A DNA stretch of 64,000 nt, from contig OZ076419.1 in the NCBI GenBank assembly GCA_964187785.1, forward strand, positions 44,640,001 through 44,704,000, given 5' to 3'. Below are positions 1 to 64,000 of the stretch, piece after piece. A model generated the notes under the pieces. That model did no database searches and had not been told where the DNA came from. It was given only the letters and a program-made list of their open reading frames with translations. How positions within the stretch are numbered: position 1 is the first letter of the stretch; every line of letters begins with the position of its first letter. Origin of the DNA: Amphiscolops sp. MND2022 (Eukaryota). The position numbers and the translations under genes are program-made.

Positions 1-50
1 TACAAATCAGTCAACTATTAGGCTGTTCAGGATTAGGTTAACCCATAATG

Positions 51-2653
51 TCATGCTGTCTTCAATACCTGTTTCGCTTCCTCTTCGCGGTAACGAAGGT
101 CAATGCATCTGTGCACTCGCATTAGAGCCTGAGTGACAATGCAACGCTCTGCTGCTTTAAGGAGAAGAATTGCCAACATTTCCATGAGGTTTTTAAATTT
201 AAAACGGTCTGGCAAGGCATCCTCCTCTGCAATTGCCTTGCAAATTTCGTCAGAATGGCCCTCTGCTAGGAAGTTGGTACCAATGGCAACTGTATCCGAT
301 CGCGTCAAGACAAAATGCAGAAATTGTGCAGGCATTGCAAAAATGTCTCCTGGTCGCAAAGTGACTCTCAGACATCCTCCTTCGAGGTGACGCTGGCATG
401 CAAAGAACGAGTGGCTAAACGAAAAACCTCGATTTCAACAAGCCATTGTAAATATTAATAACGTGGTGCGTTTCAAGCTTCTATATAGATAAAATTTGTT
501 TGTTTTGTGCATTACAGTGCATTGACAAACTTAATTTTTACAGACACATGTTTGTGCGTGTAACCACTTACAACTGAAATAACTGAAACACTAGAATAAA
601 GTATTCATTGAAAGTGAAATGGGAGGTTCTAAATACATCTGCTTATTCAAAAAATTGACGTGTACACATGCAGGGGGCTTCAAGGGTAAGTTATTTTGTC
701 TTCGATTTTTTGTGTTTTCTGTGTAAAAAAATTTTTGACCGTTTTTGTCGTACGTCATAGAGAAACAACTGAACATCATTAACATTAGAACTTTTTAGTT
801 TAAAAATCATTAATTTGTTCGATTTTTTGTGAGAAAAGGAAAAAAAACAACTCACGTTTCATCGGTTTGTTGTTGGAACCAGTCGTCAAAAAGTTTCAGG
901 TTCTTCTCTGTGGGGGCGATCAGAAAGAAAATTTTTTCGCCTGTCAAGACGGTATATAGAACCGAGGTGGCACTAAAATCTTGGTGCCAAAAAGTTTGGC
1001 ATCCATCCTGTGATAGCAACAGATAATAGCTGGTCCCACTGGCAAAAGGTTCTGTTCGTGACATGTTAATACTTGCATCAAGAAAATGGGCCATTGAAGT
1101 TCGTTTGACAATGTCCGGAACCTTGTACAGTTTCTGGAAAAATAAAATGAGGTTCCTCAAGATGAAAAAGTAACATTAGTGGTACTTCTAAATGTGTAAT
1201 TTGATGTATTGTTTCTTTTGTTTACCTTCGGTTTCATTTGAATATCGATAACATTGAGGGGGTAGTATTCACTCAAACGATCGTCCTTCAGAAGATCTGA
1301 CTTCACCTCTGTATAATTCAGGTTTCGTGTCTAAAATAAATACACGTGGAATTTATACGAACTGTAAAAAGCAACCTGAAAAAATATGTGAATTCAAATC
1401 TTTCTTCAGGTTGCTCTTCACAGTTCGCAAAACACTTACCATATAAACTAGTAGATTTTGCAAAGTGTTTAGTAAGTGTTTTGCGAACTGTGAAGAGCAA
1501 CTTGAAGAAAGATTACGATACTTTAGCCGCATCGAACTAGCAAGATCTTGTTAGATCAATAATTAGCAATTAACAACGCGTTATTTATTCAAATACTCAT
1601 TACTTTTCGATACTCATGAGAAAAATTCTAAATTTGATACAAAAGATTTGCCAGTCACATTTGGTGAAATATTACTTACCTGACCAATCTTTGCTGATTT
1701 GACGTTGATTTCAAGATCCTTGTCCAGCAGATTTTCCTCTGTTAAAAGCATTTCGACAAATTGCTTGAACTCAGATGAATCTGTGTTGGATTGGTGCTGT
1801 GGGTTTGATAGACGAGGCAGTTTGAGTCCGTCACAGTGATTGGTTCCATCGCGCCAAACAATTGGGACACTGTGTCTAATGAGGGCATTGAATTTGGTAA
1901 CATGGTTGCTGACATTTCCATGCCACATGGCAACAGGGAAGTTGCTCTCCAATTGTACGTTGGTGCAAAAGTCGAAAAATGCGGTTGTTCCAAAAACATC
2001 AGGGGGCATGTCTGTGTATTGGGTTGACAAACAATACGAATCGGCTGATGGAGAAAGACGTGAGGAGGAACTCGGCGAATCAAAAGCAGTGTCCACTTTA
2101 CTCTTGCATTGAGGGTGCTTTAGAAGATGTGTCTTCAAATCATAGGAAAACACATAGCTTTTCCCGCAGCCATAGCAGATGTTGGGACTTCGTTTTACGC
2201 CTCTCGCTGCCTCTGTAACATGGAAAGTTTTTAATCAAAATATAGTACAGTTTTTCGACGTGGAATTTGATATTATAGAGATGACACAAATAACTTATTT
2301 TGAAGATAGTTATTGTCTTTTATTTCAGTTTTTTGCAGTATAGTTTTGTATTTCATGGTTCATGGAGATGATATATAGAGGTACTCACTATAGTTGTACA
2401 TTGTGATAGGAATTCCAGCACGTTTGCGAGCAGACTGTCGTTGGCAGTATGCTGTCGCCCAGTGACTTTTCAACAGTTTCTTGCCCATTAATAATTGCCC
2501 ACACCGTGGGCACGTTCGTTCCTGCAATTTCCACTCTTCAAGTGGCATGCGGTGGCATGCACTTGACTGGTGACGTTTTATATTTGAGCTTTTATTGGAT
2601 TTGTAGTCACATCGGCCTTGACCACATGCAATCATTTCTTGTCTGCAGCTCAT
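51..2653 (-). CDS. C2H2/C2HC zinc-finger + JmjC (KDM2/KDM7-like) protein, copy 1; 3' exon(s) probably outside the window
   Basis: Exons 2653-2389, 2212-1680, 1306-1226, 1133-856, 414-69 join in frame through GT..AG introns; the 1306 acceptor needs the distal AG of CAGAG. JmjC motifs YLLLSQDGCQTFWHQDFSATSVLY..GEKIFFLIAPTEKNL and PGDIFAMPAQFLHFVLTRSDTVAIGTNFL. Fingers CGQGRC..H, CPRC..H, CYGC..H..H. Confidence 0.8.
1397..1514. repeat. 43-bp inverted repeat (1 mismatch, 32-bp spacer) in a JmjC-gene intron; also at 24453-24570
   Basis: 1397-1439 is the reverse complement of 1472-1514. Confidence 0.9.
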
Positions 2654-2702
2654 GACAACTAAAAAGGATCATTGTTAGCGTTACCTTTTCAAAAATGATC
2701 AT

Positions 2703-3163
2703 GATAAGGTCATAGGGACCTCTTCGTCAAAATTATGTGGTCACATGGACCTTGTAAAAAATATGCGGTCATAGGGACCGTGGCAAAATTATGTGGTCAT
2801 AGGGACCTCTTGTAAAAATTATGTGGTCATAGGGACCTTGGCAAAAATAATGTGGTCATAGGGACCTCTTCGTCAAAATTATGCGGTCATAGGGACCTTG
2901 TCGTCAAATTATGTGGTCATAGGGACCTTGGCAAAGTCATGTGGTCATAGGGACCTCTTCGGCAAAACTACGTGGTCATAAGGACCTTGTCGTCAAATTA
3001 TGTGGTCATGGGGACCGTGGCAAAAATAATGTGGTCATAGGGACCTCTTCGGCAAAACTACGTGGTCATAAGGACCTTGTCAACAAATTAGGCAGTATAC
3101 AAAAATAGTTCAGTGATGGTCATTGCGACCTTGTCAAATTTATGTGGTCATAGGGACCTTGTT
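2703..3163. repeat. Minisatellite of ~27-30-bp units with core ATGTGGTCATAGGGACC (~15 units); also ~25759-26219
   Basis: Read directly; short variable tails such as tcttcgtcaaaatt and ttggcaaaaata. Confidence 0.9.
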
Positions 3164-6100
3164 ACAATGATATACAAAAGAGTTTCGTTTTCTATTTTCC
3201 TGATTTCCCTCTTCTTCGTTAATCCTCGTCTTCATTGTCTGTCTCTTAACCGCATTCTTGTATTTCCGCATGGCTGTGTGATATGTGATCAAATTAGCAG
3301 AGGCAATAGTTGGATGTGATGATTGGCGCTGTAACTGGGGGGCAACTGATTGGTATCGTATCTTCCTGAAGCTGGACTTGGCGGACATATCTACTTGGAT
3401 GATATACTCTTTTGGATCCACTAGTGACTTTTTTTCTGAACATTTGAAGATAAATTCTGCGTTGATGTAGATCCAATTTCCAAGTGTTGTATGATAGAAC
3501 GCCTTGGTCGATGATATATCTTTGATCACTTGGTTGCAGGTGAAGGAATCAATGGATCGACGATTAGGTAATACACAGTAATGATGGCTCAAAAAACTCA
3601 GCTTACTTCTGTTGACAAAGTCGGTATTATTGAGAACAGTGCCACCATTTTCTGTGATTGTTTTTTCGATACTGGCCTGAGTTTGCCTTATGTTACCATA
3701 TGTCCCGAGAACAATAAAAGTCATACATCTAAAAATTTCGGCGGTTCTATGGAAGTCAAGAACGGGCTCTATGATAGGTTCGCGGCAAATTTCGAGATAC
3801 GATTTAACATCATCTTCATTTGAAAGTCGATATCGACGAAGTAAATCGGCCTTTGAGGAGCAGAAGTCAACAGCACGCAGGAAGGAGAACTGAATGTCGA
3901 GGAAATTTGAGGACATGTTCCATGCGTCATTTCCTCCATCTCTCATAGTCTTTGAGTTATAATCCTTGCTGGCAGTATGGTGACTTTTTTCAGTGCCTTC
4001 TGTCATGTAATGAAATGGGGACAAGATCTCACCTTTTTCGTAAATTCTGAGCAGCATATCGATTTTCAGTTTGTATGGTGTTAGACCGCGATCTCCAAAC
4101 AAACACAATGTGCACTGATAATATGTTTCATAAAGGTTTTTGCACTTCTGGAGGTCAGTGATCTCTCGTTGCCGAAGCAATTCAAGTAGTTGAAATAAAG
4201 ATTGAAATTGGAGATCAGCTAACTTTCTGACTGAGATTCCAATACCTTTTGTGAACTGTGTTTCCAATCCGCCAACTAGTGATATGAGAACATTGTAGGG
4301 CGTGTTTGGTTGTGTTTGGTCTGATTTATATACATGTGGAGTTTGAAAAGAAAAAACTCCTTCGAAGAGTGGATTATCAACCCGCCCAAAGTCTCTGGTC
4401 CTTGTACAGTCAGAAATAATGACCTCCGCATCTCCAAAGCTCAAAGACACAGCTTTACAGAGCTTGTCGACTATTTCGAATTTGAATCTTGGGGGCTTGA
4501 CATTCCGTTCTGTTATATTACACTCAAGTCTTCCTATTGCTGTGTGATCTTTTGATGATACCAGTGAATCAACGTGTAGTTTGAGATCATTTTCAACTGA
4601 GCGAACAATCATATGAAGGACATCTGGACATGTATTAAACGTGGACTTCAGGAAAAGAAGAGACTCGCTGGGAAGTTGCTCAGAGATATCGAATTTCAAT
4701 TCTGTTCGTCGGCCGGTGGCACAATCTATTGTAGATGGGAGAATCACACCCTTCGATTCAAGGTCTTTCGTATAGGTACTGTCTTTTTTCGCCTTCTGTC
4801 TGGAACCTGTAGTGTTGGAAACAGCTATTGGATCAGGCAAATAAAGGCACATTTTGGAGTGACATGATGCATCACTGCTGACTCCCTTCAACATTCGTAA
4901 CTGGAACGGCGAATCGCCCGAACAACTCAGAAAAGCCCCCTCATCATGCAGGGCTTTTGTCTCGTTGTACAACCATCCGTGTCTACCAAGCGTCTCTGAC
5001 ATAGTGAGGTTGTATTCCAAATTGATTCGCACATCCTTGCCCTATTCAAAATACATTGCATAAGCATGGGTAAGAACATACAAACATAATAAAATTTAAT
5101 ACAGTAACAAAATTTAAAAATTACTCAAGAAGGTTCGTAAAACATTTCCTTTGTATTAGAAGATTGCTCAAGCCAGTTTGTAAAACATTTTATTTGTGAT
5201 AGAAGATTGCATAGAAGATTGCTCAAGACAGTTCGTAAAAAATTTTCTTTGTTTTAGACGAGTGCTCAAAACAGTTCGCAAAGAATGATCTTTTATTTAA
5301 AGACTGCTCAAGACAGTTCGTGAAAACACAATCCTTCTATAAAAGAATACTCCAACTATTTCGTGAAAACGTAACTTACATCAAACACTGCGAATGTGAA
5401 GACATGTGTTGAAGACTGTTCAGATTCTATTCCACTATCTAGGATACGGAACGCCATTCTAACGACATCGCGGTTTCCTCGAGACATTGCATCTCCGTTT
5501 ATATCAACTCTCACACCTGAAAGGGTGGTCTTTTTATAGAGATTGCACGCAACAAACTTTACGAATTTGACAAGATTGACTCGGAAACCAGTTGGGGTTC
5601 GCGATGGATTGAGTTTTGATCGGAAATCTTTATGCAATCTCGAGTTGACAGTCTCCAGTTCAAGTCTCGATGGGAGGATTGATGCTTTCATAAATGGACA
5701 TTTAGTGAGCTGACGTAGTTTGACTATAAGATCTTTGGGTTTGCTCAAACTAAGAAGACATTGGATGGAAATTTGGATGTCTTCTCTGTCATTGCCAAAT
5801 AAATTAATTAGTAACAAATGTAAAAGCATGTTAACAATAGGATTTTTTCGTTTTGACACTGTTTTCTGGTTAACCAAAAATTCATTCAAGGTCGTGCTGA
5901 ATTTTTCAAGAACTTCTGCGGAATCTGAAAGCAGCTTGAAGCAATTGGTCCAAAACTCTCCAGTATTCTCGAAAGTGTCCGGACCTAATACATGTTTCAG
6001 TTGTCGATACGATACATTTGTAATATTGTTGGGTAACAACTTTGGATCAAGAATTGACGAAGCATGTTGGAGTGAGTGATTTGTAGTCGTATCATTAGTT

Positions 6101-6856
6101 TGGAAGGTGGGTGAACTCAATGTATTTGTTGCAGAAGGTTTGAAACTGATCTGGTTCATCGGTCGGGTAACGTGAAGCTGGGGTGACTCCCTAATTGATG
6201 AGGTATCAATTGTCGAAAAAGAGGTACAATTTTGATTTGAAGGTATAGGAAAAGAAGGATAAAACTGTCGTAAAAAGGTTTCTCTTTCAGTCGTCCAAGG
6301 TAACAGCGATGGAGGGGCTGATATCATTAACATGTCAAAAATGTCTTCTCGTAAAAGTGCACATCTTTCTATTTTAACACCATGGGGTTTGTACTCGTCC
6401 TCAATGTTTACACTTGTACCTGTAACAAAATACACAACGTCAATGATAAAATTCAATATATTCAAAAGCAAATAACCAAAACAAAAAGCTTAGAAACCAT
6501 GGATCATCAATATCAATATACTGAAGATGTCTAATGATTCATTACGATACATGAGCCGCAAAAGTGAATTTTTATCATCAAGTGTAGTATGTTTTCAGTG
6601 TAAAATAGTCTCCAACCGTATTTTAGTCAAGGAGTGTAACGTGTATCAGCTATTTTATTGCGTATTTCAGTCGATGTAAGTTACCTGCATATTGTTTGAT
6701 AAGAAATGTTCTGATTTTTCGTCGATCATTTGCGTTCAAACATCCATTCTTTTCCAGTGGGAAAATCGCCGGGAATAGATCGTTCAAGAACAAAAGCTTC
6801 ACGTACTTCGTGTCGTCAGAAACGACCATAGGTTTTTGGAGTTGACTTGGTGACAT
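3140..6856 (-). CDS. RAG1/Transib-type DDE transposase with C-terminal BRCT domain (~1037 aa), copy 1, intact
   Basis: Exons 6856-6685, 6419-5380, 5041-3140 join in frame (3114 nt). Putative catalytic D in VRVDINGDAM, D in CSGDSPF, E in MTEGTEKSHH (cf. RAG1 SEGNES). PDVLHMIVR and LTPY motifs present. BRCT-like FIVLGTYG..IEKTITENGGTV..HYCVL..WIYINAEFIFKCSEKKSLVDPKEY. Confidence 0.75.
6540..6672 (+). repeat. 133-bp copy of the element terminus (CATTACGATACATGAGCCGC...), inside transposase intron 1; also 29592-29724
   Basis: Exact reverse complement of 21258-21390. Confidence 0.9.
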
Positions 6857-7350
6857 TTCAAACTAAAACAAAAGGGGAATGTCAGCTAAATTAAAGGGAG
6901 ATCACTGATGTCATTTTCGAAGTTTTCTTTTTTCTTTATGATTCGAAGTTTTCGTTTTCGAAGTATTCATTTTATGATAAGATGATGTATACATAAAACA
7001 TAATTCATAGTAATATAGATAGTATAATCATATTATATAACATTGAAATATATATAAAATCATAGTTCTAAGAGTTTGAAAAGTTTGCAGACTTTGGTGG
7101 TTGAGAGGGTTACAGAGGTTGAAGGCAGAAGGGTAATGTTCAAATAATAAATCGGCCAAAATAAAAGAAAGGTCACTGACATAATAAGAAGAAGGACCTG
7201 GTGTCGGTTTCGAAATGAATATATGATGGTGTGTACATAAAACATGATTCATAGTAATATAGATAGTATATATCATAGTAAATATCATAGAAATATACAT
7301 AATATCATAGTTCAATGAGTTTTAAGAAAAGTTTGCAGAGGTAAGAAGCA

Positions 7351-10340
7351 TTACGATACAGAAGTTGAAGGCTGGGAGGTTGTTACAGAGGCAGGCACAG
7401 AGGCCGAATTTTGGGTTGTCACAGAGGTTGTGGGCTGGGAGGTTGTTACAGAGACAGGCAGAGAGGTCGAAGGTTGGGAGGGTCCCACAGAGGGTGCAGG
7501 TCTATGAAGGAGTGGCTGTTGAAATTCTGTTCGACATTTTGGATCGTTATAATCAAAGCAAAGTTCCTCGAGTGCATCGATTCGCCGTTTAGCAATGAAA
7601 AGAATGACATCTTTTCCGTTAAGAACCAATCTCCGTGCTCTCACGTTACACTGGGCATGATTGGATGGTCTATAATTAAGTAGACGCCCAAAGGTTCTTC
7701 GTCCGGGATGGCAATCACATGTTTCTAAGGTGGCATCAAAAACTATGTCCCCACAGTCCAGAATGTACTGTGTGTTCTCGCGTCTAGAGAGGACTCTCTG
7801 GGATATGATAACATCAGTGTGATAATCACATAAGATTTCTGATTCGTTGACCTTAGTCGTTGTGATAACTCCTCTTCCAAAAGTGCCGTTGGTGAAAGCG
7901 ATCCGCTCTTGGACTTGAAGGAAGGGCCAATCTTGGTCAGCAAGGAATTGAGAAACCTTTGAAATGTTACAAACTGTTAAAGTGGATTTACAGAAAAACA
8001 TGCCCATGCCTCTGTGTGGAAGTGCTTCACTGGGGTCTTCTACGGGTGTGTTACGCGTTGACCTTCTGGTTTCACTGGTTGATGCAGGCTTCCAAGAGGC
8101 TGAGACTTTGTCAACAATTCGTGCAACATCGTGCCACCCGCGGTTGCGTGTAAACTTTGCAATGTCGTCTTTAGATGGCTGGGTTGAACCAGTAAAAAAG
8201 TTCAATGCTTTCTCTACACGGAGATTGACGAGTTTGTACCTCATATGGTCGTTAATCTTTTCACCAAGTGTTTTGGCTGATTTCGCATCCATTTTTGTGT
8301 TTCGAATGATTGTTTTACTGCATTCTACGGGTGTCAGAACGACGGAATCTACACTGGTTGGCATTTCGAAGAACTTCTTAACCTGAAATTGTGTAAAATG
8401 AGCAAATAAAAAAGAAATTGCTATCTACGGGTCACAAAAATTATGGTAAAGTTGCCAAATTTGCCAACCAGTGCCCTTGACATCGTAAAAATTGCTCTCG
8501 ACAGGTCGAAAAAAGCCCTATATTAATCCTTTTGACATATCGTAGAAATATTACTTACAGCATTGATGGTGGGAGATATGTTCCCTGTATTTGAATAGAA
8601 GATTTGCCTCTTTGAGTTCGGTGACATTTGCATCATATCGTTGTGAGATAAACGTTTTCTTTTCGAGTGTTGAGGTTCGACATTTTCGTCGTTTTCTGGT
8701 GAAATTGCATTGGCGGGGGAAATGAGGACTTCTTCAGTGGCGAGCAACGGTCGGGAGGAGATCGAAGCACCTAGTTTATCAATGGGAGCATTAGTTGATC
8801 GTCTTTTGGGTTTTGTGTGCGCGGCAGACATTTTAGTGTTGAAATTTTCACAGACTCGTGCGACATTGATCTGCTTGTTTCCATTCGAATTGTAAAAGAA
8901 AAGTTGGGTCATTTCTTGGACATTGGGGTCTGATATAACGGTGACTGGGAAACTTTCTTTTGTAAGCAATTTGAAACTATTGGTCCACTTTGGTCGGATA
9001 TGTTTGAAATAAAAAAGAAGTACTTTATATTCAAACTTATTAAATTTCAGAGCAGTCCGATACTTGTACTTGTTGCCATCGGAGACACTGACGTATTTGA
9101 AACTGTTACCGTGGTCGACCATGTTCACGAAATCATATACAGTGAACCGCTTCAAAAGTCGGGATGGGTAGCTATTGATGTAACACCACATTATTACGAT
9201 ACACTGGAAGATTAGGAGGCAGTCTTCTTTATGAGGTGTTGTCTCAAAATTGGTCACAAAATCAATATGGGAGCGACTGTCTGACCAATTCTGCATCATC
9301 GCTTCCCGCTCGTTGTCATGTGGAGTACCCATGTCAACATGTGGCGGAAAATGTTGCGTGGGTTGAGGAAAGAACGGACTGACTTCCATTGGGACTGGGT
9401 GATTGCCGGGGTTACAGTTACTCGTAACAGGTCCCTGTCTTGATGGAGGGAAAAGCATAGTTCTGATAGGTGGTTCTGATGGTATGGCGCGGTTCACATG
9501 ATTGTTCTGGTTTGTTCGTACCGGGGTGGAGGCTACAGACGGTTGAAACAATACAATTTGTTCCCCATTTACATCAGGAGGTGGGGTCTGTGCTGGTGCT
9601 GTACTTTGGCTTTGCAGGGTGGGTTGAGAATATTGAGTCACGAAATGTCCTGAAAAAAATCAATCGTCAATTTTGTACCGAAAATGATGATTCTCCTCAC
9701 ATGGTCAGACTTCATTACGATACATGAGTCGCAAAAGTGAATTTTTATCATCAAGTGTAATATGTTTTCATTGTGAAATAGTTCGTTTCACCAAAAGTTT
9801 CACCAAAATATTTCACCAAAAGTTTCTTTGTTTTCATAAAAATTTGCCAAGAAAGGTGTGAACTTCTTTCAAAAAAGTTAGGATGAAAATACAACATGGG
9901 TGTTTAGAAAAACATTCACCTGATTGTTGAGAAGCTCTTTGGGGGTATGACTGCTGGTGATGGTGATCAGCAGCGGAGGATACTGAACTCGAAGAGGCAA
10001 ATTCATATGGATCGAACGCAGACAGAACATGATATGTTTGGCAATTTCTAGCATGTTGCATATGATTCGTCGAAGAGGAGACATCATGATCATCATGATT
10101 ATCATGATCGTCATGATGTTGCTGATGCGCCTTCAGTTGTTGATTTATAATATTTTGGAGTTGAATGTGATTCGAATTAGACGAAGAATCAGAGGTTGAC
10201 ATTGTGAAAGACATATCATTGGTGGGAGCAGAAGTAGATGACGCAAATGCAGAGTTCGTCATTTGAAAGGTTGATGGTGGCAAAGTTTGCTGGGGGTGAG
10301 TGAGTTGTTGAAGGTGATGATTTGGAGCAGTGTTTGACAA
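7351..10340 (-). CDS. Q/H-rich + degenerate tyrosine-recombinase-like + SETD8/PR-Set7-like SET domain + S/T-rich tail (up to ~847 aa; start unresolved), copy 1
   Basis: Exons 10340-9920, 9649-8559, 8382-7351 join in frame (phase 1, phase 0). SET motifs FGRGVITT, CDYH, FDAT, GRLLNY, EELCFDY. YR-like segment IMWCYINSYPSRLLKRFTVYDF..VSVSD..EYKVLLFYFKHIRP..FFYN. Confidence 0.75.
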
Positions 10341-10548
10341 TGTAAAAGATGTTTGAATATATACACAAGGATTGAATTTCGCGTTGAGTCAAGCAGAGTT
10401 TGGAAATTCAGAAAATCTGATTTGAAAACGAGCAACAATTGAAAATGAGCAGCAAGCAAACTAACAAGAGGTTGGTAATTAGGATTGTTTATAAGTAAGT
10501 TGAGATGGCTAATTTGGTTCAAGTGAAAAAATGGGAATTGAATAATTA

Positions 10549-10625
10549 GGACTCAGAACAATAACAGACTCAAATCAAGCTGAAAAGTTTTCACCTTGAT
10601 TTGAGTCTGTTATTATTCGGAGTCC
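10549..10625. promoter_or_regulatory. Long hairpin-forming inverted repeat in the head-to-head intergenic region (candidate bidirectional promoter); also ~33602-33678
   Basis: 31-bp arms GGACTCAGAACAATAACAGACTCAAATCAAG and its complement, 2 mismatches; a third partial copy at ~10660-10697. The promoter role is inference. Confidence 0.45.
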
Positions 10626-10872
10626 GAATGAATACTAGTAAGTTGCTAATACTTATTAGGACTCAAAATGTTAGCAGTCTCAAATCAAGCTGAAAATGAG
10701 AATTTGTTCCCAAGTTCAATAGATTATTTGTTCTCACCGATGCAACATTGGCGAAAGTGTTAAGCCTCAAATCGAGTAATAAAATTTTCGCCACTAATGA
10801 AGCATTCAAAGAACCTATAAAAAATCAAATATACAATCTATTCCAGTTGTCAACAAGTTTTCAAGTTGAATA

Positions 10873-13800
10873 ATGCAATTTTCCAAAGTTTTTCAATGCG
10901 GAAAACCATTACAATGCTTTGAGGAAGAATGTGGTCTTTGGCGATCTGCGTTTGTAAAAGAGTTCACCGGTACACATAAGGTAAGTTAATTTCTTTACAA
11001 ACACTGTAAAAACTTGTAAATAGTTTTACAAACTGCCTTGAGCAATTTTAATAGCCGTGAATATAAAAATGTCTCAAGACAGTTTGTAAAAAGAGCATTC
11101 TTTGTTTACGTTTTTGACAGTGATACTTTGAAAAACTGGTCAGAACAGTTCGTGAAAAACATACAAAAGAATATAGAATAAGATTGTATAGTATAGGAAT
11201 ACAAAAGAAGAGAAATATATGAAAGAAAATAGTATAAAATTTTGTATTATACTCTTTTATAAATTCCTAATCTTTTGTTCTTAACTTAGATAAACTCGTT
11301 TAAAAATTCACTTTTGCGGCTCATGTATCGTAATGAAATATAATGAGTAATAGAATTAGGGGGATTCCCAAATGGCCTTTCCTCAATGTTGCTACTCGTC
11401 GGAAGGGAGCGAAGCGCCCAAGTCATACAACAAATATAAGAATCTCTTCAGATAAAGACCTGAAAATAAACGCTGAAATGGAGTTTTTCGACGCGATGAA
11501 TAGGTAACTTTGATTTCGACTCAATGAATAGCCTCCGTAGAATTATAAACTATCTGCCTATTTTTTTTGTATATCCTCAAAAATATCTAAAATATTAGGA
11601 ATGTTGTATATACTTCAATTACTCAGTTCAATATGTATCAAAGTAAAACTTCAGCTTTGGCTTTGCGACTGCTAGATGTTTTACGTTCGTAGAATTTCCG
11701 CACAGCAGAAAATGAAAGTTCGATCCCATACAGCAGAATATTTGTTTATGCTGCTCGGATTGGCTGGAAATTGAAAATGAATTGAAATCAGTTAGTTGAA
11801 AACGCGTGACGGATTGTGTAGGAATTATATATAACGTTTTATTAGCCTAATATTAGCTACTCTATTGCAGTCTACTCTAATCTGTATACTCAGTTAATGA
11901 GTATCTGTATTAGCTGAGCTGTAACAGCACTAAAAGCTAGTAATTCTTTTGACTGACAGTCATTGTATTGGATTGAATTATGTCGACCATAATTTTACGG
12001 GACCAAATTGGGACCAACGCAAACGATGTCGACACAATGATATTCGAACCTTGTGACTTAATTGGGGGGAGGGGGCGAAATGAACACATCGTCCATTTAT
12101 TTCCCTGAACTCTATATGGGAATAAAGAATTTTCATTTTCGGTATGAAAATAAAATATTTTATGATCATTCTTTCAAGAAATTGTTTAAAATCTTTTTTG
12201 TTAAATAAAGCCCCCCCCCCCACAATATGCCTTGAAATTTTAGATCCCTACAACTATCATCACGATACAGGAGCCGCAAAAGTGAATTTTTATCATCAAA
12301 TAAACAGGAGAAAGTCATCATTTTTTTGAGTGCCTGCTGGAATTTCATTATTTTTAGGGGTTTCCAGTTTTTTTTTGAAAATTGGTAACATGCGTGTTCA
12401 ATAAATGATTATGGGTAAACACTTCTACTCATTCTATTATTGTATTTTATTTATTATTCATTGAATCTTTTATTTCAACAAAAAATAAATTATTTGAACA
12501 CTCAAATGAATAAACCAATTATATTTGGACCAGTTAGAATAAAAAACAACTATTCTTGAGATAACTAAAACTAAGAACGTTTAATTTAACTTATCGTCAG
12601 CGCATTAAATTCCCACTCAATTTATATTATTCCAATCAACGCAATTTGTTGAGCGATGCAAAATGACTAATTTTGCACTGCTGAACAAAGTGTGTTGATT
12701 GAATACTTGTAACCAATAGGATTTCAGTACTTTATAATATAAAGTTCTGAAATCGTATTGGTAACAAAGATCAGTGGCATAAATGGTAGAACACGAGGCT
12801 GTCGAGCTCTAAGACTGGGTTCAATTCCCGGTGATGAACATTTTTTTCAAGGGTCATGTATCACAACGTGCCCTAAAATATTTTGAAAAATAAATTTCAG
12901 GCTGGGAAAAATAATGAATTGTAAGTTTTTCCCCATAAACAATTGTTTTTATTCTCAGCTAAAAACGGATATCAGCAAAAACTTAAATTGTTGAACTAAG
13001 TTCTGAACATCGTAAATAGACCAATATTTGTTGTTAGCCATCAAACAAGTGGTATAAACTAAGTGATAGATCTTATAAATGTTTTTACCCACAAACATTG
13101 ATTGAATACGCCTAGTTATTTGCATCTGATTTTCAATTTTTTGATAAATTGAAATTGTTAACTAAGTACACGACAGCATTTACCAAAAAAAGATTGTTTA
13201 GTTTACATTTGTCCTTTACAGGCGAACGTGAAATGGTTTAATTATACGAGTAGGCACGCTGCTGGTACCATAGAATGTCCGCCCCAATTCTATGATTTTC
13301 CTGAAAAATGGCCGATCCGGAATAACGAGCCAATGATGTTAGGATACAGTAGAAAGACAGAGTTAAAGCTGAGCCTAGAAGTCCTAGGATACATGAAGGA
13401 CAAGCGTGTAAGGAACGATAAGATTTTTTACACCCGATCATTAGACAAAGATGGACTGCTAACGGGAGATATCAAAGAGGGCTATGTGATGAAAAACGAC
13501 CCTTTCCTTAAAAAAATGCTGGTATCCCCAATTATGGTACCCATTGTGGAAGGCAAATTTCTCGACGAGCAGCTTAAAGGAATTGATGTCACCACGATCT
13601 CATACTTCCAGCTTCGACCTGAACATTGTGAAACGTCCAGGAGAGGAAAGCACAAGAGAGCAACAGAGCAGCCGGAGGGAGAACGAGATGAAAGCGAGGA
13701 CGAAGATGATCGATTCAACATTAGAATTCAGGTCCCATCGAAGAAGACAAAAGTTGTCAAGCAAAAGCCTGCTCTTATTGGCGGACCATCTGACCCATTT

Positions 13801-14442
13801 CTGAATAAGCCCAATGGTCGCGTGAATCTTGTCTGCATACCCATTAGTACGGGTGTGGTCATGAAAGGTGACACCGTGTCACTAATGGGAACTGATTGGA
13901 AAGTGAACGATCTGTATTTCTTGGAGAATAAATTATTTCTGGAAGTCGAGAAACGAGACGATGCATTTTTTAAATCCACAGTCCCAATCAATTATATTAA
14001 AAAAGAATGTGTTTCCCCGGTCGAATTTCACCCAGCAATGCCCCTTTATGAGGAACACTCATTGATTTATTGGGCCTACTCAAACTTACGGCATATATTG
14101 ATGCATTCCTTCAACGGTGCGAGCAGAGTAAAGGACATCAGAAGAGATATTGCCCCATGTACTCCTGCGACACTGCACGCATTTGGCATTCGAGACGGCA
14201 CGGTGACGTATAGTGTGAAATACGATGGCGCCTTATCCACTGCAAGTTGGGATACCATACTGGGGGACGAATGGGACAAGGTTGCGGAAGGGACAGCTGT
14301 TGTGATGTCCATAAAGTTCAAAGAAGATAGAAGCTGTACCCTCAACTTTAATAGGAATATATTTGTGCAAGCTACTCTCGTATCCAATGTAAACTTCAAA
14401 ACAATGGAGAATTACAGAATGCATGTCAAGGAGCATTGTTAA
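10873..14442 (+). CDS. Orphan protein of unknown function (~442 aa; exons 10873-10980 and 13222-14442), copy 1
   Basis: 404-codon open frame preceded by acceptor ttgtcctttacag. Upstream ATG exon MQFSKVFQCGKPLQC...THK ends in AAG|GTAAGT, phase 0. Intermediate exons cannot be excluded. Confidence 0.6.
12769..12847 (+). other. tRNA-derived (Asp-like) Pol III pseudogene or SINE head; also 35821-35899
   Basis: A box TGGCATAAATGG, loop CTGTCGA, T-arm CTGGG-TTCAATT-CCCGG, T-run terminator. Acceptor and anticodon stems pair poorly. Confidence 0.6.
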
Positions 14443-14605
14443 CTGGTACATAATTTATGTTTGACAATTTTTCAATTCAATTTGTGTTCCGATTTTTTTC
14501 TTTCATGATCAAAGATTCTAAATTTGTTAAACTTACAGTAAGATATGTTCAGGAACCGTCCTATTGGACAGCGTGCTGTCGATCGTCACTGCAACTGTAG
14601 AGCTA

Positions 14606-16112
14606 CCCTAGTCGAGCCTGCACGAACTTTTTGCATGTTGCATGAATGCATGCAGGGAAACTTTTTAAAAAACCTAGAAAATTCAAGGATCATGCAGGGA
14701 AAAATCTTGTAAAACTTTCCTGCATCTTTGAAAAATGATCAATTTTCAGATGAAAACTTTTAGAAAAAGACACTGCAGCCTATGAATTTTTGAGCAAGAG
14801 TTCACTTGAAAACGATGACTTCGCTCGAAATCCTCTTCTGATAGAAAACAAAAAAAATAGAAAAATACACTAAATTTGATAAGTGAAATTCAAAACAACA
14901 AATTATAAAAATTATAAAAAAAATTACAGCCTCAGTCTTACTTATAGTAGCTGAGGTTTTCGGGAACCATCTGACATCAAGAAACGGGACATCAAACTCG
15001 TAAAGAATCTGCAATAGTTGCAAGCAAGCTTCCACGACAGAAACGATTCCAGCGATATTGAGGCCGGCGTGAAAATATCGTCATTGAACAATTGTTGGGA
15101 TCTACGTTCACTTTCTAAGAACTTTGAGTGTTTTTCGTTCCGAACGAGTCTCTGATTTTCTGCGAACCTTCAAATCATTCTTTCCTTTGATATGACAGCC
15201 ACGAATGCTGCTTCTACATTGAATGGTTGTAAGTCCGATTTTATATATTTATATGATTCATCTTTTGAAAGCTAAATGACAGCAAGAGGACAAAAGCATG
15301 ATCGTTCTGGGCTAATTTGTTGCTCAGCTATGGGACTATGTATGGAAGTTATCACATCTGTTCCTTTATTCATTTGAATGCTCCAAGCTATTATCGTTCG
15401 TTGCAACTCGGGCTTGATGCTGCGACGACAACAATCTCTTGGCCTTTTCGACTTCTCGTCTCAATATTTCAAAATGATAAATGTTATTAGAAATTTTGAA
15501 AAAAAATTTCACGTCGAATGAAGAAAGTTTTGATTTTTTTGTTCCTTCTGAGAACTTTTTACTGAGAATAGCGTCAGTTCTTTTTTTTCCTTTCGATTCT
15601 CGATTTTAATAGGTAATAGGAAAGTCAAACTATGAAGTTTTAAACAGTCCAATGAAAATCGCTCATTTTCGACATTACGCTCTAAAGTAGTTCCATCAAG
15701 TTTTTCTCAGGATACCATGAAAACTTATAACTTTCTGCCCTAATGACTTGAAGTCGTGACAAATTTTCTATGACCTTATGTTTTTCAGGCGAAAAAAAAA
15801 TGAACCGCGCTGACGATTTTGAGACGAATTTCTTTGCTTCAGTGGCACATTTAGATGAGTTCACATCAGACGAAAGTTTTGCGGGTTTTCGTCCTCTACA
15901 ACTTTGATCATCATGATGCTGCTTACAAAACCCGCCAAATTGTGCATAAACCTTGATTAAAACTAATAAGCTGATAATTAACTTAAATAATTATCAGCTC
16001 AACGGCGAAATTTTCGAGCATGAAAATAATTCAAAGAATCACCCAAAACTTTATTAAAAGTATCAGGCAACCTATAAAAGCATGTAAAAAGTTCATGCAC
16101 TGTGAACAAGGG
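14606..16112. mobile_element. Non-autonomous TIR element with CCC..GGG ends and TA flanks; also 17560-19066 and 37658-39163
   Basis: TA|CCCTAGTCGAGCCTGCACGAACTTTTTGCATG ... CATGTAAAAAGTTCATGCACTGTGAACAAGGG|TA; imperfect ~30-bp TIRs. Confidence 0.65.
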
Positions 16113-16496
16113 TACCAACAGGGGTGTGCATGCAATAATCTATCGGAAGATCAATAAATTATTGCAAAAAATAATTTATTAGAAAGCTTTTCACTATGAA
16201 TAATTTATTGGCAGGAAATAATTAATAAAATAATTTATTGCATCATGCAATAAATGAAACAATAAATGGGACATTGAATACACCTCGGTTCACATGTATT
16301 TGTTATGTAATATATACCATAAGATTAATATATACCGAAAGATTATGCCCACAGCCAAGTATATTTAGTGCCCACAGCGAAAATCAATGTCGCCCTATCA
16401 TCTAGAATGTGTTCTGTCTTTGAAGACCAATAAATAGTATTGGCATGCATCAATATGTGTTCAATTATGATGATTCAATATTTATAAATTATTGTA

Positions 16497-17396
16497 ATTG
16501 TGGAAGGCAAATTTCTCGACGAGCAGCTTAAAGGAATTGATGTCACCACGATCTCATACTTCCAGCTTCGACCTGAACATTGTGAAACGTCCAGGAGAGG
16601 AAAGCACAAGAGAGCAACAGAGCAGCCGGAGGGAGAACGAGATGAAAGCGAGGACGAAGATGATCGATTCAACATTAGAATTCAGGTCCCATCGAAGAAG
16701 ACAAAAGTTGTCAAGCAAAAGCTTGCTCTTATTGGCGGACCATCTGACCCATTTCTGAATAAGCCCAATGGTCGCGTGAATCTTGTCTGCATACCCATTA
16801 GTACGGGTGTGGTCATGAAAGGTGACACCGTGTCACTAATGGGAACTGATTGGAAAGTGAACGATCTGTATTTCTTGGAGAATAAATTATTTCTGGAAGT
16901 CGAGAAACGAGACGATGCATTTTTTAAATCCACAGTCCCAATCAATTATATTAAAAAAGAATGTGTTTCCCCGGTCGAATTTCACCCAGCAATGCCCCTT
17001 TATGAGGAACACTCATTGATTTATTGGGCCTACTCAAACTTACGGCATATATTGATGCATTCCTTCAACGGTGCGAGCAGAGTAAAGGACATCAGAAGAG
17101 ATATTGCCCCATGTACTCCTGCGACACTGCACGCATTTGGCATTCGAGACGGCACGGTGACGTATAGTGTGAAATACGATGGCGCCTTATCCACTGCAAG
17201 TTGGGATACCATACTGGGGGACGAATGGGACAAGGTTGCGGAAGGGACAGCTGTTGTGATGTCCATAAAGTTCAAAGAAGATAGAAGCTGTACCCTCAAC
17301 TTTAATAGGAATATATTTGTGCAAGCTACTCTCGTATCCAATGTAAACTTCAAAACAATGGAGAATTACAGAATGCATGTCAAGGAGCATTGTTAA
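16497..17396 (+). pseudogene. 5'-truncated duplicate of the orphan exon
   Basis: Created by the 2,954-bp tandem duplication; starts mid-exon with no acceptor or ATG. Confidence 0.75.
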
Positions 17397-19072
17397 CTGG
17401 TACATAATTTATGTTTGACAATTTTTCAATTCAATTTGTGTTCCGATTTTTTTCTTTCATGATCAAAGATTCTAAATTTGTTAAACTTACAGTAAGATAT
17501 GTTCAGGAACCGTCCTATTGGACAGCGTGCTGTCGATCGTCACTGCAACTGTAGAGCTACCCTAGTCGAGCCTGCACGAACTTTTTGCATGTTGCATGAA
17601 TGCATGCAGGGAAACTTTTTAAAAAACCTAGAAAATTCAAGGATCATGCAGGGAAAAATCTTGTAAAACTTTCCTGCATCTTTGAAAAATGATCAATTTT
17701 CAGATGAAAACTTTTAGAAAAAGACACTGCAGCCTATGAATTTTTGAGCAAGAGTTCACTTGAAAACGATGACTTCGCTCGAAATCCTCTTCTGATAGAA
17801 AACAAAAAAAATAGAAAAATACACTAAATTTGATAAGTGAAATTCAAAACAACAAATTATAAAAATTATAAAAAAAATTACAGCCTCAGTCTTACTTATA
17901 GTAGCTGAGGTTTTCGGGAACCATCTGACATCAAGAAACGGGACATCAAACTCGTAAAGAATCTGCAATAGTTGCAAGCAAGCTTCCACGACAGAAACGA
18001 TTCCAGCGATATTGAGGCCGGCGTGAAAATATCGTCATTGAACAATTGTTGGGATCTACGTTCACTTTCTAAGAACTTTGAGTGTTTTTCGTTCCGAACG
18101 AGTCTCTGATTTTCTGCGAACCTTCAAATCATTCTTTCCTTTGATATGACAGCCACGAATGCTGCTTCTACATTGAATGGTTGTAAGTCCGATTTTATAT
18201 ATTTATATGATTCATCTTTTGAAAGCTAAATGACAGCAAGAGGACAAAAGCATGATCGTTCTGGGCTAATTTGTTGCTCAGCTATGGGACTATGTATGGA
18301 AGTTATCACATCTGTTCCTTTATTCATTTGAATGCTCCAAGCTATTATCGTTCGTTGCAACTCGGGCTTGATGCTGCGACGACAACAATCTCTTGGCCTT
18401 TTCGACTTCTCGTCTCAATATTTCAAAATGATAAATGTTATTAGAAATTTTGAAAAAAAATTTCACGTCGAATGAAGAAAGTTTTGATTTTTTTGTTCCT
18501 TCTGAGAACTTTTTACTGAGAATAGCGTCAGTTCTTTTTTTTCCTTTCGATTCTCGATTTTAATAGGTAATAGGAAAGTCAAACTATGAAGTTTTAAACA
18601 GTCCAATGAAAATCGCTCATTTTCGACATTACGCTCTAAAGTAGTTCCATCAAGTTTTTCTCAGGATACCATGAAAACTTATAACTTTCTGCCCTAATGA
18701 CTTGAAGTCGTGACAAATTTTCTATGACCTTATGTTTTTCAGGCGAAAAAAAAATGAACCGCGCTGACGATTTTGAGACGAATTTCTTTGCTTCAGTGGC
18801 ACATTTAGATGAGTTCACATCAGACAAAAGTTTTGCGGGTTTTCGTCCTCTACAACTTTGATCATCATGATGCTGCTTACAAAACCCGCCAAATTGTGCA
18901 TAAACCTTGATTAAAACTAATAAGCTGATAATTAACTTAAATAATTATCAGCTCAACGGCGAAATTTTCGAGCATGAAAATAATTCAAAGAATCACCCAA
19001 AACTTTATTAAAAGTATCAGGCAACCTATAAAAGCATGTAAAAAGTTCATGCACTGTGAACAAGGGTACCAA

Positions 19073-19592
19073 CAGGGGTGTGCATGCAATAATCTATCGG
19101 AAGATCAATAAATTATTGCAAAAAATAATTTATTAGAAAGCTTTTCACTATGAATAATTTATTGGCAGGAAATAATTAATAAAATAATTTATTGCATCAT
19201 GCAATAAATGAAACAATAAATGGGACATTGAATACACCTCGGTTCACATGTATTTGTTATGTAATATATACCATAAGATTAATATATACCGAAAGATTAT
19301 GCCCACAGCCAAGTATATTTAGTGCCCACAGCGAAAATCAATGTCGCCCTATCATCTAGAATGTGTTCTGTCTTTGAAGACCAATAAATAGTATTGGCAT
19401 GCATCAATATGTGTTCAATTATGATGATTCAATATTTATAAATTATTGTAACATTACAATAATTTATTGTTTAAAACAAGTCTTATTATAATTTATTGTT
19501 TAAAACAAACAATCATTTATTGGTTAGTTTCAGCAATAAATTGACTTATTGTATCGTATCAATAATTATAAATGCAATATTGCGCACCCCTG
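19073..19592. mobile_element. hAT-like MITE (CAGGGGTG TIRs); also 39170-39689 and a truncated copy at 16119-16497
   Basis: CAGGGGTGTGCA...TGCGCACCCCTG; 8-bp flanks GGTACCAA / GTTACCAA (7/8); internal AATAATTTATT repeats. Confidence 0.7.
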
Positions 19593-19804
19593 GTTACCAA
19601 ATAGCCGGCTTGGCTAATTTGATTTGAATGATATAATACGGGTGAAAGTTGGCAATTAATTAAGAATGAAAATTGAATTGAATAGGAAATTGGCAGTAAT
19701 GAATTATGAGAAATCTCAATTGGCAAACGAAGAAATTGAAATTTTGTAAATCCGTTTACGAACCTTGTCGGGACTGAACGAAATTTTCACCGAATGTCAG
19801 GACT

Positions 19805-20134
19805 GCTGTGACGTCATAATTAAAATGATAACAAGAGACCAAATAACACAGCAACTGTGACGAATGTGCACGCTTGATTTCTTAGTTTGATTTCCATTTT
19901 ACGGCCTGTAATGAGCTGTGACGTCATAGTTAAAATGATAACATAAGACCAAATAACACAGCAACTGTGACGAATGTGCATGCTTGATTTCTTAGTTTGA
20001 TTTCCATTTTACGGCCTGTAATGAGCTGTGACGTCATAGTTAAAATGGTAACATAAGACCAAATAACACAGCAACTGTGACGAATGTGCACGCTTGATTT
20101 CTTAGTTTGACTTCCATTTTACGGCCTGTAATGA
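19805..20134. repeat. 3 x 110-bp tandem repeat, each unit with TGACGTCA; also ~39902-40231
   Basis: Units start at 19805, 19915 and 20025. Confidence 0.92.
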
Positions 20135-20899
20135 GCTCGATACAGTATGGATACTATTTGCAGGCATAGAGCGGACATGAAGATTACGAAACTCTATCTC
20201 CAGCTCATCACAGTTTGTAAAATGACAGATTATCTTACCTTCAGCCCATGACAGTCCGTAAACTGAAAGATAAAAAAATTTCATTAATAAACGCTAAACT
20301 AAAAAAATGCACGATAAAATGAAAGCTCTTATCTCTAGCTCATCACAGTCCGTAAACTGAAAGGGAACATGTCATCTATTTCCCCCCAGGTACACCTTGT
20401 TAGGAGTTCTCCCCAACACGAAAGCACATTTTCTTCTGGAATAAAAATACTTCACCAAGAAGAGAGTATTATATAAAAGTAAATACTTAGAGGATTGTCT
20501 CTACTAATGTTTGGACACTTCAGGTTTAAAAATGCCATTATTGTTTGTTGATATTGTGCAAAATAGTAAAATTCCCGCTTGAACAAGATACAAAATTATA
20601 AAAAGGCCCCTATTTCACGCAAATTTTCTCCGTGACAAATCTAATGAGCCGTGCCTAATGATTATGTCGACAACAAGGGATCAGAAAAATCTATGGGAGT
20701 TCACGCATCAAACATTGAAAATTCAGACTCAAAAATTGAAGATTATCCTCTTAGACCTTCAGAAATGAAAGATTTAGCACATCGTGATAAGCCTCTGTAC
20801 GGAAATGAAATAGACTTAGACGCAACTATAGTATCAAATGATCACTCTGAGTCATGTATTTTAGGTCTAATGGTATACAATTAAGCTCATGGTATCAAT

Positions 20900-21257
20900 C
20901 AACTCTAGTGTAACTTTAGTGTAACTCAATCCACTTAAACAGCGTGAAACAGTGTAAAACAATCAAACTATAGTGTAAATCAATCAAGTTAAGCAGCGTA
21001 AAACAATCAAAGTTGTTACTGAGTGAATTCAAATTTAAAGCGTCAGCAAGAAATTGTCTAGTATTAATGAATTAGTGTAAAGTAGTCAAACTTTGACTAC
21101 TATCCACTTTTTGAGGAGATTACTTTCTGAATTCCTCAAAAAGTGAATTCTAGTTAAAGTTTGACTGATTTACACTTGACACAATTTCTTGACTGGAATA
21201 CACTTTTTACGAATTACACTTAATGACTGAAATTCGTGAATCTGCGTTACACTGCTT
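20900..21257. repeat. Subterminal short-repeat field (AGTGTAA/TTACACT, AGTCAA/TTGACT, small hairpins); also ~40997-41354
   Basis: Motif orientation flips across the field; 12-bp IR ACTTTTTGAGGA..TCCTCAAAAAGT at ~21106-21144. Confidence 0.65.
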
Positions 21258-21390
21258 GACTGAAATACGCAATAAAATAGCTGATACACGTTACACTCCT
21301 TGACTAAAATACGGTTGGAGACTATTTTACACTGAAAACATACTACACTTGATGATAAAAATTCACTTTTGCGGCTCATGTATCGTAATG
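21258..21390 (-). repeat. Right terminal inverted repeat; also 41355-41487
   Basis: Both unit copies end exactly at this motif. Confidence 0.8.
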
Positions 21391-21391
21391 T

Positions 21392-21591
21392 NNNNNNNNN
21401 NNNNNNNNNNNNNNNNNNNNNNNNNNNNNNNNNNNNNNNNNNNNNNNNNNNNNNNNNNNNNNNNNNNNNNNNNNNNNNNNNNNNNNNNNNNNNNNNNNNN
21501 NNNNNNNNNNNNNNNNNNNNNNNNNNNNNNNNNNNNNNNNNNNNNNNNNNNNNNNNNNNNNNNNNNNNNNNNNNNNNNNNNNNNNNNNNNN
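21392..21591. other. Assembly gap (200 N)
   Basis: N run. Confidence 1.
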
Positions 21592-22228
21592 CTTTATTTT
21601 TGCCGACAATTATATTGCTATACAATAATTAACACCTTTGTCGAATGTGTAAGGAATGTAATGGGAGGATAAACTCCAAGCATGTGGAAGGGAAAATTTC
21701 GAATAAAATTTATCAATACAACGATGAGAAAAAGAGGAAAAACTAAGTTCTTTTATTGCATAGTCTTCACAAATTGACCATATAGTGCACGGAGAGTTTT
21801 AAAAAATAGTCATTTTGCCTCCTATCACGAGTGGATGTCCTGTTTCTCGCCTTGGTGGGCGCATAGAGTTCCACAGATCAGTTGGCAAAAGTGAACTAAT
21901 GTGACGATTCGGGTGAGGGGCGCTTTGTGGTGTCACCTGAAAAAGTTCATACGGAGTATTTTTTGAATCTGCATTACACTGCTTGACTGAAATACGCAAG
22001 AGAAAAGCTAATACACTTACACTCCTTGACTAAAATATAGTTCGGGGTTATTCTATTGTTTTATCAAAGTATTTTGAATGGTATTTTTGTTTTTTGATTT
22101 TCAAAATTCTTACAAAAGACGGAAAAAACAGGACACAAATGCCAACACGGGTTGAAAAATCATTGAGAGTCTTTGCAAATGAAACAATTCTATTTGGCGG
22201 GGTTACCTGCAAGCTTTCGATCGTCGAT

Positions 22229-25200
22229 TTAATGATTCTGCGACCACGCTGGCAACGGATGACTTAACAGGGAGGCCAAATACCGATTTCTGTCATTGGG
22301 TTTGAATGCTGAAAAAACAATACGGCATGTTCATGCATGATACAACATAAATAGCTCGTCAATTGAACTATGTGTCACTAAGTGTCAGTCACAGAGAACT
22401 AAGTGTATCACAAACTTAATAAGCCCTCACTCAAACTAAGTTTCATTAGGCGGATTCCGACTTACTCGTTTCTCGTGGAATCTTGGCAATTTTTGCCTTC
22501 GAATATTTGGGGCCGAGAATTGGCTTCATCGTCTCCAAGAAGGTGGGATGTACTAGACATATCACATCAACGGTGTCAATGAGGGTGTCGCGATAGGGAA
22601 TATCATCCACGTTCTCGTGCGTTTTCGCTGTGAGGGTCTCTAGCTTATCATCGTCAATTGCGCTTTGGGGAATCAGCTCGCCTGCTTCATTTTTCCTTGT
22701 CCATGGTTTCGGGGTGAATGCCACGAGAAAAAGTTCGCTGATATACCCCAAACAAGGCACACGGGGATCATTGGAAAATGTGCGCCGGGTACAAATCATC
22801 TCATCCAGCTTAGCCCTCGTGAACGCAGGATAGAACTAGAGTAAACGTAAACTATTATATTTTTTTAAAAAATCTTCGAAAATAAGTTATGAGTTTCAAA
22901 TTACCAGATGCTCATCACAGTTCGTAAATTTTGCTTAACGTTCAACGTAAAAATCCTGAAAAATTCAAATGCGTAAAATTTTGTAGAAATCATACGTAAA
23001 ACTCCTAACAATTTCAAAATTGTAAAAAAGTATTCCAGTCAAGAAATTGGGCCATGTACAAATCAGTCAACTATTAGGCTGTTCAGGATTAGGTTAACCC
23101 ATAATGTCATGCTGTCTTCAATACCTGTTTCGCTTCCTCTTCGCGGTAACGAAGGTCAATGCATCTGTGCACTCGCATTAGAGCCTGAGTGACAATGCAA
23201 CGCTCTGCTGCTTTAAGGAGAAGAATTGCCAACATTTCCATGAGGTTTTGAAATTTAAAACGGTCTGGCAAGGCATCCTCCTCTGCAATTGCCTTGCAAA
23301 TTTCGTCAGAATGGCCCTCTGCTAGGAAGTTGGTACCAATGGCAACTGTATCCGATCGCGTCAAGACAAAATGCAGAAATTGTGCAGGCATTGCAAAAAT
23401 GTCTCCTGGTCGCAAAGTGACTCTCAGACATCCTCCTTCGAGGTGACGATGGCATGCAAAGAACGAGTGGCTAAACGAAAAACCTCGATTTCAACAAGTC
23501 ATTGTAAATATTAATAACGTGGTGCGTTTCAAGCTTCTATATAGATAAAATTTGTTTGTTTTGTGCATTACAGTGCATTGACAAACTTAATTTTTACAGA
23601 CACATGTTTGTGCGTGTAACCACTTACAACTGAAATAACTGAAACACTAGAATAAAGTATTCATTGAAAGTGAAATGGGAGGTTCTAAATACATCTGCTT
23701 ATTCAAAAAATTGACGTGTACACATGCAGGGGGCTTCAAGGGTAAGTTATTTTGTCTTCGATTTTTTGTGTTTTCTGTGTAAAAAAATTTTTGACCGTTT
23801 TTGTCGTACGTCATAGAGAAACAACTGAACATCATTAACATTAGAACTTTTTAGTTTAAAAATCATTAATTTGTTCGATTTTTTGTGAGAAAAGGAAAAA
23901 AAACAACTCACGTTTCATCGGTTTGTTGTTGGAACCAGTCGTCAAAAAGTTTCAGGTTCTTCTCTGTGGGGGCGATCAGAAAGAAAATTTTTTCGCCTGT
24001 CAAGACGGTATATAGAACCGAGGTGGCACTAAAATCTTGGTGCCAAAAAGTTTGGCATCCATCCTGTGATAGCAACAGATAATAGCTGGTCCCACTGGCA
24101 AAAGGTTCTGTTCGTGACATGTTAATACTTGCATCAAGAAAATGGGCCATTGAAGTTCGTTTGACCATGTCCGGAACCTTGTACAGTTTCTGGAAAAATA
24201 AAATGAGGTTCCTCAAGATGAAAAAGTAACATTAGTGGTACTTCTAAATGTGTAATTTGATGTATTGTTTCTTTTGTTTACCTTCGGTTTCATTTGAATA
24301 TCGATAACATTGAGGGGGTAGTATTCACTCAAACGATCGTCCTTCAGAAGATCTGACTTCACCTCTGTATAATTCAGGTTTCGTGTCTAAAATAAATACA
24401 CGTGGAATTTATACGAACTGTAAAAAGCAACCTGAAAAAATATGTGAATTCAAATCTTTCTTCAGGTTGCTCTTCACAGTTCGCAAAACACTTACCATAT
24501 AAACTAGTAGATTTTGCAAAGTGTTTAGTAAGTGTTTTGCGAACTGTGAAGAGCAACTTGAAGAAAGATTACGATACTTTAGCCGCATCGAACTAGCAAG
24601 ATCTTGTTAGATCAATAATTAGCAATTAACAACGCGTTATTTATTCAAATACTCATTACTTTTCGATACTCATGAGAAAAATTCTAAATTTGATACAAAA
24701 GATTTGCCAGTCACATTTGGTGAAATATTACTTACCTGGCCAATCTTTGCTGATTTGACGTTGATTTCAAGATCCTTGTCCAGCAGATTTTCCTCTGTTA
24801 AAAGCATTTCGACAAATTGCTTGAACTCAGATGAATCTGTGTTGGATTGGTGCTGTGGGTTTGATAGACGAGGCAGTTTGAGTCCGTCACAGTGATTGGT
24901 TCCATCGCGCCAAACAATTGGGACACTGTGTCTAATGAGGGCATTGAATTTGGTAACATGGTTGCTGACATTTCCATGCCACATGGCAACAGGGAAGTTG
25001 CTCTCCAATTGTACGTTGGTGCAAAAGTCGAAAAATGCGGTTGTTCCAAAAACATCAGGGGGCATGTCTGTGTATTGGGTTGACAAACAATACGAATCGG
25101 CTGATGGAGAAAGACGTGAGGAGGAACTCGGCGAATCAAAAGCAGTGTCCACTTTACTCTTGCATTGAGCGTGCTTTAGAAGATGTGTCTTCAAATCATA

Positions 25201-25709
25201 GGAAAACACATAGCTTTTCCCGCAGCCATGGCAGATGTTGGGACTTCGTTTTACGCCTCTCGCTGCCTCTGTAACATGGAAAGTTTTTAATCAAAATATA
25301 GTACAGTTTTTCGACGTGGAATTTGATATTATAGAGATGACACAAATAACTTATTTTGAAGATAGTTATTGTCTTTTATTTCAGTTTTTTGCAGTATAGT
25401 TTTGTATTTCATGGTTCATGGAGATGATATATAGAGGTACTCACTATAGTTGTACATTGTGATAGGAATTCCAGCACGTTTGCGAGCAGACTGTCGTTGG
25501 CAGTATGCTGTCGCCCAGTGACTTTTCAACAGTTTCTTGCCCATTAATAATTGCCCACACCGTGGGCACGTTCGTTCCTGCAATTTCCACTCTTCAAGTG
25601 GCATGCGGTGGCATGCACTTGACTGGTGACGTTTTATATTTGAGCTTTTATTGGATTTGTAGTCACATCGGCCTTGACCACATGCAATCATTTCTTGTCT
25701 GCAGCTCAT
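22229..25709 (-). CDS. Zinc-finger + JmjC protein, copy 2 (~630-650 aa)
   Basis: Exons 25709-25445, 25268-24736, 24362-24282, 24189-23912, 23470-23125, then 22835 onward (acceptor ctctag, phase 0). Either stops at 22446 or uses the GTAAGT donor after 22466 to reach exon 22308-22229. Confidence 0.75.
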
Positions 25710-26195
25710 GACAACTAAAAAGGATCATTGTTAGCGTTACCTTTTCAAAAATGATCATGATAAGGTCATAGGGACCTCTTCGTCAAAATTATGTGGTCAC
25801 ATGGACCTTGTAAAAAATATGCGGTCATAGGGACCGTGGCAAAATTATGTGGTCATAGGGACCTCTTGTAAAAATTATGTGGTCATAGGGACCGTGGCAA
25901 AAATAATGTGGTCATAGGGACCTCTTCGTCAAAATTATGCGGTCATAGGGACCTTGTCGTCAAATTATGTGGTCATAGGGACCTTGGCAAAGTCATGTGG
26001 TCATAGGGAGCTCTTCGGCAAAACTACGTGGTCATAAGGACCTTGTCGTCAAATTATGTGGTCATGGGGACCGTGGCAAAAATAATGTGGTCATAGGGAC
26101 CTCTTCGGCAAAACTACGTGGTCATAAGGACCTTGTCAACAAATTAGGCAGTATACAAAAATAGTTCAGTGATGGTCATTGCGACCTTGTCAAAT

Positions 26196-29100
26196 TTATG
26201 TGGTCATAGGGACCTTGTTACAATGATATACAAAAGAGTTTCGTTTTCTATTTTCCTGATTTCCCTCTTCTTCGTTAATCCTCGTCTTCATTGTCTGTCT
26301 CTTAACCGCATTCTTGTATTTCCGCATGGCTGTGTGATATGTGATCAAATTAGCAGAGGCAATAGTTGGATGTGATGATTGGCGCTGTAACTGGGGGGCA
26401 ACTGATTGGTATCGTATCTTCCTGAAGCTGGACTTGGCGGACATATCTACTTGGATGATATACTCTTTTGGATCCACTAGTGACTTTTTTTCTGAACATT
26501 TGAAGATAAATTCTGCGTTGATGTAGATCCAATTTCCAAGTGTTGTATGATAGAACGCCTTGGTCGATGATGTATCTTTGATCACTTGGTTGCAGGTGAA
26601 GGAATCAATGGATCGACGATTAGGTAATACACAGTAATGATGGCTCAAAAAACTCAGCTTACTTCTGTTGACAATGTCGGTATTATTGAGAACAGTGCCA
26701 CCATTTTCTGTGATTGTTTTTTCGATACTGGCCTGAGTTTGCCTTATGTTACCATATGTCCCGAGAACAATAAAAGTCATACATCTAAAAATTTCGGCGG
26801 TTCTATGGAAGTCAAGAACGGGCTCTATGATAGGTTCGCGGCAAATTTCGAGATACGATTTAACATCATCTTCATTTGAAAGTCGATATCGACGAAGTAA
26901 ATCGGCCTTTGAGGAGCAGAAGTCAACAGCACGCAGGAAGGAGAACTGAATGTCGAGGAAATTTGAGGACATGTTCCATGCGTCATTTCCTCCATCTCTC
27001 ATAGTCTTTGAGTTATAATCCTTGCTGGCAGTATGGTGACTTTTTTCAGTGCCTTCTGTCATGTAATGAAATGGGGACAAGATCTCACCTTTTTCGTAAA
27101 TTCTGAGCAGCATATCGATTTTCAGTTTGTATGGTGTTAGACCGCGATCTCCAAACAAACACAATGTGCACTGATAATATGTTTCATAAAGGTTTTTGCA
27201 CTTCTGGAGGTCAGTGATCTCTCGTTGCCGAAGCAATTCAAGTAGTTGAAATAAAGATTGAAATTGGAGATCAGCTAACTTTCTGACTGAGATTCCAATA
27301 CCTTTTGTGAACTGTGTTTCCAATCCGCCAACTAGTGATATGAGAACATTGTAGGGCGTGTTTGGTTGTGTTTGGTCTGATTTATATACATGTGGAGTTT
27401 GAAAAGAAAAAACTCCTTCGAAGAGTGGATTATCAACCCGCCCAAAGTCTCTGGTCCTTGTACAGTCAGAAATAATGACCTCCGCATCTCGAAAGCTCAA
27501 AGACACAGCTTTACAGAGCTTGTCGACTATTCCGAATTTGAATCTTGGGGGCTTGACATTCCGTTCTGTTATATTACACTCAAGTCTTCCTATTGCTGTG
27601 TGATCTTTTGATGATACCAGTGAATCAACGTGTAGTTTGAGATCATTTTCAACTGAGCGAACAATCATATGAAGGACATCTGGACATGTATTAAACGTGG
27701 ACTTCAGGAAAAGAAGAGACTCGCTGGGAAGTTGCTCGGAGATATCGAATTTCAATTCTGTTCGTCGGCCGGTGGCACAATCTATTGTAGATGGGAGAAT
27801 CACACCCTTCGATTCAAGGTCTTTCGTATAGGTACTGTCTTTTTTCGCCTTCTGTCTGGAACCTGTAGTGTTGGAAACAGCTATTGGATCAGGCAAATAA
27901 AGGCACATTTTGGAGTGACATGATGCATCACTGCTGACTCCCTTCAACATTCGTAACTGGAACGGCGAATCGCCCGAACAACTCAGAATAGCCCCCTCAT
28001 CATGCAGGGCTTTTGTCTCGTTGTACAACCATCCGTGTCTACCAAGCGTCTCTGACATAGTGAGGTTGTATTCCAAATTGATTCGCACATCCTTGCCCTA
28101 TTCAAAATACATTGCATAAGCATGGGTAAGAACATACAAACATAATAAAATTTAATACAGTAACAAAATTTAAAAATTACTCAAGAAGGTTCGTAAAACA
28201 TTTCCTTTGTATTAGAAGATTGCTCAAGACAGTTTGTAAAACATTTTATTTGTGATAGAAGATTGCATAGAAGATTGCTCAAGACAGTTCGTAAAAAATT
28301 TTCTTTGTTTTAGACGAGTGCTCAAAACAGTTCGCAAAGAATGATCTTTTATTTAAAGACTGCTCAAGACAGTTCGTGAAAACACAATCCTTCTATAAAA
28401 GAATACTCCAACTATTTCGTGAAAACGTAACTTACATCAAACACTGCGAATGTGAAGACATGTGTTGAAGACTGTTCAGATTCTATTCCACTATCTAGGA
28501 TACGGAACGCCATTCTAACGACATCGCGGTTTCCTCGAGACATTGCATCTCCGTATATATCAACTCTCCTGAAAGGGTGGTCTTTTTATAGAGATTGCAC
28601 GCAACAAACTTTACGAATTTGACAAGATTGACTCGGAAACCAGTTGGGGTTCGCGATGGATTGAGTATTGATCGGAAATCTTTATGCAATCTCGAGTTGA
28701 CAGTCTCCAGTTCAAGTCTCGATGGGAGGATTGATGCTTTCATAAATGGACATTTAGTGAGCTGACGTAGTTTGACTATAAGATCTTTGGGGTTGCTCAA
28801 ACTAAGAAGACATTGGATGGAAATTTGGATGTCTTCTCTGTCATTGCCAAATAAATTAGGTAGTAACAAATGTAAAAGCATGTTAACAATAGGATTTTTT
28901 CGTTTTGACACTGTTTTCTGGTTAACCAAAAATTCATTCAAGGTCGTGCTGAATTTTTCAAGAACTTCTGCGGAATCTGAAAGCAGCTTGAAGCAATTGG
29001 TCCAAAACTCTCCAGTATTCTCGAAAGTGTCCGGACCTAATACATGTTTCAGTTGTCGATACGATACATTTGTAATATTGTTGGGTAACAACTTTGGATC

Positions 29101-29908
29101 AAGAATTGACGAAGCATGTTGGAGTGAGTGATTTGTAGTCGTATCATTAGTTTGGAAGGTGGGTGAACTCAATGTATTTGTTGCAGAAGGTTTGAAACTG
29201 ATCTGGTTCATCGGTCGGGTAACGTGAAGCTGGGGTGACTCCCTAATTGATGAGGTATCAATTGTCGAAAAAGAGGTACAATTTTGATTTGAAGGTATAG
29301 GAAAAGAAGGATAAAACTGTCGTAAAAAGGTTTCTCTTTCAGTCGTCCAAGGTAACAGCGATGGAGGGGCTGATATCATTAACATGTCAAAAATGTCTTC
29401 TCGTAAAAGTGCACATCTTTCTATTTTAACACCATGGGGTTTGTACTCGTCCTCAATGTTTACACTTGTACCTGTAACAAAATACACAACGTCAATGATA
29501 AAATTCAATATATTCAAAAGCAAATAGCCAAAACAAAAAGCTTAGAAACCATGGATCATCAATATCAATATACTGAAGATGTCTAATGATTCATTACGAT
29601 ACATGAGCCGCAAAAGTGAATTTTTATCATCAAGTGTAGTATGTTTTCAGTGTAAAATAGTCTCCAACCGTATTTTAGTCAAGGAGTGTAACGTGTATCA
29701 GCTATTTTATTGCGTATTTCAGTCGATGTAAGTTACCTGCATATTGTTTGATAAGAAATGTTCTGATTTTTCGTCGATCATTTGCGTTCAAACATCCATT
29801 CTTTTCCAGTGGGAAAATCGCCGGGAATAGATCGTTCAAGAACAAAAGCTTCACGTACTTCGTGTCGTCAGAAACGACCATAGGTTTTTGGAGTTGACTT
29901 GGTGACAT
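26196..29908 (-). pseudogene. Transposase-BRCT gene, copy 2, frameshifted
   Basis: 4-bp deletion at 28568/28569 (copy 1 ctctcacacctga versus ctctcctga) shifts the frame just before the first putative catalytic Asp. Confidence 0.8.
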
Positions 29909-30402
29909 TTCAAACTAAAACAAAAGGGGAATGTCAGCTAAATTAAAGGGAGATAACTGATGTCATTTTCGAAGTTTTCTTTTTTCTTTATGATTCGAAG
30001 TTTTCGTTTTCGAAGTATTCATTTTATGATAAGATGATGTATACATAAAACATAATTCATAGTAATATAGATAGTATAATCATATTATATAACATAGAAA
30101 TATATATAAAATCATAGTTCTAAGAGTTTGAAAAGTTTGCAGACTTTGGTGGTTGAGAGGGTTACAGAGGTTGAAGGCAGAAGGGTAATGTTCAAATAAT
30201 AAATCGGCCAAAATAAAAGAAAGGTCACTGACATAATAAGAAGAAGGACCTGGTGTCGGTTTCGAAATGAATATATGATGGTGTGTACATAAAACATGAT
30301 TCATAGTAATATAGATAGTATATATCATAGTAAATATCATAGAAATATACATAATATCATAGTTCAATGAGTTTTAAGAAAAGTTTGCAGAGGTAAGAAG
30401 CA

Positions 30403-33393
30403 TTACGATACAGAAGTTGAAGGCTGGGAGGTTGTTACAGAGGCAGGCACAGAGGCCGAATTTTGGGTTGTCACAGAGGTTGTGGGCTGGGAGGTTGTTA
30501 CAGAGACAGGCAGAGAGGTCGAAGGTTGGGAGGGTCCCACAGAGGGTGCAGGTCTATGAAGGAGTGGCTGTTGAAATTCTGTTCGACATTTTGGATCGTT
30601 ATAATCAAAGCAAAGTTCCTCGAGTGCATCGATTCGCCGTTTAGCAATGAAAAGAATGACATCTTTTCCGTTAAGAACCAATCTCCGTGCTCTCACGTTA
30701 CACTGGGCATGATTGGATGGTCTATAATTAAGTAGACGCCCAAAGGTTCTTCGTCCGGGATGGCAATCACATGTTTCTAAGGTGGCATCAAAAACTATGT
30801 CCCCACAGTCCAGAATGTACTGTGTGTTCTCGCGTCTAGAGAGGACTCTCTGGGATATGATAACATCAGTGTGATAATCACATAAGATTTCTGATTCGTT
30901 GACCTTAGTCGTTGTGATAACTCCTCTTCCAAAAGTGCCGTTGGTGAAAGCGATCCGCTCTTGGACTTGAAGGAAGGGCCAATCTTGGTCAGCAAGGAAT
31001 TGAGAAACCTTTGAAATGTTACAAACTGTTAAAGTGGATTTACAGAAAAACATGCCCATGCCTCTGTGTGGAAGTGCTTCACTGGGGTCTTCTACGGGTG
31101 TGTTACGCGTTGACCTTCTGGTTTCACTGGTTGATGCAGGCTTCCAAGAGGCTGAGACTTTGTCAACAATTCGTGCAACATCGTGCCACCCGCGGTTGCG
31201 TGTAAACTTTGCAATGTCGTCTTTAGATGGCTGGGTTGAACCAGTAAAAAAGTTCAATGCTTTCTCTACACGGAGATTGACGAGTTTGTACCTCATATGG
31301 TCGTTAATCTTTTCACCAAGTGTTTTGGCTGATTTCGCATCCATTTTTGTGTTTCGAATGATTGTTTTACTGCATTCTACGGGTGTCAGAACGACGGAAT
31401 CTACACTGGTTGGCATTTCGAAGAACTTCTTAACCTGAAATTGTGTAAAATGAGCAACTAAAAAAGAAATTGCTATCTACGGGTCACAAAAATTATGGTA
31501 AAGTTGCCAAATTTGCCAACCAGTGCCCTTGACATCGTAAAAATTGCTCTCGACAGGTCGAAAAAAGCCCTATATTAATCCTTTTGACATATCGTAGAAA
31601 TATTACTTACAGCATTGATGGTGGGAGATATGTTCCCTGTATTTGAATAGAAGATTTGCCTCTTTGAGTTCGGTGACATTTGCATCATATCGTTGTGAGA
31701 TAAACGTTTTCTTTTCGAGTGTTGAGGTTCGACATTTTCGTCGTTTTCTGGTGAAATTGCATTGGCGGGGGAAATGAGGACTTCTTCAGTGGCGAGCAAC
31801 GGTCGGGAGGAGATCGAAGCACCTAGTTTATCAATGGGAGCATTAGTTGATCGTCTTTTGGGTTTTGTGTGCGCGGCAGACATTTTAGTGTTGAAATTTT
31901 CACAGACTCGTGCGACATTGATCTGCTTGTTTCCATTCGAATTGTAAAAGAAAAGTTGGGTCATTTCTTGGACATTGGGGTCTGATATAACGGTGACTGG
32001 GAAACTTTCTTTTGTAAGCAATTTGAAACTATTGGTCCACTTTGGTCGGATATGTTTGAAATAAAAAAGAAGTACTTTATATTCAAACTTATTAAATTTC
32101 AGAGCAGTCCGATACTTGTACTTGTTGCCATCGGAGACACTGACGTATTTGAAACTGTTACCGTGGTCGACCATGTTCACGAAATCATATACAGTGAACC
32201 GCTTCAAAAGTCGGGATGGGTAGCTATTGATGTAACACCACATTATTACGATACACTGGAAGATTAGGAGGCAGTCTTCTTTATGAGGTGTTGTCTCAAA
32301 ATTGGTCACAAAATCAATATGGGAGCGACTGTCTGACCATTTCTGCATCATCGCTTCCCGCTCGTTGTCATGTGGAGTACCCATGTCAACATGTGGCGGA
32401 AAAAGTTGCGTGGGTTGAGGAAAGAACGGACTGACTTCTATTGGGACTGGGTGATTGCCGGGGTTACAGTTACTCGTAACAGGTCCCTGTCTTGATGGAG
32501 GGAAAAGCATAGTTCTGAAAGGTGGTTCTGATGGTATGGCGCGGTTCACATGATTGTTCTGGTTTGTTCGTACCGGGGTGGAGGCTACAGACGGTTGAAA
32601 CAATACAATTTGTTCCCCATTTACATCAGGAGGTGGGGTCTGTGCTGGTGCTGTACTTTGGCTTTGCAGGGTGGGTTGAGAATATTGAGTCACGAAATGT
32701 CCTTAAAAAAATCAATCGTCAATTTTGTACCGAAAATGATGATTCTCCTCACATGGTCAGACTTCATTACGATACATGAGTCGCAAAAGTGAATTTTTAT
32801 CATCAAGTGTAATATGTTTTCATTGTGAAATAGTTCGTTTCACCAAAAGTTTCACCAAAATATTTCACCAAAAAGTTCCTTTGTTTTCATAAAAATTTGC
32901 CAAGAAAGGTGTGAACTTCTTTCAAAAAAGTTAGGATGAAAATACAACATGGGTGTTTAGAAAAACATTCACCTGATTGTTGAGAAGCTCTTTGGGGGTA
33001 TGACTGCTGGTGATGGTGATCAGCAGCGGAGGATACTGAACTCGAAGAGGCAAATTCATATGGATCGAACGCAGACAGAACATGATATGTTTGGCAATTT
33101 CTAGCATGTTGCATATGATTCGTCGAAGAGGAGACATCATGATCATCATGATTATCATGATCGTCATGATGTTGCTGATGCGCCTTCAGTTGTTGATTTA
33201 TAATATTTTGGAGTTGAATGTGATTCGAATTAGACGAAGAATCAGAGGTTGACATTGTGAAAGACATATCATTGGTGGGAGCAGAATTAGATGACGCAAA
33301 TGCAGAGTTCGTCATTTGAAAGGTTGATGGTGGCAAAGTTTGCTGGGGGTGAGTGAGTTGTTGAAGGTGATGATTTGGAGCAGTGTTTGACAA
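30403..33393 (-). CDS. YR-like/SET gene, copy 2 (frames open)
   Basis: Same exons and splice sites; a few missense differences. Confidence 0.72.
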
Positions 33394-33925
33394 TGTAAAA
33401 GATGTTTGAATATATACACAAGGATTGAATTTCGCGTTGAGTCAAGCAGAGTTTGGAAATTCAGAAAATCTGATTTGAAAACGAGCAACAATTGAAAATG
33501 AGCAGCAAGCAAACTAACAAGAGGTTGGTAATTAGGATTGTTTATAAGTAAGTTGAGATGGCTAATTTGGTTCAAGTGAAAAAATGGGAATTGAATAATT
33601 AGGACTCAGAACAATAACAGACTCAAATCAAGCTGAAAAGTTTTCACCTTGATTTGAGTCTGTTATTATTCGGAGTCCGAATGAATACTAGTAAGTTGCT
33701 AATACTTATTAGGACTCAAAATGTTAGCAGTCTCAAATCAAGCTGAAAATGAGAATTTGTTCCCAAGTTCAATAGATTATTTGTTCTCACCGATGCAACA
33801 TTGGCGAAAGTGTTAAGCCTCAAATCGAGTAATAAAATTTTCGCCACTAATGAAGCATTCAAAGAACCTATAAAAAATCAAATATACAATCTATTCCAGT
33901 TGTCAACAAGTTTTCAAGTTGAATA

Positions 33926-36900
33926 ATGCAATTTTCCAAAGTTTTTCAATGCGGAAAACCATTACAATGCTTTGAGGAAGAATGTGGTCTTTGGCGATCT
34001 GCGTTTGTAAAAGAGTTCACCGGTACACATAAGGTAAGTTAATTTCTTTACAAACACTGTAAAAACTTGTAAATAGTTTTACAAACTGCCTTGAGCAATT
34101 TTAATAGCCGTGAATATAAAAATGTCTCAAGACAGTTTGTAAAAAGAGCATTCTTTGTTTACGTTTTTGACAGTGATACTTTGAAAAACTGGTCAGAACA
34201 GTTCGTGAAAAACATACAAAAGAATATAGAATAAGATTGTATAGTATAGGAATACAAAAGAAGAGAAATATATGAAAGAAAATAGTATAAAATTTTGTAT
34301 TATACTCTTTTATAAATTCCTAATCTTTTGTTCTTAACTTAGATAAACTCGTTTAAAAATTCACTTTTGCGGCTCATGTATCGTAATGAAATATAATGAG
34401 TAATAGAATTAGGGGGATTCCCAAATGGCCTTTCCTCAATGTTGCTACTCGTCGGAAGGGAGCGAAGCGCCCAAGTCATACAACAAATATAAGAATCTCT
34501 TCAGATAAAGACCTGAAAATAAACGCTGAAATGGAGTTTTTCGACGCGATGAATAGGTAACTTTGATTTCGACTCAATGAATAGCCTCCGTAGAATTATA
34601 AACTATCTGCCTATTTTTTTTGTATATCCTCAAAAATATCTAAAATATTAGGAATGTTGTATATACTTCAATTACTCAGTTCAATATGTATCAAAGTAAA
34701 ACTTCAGCTTTGGCTTTGCGACTGCTAGATGTTTTACGTTCGTAGAATTTCCGCACAGCAGAAAATGAAAGTTCGATCCCATACAGCAGAATATTTGTTT
34801 ATGCTGCTCGGATTGGCTGGAAATTGAAAATGAATTGAAATCAGTTAGTTGAAAACGCGTGACGGATTGTGTAGGAATTACATATAACGTTTTATTAGCC
34901 TAATATTAGCTACTCTATTACAGTCTACTCTAATCTGTATACTCAGTTAATGAGTATCTGTATTAGCTGAGCTGTAACAGCACTAAAAGCTAGTAATTCT
35001 TTTGACTGACAGTCATTGTATTGGATTGAATTATGTCGACCATAATTTTACGGGACCAAATTGGGACCAACGCAAACGATGTCGACACAATGATATTCGA
35101 ACCTTGTGACTTAATTGGGGGGAAGGGGGCGAAATGCACACATCGTCCATTTATTTCCCTGAACTCTATATGGGAATAAAGAATTTTCATTTTCGGTATG
35201 AAAATAAAATATTTTATGATCATTCTTTCAAGAAATTGTTTAAAATCTTTTTTGTTAAATAAAGCCCCCCCCCCACAATATGCCTTGAAATTTTAGATCC
35301 CTACAACTATCATCACGATACAGGAGCCGCAAAAGTGAATTTTTATCATCAAATAAACAGGAGAAAGTCATCATTTTTTTGAGTGCCTGCTGGAATTTCA
35401 TTATTTTTAGGGGTTTCCAGTTTTTTTTGAAAATTGGTAACATGCGTGTTCAATAAATGATTATGGGTAAACACTTCTACTCATTCTATTATTGTATTTT
35501 ATTTATTATTCATTGAATCTTTTATTTCAACAAAAAATAAATTATTTGAACACTCAAATGAATAAACCAATTATATTTGGACCAGTTAGAATAAAAAACA
35601 ATTATTCTTGAGATAACTAAAACTAAGAACGTTTAATTTAACTTATCGTCAGCGCATTAAATTCCCACTCAATTTATATTATTCCAATCAACGCAATTTG
35701 TTGAGCGATGCAAAATGACTAATTTTGCACTGCTGAACAAAGTGTGTTGATTGAATACTTGTAACCAATAGGATTTCAGTACTTTATAATATAAAGTTCT
35801 GAAATCGTATTGGTAACAAAGATCAGTGGCATAAATGGTAGAACACGAGGCTGTCGAGCTCTAAGACTGGGTTCAATTCCCGGTGATGAACATTTTTTTC
35901 AAGGGTCATGTATCACAACGTGCCCTAAAATATTTTGAAAAATAAATTTCAGGCTGGGAAAAATAATGAATTGTAAGTTTTTCCCCATAAACAATTGTTT
36001 TTATTCTCAGCTAAAAACGGATATCAGCAAAAACTTAAATTGTTGAACTAAGTTCTGAACATCGTAAATAGACCAATATTTGTTGTTAGCCATCAAACAA
36101 GTGGTATAAACTAAGTGATAGATCTTATAAATGTTTTTACCCACAAACATTGATTGAATACGCCTAGTTATTTGCATCTGATTTTCAATTTTTTGATAAA
36201 TTGAAATTGTTAACTAAGTACACGACAGCATTTACCAAAAAAAGATTGTTTAGTTTACATTTGTCCTTTACAGGCGAACGTGAAATGGTTTAATTATACG
36301 AGTAGGCACGCTGCTGGTACCATAGAATGTCCGCCCCAATTCTATGATTTTCCTGAAAAATGGCCGATCCGGAATAACGAGCCAATGATGTTAGGATACA
36401 GTAGAAAGACAGAGTTAGTGCTGAGCCTAGAAGTCCTAGGATACATGAAGGACAAGCGTGTAAGGAACGATAAGATTTTTTACACCCGATCATTAGACAA
36501 AGATGGACTGCTAACGGGAGATATCAAAGAGGGCTATGTGATGAAAAACGACCCTTTCCTTAAAAAAATGCTGGTATCCCCAATTATGGTACCCATTGTG
36601 GAAGGCAAATTTCTCGACGAGCAGCTTAAAGGAATTGATGTCACCACGATCTCATACTTCCAGCTTCGACCTGAACATTGTGAAACGTCCAGGAGAGGAA
36701 AGCACAAGAGAGCAACAGAGCAGCCGGAGGGAGAACGAGATGAAAGCGAGGACAAAGATGATCGATTCAACATTAGAATTCAGGTCCCATCGAAGAAGAC
36801 AAAAGTTGTCAAGCAAAAGCCTGCTCTTATTGGCGGACCATCTGACCCATTTCTGAATAAGCCCAATGGTCGCGTGAATCTTGTCTGCATACCCATTAGT

Positions 36901-37494
36901 ACGGGTGTGGTCATGAAAGGTGACACCGTGTCACTAATGGGAACTGATTGGAAAGTGAACGATCTGTATTTCTTGGAGAATAAATTATTTCTGGAAGTCG
37001 AGAAACGAGACGATGCATTTTTTTAATCCACAGTCCCAATCAATTATATTAAAAAAGAATGTGTTTCCCCGGTCGAATTTCACCCAGCAATGCCCCTTTA
37101 TGAGGAACACTCATTGATTTATTGGGCCTACTCAAACTTACGGCATATATTGATGCATTCCTTCAACGGTGCGAGCAGAGTAAAGGACATCAGAAGAGAT
37201 ATTGCCCCATGTACTCCTGCGACACTGCACGCATTTGGCATTCGAGACGGCACGGTGACGTATAGTGTGAAATACGATGGCGCCTTATCCACTGCAAGTT
37301 GGGATACCATACTGGGGGACGAATGGGACAAGGTTGCGGAAGGGACAGCTGTTGTGATGTCCATAAAGTTCAAAGAAGATAGAAGCTGTACCCTCAACTT
37401 TAATAGGAATATATTTGTGCAAGCTACTCTCGTATCCAATGTAAACTTCAAAACAATGGAGAATTACAGAATGCATGTCAAGGAGCATTGTTAA
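33926..37494 (+). pseudogene. Orphan gene, copy 2, with premature stop
   Basis: AAA>TAA at 37024-37026; the same frame resumes downstream. Confidence 0.7.
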
Positions 37495-40400
37495 CTGGTA
37501 CATAATTTATGTTTGACAATTTTTCAATTCAATTTGTGTTCCGATTTTTTTCTTTCATGATCAAAGATTCTAAATTTGTTAAACTTACAGTAAGATATGT
37601 TCAGGAACCGTCCTATTGGACAGCGTGCTGTCGATCGTCACTGCAACTGTAGAGCTACCCTAGTCGAGCCTGCACGAACTTTTTGCATGTTGCATGAATG
37701 CATGCAGGGAAACTTTTTAAAAAACCTAGAAAATTCAAGGATCATGCAGGGGAAAATCTTGTAAAACTTTCCTGCATCTTTGAAAAATGATCAATTTTCA
37801 GATGAAAACTTTTAGAAAAAGACACTGCAGCCTTTGAATTTTTGAGCAAGAGTTCACTTGAAAACGATGACTTCGCTCGAAATCCTCTTCTGATAGAAAA
37901 CAAAAAAAAATAGAAAAATACACTAAATTTGATAAGTGAAATTCAAAACAACAAATTATAAAAATTATAAAAAAATTACAGTCTCAGTCTTACTTATAGT
38001 AGCTGAGGTTTTCGGGAACCATCTGACATCAAGAAACGGGACATCAAACTCGTAAAGAATCTGCAATAGTTGCAAGCAAGCTTCCACGACAGAAACGATT
38101 CCAGCGATATTGAGGCCGGCGTGAAAATATCGTCATTGAACAATTGTTGGGATCTACGTTCACTTTCTAAGAACTTTGAGTGTTTTTCGTTCCGAACGAG
38201 TCTCTGATTTTCTGCGAACCTTCAAATCATTCTTTCCTTTGATATGACAGCCACGAATGCTGCTTCTACATTGAATGGTTGTAAGTCCGATTTAATATAT
38301 TTATATGATTCATCTTTTGAAAGCTAAATGACAGCAAGAGGACAAAAGCATGATCGTTCTGGGCTAATTTGTTGCTCAGCTATGGGACTATGTATGGAAG
38401 TTATCACATCTGTTCCTTTATTCATTTGAATGCTCCAAGCTATTATCGTTCGTTGCAACTCGGGCTTGATGCTGCGACGACAACAATCTCTTGGCCTTTT
38501 CGACTTCTCGTCTCAATATTTCAAAATGATAAATGTTATTCGAAATTTTGAAAAAAAATTTCACGTCGAATGAAGAAAGTTTTGATTTTTTTGTTCCTTC
38601 TGAGAACTTTTTACTGAGAATAGCGTCAGTTCTTTTTTTTCCTTTCGATTCTCGATTTTAATAGGTAATAGGAAAGTCAAACTATGAAGTTTTAAACAGT
38701 CCAATGAAAATCGCTCATTTTCGACATTACGCTCTAAAGTAGTTCCATCAAGTTTTTCTCAGGATACCATGAAAACTTATAACTTTCTGCCCTAATGACT
38801 TGAAGTCGTGACAAATTTTCTATGACCTTATGTTTTTCAGGCGAAAAAAAATGAACCGCGCTGACGATTTTGAGACGAATTTCTTTGCTTCAGTGGCACA
38901 TTTAGATGAGTTCACATCAGACAAAAGTTTTGCGGGTTTTCGTCCTCTACAACTTTGATCATCATGATGCTGCTTACAAAACCCGCCAAATTGTGCATAA
39001 ACCTTGATTAAAACTAATAAGCTGATAATTAACTTAAATAATTATCAGCTCAACGGCGAAATTTTCGAGCATGAAAATAATTCAAAGAATCACCCAAAAC
39101 TTTATTAAAAGTATCAGGCAACCTATAAAAGCATGTAAAAAGTTCATGCACTGTGAACAAGGGTACCAACAGGGGTGTGCATGCAATAATCTATCGGAAG
39201 ATCAATAAATTATTGCAAAAAATAATTTATTAGAAAGCTTTTCACTATGAATAATTTATTGGCAGGAAATAATTAATAAAATAATTTATTGCATCATGCA
39301 ATAAATGGAACAATAAATGGGACATTGAATACACCTCGGTTCACATGTATTTGTTATGTAATATATACCATAAGATTAATATATACCGAAAGATTATGCC
39401 CACAGCCAAGTATATTTAGTGCCCACAGCGAAAATCAATGTCGCCCTATCATCTAGAATGTGTTCTGTCTTTGAAGACCAATAAATAGTATTGGCATGCA
39501 TCAATATGTGTTCAATTATGATGATTCAATATTTATAAATTATTGTAACATTACAATAATTTATTGTTTAAAACAAGTCTTATTATAATTTATTGTTTAA
39601 AACAAACAATCATTTATTGGTTAGTTTCAGCAATAAAATGACTTATTGTATCGTATCAATAAATATAAATGCAATATTGCGCACCCCTGGTTACCAAATA
39701 GCCGGCTTGGCTAATTTGATTTGAATGATATAATACGGGTGAAAGTTGGCAATTAATTAAGAATGAAAATTGAATTGAATAGGAAATTGGCAGTAATGAA
39801 TTATGAGAAATCTCAATTGGCAAACGAAGAAATTGAAATTTTGTAAATCCGTTTACGAACCTTGTCGGGACTGAACGAAATTTTCACCGAATGTCAGGAC
39901 TGCTGTGACGTCATAATTAAAATGATAACAAGAGACCAAATAACACAGCAACTGTGACGAATGTGCACGCTTGATTTCTTAGTTTGATTTCCATTTTACG
40001 GCCTGTAATGAGCTGTGACGTCATAGTTAAAATGATAACATAAGACCAAATAACACAGCAACTGTGACGAATGTGCATGCTTGATTTCTTAGTTTGATTT
40101 CCATTTTACGGCCTGTAATGAGCTGTGACGTCATAGTTAAAATGATAACATAAGACCAAATAACACAGCAACTGTGACGAATGTGCATGCTTGATTTCTT
40201 AGTTTGACTTCCATTTTACGGCCTGTAATGAGCTCGATACAGTATGGATACTATTTGCAGGCATAGAGCGGACATGAAGATTACGAAACTCTATCTCCAG
40301 CTCATCACAGTTTGTAAAATGACAGATTATCTTACCTTCAGCCCATGACAGTCCGTAAACTGAAAGATAAATAAATTTCATTAATAAACGCTAAACTAAA

Positions 40401-42614
40401 AAAATGCACGATAAAATGAAAGCTCTTATCTCTAGCTCATCACAGTCCGTAAACTGAAAGGGAACATGTCATCTATTTCCCCCCAGGTACACCTTGTTAG
40501 GAGTTCTCCCCAACACGAAAGCACATTTTCTTCTGGAATAAAAATACTTCACCAAGAAGAGAGTATTATATAAAAGTAAATACTTAGAGGATTGTCTCTA
40601 CTAATGTTTGGACACTTCAGGTTTAAAAATGCCATAATTGTTTGTTGATATTGTGCAAAATAGTAAAATTCCCGCTTGAACAAGATACAAAATTATAAAA
40701 AGGCCCCTATTTCACGCAAATTTTCTCCGTGACAAATCTAATGAGCCGTGCCTAATGATTATGTCGACAACAAGGGATCAGAAAAATCTATGGGAGTTCA
40801 CGCATCAAACATTGAAAATTCAGACTCAAAAATTGAAGATTATCCTCTTAGACCTTCAGAAATGAAAGATTTAGCACATCGTGATAAGCCTCTGTACGGA
40901 AATGAAATAGATTTAGACGCAACTATAGTATCAAATGATCACTCTGAGTCATGTATTTTAGGTCTAATGGTATACAATTAAGCTCATGGTATCAATCAAC
41001 TCTAGTGTAACTTTAGTGTAACTCAATCCACTTAAACAGCGTGAAACAGTGTAAAACAATCAAACTATAGTGTAAATCAATCAAGTTAAGCAGCGTAAAA
41101 CAATCAAAGTTGTTACTGAGTGAATTCAAATTTAAAGCGTCAGCAAGAAATTGTCTAGTATTAATGAATTAGTGTAAAGTAGTCAAACTTTGACTACTAT
41201 CCACTTTTTGAGGAGATTACTTTCTGAATTCCTCAAAAAGTGAATTCTAGTTAAAGTTTGACTGATTTACACTTGACACAATTTCTTGACTGGAATACAC
41301 TTTTTACGAATTACACTTAATGACTGAAATTCGTGAATCTGCGTTACACTGCTTGACTGAAATACGCAATATAATAGCTGATACACGTTACACTCCTTGA
41401 CTAAAATACGGTTGGAGACTATTTTACACTGAAAACATACTACACTTGATGATAAAAATTCACTTTTGCGGCTCATGTATCGTAATGAAGTTTATGAAAT
41501 CACGAGACCTTTACTGAACAACCGAAAAAATGTGTGGAAAGTTCAAGCAGTCCTCACAATTATATTCAACTTTTTTCACAAGTTTTTCTGTTAGGTCTCT
41601 TTTGTCACACCATTGTGAATGCCAGTGCAGTAGGTCCGAGGCGTTCTAGGGAATGCACGAGACACATGGTGGTACAAAATATACAAAACTCTATTTCAAC
41701 TAATTGGACGATGATAATCCAATAATCAAATAACTCAAATAACGAAAAAAGTCTAATTTTCAGGCGTTGCGATCAATATTTACGGACAATACGTTTGGAC
41801 CTTGATTACTTCTTACCCTGGTTGGAACTGCTTGAACTTTTTACAAGTTTTTGTAGGTTAACCTACAAAGCTAATTTTTCATGATTCTATAAATATCCCA
41901 AGGAAACGTCCAGGCAATAAAACTTCACTGATGCAATTTGATTCATCAAGCTGCCTATAAGATGCATCCTACAATTGGCGGCAAATATGAACCGCGAAGT
42001 TTTGCAGGTTTCATACAGACGCCGTTCTAATTTTGAAAGCAGCTGAGACCTTCATCAATTTTACCGCGGTTTCAATGCAAATAAATTTCAGTCACATTAT
42101 AAGTATCAAAGTAGCGTCATATTTAGCGTGCTATTCGTGACGGCTAACCGTGACGGTGTTTACGTAAGGTACTTACTTGAGAAACTTACCCGTGAAAACA
42201 AAGTGATCGCCGTGGTGAAGAAGTGGAAATGTTTTCAGTTTTAACTCAAATAGTGAAAGCTGCCTAGTAAACCTACAAAATGTTTCCATGCATAGTCCCT
42301 GAATTTTCCGTGTTTTATAAAAAATAGCCGGCATTTTATGAAGGTGCCTGTAAAATATCGCGGCAACTTCAACTAGGGTAGTTAGTGTGAAACCAATATC
42401 CGTCGGGAATAGGCTAACAAATCCAAAAGAGGAAGAAAATGATCTCAAAGCACTCAAGAAAAGAGGACATGACGTTCGAACAAGCCGAAAAAACAATAAT
42501 GCAAGGCATGAAACAAAAAAATCTGATATCATTTTTTTGTTTCAGAGGGTGAACCAAGGCAACATAAACCTCTGTAGACATTTGCAAGTATTTTGACCGG
42601 GGTGACGTCTCAAA

Positions 42615-42776
42615 ATGTGCAAATGCAGTATTGTAGAAAACGAGGATAGTGAAAGATTCGAACTCGTTAAAAAAGACTTCAGGAACGGATTCGTTCTCTT
42701 GAGAATACTTGTGCTCATTTTCTTCCTCTGGATCACTTTGAACCTGTTGGAATTCTTTGACGCCGGCCTCATCTAA
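42615..42776 (+). CDS. 53-aa MCxC small membrane protein, paralog 1
   Basis: MCKCSIVENEDSERFELVKKDFRNGFVLLRILVLIFFLWITLNLLEFFDAGLI*. Exon bounded by tttgtttcag (42545) and TTG|GTGAGT (42799). Confidence 0.6.
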   Translation: MCKCSIVENEDSERFELVKKDFRNGFVLLRILVLIFFLWITLNLLEFFDAGLI

Positions 42777-44003
42777 GGAGACTTCCAACTAACCTATTGG
42801 TGAGTTCCGCGCGGAAAACTTGCTTAATCACTAATGTGTCACTATATTCATCTCCAAGCTCCTTCCGAATATTGGCATCACTTGCGTCTTCGAGTTGTTC
42901 CTCGCAAAACACGCATTTTCTCGTTTTATCCAAAAATTCCAAATCATAAACGACTTCATTTCCAATTGCTCGTTTTCACATCTTTTTAAGCCACCAAAAT
43001 TAGGTGCCTACAATGTTTTGAAGGTTGTTCATGACAGAATTCAGTGTAAAAAAATTCGACTCTTTCATTGCGCAAAAATGCCATGATTCCCAGTATATCG
43101 AACAAAAGTGATTCGTCGTAGATTAACGTCATTTTAGCTGTTATTATTTTGGGTTGCATGACTCGGCCTTCTTTCGAGACGTTGCGCGACCATCCAAGTC
43201 GGCTTTCAAAACTAGCCTCTGCTCAAGTATTGGCATGCCGCTCGTCTTAAATCCTTTTTGCGCTTAGAGCACAGCTCTTTTCTGTTCAGAAAAAAATTAA
43301 TTCGATCATTTGCGAGATTCGGAATGAATGAATTCGGAGAATGTTACTGTGAGAAGAGATTTTACGTGCCTTTTTATCTAAAACCCCACGTAAAAAACTA
43401 ACTTTAGTATTTCAACAGGTGAATTTTTAATACTTAGAATGTTTCAAGGAATACAGAGCCTCGGCCGAACTAATATGGCTCTCTTTGGAATTATTTTCTG
43501 TGACATGTTCGAAAAATGTGAATATTGAAGGTGCTCCACCGTGAATCTTGTTTCAATCAAGTTGACGTTCGATACCGGAAACAATCTTACAACGGAGAAA
43601 ATTTTGTAGGAAATTAGACAAATCCATGGTGTGCGGGAATGGGAAGCAGAAAGCTTACAAATTTGGATGTAAAAACACGAAAGATGTAAAGAAGTCAACC
43701 TCAATTTTTTTGAACTACGTGATCAGTCATCAAAAAATAGCATGGATTAAAAGTCAAAACTTGACGGCGAGTGGCAACTAGAACCTAGGAGACATTGTCT
43801 ATGATCGGTATGATCGATCAAACAAGTTCCAGAGAGGAAAATGATCACGAGTCATTCTAAAAAAAACTCACTTTAGAACATTGATAAAATAATTCCAAAG
43901 AACACCAAACGAAGCTGTTTAGCATCCTTCTTTTGTTTCAGACTGGCAACCAAGTTTCATAGATAGAGAATTACAAGCACTTTGAACGAGGTGGCTTCCC
44001 AAG

Positions 44004-44156
44004 ATGTGCAGATGCATTTTTGAAAACGAGGATAGCGAAAACTTCGAACTCGTTAGAAGCGACCTCAAAAAAGGACTCTTGAGAATACTTGTCGTCAATT
44101 TTTTCCTCTGGATTGCTTTCAACCTCGTGGAAAACTTCGATCCCGACTTTATCTAA
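44004..44156 (+). CDS. 50-aa MCxC small membrane protein, paralog 2
   Basis: MCRCIFENEDSENFELVRSDLKKGLLRILVVNFFLWIAFNLVENFDPDFI*. Same exon layout (43942-44181). Confidence 0.6.
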   Translation: MCRCIFENEDSENFELVRSDLKKGLLRILVVNFFLWIAFNLVENFDPDFI

Positions 44157-44962
44157 GGAGACTAGACATAGCAACCTATTGGTGAGTTTTGCGGGCTCTT
44201 TTCTGTCCGCCCACCAATTTTTTTGAACAACTGGTGAAATTATTAGAAAAAAAATTGGAACTAATTCGGAAGCCTTCAGTTTTGAATTCATTGTCAAGAT
44301 GACTGTTTCGAATTCGAATATAAACTTTGTTCACACAATTTTGATTGGGATATCGGCTTTTTTTGAGTCTCAAAAACAGTTAATTTTACAAAATCACAGT
44401 CAAAACATGTGAAAAATCCTCTGTTCGAAGGAAAAACTATTCTAATAGAAGTTACGTTCCTGTTATGCAAAAAGGTCTTCATTACTTCAGCCTTTCACTT
44501 AACTCTAAAACTCAACTTTTCTTTAACTTATGTTTGAAATAAACCTGTTTTTTTTTCCGAAAAGTTCGATTGTGTGTGGGGGGGGGGGGATTTCAGGAAA
44601 ATGCGTTTTGCGCAACTAGCATTTTTTCACAAAAAGTTTCAATAACATATCAATTTTCACGCACTAGTAAATGTCTCCCTACCTTTCGTTTTTCCTTTTT
44701 TCTGCTCGAAAGTTTCTGGTTTTTACAAAAATTACAGCTGGTGAAAAAGTCACTTGCACCTGCTGTTCAAACTGTATCAGCTGTTTCGGCGGCTGAGGCT
44801 ACCGTTTGGTTTCAAAAATCCTTGCCAGTGGATTTTAGATGACCTCAAATTTATCCATGTTATTTTCCGCCCACATATAATGGGGGAGCAAAATAATCTG
44901 AGTTGCGTTTTATTTTCAAATTCTGCCAAATCTCCACTTTATTACTGCATTTAGTAAATTTT

Positions 44963-45035
44963 GGTTCTATGGCGCAGTTGGTTGTGCATCTGCCTGGCAG
45001 ACACGAGGTCGTGGGTTCGAACCCGTGCTGATGCC
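44963..45035 (+). other. tRNA-derived SINE-like sequence
   Basis: A box TGGCGCAGTTGG, B box GGTTCGAACCC; poor acceptor stem. Confidence 0.6.
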
Positions 45036-45283
45036 TTTCATTTTTGTCGGAAAAAAAATCGATGCTTAGCGGGCGCTTGTTTTATGTTACCGTTTTGTTA
45101 TCTTGGATGAAATGAGAAATCAACCAATGCTTTGGTTTCGCAATACTTTGAGCCGCCTAAGTCTCATCACGCGAGCTTTATTATTAGAAAAACCGCTTCT
45201 CTTGACTTTTTTCAAGAAATTCACACATATTTGGTGTTGCCGCATGATATCATATCACAATGATCGCGCCGTAATTGTTAGAC

Positions 45284-45352
45284 TACTTAGCATAGTGGAC
45301 CAATCCATGCCATCGAATCGGTCTGCGTGAGTTCGAATCTGCGACGGTGCTC
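45284..45352 (+). other. Second tRNA-like / Pol III-box relic
   Basis: TAGCATAGTGG at 45288 and GAGTTCGAATC at 45329. Confidence 0.4.
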
Positions 45353-45357
45353 TTCTT

Positions 45358-48300
45358 TGTTAAATCTGTTCCTTACTTTTCACCTCTGATTCATAAATCA
45401 TACTATTGACATTTAATATTGCTCATTTTCATGTACAATATATACCATTCATTGCTCACTAATATAAACGTTGTTATTACATACGTGTAAACAACCAGTT
45501 GAGACCTTTTTGTTGTCCCTTTGGCTTTAAATGCCTATTTTGTCGGTTAAAACCAACTGATAACCAATCCCCCATTTTTGTTTTCTCTTATCATTCCTTA
45601 TCATTCATACCGTCAATAAACGTTATCAAATACAGACCTCTTGCCTTGAGACAAGACTCAAATCTACTAGTTTGAACTCTATCTTTGAGTTCCTTCAATC
45701 GTCTAGGTTGAACTCTTTTTTGAGTTCCCTCGTTGTAGCTTGAGAGCTAGCGCGAAACATTGGTGACCTCGACGTGATGTCAACAGCAGATGGTCAAGAG
45801 GTTCAGACGGTTCTGGATGTGAGATGAAGTTGCCCCAGCTGAAGCGATCAAGAGAGGCGCATCGCGGCGTCTTCACAAGACAGGCAAAAGCAATCCGGCA
45901 AGCCGGTGGAGCGCTCGAGGACGTTCAGGCCACATTGGAGTTCCTGATTGATCGTCGCAAGATGCTGACAGAGTTGGATGCTCAGATTCAACAACTCATT
46001 GAAGACAAGGATGAGTTAGTAACCGATGTGGAATAAGCTGATGACGTGTTCATGGCAGCCGAAAGGGCAGTGAAGTGGTATCAGGGCAAGGTCAAGGCGA
46101 TGCAGCCTCCAAGCCCGAGCGGCGCAGTGGCTCCATCAAGTGGCAGTCTGACCATGAAGCTCCCGAAGCTGACCCTTCCTTCATTCAGCGGTGAATACAC
46201 ACAGTGGGTCTCTCTGGGACCAATTCACAAAACTGGTTGACAGCAAAGTTGACATGGCCAACGTTGAGAAGCTATCATACCTCAAGTTGTCACTGAAGGG
46301 TGATGCAGCTCAGACAGTTTCGTCACTGTTGGTCATGCAAACTAGTTAGTTAGCACTGATTTCACTGAAGCAAACTACGACATTGCGAAGCGAAAGTTAG
46401 AAGAGCGCTACAACAACAAGCGTTCAATTGTGAAAACGCACTTAGCTGCAATTCATGCCCTACCAGCCATAAAACGGGAGTCAAGTGTCGAGCTGCGAAA
46501 ACTGTTGGAATCGACGAACGAACATGTGCAAGCACTAGTAGCTTTGAGGCTTCCCGTTAATCAATGGGATGCAATACTAGTGTACTGGCTGCTGAAGAAA
46601 CTAGACGCTGAATCCAGGAAGCAGTTTGAATTGGCTCATCCCGGCACAGATGTGTTAACATTCAAGGAGTTAACTACATTCATGGATAGACAAAGCCGCG
46701 CATTGGAATCCAGTGGCGACCAGCCGGAGGTATCTACCCCCAAGACGACGCCCAAAAAGGTGCATCAAGAAGCCTACTCCTCAACGGTTGAGCACTCAGC
46801 GAGTTGTCAGATGAAAGTATGCAATGGGTCACATTCAACCTCTCAGTGTGATCACTACAAGCATTTGGGCACGCGTGAGAAGAAGGCAGTGGTGAGAATG
46901 CTCAAACTGTGCATGAACTTTCTGGGGCGGAATTTCGTGGCTGACTGTCCATGAGTTCAGCTACCGCACTTGCAACGGGAGGCATCATACATCACTGCAC
47001 TTTGATCGTCCAGTCAAGCAGCAAAGTGGTGTGACAAGTGGTGCAACATTCAGTGGTCCCTCTGTGATTCTGTCAACAGCAATAGTTGGCATAGATGCTG
47101 CAACTGGAAAGACAATGATGTTTCGAACCTTGCTGGACTCTGGGTCTCAAACATCCTCCCTCACAGCGGATGCAGCATCAAAACTCAACATCGCCCGTTC
47201 AACAGTTGATGTGAAGATCCCAGGGCTTAGTGGACGGCAACAAGCAGCAAATGAGACAGTCAATCTCGTGATTGGTCCTCAAAAACTGCCGTGCTCTAGT
47301 GCTGAACTCAATTGCAGGTAATATACCCTCTCAATCCAATAACTTGAAACAATTGAAATCAATGAAAAATGTAGCATTAGCTGATGAAAACTTCCATTAA
47401 CCTGGCCCCGTTCAATTGTTGGGCGCGATGTGTACGAGGATCTCTTTCTGGACGAAAGGAGGAAGGCTCATGGGCTTCACTATCGCAAGATTATCGTCGG
47501 CTGGGTGGTCAGTGGAGTGTTGTCTCAAGTTCGTGCCTACCAATGCAATCCTTCTTGCCCCAAGTTGCAGTGGAAGTAGAGCTTGCTCGCTTCTGATAAG
47601 GTGAAGAGTGTCCTCGAGTGAACCCTATGTCCAAAGCAAATCGTCAATGTGTGGAAAATTACGATACAACGACGTATGTTGCTGATGATGACCGAATCAC
47701 CGTGCGTCTTCCTTTCAAATCTGAGGCATGTCCCTTGAACAACTTTCAAACAGCCAAGCAGAGATTGTTCGCCTAGGAACGAAAACTCAAGGATCACGAT
47801 GACGTGAAGCAGCAGTATCGTGATTTCATCAAGGAGTTTGTGGATATGGGTCATCTTGAACAAGCGCTTCAGACGTCTGGTTTGCGTTACTACTTACCCC
47901 ATCACTGTTTGTTCAAGGATAGCACAACGACTAAGCTCCGTGTCGTGTTCGATGCTAGCAGCAAAGCCCCGAATGGCAACTCGCTTAACGATTGCCTATT
48001 GCTGAGACCCCGGTTGCAGGACGATGTGTTTGATATTCTCATTCGTATTCGCCTCCAACAATTTGCATTATCGGCAGATGTGGCGAAGATGTACCGACAA
48101 GTGGACTTAGACGAATCAGATCGAGATTTTCATCGAATTCTGTAACTTGACTACGTAACAAGATCCGAGAATTGCGCATAACTCGTGTGACGTATGGTGT
48201 TGCCAGCTCCACCTACCAATTAACCCGAGCACTTCAAGAGAGTGGCAAAAATCATGGACCAAATCCGAACACAGTGAATGTGATTCTCAACGACTTCTGC

Positions 48301-49352
48301 GTTCGTCAAGACGATCTCATTGAAACCCTCAGCAAGAACTGTCGCCCACTACGCACGTGGAGCAGCAACGAACCCCAACTGGTCACTCGTCTTTCGAAAG
48401 ACCTTCAAGAAGCTGACAAGGCCTATGGAATCAACGTCAAAACCCATCATAATCAAAACACTTGGACTGACGTGGCATCCTCTAAAGGATCACTTTGTGT
48501 ACGCATGTAGTAGTGAGTATGTTTCAACCATTACCAAACGAACTTTGCTCAGTGATCTTTCAAAGCATTTTGATGCAATTGACCTCATAGTTCTCGTAGT
48601 AGCCAAGGCCATCATTCAGTCTTGCTGGAAGCTGGATGTCGAGTGGAATGATGCAGTTCCAGATGATGTCACAGCCATACAAAACTTGAAAAGATGACAT
48701 GAGCTCGCTATCACAACTCAAGATACCCGGAAGGTGCTGCCAACTCACTTGTACAAGGAAGCATCTATGATGACTCGGAAAAAGCGTATGATGCTTGTGT
48801 CTATCTGGTGTCAGTCAAAGATAACCTCGTCTCCTCAACCTTCATCTTCTCCAAATGCAAGGTGGCTCCAATCAAACCCTCAACTCTCCCTCGACATGAG
48901 CTCTTGGCAATTCACACTGGTGCCAACCTTGCAACAGCAGTCAAGGGGAGACTATCAGAATCAAAGCACACATTGAATATCTCTGTGCTGTACTCAGACT
49001 CAACAATCGCCCTCTCATGGATCAAGGCAGACCCTGCTCAATTGTATACGTTTGTGTCAAACCGCGTGACCCAAATTCAGTCAAGGCTCCCAACAACTGA
49101 ATTCATTCACGTACCCTCAGAGGAAAACCCAGCAGATCTGTGCTCACGTGGACTGCTAGCAACGCAGTTGGTGGCTCAGCAGAAATTCTTGTTTCAAGGA
49201 CCATCGTGGTTGGGATCATCTTTTCCTGATCAACCGCAGACTCTCCTCACAAAGGAGGAAGTCCGCCAAGAAGTAAAATCCATGACAGTGTTAACTTCAC
49301 CCAGTCATTCGTTAGTAGACTTAGAGAATTTGAACTCACTAATGAAGTTATT
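45358..49352 (+). mobile_element. BEL/Pao LTR retrotransposon A, 5' part (LTR, PBS, gag, protease, RT, RNase H), degenerate
   Basis: Candidate LTR TG..CA 45358-45759; PBS TGGTGACCTCGACGTGAT. Motifs KLPKLTLPSFSGEYTQW, LLDSGSQTS, YYLPHH..KLRVVFDAS, SADVAKMYRQV, PRHELLA, SDSTIALSWI, HVPSEENPADLCSRG. Many stops and frameshifts. Confidence 0.9.
45761..45778 (+). promoter_or_regulatory. Primer-binding site, tRNA-Trp type
   Basis: 17/18 match to the canonical tRNA-Trp PBS TGGTGACCCCGACGTGAT. Confidence 0.8.
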
Positions 49353-52300
49353 AATGGTGTTAAAACAGTCATGTCATTCGGATCATCTGATGATGGTACT
49401 AGGGGCCTTGAATTGAGTTTGCTCTAAATTTGCGCGAGGAGAGTCAAGAAATTTTCAAGATGGAAAGTGTGAGTTTTCATTATCCTGCGGAGATGGTGCT
49501 TCAGTGATTCAATGCCAGCCTACCAGAGACCACCGAAATGGGGTGCTCGAGCTGGCATCAGGAACCAATCGGTTCCAAGTTGAGAGAAGTCATTGCTTAG
49601 CTCCAAAATGTCTTTGCGAGCAGCAACAAAAGTTGTGGCATTGTCCGAGTAAAGTTGTGCTGGTACACCCGGCGGGCAATAAAACGCTTGATGGCATTAA
49701 CACAAGATTTTTTCGTCAACGACAACATTACCTCTAATTGAATTGCTTTAGTCGTAAAACATACAAAAATAGCTAAGTAAACTTTAGAAAATTGAGGCGT
49801 CTTGACATCTATTGAACCGGTAAAATCAATCCCGGTTATTGAGAAAGGCTGAGACTCTGTGAAACGCTCAGTAGGCAGGAATTTCTTCAGCAATTGTGAC
49901 TTTGAATTGTAAAACGTCTTTGTTTGGCAACCAAGATGCTCCGAGAGTTTTAACGATGTAATCTTTACTTTCGACAACTGAATCATCATCGGACTCGCGA
50001 TAATACTTGTCCAAACACTTGATAAGTTCTGACTTGTTCGAGGTTCATTTGCGTAAATCAAAACCTCCAGTTTTCAAAGCTGCGATTAGATCTTTTTGAA
50101 TTTGGAAAGCTTCTTTTAAGGAAAAACAACGGCTAAGAAGATCGTCCACGTAAATATCATTTTTGATTATTGTTCTAAGAACTGTGTCAGCTAACTTTTC
50201 AGCAATAACAAAAAGAGCTGGAATGGAATAATACGACGAAGGAACAAGACCGTAAGTAACTCTGGTTATTCTCAAATGTTGCATTGGCTCTGCACTATTC
50301 TCGCGCCAAAGTATTCTTTGGAAATCTTTGTCTTCATCGGTTAATATAACTTGTCGATACATCTTTGCAATATCAGCAGAGAACACTATAGGATAAAACC
50401 TGAATCGTAAAAGAATTGCCAAAAGATCGTTCTGAATTTTCGGGCCGACCATCAAAATTTCGTTCAAAGAAGTTCCTGTTGACGTTTTCGCAGAAGCGTC
50501 AAAAACTACTCTCAGTTTAATCGTTTTACTGCTATCTTTCAGCACACAATGATGCGGTAGATAAAAAACCTTTTCTGAAGAAATCTCGATTTGTTCTTTT
50601 GGCACTTCTTCCATATGACCTAATTCGATGAACTCGTTTATGAAAGCCGAATTATTTGCTTTGAGGCCTTTGTCTTCCTTGAGTTTTTCCTCCAGACTCA
50701 GAAATCGTTTTTGTGCGTTGCATAATGAATAACCCAAGTTCGAACTGTTCTCTTTGAATGGCAACTTTACAACAAAACGATCATGGTCATCCCTGCGGGT
50801 AGTCTGGGTGAAGTGATCTTCACAAAAAACTTCTCTTGTTTTTGTTTGATGTTGAGGTACGTCTTCTAATTGCCAAAACTTTTCTAAATGTGAAGGACTA
50901 CTTTCAACATGGAATATTTGTAAAGTACTGCTTGAGGTATCTGATGAATTTACGGATCCTATAACAACCCATCCGAAATTTGATTCTCTCAGATGTAAAG
51001 ATTTGGTCATTTGAATTTTTCTCTCCAACATAAACTGTTCGACAACTTCGGCCCCAAGCACAATGTCTATCGGACCTGCTTTGTAAAATTCTGGATTTGC
51101 CATGTTCCAATGCTCGAACTTTTTCCATGAATCATCCTTTAGGATGGTTTGGTTAGGAAGGAATCCAGTCAACCTTGGTAGTACTAAAGCTTTCGAATTA
51201 ACACATTCCTTGGAACTTTTAACACTGAAATGAAAACTAGAAGGATTCGAGAAATTCACATTTCCGCCATTTCCGCTAACTTTTACGTTCAAATGCTCCT
51301 GTTTGAGATTCAATTTTTTCGCACAAGACTCTGTGATGAGATTTGCTTGTGCTCCTGTATCGAAGAGAGCACGACATGGGACTGTAACACCACCTAAACC
51401 AACAACTTGAATGACTGCAGTGGGTAAAAGAACATGACTTTTGTCGCTATTGAAAGCAATGTTGACGTTTTCGGATGCTTCTGTTGTATTGGTTTCCACT
51501 TCATTGAAACGATGGAGTAAAGAATGATGACCTCTTCCACAATGTTTACAACAAGAACTCTTACAAGCCGTTATCATATGTCCAGGTTTCAAACAATTGA
51601 AACACAACGCATGACGCTTGATTAGGTCTGTTTTATCAAAGGAAGATAAGTTTTTGAACTTTGGACAGGTGAAATTTTTGTGCTTTTCGCCACAACATTC
51701 ACAAAAAGTTTCTTCGCTTGCTGTATAAACTTGGGTTCTTGGTTGTGTTGTATGAGCACTTTTCGGGGTTTTTTCAATCTCTCGTCTGTCTTTTCGAATC
51801 CTCGTTACACTTTCGGCAGCTTCTAGGCCGCGACATCTGTTGTGTAAAAACGTTTTTAACCGATTGATAGTTTGTTGATCAGTACCAGGAGTTGCAATCT
51901 CCCATTCTTGTCCTCTTACGGACTAAGCTTTTCAATGACTATGTAAAGCAAAAAGAGATCTTGTTCTCCAACATTATGACCCAGGTTGGATAAAGCTAAT
52001 CTGTGTTCTTCGACTGATTCAATTAACAAATTCAGTGATTTGGAATTTTCTGTCACTTCATGAGGAATATTCACAATGCTTTTGACATTTGCACGGGAAA
52101 TGAGGCGAGGATTAGAATAACGGTTTTTGAGAATTTCTTTAGCTCTTTCATAATTGGTGTCACTTATTGTGACAGAGGATAATAGTTTAGCTGCATCACC
52201 TTTCAAGCTGGCTTTTAGATAATGTAACTTCTGTGAGTTGCCTTACTTTGAATTTGTTTCATCAGAACCTTGAAAAAGATCTATGAAACTCATCCAGTCT

Positions 52301-53142
52301 GTGTAATTCCCAGAAAACGTTGGTAAACTAATCTTTGGTAACTTTAAGCCTGTTGCATCTGTATTTAGGAAAGGAACTTGTACTTGGAAGAGAAGACTCT
52401 TTGCACTGCTTAACTTTTGTATAAAACGATTTATATTGTCAGCATTGTCACTAATCCTGTCATTCAATTCTGTACTTTCAACGTCATTGTCAAAAACTTC
52501 TAATCCCAACAGAGATTGATTTTTTTCGTCTAGATCTTGTAATTGGAGCAAATTAGCTTTGAGGCGAGTCTCAGCTCGTTCTAACTTGATCAGATCTTGC
52601 TCTGATATCGTTGTTAGTTCTTGATCTAGTAACAACTCTACTTCGGTGTAATATCTTGTGGCAATGCCTCGATGTGCCGCTCTTGATTGTTTCTTGGCTT
52701 CAATTGCTGTCATTGATCAGGCAATAGTTTTCACACGTGGTAGACTTTTGAATAATAACGGTAACTAAGCTCAAAATTGTGATAATTTTGTTTCGAAGGA
52801 ACTTGGATAACTGAAAAAAGTGAATCAAAATTTGGCTTGTGTCAGTAGGTGTAATGAACCGGAGAAAACCTATGCTTGGCTTTCCCAAGATGCAAGAGGA
52901 ATGAAAATCTGGAGAAATACTAAGCTTTCATGGTGTAAACTGTGGGTTTTCCTGTGTTGTCTGTAGCTGTTTCGACATCTTTTTGTGGGGCGCCATTATG
53001 TTTTTGGTTCTTTTAGTTACTATTTGTTTAGTTGCTGAGCTTAAGTTGGACTATTCTTAAAAGCTGCGTTTTTTACAAACTTGATTGAGAAGTAGAAATA
53101 AAACCAATGAATATTACATCAACTAAATGATTAGTCATAACA
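49353..53142 (-). mobile_element. BEL/Pao element B, antisense, RNase H deleted and 3'-truncated
   Basis: Candidate LTR 53142-52999, PBS-like TGGCGCCC. Motifs LKLPKISLPTFSG, CFNCLKPGH..CKHCGRGHHSLLH, LFDTGAQ, YLPHH, YVDDLL, then directly integrase GIDFTGS..FVCFTTKAIQLE..LNSRPL. Confidence 0.88.
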
Positions 53143-54385
53143 TGAGTGATAGCTTCAAACTCATGTAAAATAGTCATAACAGCGATCTTTGGTCGGAAGG
53201 AAATGGCTCTCGCCTTGTATGCGTTGGTCAAAGCAGATCAGATGGCACACTTCGAAGACGAGTTCAAAGCCATCTCAAAAGGAGAGCTCGATGGCACCCC
53301 TCTATCCATTCATGGACAACGGCGTCATCAGGCTTGGCGGCAGATTAGCCCACGGGTACTCAATGACTGACGATCAGCGGTTCCCTTTACTGGTGTCACA
53401 CCGAAGCAAATTGGCTACGCTTGCAACCAACGATGGCCACAAACGAACCCTTCATGGTGGTCATACAGTAACAGTGGCAGAGATGAGATGTCAAATCTGG
53501 GTCACTTAGGCAATGAAGAAGGCGTCAGCGTGTATCAAGAAGTGCGTCACGTGCTTCCGCTTAAACTCAGAGCCAACACAGCAGCTCATGGGTGACTTGA
53601 CTTCCAGTCGCATTGAGGTTCCCGAACGTGATTTCTCTTATGTGTGCCTCGACTTCACAGGACCTCTAACATTCAAAAATGGAACTGAATGTGTCAAGGG
53701 TTACGTAGCTGTGTTTATATGTTTGGCTTCAAAGGCAGTTCATCTAGAGGCAGTATCATCATTGACGTCAGATGCGATGGTGGTAGCCCTAAGACGATTC
53801 ATTGCAAGACGAGGCATCCCCAGTCAAATTGTGTCTTACAATGCAACCAACTTTGTGGGTGCAAGGCGTGACCTCATCGAATTGGAGGAAGTGGTTCGGG
53901 CAGGGACACAATCATACAGCAGCATTGAATAGCTATCCATTCCTCCTCGCTCACGCAACTTCGGTGGACTATGGGAAGCAGCGGTGAAGTCAAAGAAGCA
54001 CCACTTGCGAAGAGTTATGGGCATTTCGAGGAAATGAGAACCATTCTATGTCAAATAGGACAAGTGTTGAACAATCGTCCATTGATGGCTCTCACAAATA
54101 ACCCAGATGACATCTTTGGTGCTCACCCCGTCAATGCTAGTCATTGGCAGCCGATTGGAGGCTATCCCACATGCCTATTTGCAAAAGATGGATGTCCGCG
54201 GGCATCCACTAAAACGATTTCGTGCGCTTCAACAGCTGCTCTCTCAATTCTGGAAGCGATGGTCCTCTGGTATGTAGCATCACTTCAGCCGTGAAGCAAA
54301 TGGCGGCAAGAACGTGCAAACCTCTCAGGTGATGACATGGTACTGATCACAGACGACGGCATTCCATCACCACATTCTTGGGTTT
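53143..54385 (+). mobile_element. BEL/Pao integrase region (probable 3' half of element A), degenerate
   Basis: GVIRLGGRL, HKRTLHGG, CVTC, LDFTGP, FICLASKAVHLE, RRFIARRG, NATNFVGA, LNNRPL, and a C-terminal W...GDDMVLITDD segment. Confidence 0.88.
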
Positions 54386-56229
54386 TTTTGTCAAATCTGT
54401 TTCTCGGTCTGATGAAATTGGGATTTTGTACTTGTTTTTTTTTCGTTCTTTCCATCGTCGTGGATTGATTTTGTCCCGATTGTTCGGACATGTTTGGGTC
54501 GGTCTTCATTTTTTGATATTTCTTTTATCTTGCTGATTTCGCCATGTAATAGACTGATTTAAAGATCCACTAAAAAGTTGAATTAAAATTACGATGTAAC
54601 AATGACCAAAAGCTTCTGTATCGTATTCAATCCAAATGTAATTATTGTGTAGCACATTTACATTAACATAAGAGAGTATTGTCTTTTTTGGCAGATATTG
54701 GTCAGTCTAGACAGTTGATTTTTTCACTACAACACTGAAATTATTCATTTTTGGGAAAGTTATTTTATATATTCAACAATGCCGATATACTAGTTGAAAA
54801 TGGTGAAACTTTTTACTGGCTTAATTAAAAAAAATTTTTTTTCACAACAGAAAGTCAGCTTCTACCGGAATAGTTTTTCGTTTGAACAAAGCATTTTTCA
54901 CACATCTGATTTCTGAGTTGTCATCCTGAGAACAAACATAAAATTTAAGGTATCTACCTATTTCCGTGTTCTAAAATTTTCGCAAAATTAAAACAGAAAA
55001 GAACCCTGGAATAAGACAAAAGCTACCCTCACAGGGGGACGCTCTCACTAACATTTTGCCTGTCTTAGCCTTATCAAATTTCCCTTCCAAGTCTTTTAGG
55101 ATATGGATCCCATGGCGAGATGCCTTTTAGGAATATATTAGAGTAAATCATACATTCAAGATCGAAATTTGCCAAAATTGAAATCTGATTAGGAGTTCTT
55201 GAAAAGAGTTTCACTTTTGTTCAAACTTCTTGCCAGATATTCATGGGCCTATTTCAATGTAGATAAATGTTTTCTGCTAAAATGGAGATTTTGAGGTTCA
55301 ATGCAGAGTTTGCATTCAATTGTTTCAAGTGAACAAGTCTTCATTTCCAAGCAAAACTAGGCCCTATTGCAAAGGTTTGACATTTTTCGAGTGGCTGAGA
55401 AAAATTGTTTGTTTTTAATAATTATTTGGGAGATAAGATTTATTAGAAAAGAGACAAATAACACCATTTTCTGAATCACAAAATGGGGGACGTTTGGGTA
55501 GACAATGTATGTGGCTCATGCGGCCAGCTTGATTACAATAATCTTTGGATTTTATAGGACAAATTAAAAAAAACTAAGAAAAAAACGGCGAAAAGCTTGA
55601 AAGACGGTTCATTTTCACAATTTGCTTACTGGTTCAAGACTGTCTTCTGATTTCATAGAAAAGTTAGTAACATCTGATATTTGCCTTCAATATAGAAAGC
55701 GAGAGGTAACAGGAAAGGAGATTTTCCGCTTCCACGAGTTTGTAGAGCTTTGTGAAAATATTGAAAAGGTAACTTGATAGATGATTGTGTGATTTTATGT
55801 GATGTGATGAAAGTGATGTGAAGTGTTTGATATATGAAATCTAATTGGAATGGAAAACTTGAAAATGAAAAAAAAATCAAAATAAAAAACGTATTTGGGT
55901 TAAATCTGATTGTTGAAACATATGAGGTTTGAATTGGAAAAAAGTCAGAAAATATTTTGATGGACAAAGCAAAGATAGTTCGTTCGATAAGACTTTGAAA
56001 ATAAAGCCCAGGAAAGCATTTTCAAGAAAAAAATCGAGGATAGATGATATATAGTAAACATTGCATTTGGGTAAAATATAATTGTTTTCAGCAACATATT
56101 GGGGTTAGTTCTGAAAAAATGCCCAGGAAAGCATTTTTACGAAAAAACCTTGATAGTTGGATAAGACCAAGGTTGTGTGTTTTAGATAGTGAAACCAAGC
56201 AGGGCCTGTTTATCAAAAAAGTTTCGCCA

Positions 56230-56415
56230 ATGTGTGACTGTGGCGGGGGTCATCATCACCACAGACGCCATCGTCACCACCACCATCACGTGACGTCAGA
56301 GGACGGTTATCGTCCAATCAGCGACGCCTTCTCAATCGGCAGCTTCCTCAGGACATTCGTGTTCATCTTCGTCATTTGGGCGTCAATTGGTCTTGTCGAG
56401 TACCTGGATGCTTAG
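56230..56415 (+). CDS. 61-aa MCxC, His-rich small membrane protein, paralog 3
   Basis: MCDCGGGHHHHRRHRHHHHHVTSEDGYRPISDAFSIGSFLRTFVFIFVIWASIGLVEYLDA*. Acceptor at 56185 and TTG|GTAAGA just after the stop. Confidence 0.6.
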   Translation: MCDCGGGHHHHRRHRHHHHHVTSEDGYRPISDAFSIGSFLRTFVFIFVIWASIGLVEYLDA

Positions 56416-58345
56416 TTGGTAAGAAACTTTGGATCTTTTATGTTACCCCCCCCCCCCCCAGCGTACTGGCTGAAAAAATATTTTCCCCCTTCAACATTCC
56501 ATGTGTTAGGATAAGAATCGTAGTATATGACTCACTTCCTAATGACTCACTTCTAAATGACTCACTTCTCATCAATGAATGGGGGGGGGGGGGGGTTTGG
56601 GGATAACAAATTTGCTGGGCGAAAAAGTTTCTGAAGTTGAAAGCATTGACGACTTTTTTTCTGAAAAACTAAACTTCAGACTGACTGGCGTGAGTAAAAG
56701 CAAATCCTTTTCTCTAACACAAGTTAACATCAATTAGGATAGTTGTTTGTTTGAATAAAACTCTTTTCACAGTTTGACTGTGATTGTGTTCGAATTGACT
56801 GTTTTCTTTGTGACTCAAATTGTGTTTTCTGTAAATGCGTAAAATTTCGAGTGGAACCTATCTTTTGTTTTTCCATTTAAAATAGCTTCTGAAACTTTTG
56901 TTGAGAAATTTTTGGGGGTTTGGGTGTCGGAGGGAAGGGGTAAAAAAGCGTCTCTCATGGACAATAGGATTTTTCACTTAAAAATTAATAAAATAATAAT
57001 AAAATAATTTATATAAAGAGGTCTTTAGTAATCGTCTTACATATACACGGAACAGATGATAGAATTCTCAGTATCTCAAATTCTAGTTCAAACTGATCTT
57101 CTAACAATGACGTCATTGATTCGTTTCAGAAAAAAAAGACTGCGATATAAAAAGAGCAAAAGACCTGTAAAAAACAGTGAAGAGCAGATAAAGACCATGG
57201 ATCCAATTAAATGATGGCGTTTGGATAACTAATTGCAACTAAGCCTGGAAACCAAGTTGAACTGAAACAAAACTACCTTACATATCTTTGATATGCCAAC
57301 TTCCCATACAAAAATTAATTTATGCATTGCATATTTTTAGCACAGAAAAAATCTAAAAGCATGATTAGCAAAATTTTAAAAAGCTGGAAAAAGTCGAAAC
57401 ATGATGCATGTCCAATGCCCGTGATTGAAGTTGCTGATAGTTCCCAAATTAGAGCAATGATAAATCTGATACATTATTTGACTGCAACAGATCAGTTGCA
57501 GTGTGGTGTGGATTCTTCACATCGATTACATTACGTGGGTTTTCAAGAAATGAGGGAAGTGGAGTGAAACAATTTTCTGGATTCTTGCACTAATACCTGC
57601 GTAACCTGCGAAGAAACAAAATTTTCACTGTTTTCCTGAATTCTTGAAATTTTGTGGATTCTTCGTTTCAGCAATTATTAGCAAATATTAGTTTGCGGGG
57701 ATTTTTCACTAATTAGGTCACTTATTTGAGTTACTAAATTTTTGTAAGTAACTGGGCGAAGTGAGCAATGCACTCTAGGCAATGTTGTCGTAAATCGCAA
57801 CCAATAACAGAAAAAAAACAGTTTGATGTACTATTCAGGTTTATAGATTTTCATTTTCCCGCCGTTATGAACCAATGTACGTTTTTCGTCAATTTTCAAA
57901 CTCCAGAACAAACGCTGGCAAAGGCGCAAAATTTGGATCACCTGGGACTAGCCCAAAATTTATCTCAAATCTATTTGAGGTTTCTTCCGAAAATCTTCCG
58001 AAGTTTGACAAAATGCCTGTTTAAGCAAAAGTGCCCGAAAGTTTCAAGTTCTTTGAAAACAACGAACGAGACTGGCAAAGAATGATCAATCACGGAAATC
58101 CAAATGTACTGATTTTAAAAAAAATCATTTACTTGACGAAGTTTATTTGCCAAGAACTTTTGACAAGAATCGCAAAACGATAAACCATTGTTTTATGTTA
58201 ATAGTTCTCATTTTGAAGCGTTGCGAAGTCCATTTTTCCAAATTTTCAATATTTCCAGCTCACCGGGCGCTTTTGTTTGGTATGTTCAGTTTCCAATGTT
58301 CAATTTTATATTGAATTTTATTTATGTTCAATTTTATATTGAGTT

Positions 58346-59144
58346 CCCATGTTGAGCTTTCCTTGAGAATCTGTATAGATCTGTTAGCCTTTCTTCCTTG
58401 AGGATCTATAAAGATCGTGCCACTGCTACGTAAGGACAATTGCAGATGTGCAATGATCTTTGAGGATGTTCAAGGATTTTCTGTACAGATTGTTCAGGAA
58501 ATTTTTTCGCAGAGCTTCTGGGAAACAATGTATTGCATTTTTGGCTTCAACAAGTATTTTTGCTGACCAAGGCTCAGTCAGTTGAAAATCTCCATCACTC
58601 AAAATTCTTGAGCAGAAACTTGTCCCCATCAAGGTAATTTTGGTGTCTGGAGAATGTTTGGTATAGGTTTTGAACGGTAATTTATCTATTTCACTCGAAC
58701 TTTCCAGCAGTGATTGATCGTTGGCGATATTGACTTCGATTTGGCGGATGTAATTATACATGTGGCTACCGTCTGGGTTGGTAGAGGTGTTGATAAAGGA
58801 ATGTGGTTGTAATATTCCGGGAACATGGTTAGCTGGAGTAGTTTTAGTAATTGCTGGAAACTTGGAATACGTTATAGTAATTTATTGGTCATTTTTGTAT
58901 GGTTAATTTACGACCAATCCTGGAATATCTGTCAGGATCTGTAATAATGATCTGTACAGATTCGCACAGAAACTTTTTATCAAAACTTTAACTAGGAGGC
59001 GTGTGTATCTTGTAGAGCACTTTTTATTCAACTAATTTCAATTTCAAAACTGTTAAAATGACTAGTTAATTTTCGAAAAATCCTGGATTATCTGTCAGGA
59101 TCTGTACAGATCTGTGCATATTCGCAGGGAGTGCTCAACATGGG
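58346..59144. mobile_element. 799-bp non-autonomous TIR element (CCC..GGG, TT flanks) enclosing a 111-codon ORF
   Basis: TT|CCCATGTTGAGC...GCTCAACATGGG|TT; imperfect IR extends ~40 bp; internal GATCTGTACAGATC repeats. Confidence 0.65.
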
Positions 59145-61284
59145 TTTCCAATGTTCAAATTTGCAAAATGATGCAGCCCTCGTGAATTTTCAAGACTTTA
59201 AACTATGTCGATATTTTGACCAATTTTCAAAACAGAACATGAACAGCTTTCAACATCTGAGTGCTGTGTTAGAAATAGACACCAATGTTCACTGTTGACT
59301 AAAAAGTAAGAATTGATGAGCCAAAGTGAACGGATGTCTAGACAACGTACACATTGAATGCAAAACCACTAGCTTTGTCAGACCTGTCAGATCCGTGAGG
59401 CTTCAAGTCTGAGTTATTTTTTGTGATTTTGAATGAAAATTGGGAACAAGTCAATTTAGCCACCGGGAGACAAAGTTTTTGAAAGTTGGTCCGAATCTGC
59501 GAGGAAAACCTAACACCTCAGTCACTATTAGTTGTAGTCGACGCATTTCAGTAGAAAATGAGTTACAGTGGCAAGTTTTTCCGTCAGATAACAGAATGTA
59601 TGCGAATTAGACCTTTTTCAAGGTTCCCTTTCAATTTTGTAATTTTGTTTGATACTTTGCAACAAATTGGATGTTGAAAAAGTACAGCCATAATTACAGT
59701 CCCTTTTACATTTATTCGCATTGTGATTTTTTTTCTTTCCCAAATGATTATTTGGGAACCGCTATAACCTAAGGTTTAAGCACGCTATAACCGAAGGTTT
59801 GACGATATATTCAAAAATTTTGCGCTATATCCAAAGTTTTGGTTTCAAAGACTGGCGTTTCTCATGTATAATGTGACTTTCTCATCTGTTTTTATCGGAG
59901 CCTTCCTTCGATTTTTACTACAAACGAAACAGATTGCAACCATAGATGATTCCTTAGGGTTTTCGACACTATAGCAGTTAACCGGAGATACTTTTTTGAA
60001 AAAAGTTCCCAAAAAAAACGAAAAGTTTAACTATCTTTCCTTTTTTAAAAGTGAAGTTTCCTTAATAAATTTTGAGGAATTTTTCAGAATTATCATCGAA
60101 AATTTTTGATATTATCCGAAATTTCGACGTTATATCCGACGTAAGTTGCGTGTCACAAAAGAGGTCGAGGGTCGGAAACACTGCGCTCTATCCGAATTAT
60201 GAAGTTACATCCGAAGTAAAGTGCCTTTTACTAAGGACGAGGGCGAGGTTTGAAAGAACGCTCCCATATGGACCAGCACACCATTTCCGAATGTTTGGAG
60301 CGTTTTCCCAGCACGAAAGGCACTTTGTTGGCGTATCGACGCTTTTGGTGATTTTTTCATGGTTTTCGCAAGTCCTCAGCATACTTTTGGAATTTTGTGC
60401 TCTTCAAGCTTTGAATGTAGAGCTGACCTGACACGTTACCGTCTTGTTTCCATAGCACTCCACTAAACTACACACTAAAGTAAACAGTTAGAGGTGAAAT
60501 GATTCGCACCTACTCATCCAAGTTGCGACCTGACGTGCCGACCAATACACTACAGATCCCATATTTCAGCAATCTGTCCAGACTAATTAACCAAATTACC
60601 AGTAAATTAAAGGTTGCCGAATTTCTAAGTCTTATAGTGATCCACACACAGTTGATGACGGTCAATAATACGAACGGGCTTGGAAAAGATTCTTCCAAAC
60701 GATCAATGGAATATCTAAGACATTACGCAGTCAACTTTGTCTTTATGAAAGATATTATAACATGCGATTCGAAACGAAATAACATGATGCCTATTGTGTA
60801 GTTCCTATATGACTTGAATTAATTTTGGTTGGTTGATGATGTAGGTTGAAAGCTCAAAAAGAAGCTGATGTCTGAAGAAGAAAGTAAAAATGGTTGAAAC
60901 GCGTTTTGTTGGTTACACAAGAAATACGGAATGGAGAGTGTCAGGGGTCGTTTCCACTTTAGGGACAGATGCAACAGAATTGTGTGTAAAAGAAAGGTCA
61001 AGTGCGGAGGTTAGGTTGGATGTGACTGTTGACTCATCAAAAATGTGTTCTACTCAACAGATAGCCAAGCGTTTGATAATACTCCTTCTATCTTTCCCCT
61101 ACAATGATACTTCATAATAATCCAACAACCCACAACTTCTAATTTAACCTTTCCTTTACATCATCAAACCGTTCCTCCTTTACCAACAATCCCTCATTGA
61201 CAACCAGGAACAACTCAACCTCCCTCTTCCTATTTCTCTGCCTCCTGTTACTTCTTACCCTTTCACTTCACAATCAGCTCTCAA

Positions 61285-63838
61285 TGTTTTATTCGGTTCA
61301 CTCCGGTTCATGTCCTTGCAGAGATTCGGTTCATAAACTACAAACTTTCATTTACATGATTTATATGTCTAGAGTACATGCTAGTGTTGACAAATAGTTT
61401 CAATCCTAATACTAAATTAGATACATCATTACAATAGATTCAACAGTACATCAGCACGGACACTAGTAAAACAAAGAATCTCTTTTAGTAACCTTTCATT
61501 CTTTGTATCTGAGTTTACTAGAATAGAACATGGCGCAGTCAGCCAACTTTTAGAACAAATTGAAACCTTCTTAACAAACCGAAACTATGGCAGAAAAGAA
61601 CATGGTACCAAACCTCGAAACCAAATCCACAGACGGAATTCCGGTATTCACACCGAGACAATGGGTAGAAAAATTCAAACAATTCACAAAACGGGAACAT
61701 AAAATCGACATCACACCTCTACTTAAGGGAGAAGACATTACTGATTCCGGTTGGGCCGGAAAAGAACAAGCTATACAAGAAGATTTCGTCTGCGGTGTGG
61801 AACCGGAAGCACTCTTCCAAATAACCCGAGCAGAATACAAGACAAATCCGGACAGTATAAAAATCGAAGACATTCCGGTTATACACCGAATACTATTTAC
61901 CGAAACGAAACACTTACCACAACCGAGGAGATTTCTTCTGGGCGAAACAATCAGAAGAAGAAAACCGGAAGAATACATTTCGGTCACTCCGGCATCACGA
62001 AAATGACGTCCCAAGCCAAAATATTCTGGTGGCTGAACATGAGACAGGATATTGAAACAAAAGTGAAAGACTGTACAGCATGCCTAGCATCAGGTAAAAA
62101 CCTTAAATATAATTTACCGAAAAACCATTACGGGAAATTAGAAAAATTATCCGAACGACAAGAAATACAAATTGATTTTACCGGAAAATTACACAATAAA
62201 AAAACGAACAGAGAAGTTCAAACACTTATAGATAGATTTAGCAAGTGGCCGGCCGCGAAAAATTGCAAAACGTCGGAGTCAAAAGAAGTAATAAATTTTC
62301 CATTCAGTAACTTTAATTTGTGGGGATTACCAGAAAAGATAAAATCCGATGCAGGGGAGCATTCATTTCCAAAGAATACCGACAATTGTGTGAAAGCCGA
62401 AATATAGAAATAGAAGAATGTACACCCGCAATGCATACCGGAAACGGAGTAGTGGAGAGAGCAATCCAAACAATTAAAAATCTAATAATAGCAAATATGG
62501 AGGACGGAATTTGCCTAACCGAAAGCGTAATTCGGGCGCTACGGGTAATGCGTTTCACAAAACATACGGGATTAAAAATAACACCGTTTGGACTACATCA
62601 TGGACGAAAACCAAGAACCGAGTTAACGAATATCGTTATTGACTGTTAAACATTTGTCTAATTGGTCGGAAATGACTGTTTCAGCACCGATTAGACCAAA
62701 AATTTCAATATATGTGGGCTGCAATGCGAAAGGCGAGATAACCAATCACATCATAAAGGCGAAGACAAAGAACGAAAAGAAACAGATGAGCGAAAACACA
62801 AAACTACCGAATAAAAAAATTCGGTTAGATATCCCTTTTCATTTTTTCAAAAGAACCATAATAAAAAGTCTGTAGATGGGAAGTTTCAAAATAAAATTCA
62901 AACCGCAAAAAGTGGAACCGAAAGTACTGTAAAATCGGATACCGGAAAAATCATCAACCGAAAATTTATTTCGGAACCATTATTCCAGACCGAAAGAAAA
63001 GCACGAAAAGAACCGGCCATCAACACCAACGGTGAAATAAATCCGAAAAACAAACATTGTCTCCGAAGTCTTGATGGCAAATACGGCAGATGCGACCAAA
63101 GATTCCGTGACATTTTAAACGAAAGTTGAAGATCATTCAAAATCGAAAGCCAACGGGAAGCGATACAGAAAAAGAAAACGAAGATGATGATGATGAAGAG
63201 ATGCCGGAGGAAACTGGGACACCGAAAGTGTATGATACTTCAGAACGGGACGGACGATATGCGCCAATCCGAACAAACCCGGAAGAGGATGCCATACAGC
63301 TACACACCGACGTTGAGATATCGGATGAGAACTCAGAAACAAATATAGGACGGTCAAGCCGAGATAGCGAAACACCGAATAGATAAGGTACAATACCATA
63401 ACTGGAAACTTTTGGTGTTAAAAATAGAATGATTTAAAAAGCAATGCATTTGTTACAGGAAACCTGTGGACCCGAAAAAAGGAATACCACAGCCGGTGAG
63501 AATCCAAACGCCTGCAGACTTTCTGCCAGAAGAAAGAATGCCCCCAGGACCCTCGAACCAAAATTGAGAAAGAGAAAAGAAACAGGGAAAATGTTATATT
63601 CGGTTCACTTCGGTTCATAACCTTGCCGAGATTCGGTTCACAAACGACAACCTTTCATACACATTATTAATATGTCTAGAGTACAAGCTAGTGGTGACAA
63701 ATAGATTCAATATTAATACTGAGTTAGATACATCTTTACAAGAGATTTGTATCTACAAATCGGACACAGTATAAAAGAGAATATCTTTCAGTAACCTTTC
63801 TTTTCATAGTATCTGAGTTTGCCAGAGTGGAACCCTCA
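61285..63838 (+). mobile_element. Gypsy-type LTR element, internally deleted (gag fragment joined to integrase; no PR/RT/RH), degenerate
   Basis: Related LTRs 61285-61530 and 63592-63838; PBS-like TGGCGCAGTC at 61531; PPT ~63566-63591. Integrase motifs H..GHSG..WW..M..DI..KVKDCTAC, QIDFTG, IDRFSKW, IKSD, GNGVVERAIQTIK. Confidence 0.88.
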
Positions 63839-64000
63839 TTAATGTAAACCCAACAAAAACCTGTTATCTTTTTGAACTTTCACAACAAGCAATTCAAAAG
63901 TAGTTATAATCAGATTCGCAATGCCCTTTGCCATCAAAACCTTTTTTCCTATATATCCGTATCAACAATTTCCAATTCAAGTACAACATCTTCAAGTTTT

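Follow-up and report, generated by a model that had tools for sequence, protein, structure and literature searches.

A probable giant cut-and-paste transposon with a RAG1/Transib-like transposase and conserved SET and JmjC genes

Results

A repeated unit with four genes

The stretch of DNA analysed here (64,000 nucleotides in total, referred to as the window) was compared with itself by BLAST. Two blocks, 1-21390 and 23057-41487, showed an identity of about 99.6-99.7%, with 1-16497 matching 23057-39548 and 16497-21390 matching 36595-41487. The prediction that a unit of at least 20 kb is present twice was thus confirmed for the assembled sequence, and the length measured here is a minimum because the window start truncates the unit. 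The features of the two copies are as follows.

1..21390, minus strand: element copy 1; the window start cuts its JmjC side, its orphan-side terminus is at 21390, and its long frames are all open (self-BLAST, ORFs)
21592..41487, minus strand: element copy 2; its orphan-side terminus is at 41487 and its JmjC-side end is absent (self-BLAST, motif search)
21392..21591, no strand: assembly gap (run of N), beginning 2 nt past the copy 1 terminus
13543..19451, plus strand: internal tandem duplication of 2955 bp found only in copy 1, 13543-16497 being equal to 16497-19451 (self-BLAST)
51..2653, minus strand: zinc finger and JmjC (ZF-JmjC) gene of copy 1, with exons at about 2360-2653 (C2H2-like), 1614-2153, 852-1160 (HxD) and 51-359 (second His)
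23107-25709: ZF-JmjC gene, equivalent in copy 2
3140..6471, minus strand: transposase gene of copy 1, with exon 1 at 6471-5380, a GT-AG intron at 5379-5042 and exon 2 at 5041-3140
26196..29523, minus strand: transposase gene of copy 2, whose exon 1 is frameshifted near 28567
7351..9641, minus strand: gene of copy 1 with an N-terminal X domain and a SET domain (X-SET), the X ORF at 8523-9641 and the SET ORF at 7351-8364
30403-32693: X-SET gene, equivalent in copy 2
13228..14442, plus strand: orphan gene of copy 1, 404 aa
36280-37494: orphan gene, equivalent in copy 2, with a stop at 37024-37026

The ORF listing agreed with the expectation that the genes of copy 1 have open frames, and copy 2 was found to be broken in the transposase and orphan genes. 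The 2955-bp duplication in copy 1 yields a second orphan ORF, truncated at the 5' side, at 16500-17396.

The transposase gene

The transposase is about 1000 aa long, and the two exons of its gene are separated by a canonical GT-AG intron. Exon 1 contains the first putative catalytic Asp motif (VDINGD), and exon 2 contains SGD, D-x2-H, E-x2-E-x3-H, and a C-terminal BRCT-like region. When all the long ORFs were searched against Pfam at E values up to 10, no transposase family was matched, and only SET and weak BRCT, JmjC, and zinc-finger matches were obtained. Likewise, sequence and profile searches of the PDB with the transposase gave no RAG1/Transib match and only weak BRCT-like matches.

Relatives of the transposase were collected in 384 representative clusters by a profile search, and the window protein belongs to the same family as one of its members, P0021. 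The AlphaFold (AF2) model of P0021 had a pLDDT of 78, with a core above 90; the fold of the window protein is taken from this relative, which is 27% identical to it. With the P0021 model as the query, all 48 of the 48 Foldseek matches at E <1e-3 were RAG1, HzTransib, BbRAGL, or P-element transposase, and the TM-scores were moderate (0.4-0.55 relative to the target). The invariant acidic columns of the family, D370/D374, D454, and E744/E747 of P0021, correspond to D323/D327 of exon 1 and to D40 and E345/E348 of exon 2 in the window protein, and fall on beta1, the end of beta4, and a later helix of the P0021 model. These three invariant positions are assigned as a putative catalytic triad as in the CMCT clade, which comprises EnSpm/CACTA, Mirage, Chapaev, Transib, Plavaka, ESTA, Lanisha, and RAG1 and is characterised by 5'-CA..TG-3' termini and a target site duplication (TSD) of 2-5 bp (PMC12730594).

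As for the C(2)C and H(3-4)H motifs of this clan, neither a conserved C-x2-C nor H-x3/4-H before the E was seen in the family alignment. In their place, C-x3/4-D-x2-H (with a semi-conserved Cys) was found after the second D, and H-x2-E-x2-E-x3-H around the E; these altered Cys/His motifs may form a variant zinc site. Because the C(2)C/H(3-4)H pattern is missing, we file the element as CMCT-related without placing it in a named superfamily.

The original prediction had described the protein as a DDE transposase fused to BRCT. The first part was upheld by the RAG1/Transib-type fold of the relative P0021. The BRCT part corresponds to a weak BRCT_2 match of 22.4 bits, below the Pfam cut-off of 27.3, which turns up at the same position in many members of the family; in one of them the PF00533 cut-off is passed, and the P0021 model has a compact alpha/beta module in this region.

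The X-SET, ZF-JmjC, and orphan genes

In the X-SET gene, several GT-AG joins keep the frame open, and in a distant relative the X and SET parts lie together in one 419-aa ORF. The expected SET domain was recovered by Pfam with an E value of 2.4e-10, above the cut-off, and its best PDB matches were KMT5A/SETD8. The GRGV and EELCFDY motifs are present, and NY stands in place of the canonical NH, which the distant relative keeps.

The N-terminal domain had been called YR-like, and this assignment was not supported by Pfam, PDB, or word searches. The X domain gave no Pfam match at E values up to 10 and no PDB match with either a single sequence or a profile, and a word search with its core returned close homologues only, none of which was annotated. 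A tyrosine recombinase (Crypton-like YR, with R-H-R-Y or an integrase/DUF3504 match) was rejected, since no profile or PDB match was found and the conserved core of about 130 aa is without HxxR...Y.

The predicted ZF-JmjC gene was also recovered, with a C2H2-like exon (a weak zinc-finger match) and a JmjC match. JmjC exon a, which contains HQD, matched KDM7/PHF8/KDM2A with an E value of 2.5e-11, and exon b, which holds the second His, was colinear with residues 236-310 of KDM2A. The Pfam JmjC score of the whole gene was below the cut-off because the introns split the domain. By these alignments the product is predicted to have a JmjC domain of the KDM2/KDM7 group with the HxD...H iron ligands.

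The orphan gene showed no recognisable domain and no PDB match, and only close homologues were found. Its AlphaFold model had a pLDDT of 41.6 and was unusable. Sister families share the gene at 50-60% identity, and it is lineage-specific.

Number of copies in the window

Over 18.4 kb, copies 1 and 2 differ by 55 substitutions and 8 indels, a divergence of 0.3% with an equal rate for coding and non-coding DNA. This level suits alleles as well as young copies. Accordingly, the two copies could be a single locus assembled twice, with haplotypes on either side of the gap, and the duplicate would then be an artefact. The last bases of copy 1, up to 21390, are ...CATGTATCGTAATG; a single T separates them from the gap, and copy 2, insofar as it is visible in the window, begins at the first base after the gap. 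Such suffix-to-prefix geometry is typical of false duplications. However, the terminus is followed by T in copy 1 and by A in copy 2, and contig breaks right at the ends of multi-copy repeats are expected regardless. Indeed, an independent assembly breaks at nearly the same place: a public contig 97% identical to the unit starts at the base matching 21606 of the window, at most 15 nt from the right edge of the gap. Furthermore, in a sister family, which was found in the public assembly of a related genome with at least 24 copies that are 98-99% identical and about 29 kb each, two copies truly lie head to tail, nested, on a single long-read contig. We therefore consider a false duplication possible but rather unlikely. 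It touches only the copy number in the window and not the identity of the unit.

The sequence just to the right of the gap lies about 1.5 kb past copy 2's last conserved JmjC exon and shows no conservation of coding sequence. ORFs spanning the gap are runs of X only and no gene crosses it; hence, no reading frame relies on the gap.

Conservation and linkage of the four genes

In the sister family, the genes likewise follow the order orphan (-), X-SET, transposase, ZF-JmjC, with 35-70% amino acid identity. For every gene, pN between the families was 0.18-0.36 against a saturated pS of 0.7-0.9; dS between the families is saturated, so only pN/pS was used. These substitution patterns indicate that all four genes are under purifying selection. 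In two distant relatives from other samples, which are 22-25% identical, the SET gene adjoins the transposase, and an orphan-like ORF is present as well in one of the two. The conserved order and the purifying selection bear out the view that the four genes belong to the element.

Alternatively, the SET, JmjC, and orphan genes might be host genes captured passively and doing nothing for the element, in the manner of Pack-MULEs or of CACTA elements that capture genes. In favour of this, CACTA-type elements that are large and contain additional ORFs have been described (PMC6431247), the NY motif of the SET domain is non-canonical, and the roles of the three genes for the element are predicted here from sequence. 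Against this, the frames have stayed open and the order and orientation have been kept across families with saturated synonymous sites, pN being well below pS, and the pairing of transposase and SET recurs in the two distant relatives. Moreover, the pieces are whole multi-exon genes and not fragments. Passive capture is accordingly judged improbable, and we regard the three genes as conserved cargo.

Termini and mobility

The terminal and subterminal features of the unit in the window are as follows.

41355..41487, minus strand: terminal 133 bp of copy 2, ending ...GCGGCTCATGTATCGTAATG and, read from outside, starting 5'-CATTACGATACATG (self-BLAST)
21258-21390: terminal 133 bp of copy 1, with the same sequence as that of copy 2
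41190..41420, plus strand: five subterminal direct repeats of the TTGACT-N-ATAC type in the last 300 bp
6538..6672, plus strand: inverted copy of the terminal 135 bp, internal to the unit and lying between the SET and transposase genes
9711-9782, 11301-11337, 12257-12299: shorter internal terminus copies in copy 1
29590-29724, 32763-32834, 34354-34390, 35310-35352: internal terminus copies in copy 2

A CA-initial terminus with subterminal repeats had been anticipated and was observed, with five direct TTGACT motifs. The sequence at 6538-6672, which had been taken as the inverted-repeat partner of this terminus, proved to be an internal copy rather than the element's second end. The window shows a single end of the unit: the CATTACGATAC motif, with one mismatch allowed, was not found within 21592-24566, and the true left terminus is absent from the window. 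The 97%-identical public contig offers no sequence to the left of its match at 21606. This terminus adjoins three different flanks. BEL/Pao retroelements were also observed in flanks.

Both ends were seen in the sister family, whose terminal 14 bases are the same as those of the window unit and from which, rather than from the window copies, the TSD evidence comes. The sister copies have identical end points on both sides, CATTACGATACAC...GTGTATCGTAATG, with CATTACG...CGTAATG at both ends; on the JmjC side ten copies share one end base, on the orphan side seven do, and the flanks are unrelated in all of them. Sister elements insert into one another. On one contig, sister copy A is nested in copy B, and the TSDs are TA and GT (2 bp). 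The empty site for a sister insertion was seen in another copy, and comparison of the filled and the empty site gave a 2-bp TSD. In addition, two short ORFs of the element were found in 34 and 62 blocks of the sequence collection.

The predicted mobility of the unit is thus supported by the exact termini, the unrelated flanks, and the filled and empty pair with its 2-bp TSD in the sister family, together with the three flanks of the window terminus. The genes were not single-copy syntenic host orthologues, and they do occur together elsewhere. Membership in the RAG1/Transib/CACTA group, also proposed from the beginning, is supported by the fold search, the CA..TG termini, and the 2-bp TSD. It is highly probable that the unit is a transposon.

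The true mobile unit might be smaller, running from the internal inverted copy to the terminus (6540-21390 or 29592-41487) and lacking the transposase and JmjC genes, since the two 135-bp sequences are inverted repeats with 99-100% identity. When the flank sequences were read, however, no matching 2-bp duplication was found around a segment of the 6540-21390 type or any pair of internal terminus copies. In addition, the homology between the copies and to the 97%-identical contig continues unbroken across 6540, the ends of the sister elements lie far past the JmjC gene, and the internal terminus copy of the sister family is in direct and not inverted orientation. This alternative is very improbable. 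Sub-elements bounded by internal terminus copies were likewise rejected, as no pair has matching 2-bp flanks.

A host gene cluster spread by segmental duplication deserves hardly any credence: the window alone shows just two adjacent copies and a single visible end, but the dozens of sister copies with base-exact ends, inverted termini, unrelated flanks, a 2-bp TSD, and an empty site, the three different flanks at the window terminus, and the RAG1/Transib-like transposase fold all speak against it. For the sister family, this explanation is already refuted.

Discussion

These findings suggest that the unit is probably an autonomous cut-and-paste transposon of more than 20 kb with terminal inverted repeats (TIRs), whose DDE transposase is of the RAG1/Transib/CACTA-like (CMCT) clan and whose SET, JmjC, and orphan genes are conserved cargo. 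The lineage appears to be so far undescribed; in the literature, we found no description of this gene combination, of BRCT-bearing RAG1-like transposases, or of giant transposons with histone enzymes.

In the proposed mechanism, the transposase would bind the TTGACT-type subterminal repeats and the CA..TG ends would be cut via a RAG/Transib-like route, while the BRCT module may bring in host end-joining repair. The SET and JmjC proteins would act on nucleosomes at the element, the donor site, or the target site, and might either strip away repressive marks as an anti-silencing measure or deposit marks under which the break is more readily repaired. That the element edits chromatin is something we infer from its predicted gene products. 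Whether the SET and JmjC enzymes are active and serve transposition or anti-silencing is close to evenly balanced, with slightly more doubt than confidence. Somewhat more tentatively, the elements may represent a widespread undescribed RAG1/Transib-like lineage, possibly at the superfamily level, that uses its own histone writer and eraser and a BRCT-bearing transposase to set the chromatin of the element or of the break.

Transposons are usually viewed as targets of chromatin silencing. If the above reading is true, this element would instead manipulate histone marks for its own ends, with methyltransferase-like and demethylase-like genes that have long been kept while it is still multiplying. 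The transposase family would add a deep branch, with a BRCT module, to the small group of RAG1-like transposases, which bears on the link to double-strand-break repair. The near-identical intact copies point to an active cut-and-paste system with very large cargo that is open to direct testing.

Comparison with known systems

The element resembles the CMCT clade in that RAG1/Transib are its best structural matches, its termini are CA..TG, and its 2-bp TSD falls inside the range of 2-5 bp; the subterminal repeats are shared with CACTA elements. In contrast, it has no sequence-level match to Pfam transposase families or to RAG1/Transib in the PDB, its C(2)C/H(3-4)H motifs are altered, it has a C-terminal BRCT-like module, and it is 20-29 kb long with three conserved extra genes. 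The overall transposase fold is shared with Transib, ProtoRAG, and RAG1-RAG2, whereas the TSD is 2 bp instead of 5 bp and the terminus is CATTACG instead of the CACAGTG-like heptamer of Transib and RAG-like elements. RAGL elements have a RAG2-like partner. The oppositely oriented orphan sits where such a partner protein might be sought, although a likeness to RAG2 has no support. Mirage elements have a 2-bp TSD (Repbase class), with which the TSD of the element agrees; this comparison is by TSD alone.

SETMAR/Metnase likewise combines a SET domain and a DDE transposase, and a link to double-strand-break repair has reportedly been proposed for it. SETMAR is a host fusion gene with a domesticated mariner transposase, whereas the SET gene described here is separate and is carried by an apparently active transposon from a different superfamily.

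In Chondrus crispus, En/Spm (CACTA) elements enlarged to 16-20 kb and holding 4-5 ORFs have been reported (PMC6431247). Compared by description, they are similar in size and also have several ORFs; the passage that describes them names no chromatin enzymes. Fungal TIR transposons (KDZ, Plavaka, ESTA, and others), some of which are in the CMCT clan, carry a TET/JBP dioxygenase as a stable gene (PMC12730594). The present element is likewise a TIR transposon with stable epigenetic-enzyme genes, but these are predicted to be histone-directed (SET and JmjC) and not DNA-directed, two opposing predicted activities occur together, and the host is probably an animal, given the BEL/Pao retroelements in the flanks. 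If the proposed roles are true, the element would be the histone counterpart of the fungal transposons that carry TET/JBP.

Genes of the unit

The ORFs of the four genes in copy 1, and the two defects found in copy 2, were located in the window as follows.

5356-6471, minus: transposase ORF, 371 aa
5379-5042, minus: canonical GT...AG transposase intron, joining the 371-aa and 630-aa ORFs
3140-5032, minus: transposase ORF, 630 aa
7351-8364: SET ORF, 337 aa
8523-9641: X-domain ORF, 372 aa, upstream of the SET ORF
2360-2653: JmjC gene ORF, C2H2-like
1614-2153: JmjC gene ORF
852-1160: JmjC gene ORF, containing HQD
51-359: JmjC gene ORF, second His present
13228-14442, plus: orphan ORF, 404 aa
near 28567: frameshift in exon 1 of the copy 2 transposase
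37024-37026: stop in the copy 2 orphan

The transposase splice junction, between ...FAVFD and GKDVRINLEYN, agrees with intronless relatives. A SET gene had been predicted; indeed, the 337-aa ORF matched Pfam SET (E 2.4e-10), and its PDB matches were KMT5A/SETD8 only (E 2e-6). The predicted ZF-JmjC gene was supported by the C2H2-like ORF and by the ORF at 852-1160, which matched KDM7/PHF8/KDM2A (E 2.5e-11); that at 51-359 was colinear with KDM2A residues 236-310. The orphan also kept its name: its homologues were all close ones, no match was obtained in PDB, and its structure model was unusable (pLDDT 41.6). The label "YR-like" given to the 372-aa ORF was unsupported, since its conserved core of about 130 aa had no match in Pfam (E up to 10), in PDB (alone and as a profile) or in a restricted homologue search. 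Several GT-AG joins preserve one frame through the 372-aa and 337-aa ORFs, and the X and SET parts lie in a single 419-aa ORF in one distant relative.

Two copies and the gap

As predicted, the unit is present twice as sequence; self-comparison of the window gave two colinear copies with 99.6% identity.

1-16497 = 23057-39548: copy match
16497-21390 = 36595-41487: copy match
13543-16497 = 16497-19451: internal tandem duplication of 2955 bp, copy 1 only

This duplication (13543-19451) gives a second, 5'-truncated orphan ORF at 16500-17396. Over 18.4 kb, 55 substitutions and 8 indels separate the copies, a divergence of 0.3% that is equal in coding and non-coding DNA. Copy 1, whose start is cut off by the window edge, has its last base at 21390 in ...CATGTATCGTAATG; a single T separates it from the only N run of the window (21392-21591). 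The end of copy 2, at 41487, has identical bases, after which comes AAGTTTATG... The segment 21592-23056, on the right side of the gap, lies downstream of the copy 2 JmjC gene, and no coding conservation was seen in it. Because the gap-crossing ORFs are runs of X, no reading frame depends on the gap.

The two copies might be a false haplotypic duplication of the assembly and not a tandem pair, a reading to which we give rather less than even weight. The contig end before the gap equals the contig start after it, a geometry that fits such an artefact and a real tandem pair equally well. The first base of ctg184588 (L002), a contig 97% identical to the unit, corresponds to window 21606, 15 nt past the gap. 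Breaks of two independent assemblies at nearly one place suggest hard-to-assemble or repeated sequence there. Just past the gap, a non-coding stretch of 74 bp (21964-22037) repeats part of the subterminal repeat region (92%), in the orientation of the right end.

Ends, dispersed copies and target sites

Outside the window, every paralogue of the 630-aa ORF (63-96% identical) lies on a long contig from a single public metagenome assembly, which evidently includes a related host genome. L002 is colinear with the unit over window 21606-41488; its homology ends exactly at the terminus, and its own flank, ACGAAAAAAA..., follows. As the flanks of copy 1, copy 2 and L002 differ, the window terminus has three different flanks.

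A sister family with 35-70% protein identity to the window unit has the same gene order and orientation (orphan(-), X-SET, transposase, ZF-JmjC), and three of its copies, on separate contigs, are 99.2-99.4% identical along 21.8 kb. Its 103-aa ORF from the JmjC-side part was present in 34 blocks of the collection, and its 58-aa ORF from the orphan side in 62. At 10/10 fetched JmjC-side loci, homology stopped at the identical base after ...CCGGCATGTGTATCGTAATG, followed by ten unrelated flanks; at seven orphan-side loci, unrelated flanks were followed by the start CATTACGATACACGTACCGG... These base-exact ends on both sides indicate that the sister element ends in inverted repeats, CATTACGATACAC...GTGTATCGTAATG. 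On one contig, a 29.4-kb sister copy is nested in another, 352 bp from the end of the outer copy. The nested copy has TA on either side, whereas an uninterrupted copy (...AATTCTAATTCAT...) has a single TA there; for the outer copy, the bases on either side are GT. The sister family thus makes a 2-bp TSD, as the comparison of filled and empty sites shows. Both copies of the nested pair (L027/L028/L017/L018; ctg185281, record 122930-181292) have the same orientation. Their layout suggests self-targeting or local hopping, and resembles the head-to-tail layout of the window.

A third family ends in ...ACATGTATCGTAATG at the transposase side, and the last 14 bases of the window unit are common to the ends of the sister and third families. 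At L005, a third-family locus, an exon resembling the zinc-finger exon of the JmjC gene is found beyond the orphan gene, on its other side and in opposite orientation (612-866), and no JmjC gene follows the transposase. By its appearance, this arrangement is a structural variant.

Internal terminus copies, repeats and neighbouring DNA

Copies of the terminal 135 bp were also found inside the unit.

6538-6672: inverted copy, between the SET and transposase genes
9711-9782: partial copy
11301-11337: partial copy
12257-12299: partial copy

The 97% relative has kept these copies, and the sister family has one internal copy in direct orientation. Matching 2-bp flanks were seen for no pair of them, so that small nested elements are not an obvious explanation. 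The copies may serve as alternative ends or as shared regulatory modules. Between the zinc-finger exon and the transposase gene end (2708-3159 and 25764-26218), about 15 units of 28-30 bp (GGTCATAGGGACC...) form a minisatellite; the transposase intron contains 4-5 copies of a 43-bp unit (28176-28384); and in the non-coding 4 kb that separates the orphan gene from the terminus, a 110-bp unit is repeated three times in tandem (19805-20137 and 39902-40234; units 97% alike). About 110 nt between the genes for X-SET and the orphan (33926-34036; about 10873-10983 in copy 1) form a block that is 71-78% conserved in all three sister families, with unalignable DNA around it. This block might represent a short exon or a regulatory element that the families share.

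BEL/Pao retroelement domains occur in the flanks of the window unit and of related loci, and for this reason the host, a eukaryote, is probably an animal. The right flank holds retroelement remains (46430-52713) with a Pao-type peptidase (48808-49416) and an aspartyl protease (50045-51607). Dispersed direct repeats at 61283-61529/63590-63833 (82% identical) and a second pair at 42575-42806/43964-44188 (76%) are unrelated to the element. Beside one sister-element copy, L022:1906-4043 is a Polinton/Maverick-like remnant with a double jelly-roll capsid domain and an rve integrase.

Fold of the transposase

Searching with a profile of the transposase family gave 384 representative clusters, in which a weak BRCT was the only Pfam domain; several have lengths of 1000-1300 aa and are intronless. 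One family member, P0021, was modelled with AlphaFold on a 40-sequence alignment (pLDDT 78, pTM 0.70, core > 90). When the model was compared with PDB, 48/48 matches with E < 1e-3 were RAG1, HzTransib, amphioxus RAG-like and Drosophila P-element transposase; the best E was 3.8e-6, with probability 1.0 and 600-750 columns aligned. The invariant residues were as follows.

D-x3-D: P0021 strand beta1; window exon 1 D323/D327
D: P0021 end of beta4; window exon 2 D40
D-x2-H: shortly past the beta4 D; window exon 2 D137/H140
E-x2-E-x3-H: later in P0021; window exon 2 E345/E348/H352

Judging from the model, these residues sit where a DDE enzyme needs them.

Conservation of the cargo genes

Comparison of the window unit with the two sister families gave saturated synonymous sites (pS 0.7-0.9) and non-synonymous differences of 0.18-0.36 in every element gene, the orphan and the unknown domain included. 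Two relatives from other samples have transposases with only 22-25% identity to the modelled one; in each, a SET gene adjoins the transposase in divergent orientation, and one of them has a 452-aa ORF with an orphan-like segment (hhalign probability 85%, E 6e-6). The low non-synonymous change in all genes despite saturated synonymous sites, the preserved gene order and orientation, and the recurrence of SET beside the transposase in distant relatives make passive capture of the extra genes unlikely, and show the pairing to be old and selected.

The original prediction of a mobile element agrees with the exact ends, unrelated flanks and 2-bp TSD of the sister copies and with the flanks of the window terminus; dispersed copies and TSDs were found in the sister family of the public assembly. 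Its four genes belong together, all co-occurring in the same order and orientation in that family. The assignment to the RAG1/Transib/CACTA group was upheld by the fold search, the CA..TG ends and the TSD. For the name "transposase-BRCT", the fold supports the first half, and the second corresponds to a weak Pfam match.

Proposed working of the element

Beyond the observed ends, TSD, copy number, fold and conserved cargo, we infer a mechanism in which the transposase would recognise the TTGACT-type subterminal repeats, five of which lie in the last 300 bp, and would cleave at the CA..TG ends by analogy with RAG1 and Transib, while the BRCT-like module would recruit repair factors. Members of the JmjC group concerned remove H3K9me1/2, H3K27me2, H3K36me2 or H4K20me1, and the predicted JmjC protein may keep repressive marks off element copies. 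For break repair or for tagging the element, a mark may be set by the KMT5A-like SET protein, although its SET domain has NY in place of NH, the canonical motif, which a distant relative has. A role as an accessory DNA-binding protein, comparable to TnpA of En/Spm, is conceivable for the orphan.

Comparison with known transposons

The "CMCT" clade comprises EnSpm/CACTA, Mirage, Chapaev, Transib, Plavaka, ESTA, Lanisha and RAG1; common traits are termini of the CA..TG type, TSDs of 2-5 bp, and two motifs, C(2)C and H(3-4)H (PMC12730594). The present family has the CA..TG termini, a TSD in this range and the clade-type fold, but lacks both Cys/His motifs in their canonical form; accordingly, we place the element as a lineage of its own in or beside the CMCT clan, outside the named superfamilies. 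No description of the family or of its gene combination was found in the searchable literature. The element is a CMCT/RAG1-like TIR transposon, and thus of a known general type; its unusual features are a size of 20-29 kb, the BRCT-like module and a conserved, predicted pair of histone writer and eraser.

Follow-up and report, generated by a model that had tools for sequence, protein, structure and literature searches.

A transposon-borne zinc finger-JmjC gene of Amphiscolops sp. predicted to encode a histone lysine demethylase

Introduction

Does a gene that joins zinc fingers to a JmjC domain encode a demethylase working for a mobile element, or is it a displaced copy of a host enzyme? The question is raised by a locus in the window analysed here, a stretch of 64,000 nucleotides from Amphiscolops sp. 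MND2022 (assembly GCA_964187785.1, contig OZ076419.1, positions 44,640,001 to 44,704,000). The worked examples of element-encoded counter-silencing that were found come from plants (VANC), fungi (TET), oomycetes (SET) and the giant viruses of one protist. A preliminary description of the locus had proposed a sequence-specific demethylase that could target the element's own repeats.

Results and discussion

Structure of the ZF-JmjC gene

The ZF-JmjC gene (25709-22229, minus strand) was found to comprise seven exons which encode 658 residues with no internal stop (Table 1). Every junction follows the GT-AG rule and the exon joins were inferred from DNA signals alone. The three fingers and the JmjC motifs quoted in the preliminary description were all located on the minus strand. 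Its doubtful 1680/1306 junction, given in the coordinates of copy 1, stood for the donor at 1680 and failed for the acceptor at 1306. The acceptor of exon 3 is placed at 1330 in copy 1 (equivalent to 24386), which lies 24 nt upstream and is also in frame, and is preferred because other families keep its counterpart. An extra mini-exon near 22905-22956 was considered and dropped; families B, C and E run straight into exon 6. Two divergent relatives resemble parts of the gene without splicing: the homolog P0074 matches ZF-JmjC at 35% over residues 205-443, spanning exons 2-5, and the independent ORF P0034 holds a similar finger and a similar JmjC domain in one frame.

Table 1. Positions of the ZF-JmjC gene, its element and neighbouring features in the window
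Feature	Position	Strand	Description
ZF-JmjC exon 1	25445..25709	-	ATG, fingers 1 and 2
Finger 1	25682-25611	-	C-x4-C-x12-H-x4-C
Finger 2	25568-25500	-	C-x2-C-x12-H-x5-C
ZF-JmjC exon 2	24736..25268	-	Finger 3 (25233-25162) and N-terminal lobe of catalytic unit in same open frame
ZF-JmjC exon 3	24282..24386	-	NVID motif; boundaries common to families B, C, E
ZF-JmjC exon 4	23912..24189	-	JmjC core: Y338, L340, T348, H351, D353, F354, Y361, K368
ZF-JmjC exon 5	23125..23470	-	Distal H427, N441, helical extension
ZF-JmjC exon 6	22466..22835	-	C-terminal region; 31-41% conserved in families B and C; no Pfam match
ZF-JmjC exon 7	22229..22308	-	Carries the stop codon; also recognised in families B and C
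Tandem array, ~30 bp period	25764..26214		Candidate array for protein binding: 14 GGTC-N5-GACC units, 55 bp upstream of the ZF-JmjC start codon
Transposase exon 2	26196..28097	-	RAG1/Transib-like core and BRCT domain
Transposase 5' exon	28495..29541	-	Frameshift near 28570 before first catalytic-Asp motif in this copy
SETD8/PR-Set7-like SET-domain gene	30403..31476	-	Pfam SET E 2.7e-10; 14/14 PDB matches SETD8/KMT5A
Conserved cargo ORF, about 375 aa	31575..32702	-	No family match
Conserved cargo ORF	36214..37494	+	No family match; open over 426 aa in copy 1, interrupted by a stop codon in this copy
Family-A element, assembled part	21592..41487		Left end beyond gap 21392-21591
Right terminal inverted repeat	41474..41487	-	CATTACGATACATG read inward
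Second copy (copy 1)	1..21390		99.7% identical, assembly gaps at bounds; ZF-JmjC exons 1-5 also open

The zinc fingers

The fingers are located at residues 10-33, 48-70 and 101-124. The preliminary description had implied a C2H2 array, which they are not, because the last zinc ligand is cysteine in all three, conserved across families, and linkers of 14 and 30 residues separate them; they are spaced CCHC fingers. Pfam matches to the fingers on single exons fall below curated cut-offs, with zf-C2H2 giving the best score for seven of eight finger members. The language-model neighbours of fingers 1 and 2 were observed to be zf-met/JAZ clusters (scores 0.94-0.96), the fingers of large DNA viruses being nearest. 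These look-alikes are weak leads and a viral origin is not claimed; a search for viral relatives returned no match under E 0.09 in BFVD and none in PHROGs. The +3 and +6 positions of classical zinc fingers touch DNA, and in finger 1 asparagine was found at +3 in 7/8 aligned copies and arginine at +6 in all eight. The AF2 model of exon 1 has a mean pLDDT of 82, and comparison of a two-finger model with DNA-bound finger arrays gave nothing significant (best E 0.5).

The JmjC catalytic unit

The residues required for Fe(II) and 2-oxoglutarate are kept (T348, H351, D353, Y361, which corresponds to Y222 of KDM2A, K368 and H427), and 20 of 25 other exon-4 copies examined retain all eight scored residues. 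The methyl-lysine pocket described for KDM2A (I144, Y199, L201, D214, F215 and N298; PMC4197961) is matched by I294, Y338, L340, D353, F354 and N441. The D353/Y361 pair forms a KDM2-type pocket, from which removal of mono- and dimethyl-lysine marks is predicted. At the position of S145, next to I144 in KDM2A, ZF-JmjC carries D295, and aspartate was observed there in families A, B, C, E, D and F. Furthermore, the GG that follows the HxDF motif in KDM2/7 is replaced by SA/SS. Since an S145A mutation is reported to abolish KDM2A activity (PMC4197961), these changes suggest an altered peptide groove, and the substrate may be other than the canonical histone site.

Exons 4 and 5 match the structures of KDM7A, KDM2A and PHF8, with best E values of 7.8e-11 (exon 4) and 4.5e-5 (exon 5), and the 14 significant PDB matches of exon 4 all belong to the KDM2/KDM7 group. 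A PDB sequence search limited to the N-lobe of exon 2 gave nothing meaningful, and exon 2 by itself received no score from a canonical KDM2/7 profile. PHD, CXXC, F-box and LRR modules had no Pfam match on the six exon ORFs scanned.

The family-A element

The element that carries the ZF-JmjC gene is a RAG1/Transib-like DNA transposon, 20-29 kb long and with four cargo genes. The element ends are CATTACGATAC with 2-bp target duplications. Sequences resembling the terminal inverted repeat also occur within the element at 24567, 29592, 32765, 34388 and 35311. Copy 1 is either a real tandem copy or a duplicated contig. The model of transposase exon 2, which is of low confidence, matches BbRAGL (Z 9.9), HzTransib (Z 8.7) and RAG1 (Z 8.2) within residues ~134-351, with some 150-160 residues aligned; its BRCT match has a Z of 10.4, BRCT being all that Foldseek returned with this model. 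In addition, the relative P0016 shows a feature match to RAG1 clusters, and the 5' exon has an unbroken frame both in copy 1 and in family B. The SETD8-like gene has NY in place of the NH of the NHS motif, and its product may be weak or inactive.

Distribution over six families

The cassette was found, in hundreds of copies, on six families (A-F) belonging to two unrelated element classes, with 1136 first-look candidates for exon 4 in the genome. Family-B copies are about 99% identical and a 26-mer of their JmjC domain has 171 matches genome-wide. Target duplications of 2 bp were seen in 4/4 family-B copies, in family A at the single copy that is assembled to both ends, and in both of the short derivatives with both ends in view, among 12 loci. 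Family-E copies are dispersed, with (TAA)n on both flanks and without CATT termini. Families E and F encode what we take to be a putative tyrosine recombinase by motif resemblance (R-H-R-Y set, Crypton-type), for which neither Pfam nor PHROGs gave a match. SUV4-20-like SET genes adjoin the cassette in 4/4 copies of family E and 2/2 of family F examined; in both element classes the JmjC gene has an H4K20-type SET gene as its companion, either SETD8-like or SUV4-20-like.

Separation from the host gene and selection

The host KDM7-like gene lies at a separate locus and is single among the scored matches: of 1023 candidates 150 were scored, and only one KDM2/7-type match among these passed the threshold of E 1e-12. 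In the JmjC phylogeny, where grouping with the host gene would have spoken against an element enzyme, a clade of element and host sequences was rejected (AU test, p=0.0008) and the canonical set forms one side of a branch with support of 100. The element sequences fall outside canonical KDM2/7, where they share a long branch with divergent relatives found in other assemblies.

Among families A, B, C and E, pS is 0.67-0.96 (saturated), whereas dN is 0.29-0.41 for JmjC and 0.39-0.63 for the fingers, and intron positions and phases are common to the families compared. Because residues and introns have been conserved despite saturation at synonymous sites, the gene is, as judged by sequence comparison, under purifying selection. 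The claim of an intact, element-borne finger-JmjC fusion of KDM2/7 descent, other than the host copy and kept by selection, was borne out. Other copies of family A carry H427Q, frameshifts or stops, and this family is decaying.

Repeated motifs near the gene

Of the proposal that the fingers address the element's own repeats, the part on the repeats was supported: family-specific motifs exist in the elements and one array lies directly 5' of the gene. That the fingers read these arrays is possible, though we lean against it. Paired GGTC-N5-GACC units have 48 matches genome-wide; these cluster at 13 places, and family-A JmjC matches adjoin 10 of the places. By fuzzy matching, the motif units number 15 in family A, 34 in C, 22 in B, 13 in F, 21 in D and 5 in E. 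Agreement of the motif classes A+C and B+F with the JmjC tree and with the finger sequences is only partial, and families sharing a motif (A+C; B+F) do so without clearly shared finger sequences. No motif common to A, B and C emerged from 7-mer enrichment. A GAC core of all family motifs, read by finger 1, was rejected as not discriminating: GAC/GTC is present in 8/12 top words of a host control region and in only 1-3/12 for families D, E and F. Many transposons contain repeat arrays, and those seen here could serve as binding sites for the transposase or for other cargo proteins.

Proposed function

With moderate confidence, we favour the reading that ZF-JmjC is a selected, transposon-borne, likely histone lysine demethylase which would help to keep element chromatin permissive. 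An ancestral KDM7-like gene would have been captured together with its introns, would have exchanged its PHD reader for CCHC fingers, and its cassette would then have spread between a RAG1/Transib-like DDE lineage and the putative tyrosine-recombinase elements. The enzyme would remove mono- or dimethyl-lysine, most plausibly from repressive H3K9/H3K27 marks, and the fingers would hold it on nucleic acid where copies of the element lie. A more specific form, which we regard as doubtful, is catalytic anti-silencing with an address code: the cassette moved between classes, always with an H4K20-type writer, and the fingers are recruited to the amplified motif arrays of their family, so that each family de-represses its own copies only. 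Because a single genome combines six related finger-JmjC genes, a candidate motif for each of them and a young family of ~170 copies, sequence-specific anti-silencing is directly testable. A compact natural DNA-guided demethylase, if true, would be of interest to epigenome editing.

The presence of an H4K20-type SET partner in both element classes and of BRCT in the transposase would also suit a cassette that tunes chromatin for transposition or break repair rather than transcription, in which the H4K20 writer, the JmjC eraser and the BRCT transposase would steer the repair of breaks where the element excises or inserts. 53BP1 is a reader of H4K20 methylation, and H4K20me1 is among the marks that PHF8 can erase. 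We consider this unlikely, since the JmjC sequence gives no pointer to H4K20, no BRCT partner was seen in the examined stretches of families that lack the DDE transposase, and the SETD8-like gene, with its NY, may be weak or inactive. An active enzyme could instead be guided by RNA or protein (dsRNA, nascent transcripts or ubiquitin) or its substrate could be a protein other than a histone, for instance one that the host uses in silencing. The zf-met/JAZ neighbours, the CCHC ligation with long linkers and the altered peptide groove agree with this rather improbable idea, but the helix of finger 1 keeps DNA-contact-type residues, zf-C2H2 is the best Pfam model in 7/8 cases, and the methyl-lysine pocket is fully conserved.

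The gene might also restrain its element, for example through KDM2-like erasure of H3K36me2, and so make the copies tolerable to the host. KDM2A is structurally as close as KDM7, and SUV4-20-like heterochromatin writers fit repression equally well. This self-limitation is nevertheless judged very unlikely: the youngest and most expanded family retains the gene, and the published precedents are presented as anti-silencing (PMC11244446, PMC12730594). Passive capture of a host KDM2/7 fragment, or a gene-model artefact with no element function, is largely refuted and keeps hardly any probability. Many copies are broken and the joins come from DNA signals, but purifying selection, conserved introns and the occurrence on six families all oppose it, as do the separation from the host gene in the tree and AU test and the splice-free fusion of P0034.

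Comparison with known systems

No JmjC cargo of animal DNA transposons was found in the literature searched; Repbase Reports and most subscription journals lay outside the search and a database entry may exist. The KDM7 enzymes (PHF8, KDM7A and PHF2) and KDM2A/B share with ZF-JmjC the H-x-D...H, T and K residues, Y222 and the methyl-lysine pocket. ZF-JmjC differs in its N-terminal CCHC fingers, its multiple copies on transposons and its lack of PHD, CXXC, F-box and LRR modules.

The CMCT clade (EnSpm, Mirage, Chapaev, Transib) is described as having CA..TG termini and 2-5 bp duplications (PMC12730594). The family-A and family-B elements resemble it in their CA..TG termini, 2-bp duplication and RAG1/Transib-like fold, whereas neither the C(2)C nor the H(3-4)H motif of CMCT transposases is conserved in an 11-row alignment. 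They are unlike Transib/RAGL in the 2-bp duplication, the C-terminal BRCT domain, the 20-29 kb length and the four cargo genes.

The analogy with REF6 drawn in the preliminary description holds for fingers and JmjC in one chain and fails for the tandem C2H2 array. REF6 has four fingers, demethylates H3K27me3/2 (PMC7105484) and binds a proven target site, CTCTGYTY (PMC7105484; PMC6497721). REF6/JMJ12 of Arabidopsis is a single host gene, whereas ZF-JmjC has three spaced CCHC fingers at its N-terminus, and no homology is claimed beyond the folds. VANC and the TET-carrying transposons are closer analogies and, together with the KDM4-like genes of giant viruses, the nearest precedents. VANC of Arabidopsis VANDAL (MuDR) has DUF1985/DUF287 domains, causes loss of DNA methylation, and targets family-specific short motifs amplified as non-coding tandem repeats (PMC5735166). 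The likeness lies in an accessory gene on an autonomous DNA transposon and in family-specific motifs within non-coding repeats; unlike VANC, ZF-JmjC has its own predicted histone-demethylase domain and an animal host. Host CpG o/e was observed to be 0.8-1.0 in the stretches examined, with no CpG depletion.

TET/JBP genes on fungal DNA transposons and SET genes on oomycete HarbingerS/MuDR elements are reported from several unrelated lineages, including the RAG1-related CMCT (PMC12730594). They likewise involve a 2OG/Fe dioxygenase eraser or a SET writer as cargo, whereas the present case has a JmjC histone-type eraser fused to fingers, with writer and eraser together in an animal. Endogenized giant viruses of Amoebidium are described as carrying intron-bearing, divergent KDM4-like JmjC genes without host reader domains, for which counter-silencing was proposed (PMC11244446). 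Those genes are viral, KDM4-derived and JmjC only, whereas ZF-JmjC is KDM2/7-derived, fused to fingers and found on transposons.

Structure of the finger-JmjC gene

The finger-JmjC (ZF-JmjC) gene carried by the family-A transposon is real. Its exon joins are predicted from the DNA sequence of an intron-rich genome of 1.07 Gb, in which finger 3 and the N-lobe of the catalytic unit were found to share one open frame. The exon 3/4 junction is spanned without a break by the homologous protein P0001, and P0074, an unspliced homolog from another assembly, aligns continuously across residues 205-443. Intron positions and phases in families B, C and E are identical to those in family A. Of the 1680/1306 junction marked as doubtful in the preliminary description, the donor at 1680 (copy 1, the first of two family-A copies in the window) was retained, while the acceptor at 1306 is replaced by the conserved acceptor at 1330, 24 nt upstream in the same frame. 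A like finger and a like JmjC unit are fused in a single ORF in P0034 from another assembly, one of two finger-pattern proteins among 148 new matches of the homolog search, which are largely single exons.

Features of the window (C11:44640001-44704000) and related loci (window positions unless a contig or residues are indicated)
Feature	Location	Strand	Remarks
ZF-JmjC gene	25709 to 22229	minus	7 exons, canonical AG/GT ends, 658 codons, stop-free
Zinc fingers of ZF-JmjC protein	residues 10-33, 48-70, 101-124
Cofactor residues of JmjC unit	T348, H351, D353, Y361, K368, H427
Phase-2 intron	23912		8 codons past conserved Trp after K motif
Family-A motif unit	25764-26214		GGTCA-TAG-GGACC
Family-C motif unit	C11:39319025-39330270		GGTCT-GAG-TGACC
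SETD8-like gene	30577-31029		families A and B; LLNYR in place of SET-enzyme INHS
Cargo ORFs	31575-32702; 36214-37494		conserved across DDE families
Tandem duplication, copy 1	13530-19451		2957 bp, internal, over 426-aa ORF
Family-A assembly break	21392-21591		~640 bp 3' of ZF-JmjC stop
Internal terminal-repeat starts	24567, 29592, 32765, 34388, 35311
Family-E-type element	C5:44953250-44964435		11 kb; SUV4-20-like SET, putative tyrosine recombinase, ZF-JmjC
Host KDM7-like gene	C4:53.01-53.03 Mb
Retroelement fragments	46346-54294; 61571-62407		decayed Pao/BEL-like (DUF1759, protease, RT) and Gypsy-like integrase

The catalytic residues described earlier as intact (T348, H351, D353, K368 and H427) are all present in the spliced protein. 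Exon 4 matched 14 KDM2/KDM7 chains in the PDB, with no other match of weight, and exon 5 likewise matched KDM2/KDM7 chains. Each of the six methyl-lysine-lining residues of KDM2A (PMC4197961) has its match in the protein, but the equivalent of S145, the loss of which abolishes KDM2A activity according to the same source, is Asp. Since the D/Y pair is a KDM2-type signature (PMC4197961), the predicted enzyme is expected to act on mono- and dimethyl marks. All eight residues scored are retained in 20 of the 25 exon-4 copies examined outside the window; JmjC lesions are present in other family-A copies.

Fingers 1, 2 and 3 all have Cys as their conserved fourth ligand, and a second His in finger 3 was observed only in families A and C. 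N+3 of finger 1 is kept in 7/8 rows and R+6 in 8/8 rows, the DNA-contact positions of the zinc-finger code. By language-model features, the fingers lie closest to large-DNA-virus clusters of the zf-met/JAZ type, a likeness that is a lead only; the finger model (pLDDT 82) gave no significant structural match.

Separation from the host KDM7-like gene

The host KDM7-like gene is separate from the element genes and is marked, among the scored matches, by one JHD match and one canonical JmjC exon (E < 1e-12); P0186 matches it exon by exon. In a 51-row tree, a branch (100/99) splits off the four element proteins. They lie among divergent proteins, and the 32 canonical KDM2/7 rows are set apart by a branch of their own (100/99). 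P0145, initially classed as canonical, falls with the divergent set. The phylogeny proposed in the preliminary description as a check on host identity places the element gene outside the host gene, a grouping of element and host-like proteins being rejected in a 28-row subset with six element proteins, including those of D and F (p-AU 0.0008). Long branches and the lack of a root keep the tree from fixing the origin within KDM2/7 more exactly.

The phase-2 intron is common to the element gene and the end of the host JmjC exon, which hints weakly at an animal KDM7 gene as the captured source. Other assemblies also contain a broad range of KDM2/7-like JmjC sequences that are divergent (P0029-P0093), with HQDF/HxDF-S/T motifs, possibly mobile cargo in other animals.

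Spread of the cassette and other cargo

A genome search with exon 4 returned 1136 first-look candidates, 150 of which were scored, and sampling of the candidates gave the DDE families A, B, C and D together with two further families, E and F. Family E, of which four of six copies were examined, is 11 kb long and (TAA)n-flanked; family F was examined in 2 copies. Both carry a SUV4-20-like SET gene, and no RAG-like transposase was found in the stretches examined. Both also carry a putative tyrosine recombinase, so named for a motif resemblance, which had no Pfam or PHROGs match. The finger-to-JmjC order is identical in 6/6 families, and this is the sole gene found on both element classes. Comparison of families A, B, C and E shows saturation at synonymous sites (pS 0.67-0.96), against dN values of 0.29-0.41 for JmjC and 0.39-0.63 for the fingers. 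The family-E-type element on C5 has copies on C2, C7 and C8, inserted in (TAA)n microsatellites.

The two-exon transposase of the family-A element gave a model (mean pLDDT 60) that matches BbRAGL (Z 9.9), HzTransib (Z 8.7) and RAG1 (Z 8.2), plus BRCT. The element ends and duplication fit the terminal and target-duplication features that define the CMCT clade (PMC12730594). This transposase shows no conservation of the CMCT C(2)C and H(3-4)H motifs, and its lineage was therefore left unclassified. The cargo includes the SETD8-like gene, whose activity is uncertain as judged from its residues, and the two conserved ORFs, which had no Pfam or PHROGs match and are candidate motif binders.

Repeated motifs

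GGTC-N5-GACC occurs 14 times in family A, directly 5' of the ZF-JmjC gene; two family-C copies have 19 and 16 occurrences, and families B, D and E and the nine control stretches have 0-1. GCTCACGAC is common to families B and F, and families D and E have their own separate motifs. Family-specific motifs of this kind are likewise described for VANC targets (PMC5735166). Motif class showed no clear correspondence to finger sequence, which counts against a VANC-like reading. A GAC-core test of the motifs did not beat the host control, which weighs in the same direction.

A single mismatch separates the A unit, and likewise the C unit, from GGTCAnnnTGACC, the nuclear-receptor IR3 site, and their binder could therefore be a host factor. 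In family E the motif is also present at the element end, where a recombinase might bind it, a further point against a VANC-like reading. A separate satellite, GGTC-N4-GACC, is present in 99 copies upstream of the window.

Possible function

In the most likely reading, to which we give moderate confidence, the element would make its own lower-methyl lysine demethylase, the enzyme would be brought to the element's own chromatin and repression of the element would thereby be offset. CpG is not depleted in the elements and host DNA examined (o/e 0.8-1.0), which is weak evidence consistent with histone-level silencing. The preliminary description had likened the protein to the sequence-specific demethylase REF6; only the domain pairing is in common with REF6 (PMC7105484). 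Enzyme action might also be RNA- or protein-guided.

Three further rivals concern the role itself. The gene might serve break repair via H4K20 and BRCT, it might restrain the element that carries it, or it might have been passively captured. Element-borne chromatin enzymes have precedents in the TET cargo of fungi and the SET cargo of oomycetes (PMC12730594) and in giant-virus KDM4-like genes (PMC11244446), and VANC is a precedent for element-borne chromatin factors. Our literature search, with Repbase Reports outside its scope, found no prior report of a finger-JmjC and SET cassette on animal DNA transposons.

Organization of family-A and family-B copies

Two copies of a 20-kb unit, 99.7% identical to each other, lie on either side of a gap in the window. 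Copy 1, bounded by gaps, may be a duplicated contig. In the second copy, the source of the gene coordinates tabulated above, a frameshift interrupts the transposase and a stop lies in the 426-aa ORF. Family-A copies, 96-97% identical, were found on four other contigs examined, all with the same terminal base; one copy with both ends has inverted repeats reading CATTACGATACATG and a duplicated AG, and 108 sites match the left end. Family B measures 28-29 kb, with copies about 99% identical and 2-bp duplications in 4/4 copies. A 26-mer from the family-B JmjC exon has 171 matches, and B looks like the active family.

Family-A assemblies break at a common point, with equivalents in four other copies, the breakpoint being a gap or contig start on C11 (twice), C2, C7, C9 and C1620. 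Of the five internal terminal-repeat starts, two facing pairs may mark the limits of sub-elements with SET or other cargo. Decayed retroelement fragments were also observed in the window.

What the first reader, a model, noticed from the sequence alone, without database searches (positions are those of the whole stretch)
42546..56418. Family of three MCxC-initiated single-pass membrane microproteins largely missed by the ORF track
Seen: ORFs at 42615, 44004 and 56230 (53, 50, 61 aa) share M-C-x-C, a polar linker, then LR..V..F..W...L.E..D near the C-terminus. Each sits on one exon with an acceptor 44-69 nt before the ATG and a TTG|GT donor 3-25 nt after the stop. Paralogs 1 and 2 have an in-frame stop just upstream of the ATG and show synonymous changes (AGT/AGC, GTG/GTC). 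Inference: a real selected microprotein family, possibly palmitoylated or metal-binding; I recognise no homolog.
Basis: partly seen in the sequence, partly recalled or inferred. Interest (0 to 1): 0.7.

Follow-up and report, generated by a model that had tools for sequence, protein, structure and literature searches.

The report
Three tail-anchored microprotein exons, acoel worm
Three small neighbouring exons in this acoel-worm genome most likely each encode a 50-61-residue membrane-anchored protein that starts Met-Cys-x-Cys and has no known relatives. The sequence evidence for coding is good, but no RNA data could be reached and the function is a guess.

Summary
Three + strand ORFs (42615, 44004, 56230; 53, 50 and 61 aa) each lie inside one splice-flanked block. 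An acceptor lies 69, 62 and 44 nt before the first ATG. A TTG|GT donor lies 23, 25 and 3 nt after the stop.

Copies 1 and 2 are clear paralogs (66-67% aa identity), and their DNA similarity stops at the splice sites. Copy 3 is unrecognisable as DNA but keeps:
- MCxC;
- AACCAAG 7-8 nt after the acceptor;
- a transmembrane core significantly like copies 1 and 2 (window E 5e-4; 0 of 5000 shuffles), with synonymous sites saturated (pS 0.87-1.06 against pN 0.32).

That is a protein-level selection signature. Copy 1 against copy 2 alone is weak (dN/dS 0.43, P 0.17).

The exon is not a dispersed repeat, and the genome holds only these three members. No homolog appeared in 1.84 billion proteins, Pfam, PDB, the ESM Atlas or metagenomes. 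Leads to Mpv17 and to phospholamban/sarcolipin failed.

The genome carries the published Symsagittifera roscoffensis spliced leader, so the acceptors could be trans-splice sites. No RNA run was available, so transcription, gene model and function remain inferred.

Verdict: a probable orphan family of tail-anchored microproteins, of moderate interest.

The parts
42546..42799 (+). Exon 1 (254 nt): 69-nt ATG-free leader with AACCAAG at 42552-42558, ORF1 at 42615-42776 (53 aa), 23-nt trailer. Acceptor cag at 42543-42545, donor GTGAGT from 42800.
   Evidence: Sequence. ORF. Similarity to exon 2 starts at the polypyrimidine tract and ends 7 nt into the intron.
42615..42776 (+). ORF1: 53-aa microprotein with MCKC, an acidic ENEDSE stretch, and a C-terminal hydrophobic helix (Kyte-Doolittle 19-residue maximum 2.54 at residues 27-45).
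   Evidence: The AlphaFold2 model is a single helix over residues 5-52, with mean pLDDT 94 for residues 31-40.
43942..44181 (+). Exon 2 (240 nt): 62-nt ATG-free leader with AACCAAG at 43948-43954, ORF2 at 44004-44156 (50 aa), 25-nt trailer. Acceptor cag at 43939-43941, donor GTGAGT from 44182.
   Evidence: It is the only other DNA copy of exon 1 in the genome (76% identity).
44004..44156 (+). ORF2: 50-aa paralog starting MCRC, 66-67% identical to ORF1. It differs from ORF1 by 3-nt and 6-nt indels.
56186..56418 (+). Exon 3 (233 nt): 44-nt ATG-free leader with AACCAAG at 56193-56199, ORF3 at 56230-56415 (61 aa), 3-nt trailer. Acceptor tag at 56183-56185, donor GTAAGA from 56419.
56230..56415 (+). 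ORF3: divergent 61-aa member with MCDC, a Gly3 plus His/Arg run (HHHHRRHRHHHHH), a polar linker, and a hydrophobic core ending VEYLDA.
   Evidence: It is the top non-self hit of the ORF1+2 profile among 1,513 six-frame segments of the window (E 5.3e-4). No shuffle of 5000 reaches its score.

Best explanation
The three blocks are real exons of an animal gene or genes. The genome carries the spliced leader published for the acoel Symsagittifera roscoffensis.

Each exon holds a complete small ORF for a tail-anchored, single-helix membrane microprotein. The N-terminus faces the cytosol and carries Cys2-x-Cys4. Next comes a charged linker, acidic in copies 1 and 2 and a His/Arg run in copy 3. The last roughly 25 residues form a conserved helix (LR..V..F..W....L.E..D) with a short acidic end.

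Shown here:
- the ORFs, the splice-type boundaries and conservation confined to the exon;
- protein-level constraint on the helix;
- the family has three members and is single-locus, with no detectable homolog.

Inferred:
- The MCxC AUG is the first AUG of the mature mRNA, whether the acceptor receives the ATG-free spliced leader or an upstream 5' exon.
- The stop lies close enough to the following 3'-UTR intron to avoid nonsense-mediated decay (the 50-55-nt rule).
- The protein inserts post-translationally, most likely into the ER or early secretory membranes. The hydrophobic span is short (about 17-18 residues) and the tail is acidic, not basic.
- The conserved helix face docks onto a larger membrane protein, or onto copies of itself, as other regulatory micropeptides do.
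- The Cys pair is lipidated or binds metal.
For: Exon reality:
- Copies 1 and 2 are 79-86% identical over the acceptor tract, ORF, trailer and first 7 intron bases, and 65% over the leader. The flanking introns show 43-50% identity, which I take as the background level of a forced global alignment of AT-rich sequence.
- All three blocks have a pyrimidine tract plus YAG, and a TTG|GTRAG donor.
- AACCAAG sits at +7, +7 and +8 from the acceptors.

Coding:
- ORF indels are 3 and 6 nt, while the leader and trailer indels are 7 and 2 nt.
- Only the + frame is open in all three copies.
- The ORF1+2 profile finds ORF3 at E 5.3e-4 in the window, and the next hit is at 0.31.
- No shuffle of 5000 that preserves composition and the hydrophobic block reaches the observed score.
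- In the 22-codon core, copy 3 against copies 1 and 2 has pS 0.87-1.06 (saturated) against pN 0.32-0.33. Seven of the 9-10 identical residues use different codons.
- Identity by codon position is 0.49/0.72/0.30.

Not a repeat: there are two DNA copies and three protein matches in 1.07 Gb.

Topology: Kyte-Doolittle 19-residue maxima are 2.0-2.5 at the C-terminus, and the model is one helix over residues 5-52.

Trans-splicing is available. The published 32-nt spliced leader matches more than 2000 times, and 30.2% of genes in that species are trans-spliced (PMC9911081). The leader and all three exon leaders lack ATG (read).
Against: - There is no transcript evidence. The only runs served are four DNA data sets from one sample.
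- Copy 1 against copy 2 alone does not reject neutrality (dN/dS 0.43, P 0.17; P 0.08 with the no-stop condition).
- Third codon positions of copies 1 and 2 (72% identical) and the untranslated parts of the exon are much more alike than the introns. Either RNA-level constraint or exon-limited gene conversion therefore also acts.
- Two antisense frames are open in copies 1 and 2.
- The codon-position test on copy 3 uses a protein-guided alignment, which favours positions 1 and 2.
- No ortholog is known in any other species. Annotated proteomes often leave out proteins this short, so the blank is weak evidence either way.
- The neighbourhood is rich in transposable elements, and no 5' or 3' partner exon was identified.
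- The function has no direct support.
Confidence: 0.6

Rival explanations
1. The blocks are real exons of a non-coding or UTR-type transcript, duplicated in tandem. The constraint acts on the RNA (splicing enhancers, structure, the AACCAAG leader element), and the ORFs are incidental or only serve as short regulatory upstream ORFs for a main ORF elsewhere.
For: - Leader, trailer and third codon positions of copies 1 and 2 are conserved far above the introns.
- dN/dS between copies 1 and 2 is not significant.
- A donor follows each stop, so every transcript must continue.
- No protein homolog exists anywhere.
Against: - Copy 3 has lost DNA similarity (no blastn hit) yet keeps MCxC, the open frame, the hydrophobic core and the stop-to-donor arrangement. 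Its synonymous sites are saturated while nonsynonymous change is restrained.
- No downstream main ORF was found. Only Pao/BEL retroelement and integrase ORFs lie downstream.
Confidence: 0.2
2. The three ORFs are cistrons of one polycistronic smORF transcript (exon 1 - exon 2 - exon 3 spliced in series), like tarsal-less/pri or sarcolamban in insects, rather than three separate or mutually exclusive mRNAs. This is a variant of the main reading and differs only in the gene model.
For: - All three are on the same strand within 14 kb, and each exon has both an acceptor and a donor.
- No other conserved block, such as private 3' exons, lies between or after copies 1 and 2.
Against: - In a serial transcript the first two stops would lie more than 200 nt upstream of later exon junctions. 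The conserved closeness of each stop to its own donor would then have no point.
- The 12-kb gap before exon 3 is filled with retroelements.
- This could not be tested without RNA.
Confidence: 0.12
3. There are no exons here. A small duplicated fragment and an unrelated third ORF merely mimic splice sites and a shared motif.
For: There is no expression evidence, the region is full of repeats and transposable elements, and the family is tiny.
Against: - The conservation boundaries coincide with consensus splice signals in copies 1 and 2.
- Copy 3 shares four independent features with them: MCxC, AACCAAG at a fixed offset, the helix core, and a TTG|GT donor just after the stop.
- The stretch 42326-44314 is single-copy.
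Confidence: 0.06

Closest known systems
SERCA-regulating micropeptides (phospholamban, sarcolipin, myoregulin, insect sarcolamban)
   Same: All are proteins of about 30-60 aa with a cytosolic N-terminus and a single C-terminal helix that carries the conserved positions. They are ER-type tail anchors encoded by small ORFs that annotation misses. ORF2 has L-V-V-N-F where phospholamban and sarcolipin have L-F-(I/L)-N-F (sequence reading; the PLN and SLN sequences were verified).
   Different: There is no detectable sequence relationship. Pfam found neither the phospholamban nor the sarcolipin family, and hhalign against a PLN/SLN alignment gave a probability of 0.9%. The key Asn is absent from ORF1 and ORF3. 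The MCxC start and the acidic end after the helix have no counterpart in that family.
Polycistronic or tandem smORF genes (Drosophila tarsal-less/pri, sarcolamban)
   Same: Several paralogous small ORFs sit in one locus on one strand.
   Different: Here each ORF has its own splice-flanked exon, and whether they share a transcript is unknown. The peptides are unrelated.
N-terminally dual-Cys lipidated proteins (PSD-95 Cys3/Cys5, GAP-43, RGS16) and Met-Cys N-degron substrates (RGS4/5/16, plant ERF-VII). These examples are from my own knowledge.
   Same: A Cys at position 2 and a second Cys two residues on. ORF1 and ORF2 start MCK and MCR, like RGS4/5 and RGS16.
   Different: Those are soluble or peripheral proteins with folded domains, whereas these are tail-anchored helices. 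No modification has been tested.
Mpv17/PMP22 family (PF04117)
   Same: ORF2 residues 12-42 give a weak Pfam match (E 0.0076, 16.7 bits).
   Different: The score is below the 27-bit gathering threshold. ORF1 and ORF3 do not match. The window does not appear among the genome's PF04117 hits, and there is no similarity to the genome's own Mpv17 exons. I treat this as noise.

Membership tests
Tail-anchored membrane proteins (topological class) | A single hydrophobic helix within about 30 residues of the C-terminus, and no N-terminal signal sequence | tested here: met
   Kyte-Doolittle 19-residue maxima of 2.0-2.5 at residues 27-45, 24-42 and 38-56, with 5-8 residues after them. The N-termini are polar or charged. 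The AlphaFold2 model is one helix over residues 5-52.
Tail-anchored membrane proteins (topological class) | Post-translational membrane insertion with the N-terminus in the cytosol | not testable with these tools
   This needs expression and a protease-protection or glycosylation-tag assay.
Phospholamban/sarcolipin (PF04272, PF05366; SERCA regulins) | Sequence or profile similarity to the family | tested here: not met
   No Pfam hit at E up to 10. No PLN or SLN chain appeared in the PDB profile search. hhalign of A2 against A3 gave a probability of 0.9%.
Phospholamban/sarcolipin (PF04272, PF05366; SERCA regulins) | Conserved L-F-x-N-F motif with the inhibitory Asn | tested here: not met
   LVLIF, LVVNF and FVFIF in ORF1, ORF2 and ORF3. 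Asn is present only in ORF2.
Phospholamban/sarcolipin (PF04272, PF05366; SERCA regulins) | Binds and modulates the SERCA pump | not testable with these tools
   SERCA plus the peptide exceeds the 1000-residue limit of the complex tool, and the worm's SERCA is a multi-exon gene.
Mpv17/PMP22 (PF04117) | Score over the gathering threshold (27 bits) | tested here: not met
   16.7 bits, and for ORF2 only. The window is absent from the genome-wide PF04117 list. Only noise against the genome's own Mpv17 loci.
Polycistronic smORF genes (tal/pri type) | Several smORFs translated from one mature mRNA | not testable with these tools
   No RNA run was served.
   The exon DNA has 2 copies. The protein or profile has 3 intact copies. 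Read depth over 42459-44102 is at the unique level.

The most novel reading that the evidence does not exclude
The invariant Met-Cys start makes these tail-anchored peptides substrates of the Cys N-degron pathway: Met removal, then Cys2 oxidation by an ADO-type thiol dioxygenase, then arginylation and degradation. Their abundance on the membrane would then report oxygen or NO. That would be a membrane-bound oxygen sensor in a worm whose symbiotic algae drive large swings in tissue oxygen between light and dark. Alternatively, the CxC plus His/acid tracts make them membrane-tethered metal buffers or chaperones. The evidence does not exclude either reading. The genome has PCO_ADO-family exons over the Pfam cut-off, and copies 1 and 2 start MCK and MCR like RGS4/5/16 (my own knowledge).
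Probability: 0.05. Interest if true: 0.75.

Novelty: new variant of a known kind. Interest (0 to 1): 0.38.

Why it matters
If they are expressed, these would be a lineage-restricted family of tail-anchored micropeptides in Acoela, a group used as a proxy for early bilaterians and as a photosymbiosis model. Standard annotation misses them. Proteins of this kind (regulins and similar) are potent modulators of pumps and transporters, so an orphan family with an invariant N-terminal Cys pair and a conserved helix face is a concrete candidate for a new regulator. The practical lesson is methodological. The best coding evidence came from the most diverged paralog, not from the close pair.

Tried and rejected
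1. RNA support. The look-up of sequencing runs gave only four DNA data sets from one sample. Laying them showed one contig over 42326-44314 with no variants and no splice-type joints in the unique part. So there is neither expression nor polymorphism data.

2. Homolog searches, all blank:
- word-index search with ORF1
- exhaustive profile search of 1.84 billion representatives
- ESM Atlas with ORF1 and ORF3
- metagenome contigs
- exact-product look-ups
- PDB profile search, which gave only aquaporin noise at E 0.8
Annotated proteomes often leave out proteins this short, and records of this genome or a very near one may be left out of some of these collections. The blanks therefore do not show that other acoels lack the family.

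3. Mpv17/PMP22 lead from Pfam: rejected.

4. Phospholamban/sarcolipin lead from memory: no profile similarity.

5. Dispersed-repeat explanation: rejected.

6. Antisense coding. Two antisense frames are open in copies 1 and 2. One gives 4.5 synonymous against 25.5 nonsynonymous changes. The other shares the sense wobble position (13 against 17). Neither is open in copy 3, and the splice signals fit only the + strand.

7. Extra family members. Weak tblastn hits L003-L012 and L015-L019 are junk or carry stops.

8. Private 3' exons. No second conserved block lies around copies 1 and 2.

9. Organism. Hydra SL-B1 is absent, so the 'hydrozoan' label in earlier notes is wrong. The acoel spliced leader is present.

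10. No complex prediction was run, because no binding claim is made.
Full report
**What is there**

The window is eukaryotic: a 1.07-Gb genome, and the window is C11:44,640,001-44,704,000. On the + strand, ORFs at 42615-42776 (53 aa), 44004-44156 (50 aa) and 56230-56415 (61 aa) exist as described.

Reading the sequence gives three splice-flanked blocks:

| Block | Coordinates | Leader before the ATG | Trailer after the stop | Acceptor | Donor |
|---|---|---|---|---|---|
| Exon 1 | 42546-42799 | 69 nt | 23 nt | tttttttgtttcag | TTG/GTGAGT |
| Exon 2 | 43942-44181 | 62 nt | 25 nt | ttcttttgtttcag | TTG/GTGAGT |
| Exon 3 | 56186-56418 | 44 nt | 3 nt | tgtgtgttttag | TTG/GTAAGA |

- ORF1 and ORF2 have in-frame stops upstream of the ATG. 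ORF3 is open back to 56044.
- None of the three leaders contains an ATG, so the MCxC ATG is the first in each exon.
The only slip is the motif spacing, which is W....L rather than W...L.

**Is it more than chance?**

- Among 496 ATG-ORFs of at least 40 aa in the whole window, on both strands, exactly three start M-C-x-C, and they are these three.
- The heptamer AACCAAG occurs nine times in the window (about 11 expected). Three of the nine lie 7, 7 and 8 nt after the three acceptors.
- The exon is not a dispersed repeat. Its DNA has two copies in the genome.
- The proteins, or their profile, find only these three loci. The weaker hits are junk.
- Read depth over 42459-44102 is at the unique level, while flanking repeats reach 10^4-10^5.

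**Exons**

Aligning 600 nt around copies 1 and 2 shows similarity switching on at the polypyrimidine tract and off 7 nt into the intron:

| Segment | Identity |
|---|---|
| Upstream flank | 50% |
| Acceptor tract | 79% |
| Leader | 65% |
| ORF | 80% |
| Trailer | 79% |
| Donor +7 | 86% |
| Downstream flank | 43% |

The 43-50% in the flanks is, by my judgement, the background level of a forced global alignment. Boundaries that coincide with consensus splice signals on the + strand are hard to explain unless these are used exons.

**Coding**

Between copies 1 and 2 the two indels inside the ORF are 3 and 6 nt, and those outside are 7 and 2 nt.

The substitution test on this pair is weak, however:
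- There are 9.5 synonymous and 20.5 nonsynonymous differences, giving dN/dS 0.43.
- Random placement of the same 30 changes gives as few nonsynonymous changes 17% of the time, and 8% with the added condition of no stop.
- Two antisense frames are also open in copies 1 and 2. One of them shares the wobble position with the sense frame.

The decisive evidence is copy 3:
- It has no DNA-level similarity to copies 1 and 2.
- A profile of ORF1+ORF2 nevertheless ranks its frame first among 1,513 six-frame segments of the window. The E-value is 5.3e-4, and the next hit is at 0.31.
- None of 5000 shuffles reaches the observed score, even when only the hydrophobic block is shuffled within itself.
- In the 22-codon core, copy 3 against copies 1 and 2 shows pS 0.87-1.06 (saturated) against pN 0.32-0.33. 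Seven of the 9-10 identical residues use different codons.
- Identity by codon position is 0.49/0.72/0.30.
- Only the + frame is open in all three copies.

One caveat applies: the alignment is protein-guided, which favours positions 1 and 2. Together with the independent MCxC and leader-motif matches, I take the three to be homologous protein-coding exons (about 0.7-0.8).

One unexplained detail remains. In copies 1 and 2 the third codon positions (72% identical) and the untranslated exon parts are far better conserved than the introns. Either RNA-level constraint or exon-limited gene conversion must therefore also act.

**What the protein looks like**

- Each product has Cys2-x-Cys4 and a charged linker. 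The linker is ENEDSE-type acidic in copies 1 and 2, and Gly3 plus HHHHRRHRHHHHH in copy 3.
- A Gly follows, then a hydrophobic helix that starts with L-R and ends with E..D. The Kyte-Doolittle 19-residue maxima are 2.0-2.5.
- AlphaFold2 on the three-sequence alignment gives one helix over residues 5-52. Mean pLDDT is 74, and 94 for residues 31-40.
- Only 5-8 residues follow the most hydrophobic 19-residue stretch, and there is no signal sequence. This is a tail-anchored topology.
- The hydrophobic span is short and the tail after it is acidic. From general knowledge of tail-anchor targeting, this argues for the ER or early secretory pathway rather than mitochondria or peroxisomes. This is inference.

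**Organism and expression route**

I tested both:
- The Hydra SL-B1 leader (sequence from PMC7986045) has no match.
- The S. roscoffensis 32-nt spliced leader published in PMC9911081 matches more than 2000 times at up to 2 mismatches, many of them exact.
- That paper reports an assembly of about 1.1 Gb, 36.7% GC, 61% repeats (mostly LTR elements) and 30.2% of genes SL trans-spliced. All of this agrees with this window.

The three acceptors could therefore be trans-splice sites. The leader has no ATG, so MCxC would be the first AUG of the mRNA. This is inferred. Each stop lies 3-25 nt before a donor, within the 50-55-nt limit below which a downstream intron does not trigger nonsense-mediated decay (general knowledge). 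This fits a short ORF followed by a 3'-UTR intron.

Whether the three exons belong to three mRNAs, to mutually exclusive forms or to one polycistronic RNA cannot be decided. No other conserved block accompanies copies 1 and 2. The 12 kb before exon 3 is filled with Pao/BEL-type retroelement pieces.

**RNA evidence**

None could be obtained. The one run search returned four DNA data sets from one sample. Laid on 41500-45600, they give one variant-free contig across 42326-44314 and no splice-type joints there.

**Comparison with what is known**

No homolog was found:
- by the word-index search;
- by an exhaustive HMMER profile search of 1.84 billion cluster representatives, with 0 hits at E up to 0.001;
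- in the ESM Atlas, metagenome contigs or PDB.

Annotated proteomes often leave out proteins this short, and records of this genome or a very near one may be left out of some collections. The blank therefore does not show that other acoels lack the family.

Pfam gave one sub-threshold hit: ORF2 to Mpv17_PMP22, 16.7 bits against a cut-off of 27. The genome's real Mpv17 genes lie elsewhere, the window is not among the PF04117 matches, and the ORFs show only noise against those loci. I rejected this lead.

From memory, the helix start resembles the LFxNF region of the SERCA regulins. I verified the phospholamban and sarcolipin sequences against PDB, aligned them and compared profiles. hhalign gave a probability of 0.9%, and the key Asn is present only in ORF2. 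The family is therefore not a member of the regulins. It may still work like one, as a small tail-anchored helix docking on a larger membrane protein, but that is analogy only.

**Function**

My best guess is a regulatory or accessory tail-anchored micropeptide. Its conserved helix positions (L29, R30, V33, F36, W39, L44, E46, D49) would contact a membrane partner or other copies of itself. Its N-terminal Cys pair would be either S-acylated or would bind metal together with the acidic or His tract. N-terminal CxC acylation is known in PSD-95 (my own knowledge).

A more adventurous reading is Cys2 N-degron control by an ADO-type dioxygenase. PCO_ADO-family exons are present in the genome. None of this was tested.

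**Verdict**

This is a new, orphan variant of a known kind, the tail-anchored smORF micropeptides. Interest is moderate (0.38). Deep RNA-seq mapping and acoel orthologs would quickly raise or sink it.

Noticed in passing
window 1-36000: Large direct segmental duplication with a period of about 23,056 bp. The same series of minus-strand ORFs recurs (1614/24670, 3140/26196, 7351/30403, 8523/31575, 9834/32887) with identical lengths. Other notes of the scan describe these as Transib/RAG1-like and SET-domain ORFs.
   Followed up: no
window 39902-40234: Three copies of a 110-bp tandem repeat (97% matches). Each unit carries the palindrome TGACGTCA, which resembles a CRE/ATF site.
   Followed up: partly
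window 41774-42458, 44377-44513, 44788-45061: Extremely high-copy repeats. Summed contig depth is 10^4-10^5 against about 10-55 for the unique DNA between them. The stretches at about 44960-45030 and 45280-45350 look tRNA-like (GGTTCGAA-type box B), but ARAGORN calls no tRNA. They are probably tRNA-derived SINE heads.
   Followed up: partly
window 45700-54300 and 61751-62407: Decayed Pao/BEL-type LTR retroelement pieces on both strands, apparently nested or adjacent (DUF1759 gag, Peptidase_A17, aspartyl protease, rve integrase), plus a further integrase ORF at 61.7 kb. They fill the 12-kb gap between exons 2 and 3.
   Followed up: partly
window 56003-56156: Local direct repeat of about 113 nt upstream of exon 3 (GCCCAGGAAAGCATTTT...GAAAAAA... 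occurs twice). It has ATGs at 56044 and 56119 in frame with ORF3 and a second possible acceptor at about 56090. A longer 98-123-aa form of ORF3 is therefore not excluded.
   Followed up: no
L003 (G000:C8:21126641-21126769, +): Weak match to the ORF1 helix (E 0.02, 45% over residues 9-50), interrupted by four stops and preceded by a Lys/Ser-rich open frame. It may be a decayed relic of the family or chance.
   Followed up: partly
whole genome G000: The published 32-nt S. roscoffensis spliced leader occurs more than 2000 times at up to 2 mismatches, spread over all large contigs. This is far more than expected for SL RNA genes alone. It fits earlier notes of the scan that retroelement copies carry the leader.
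   Followed up: no
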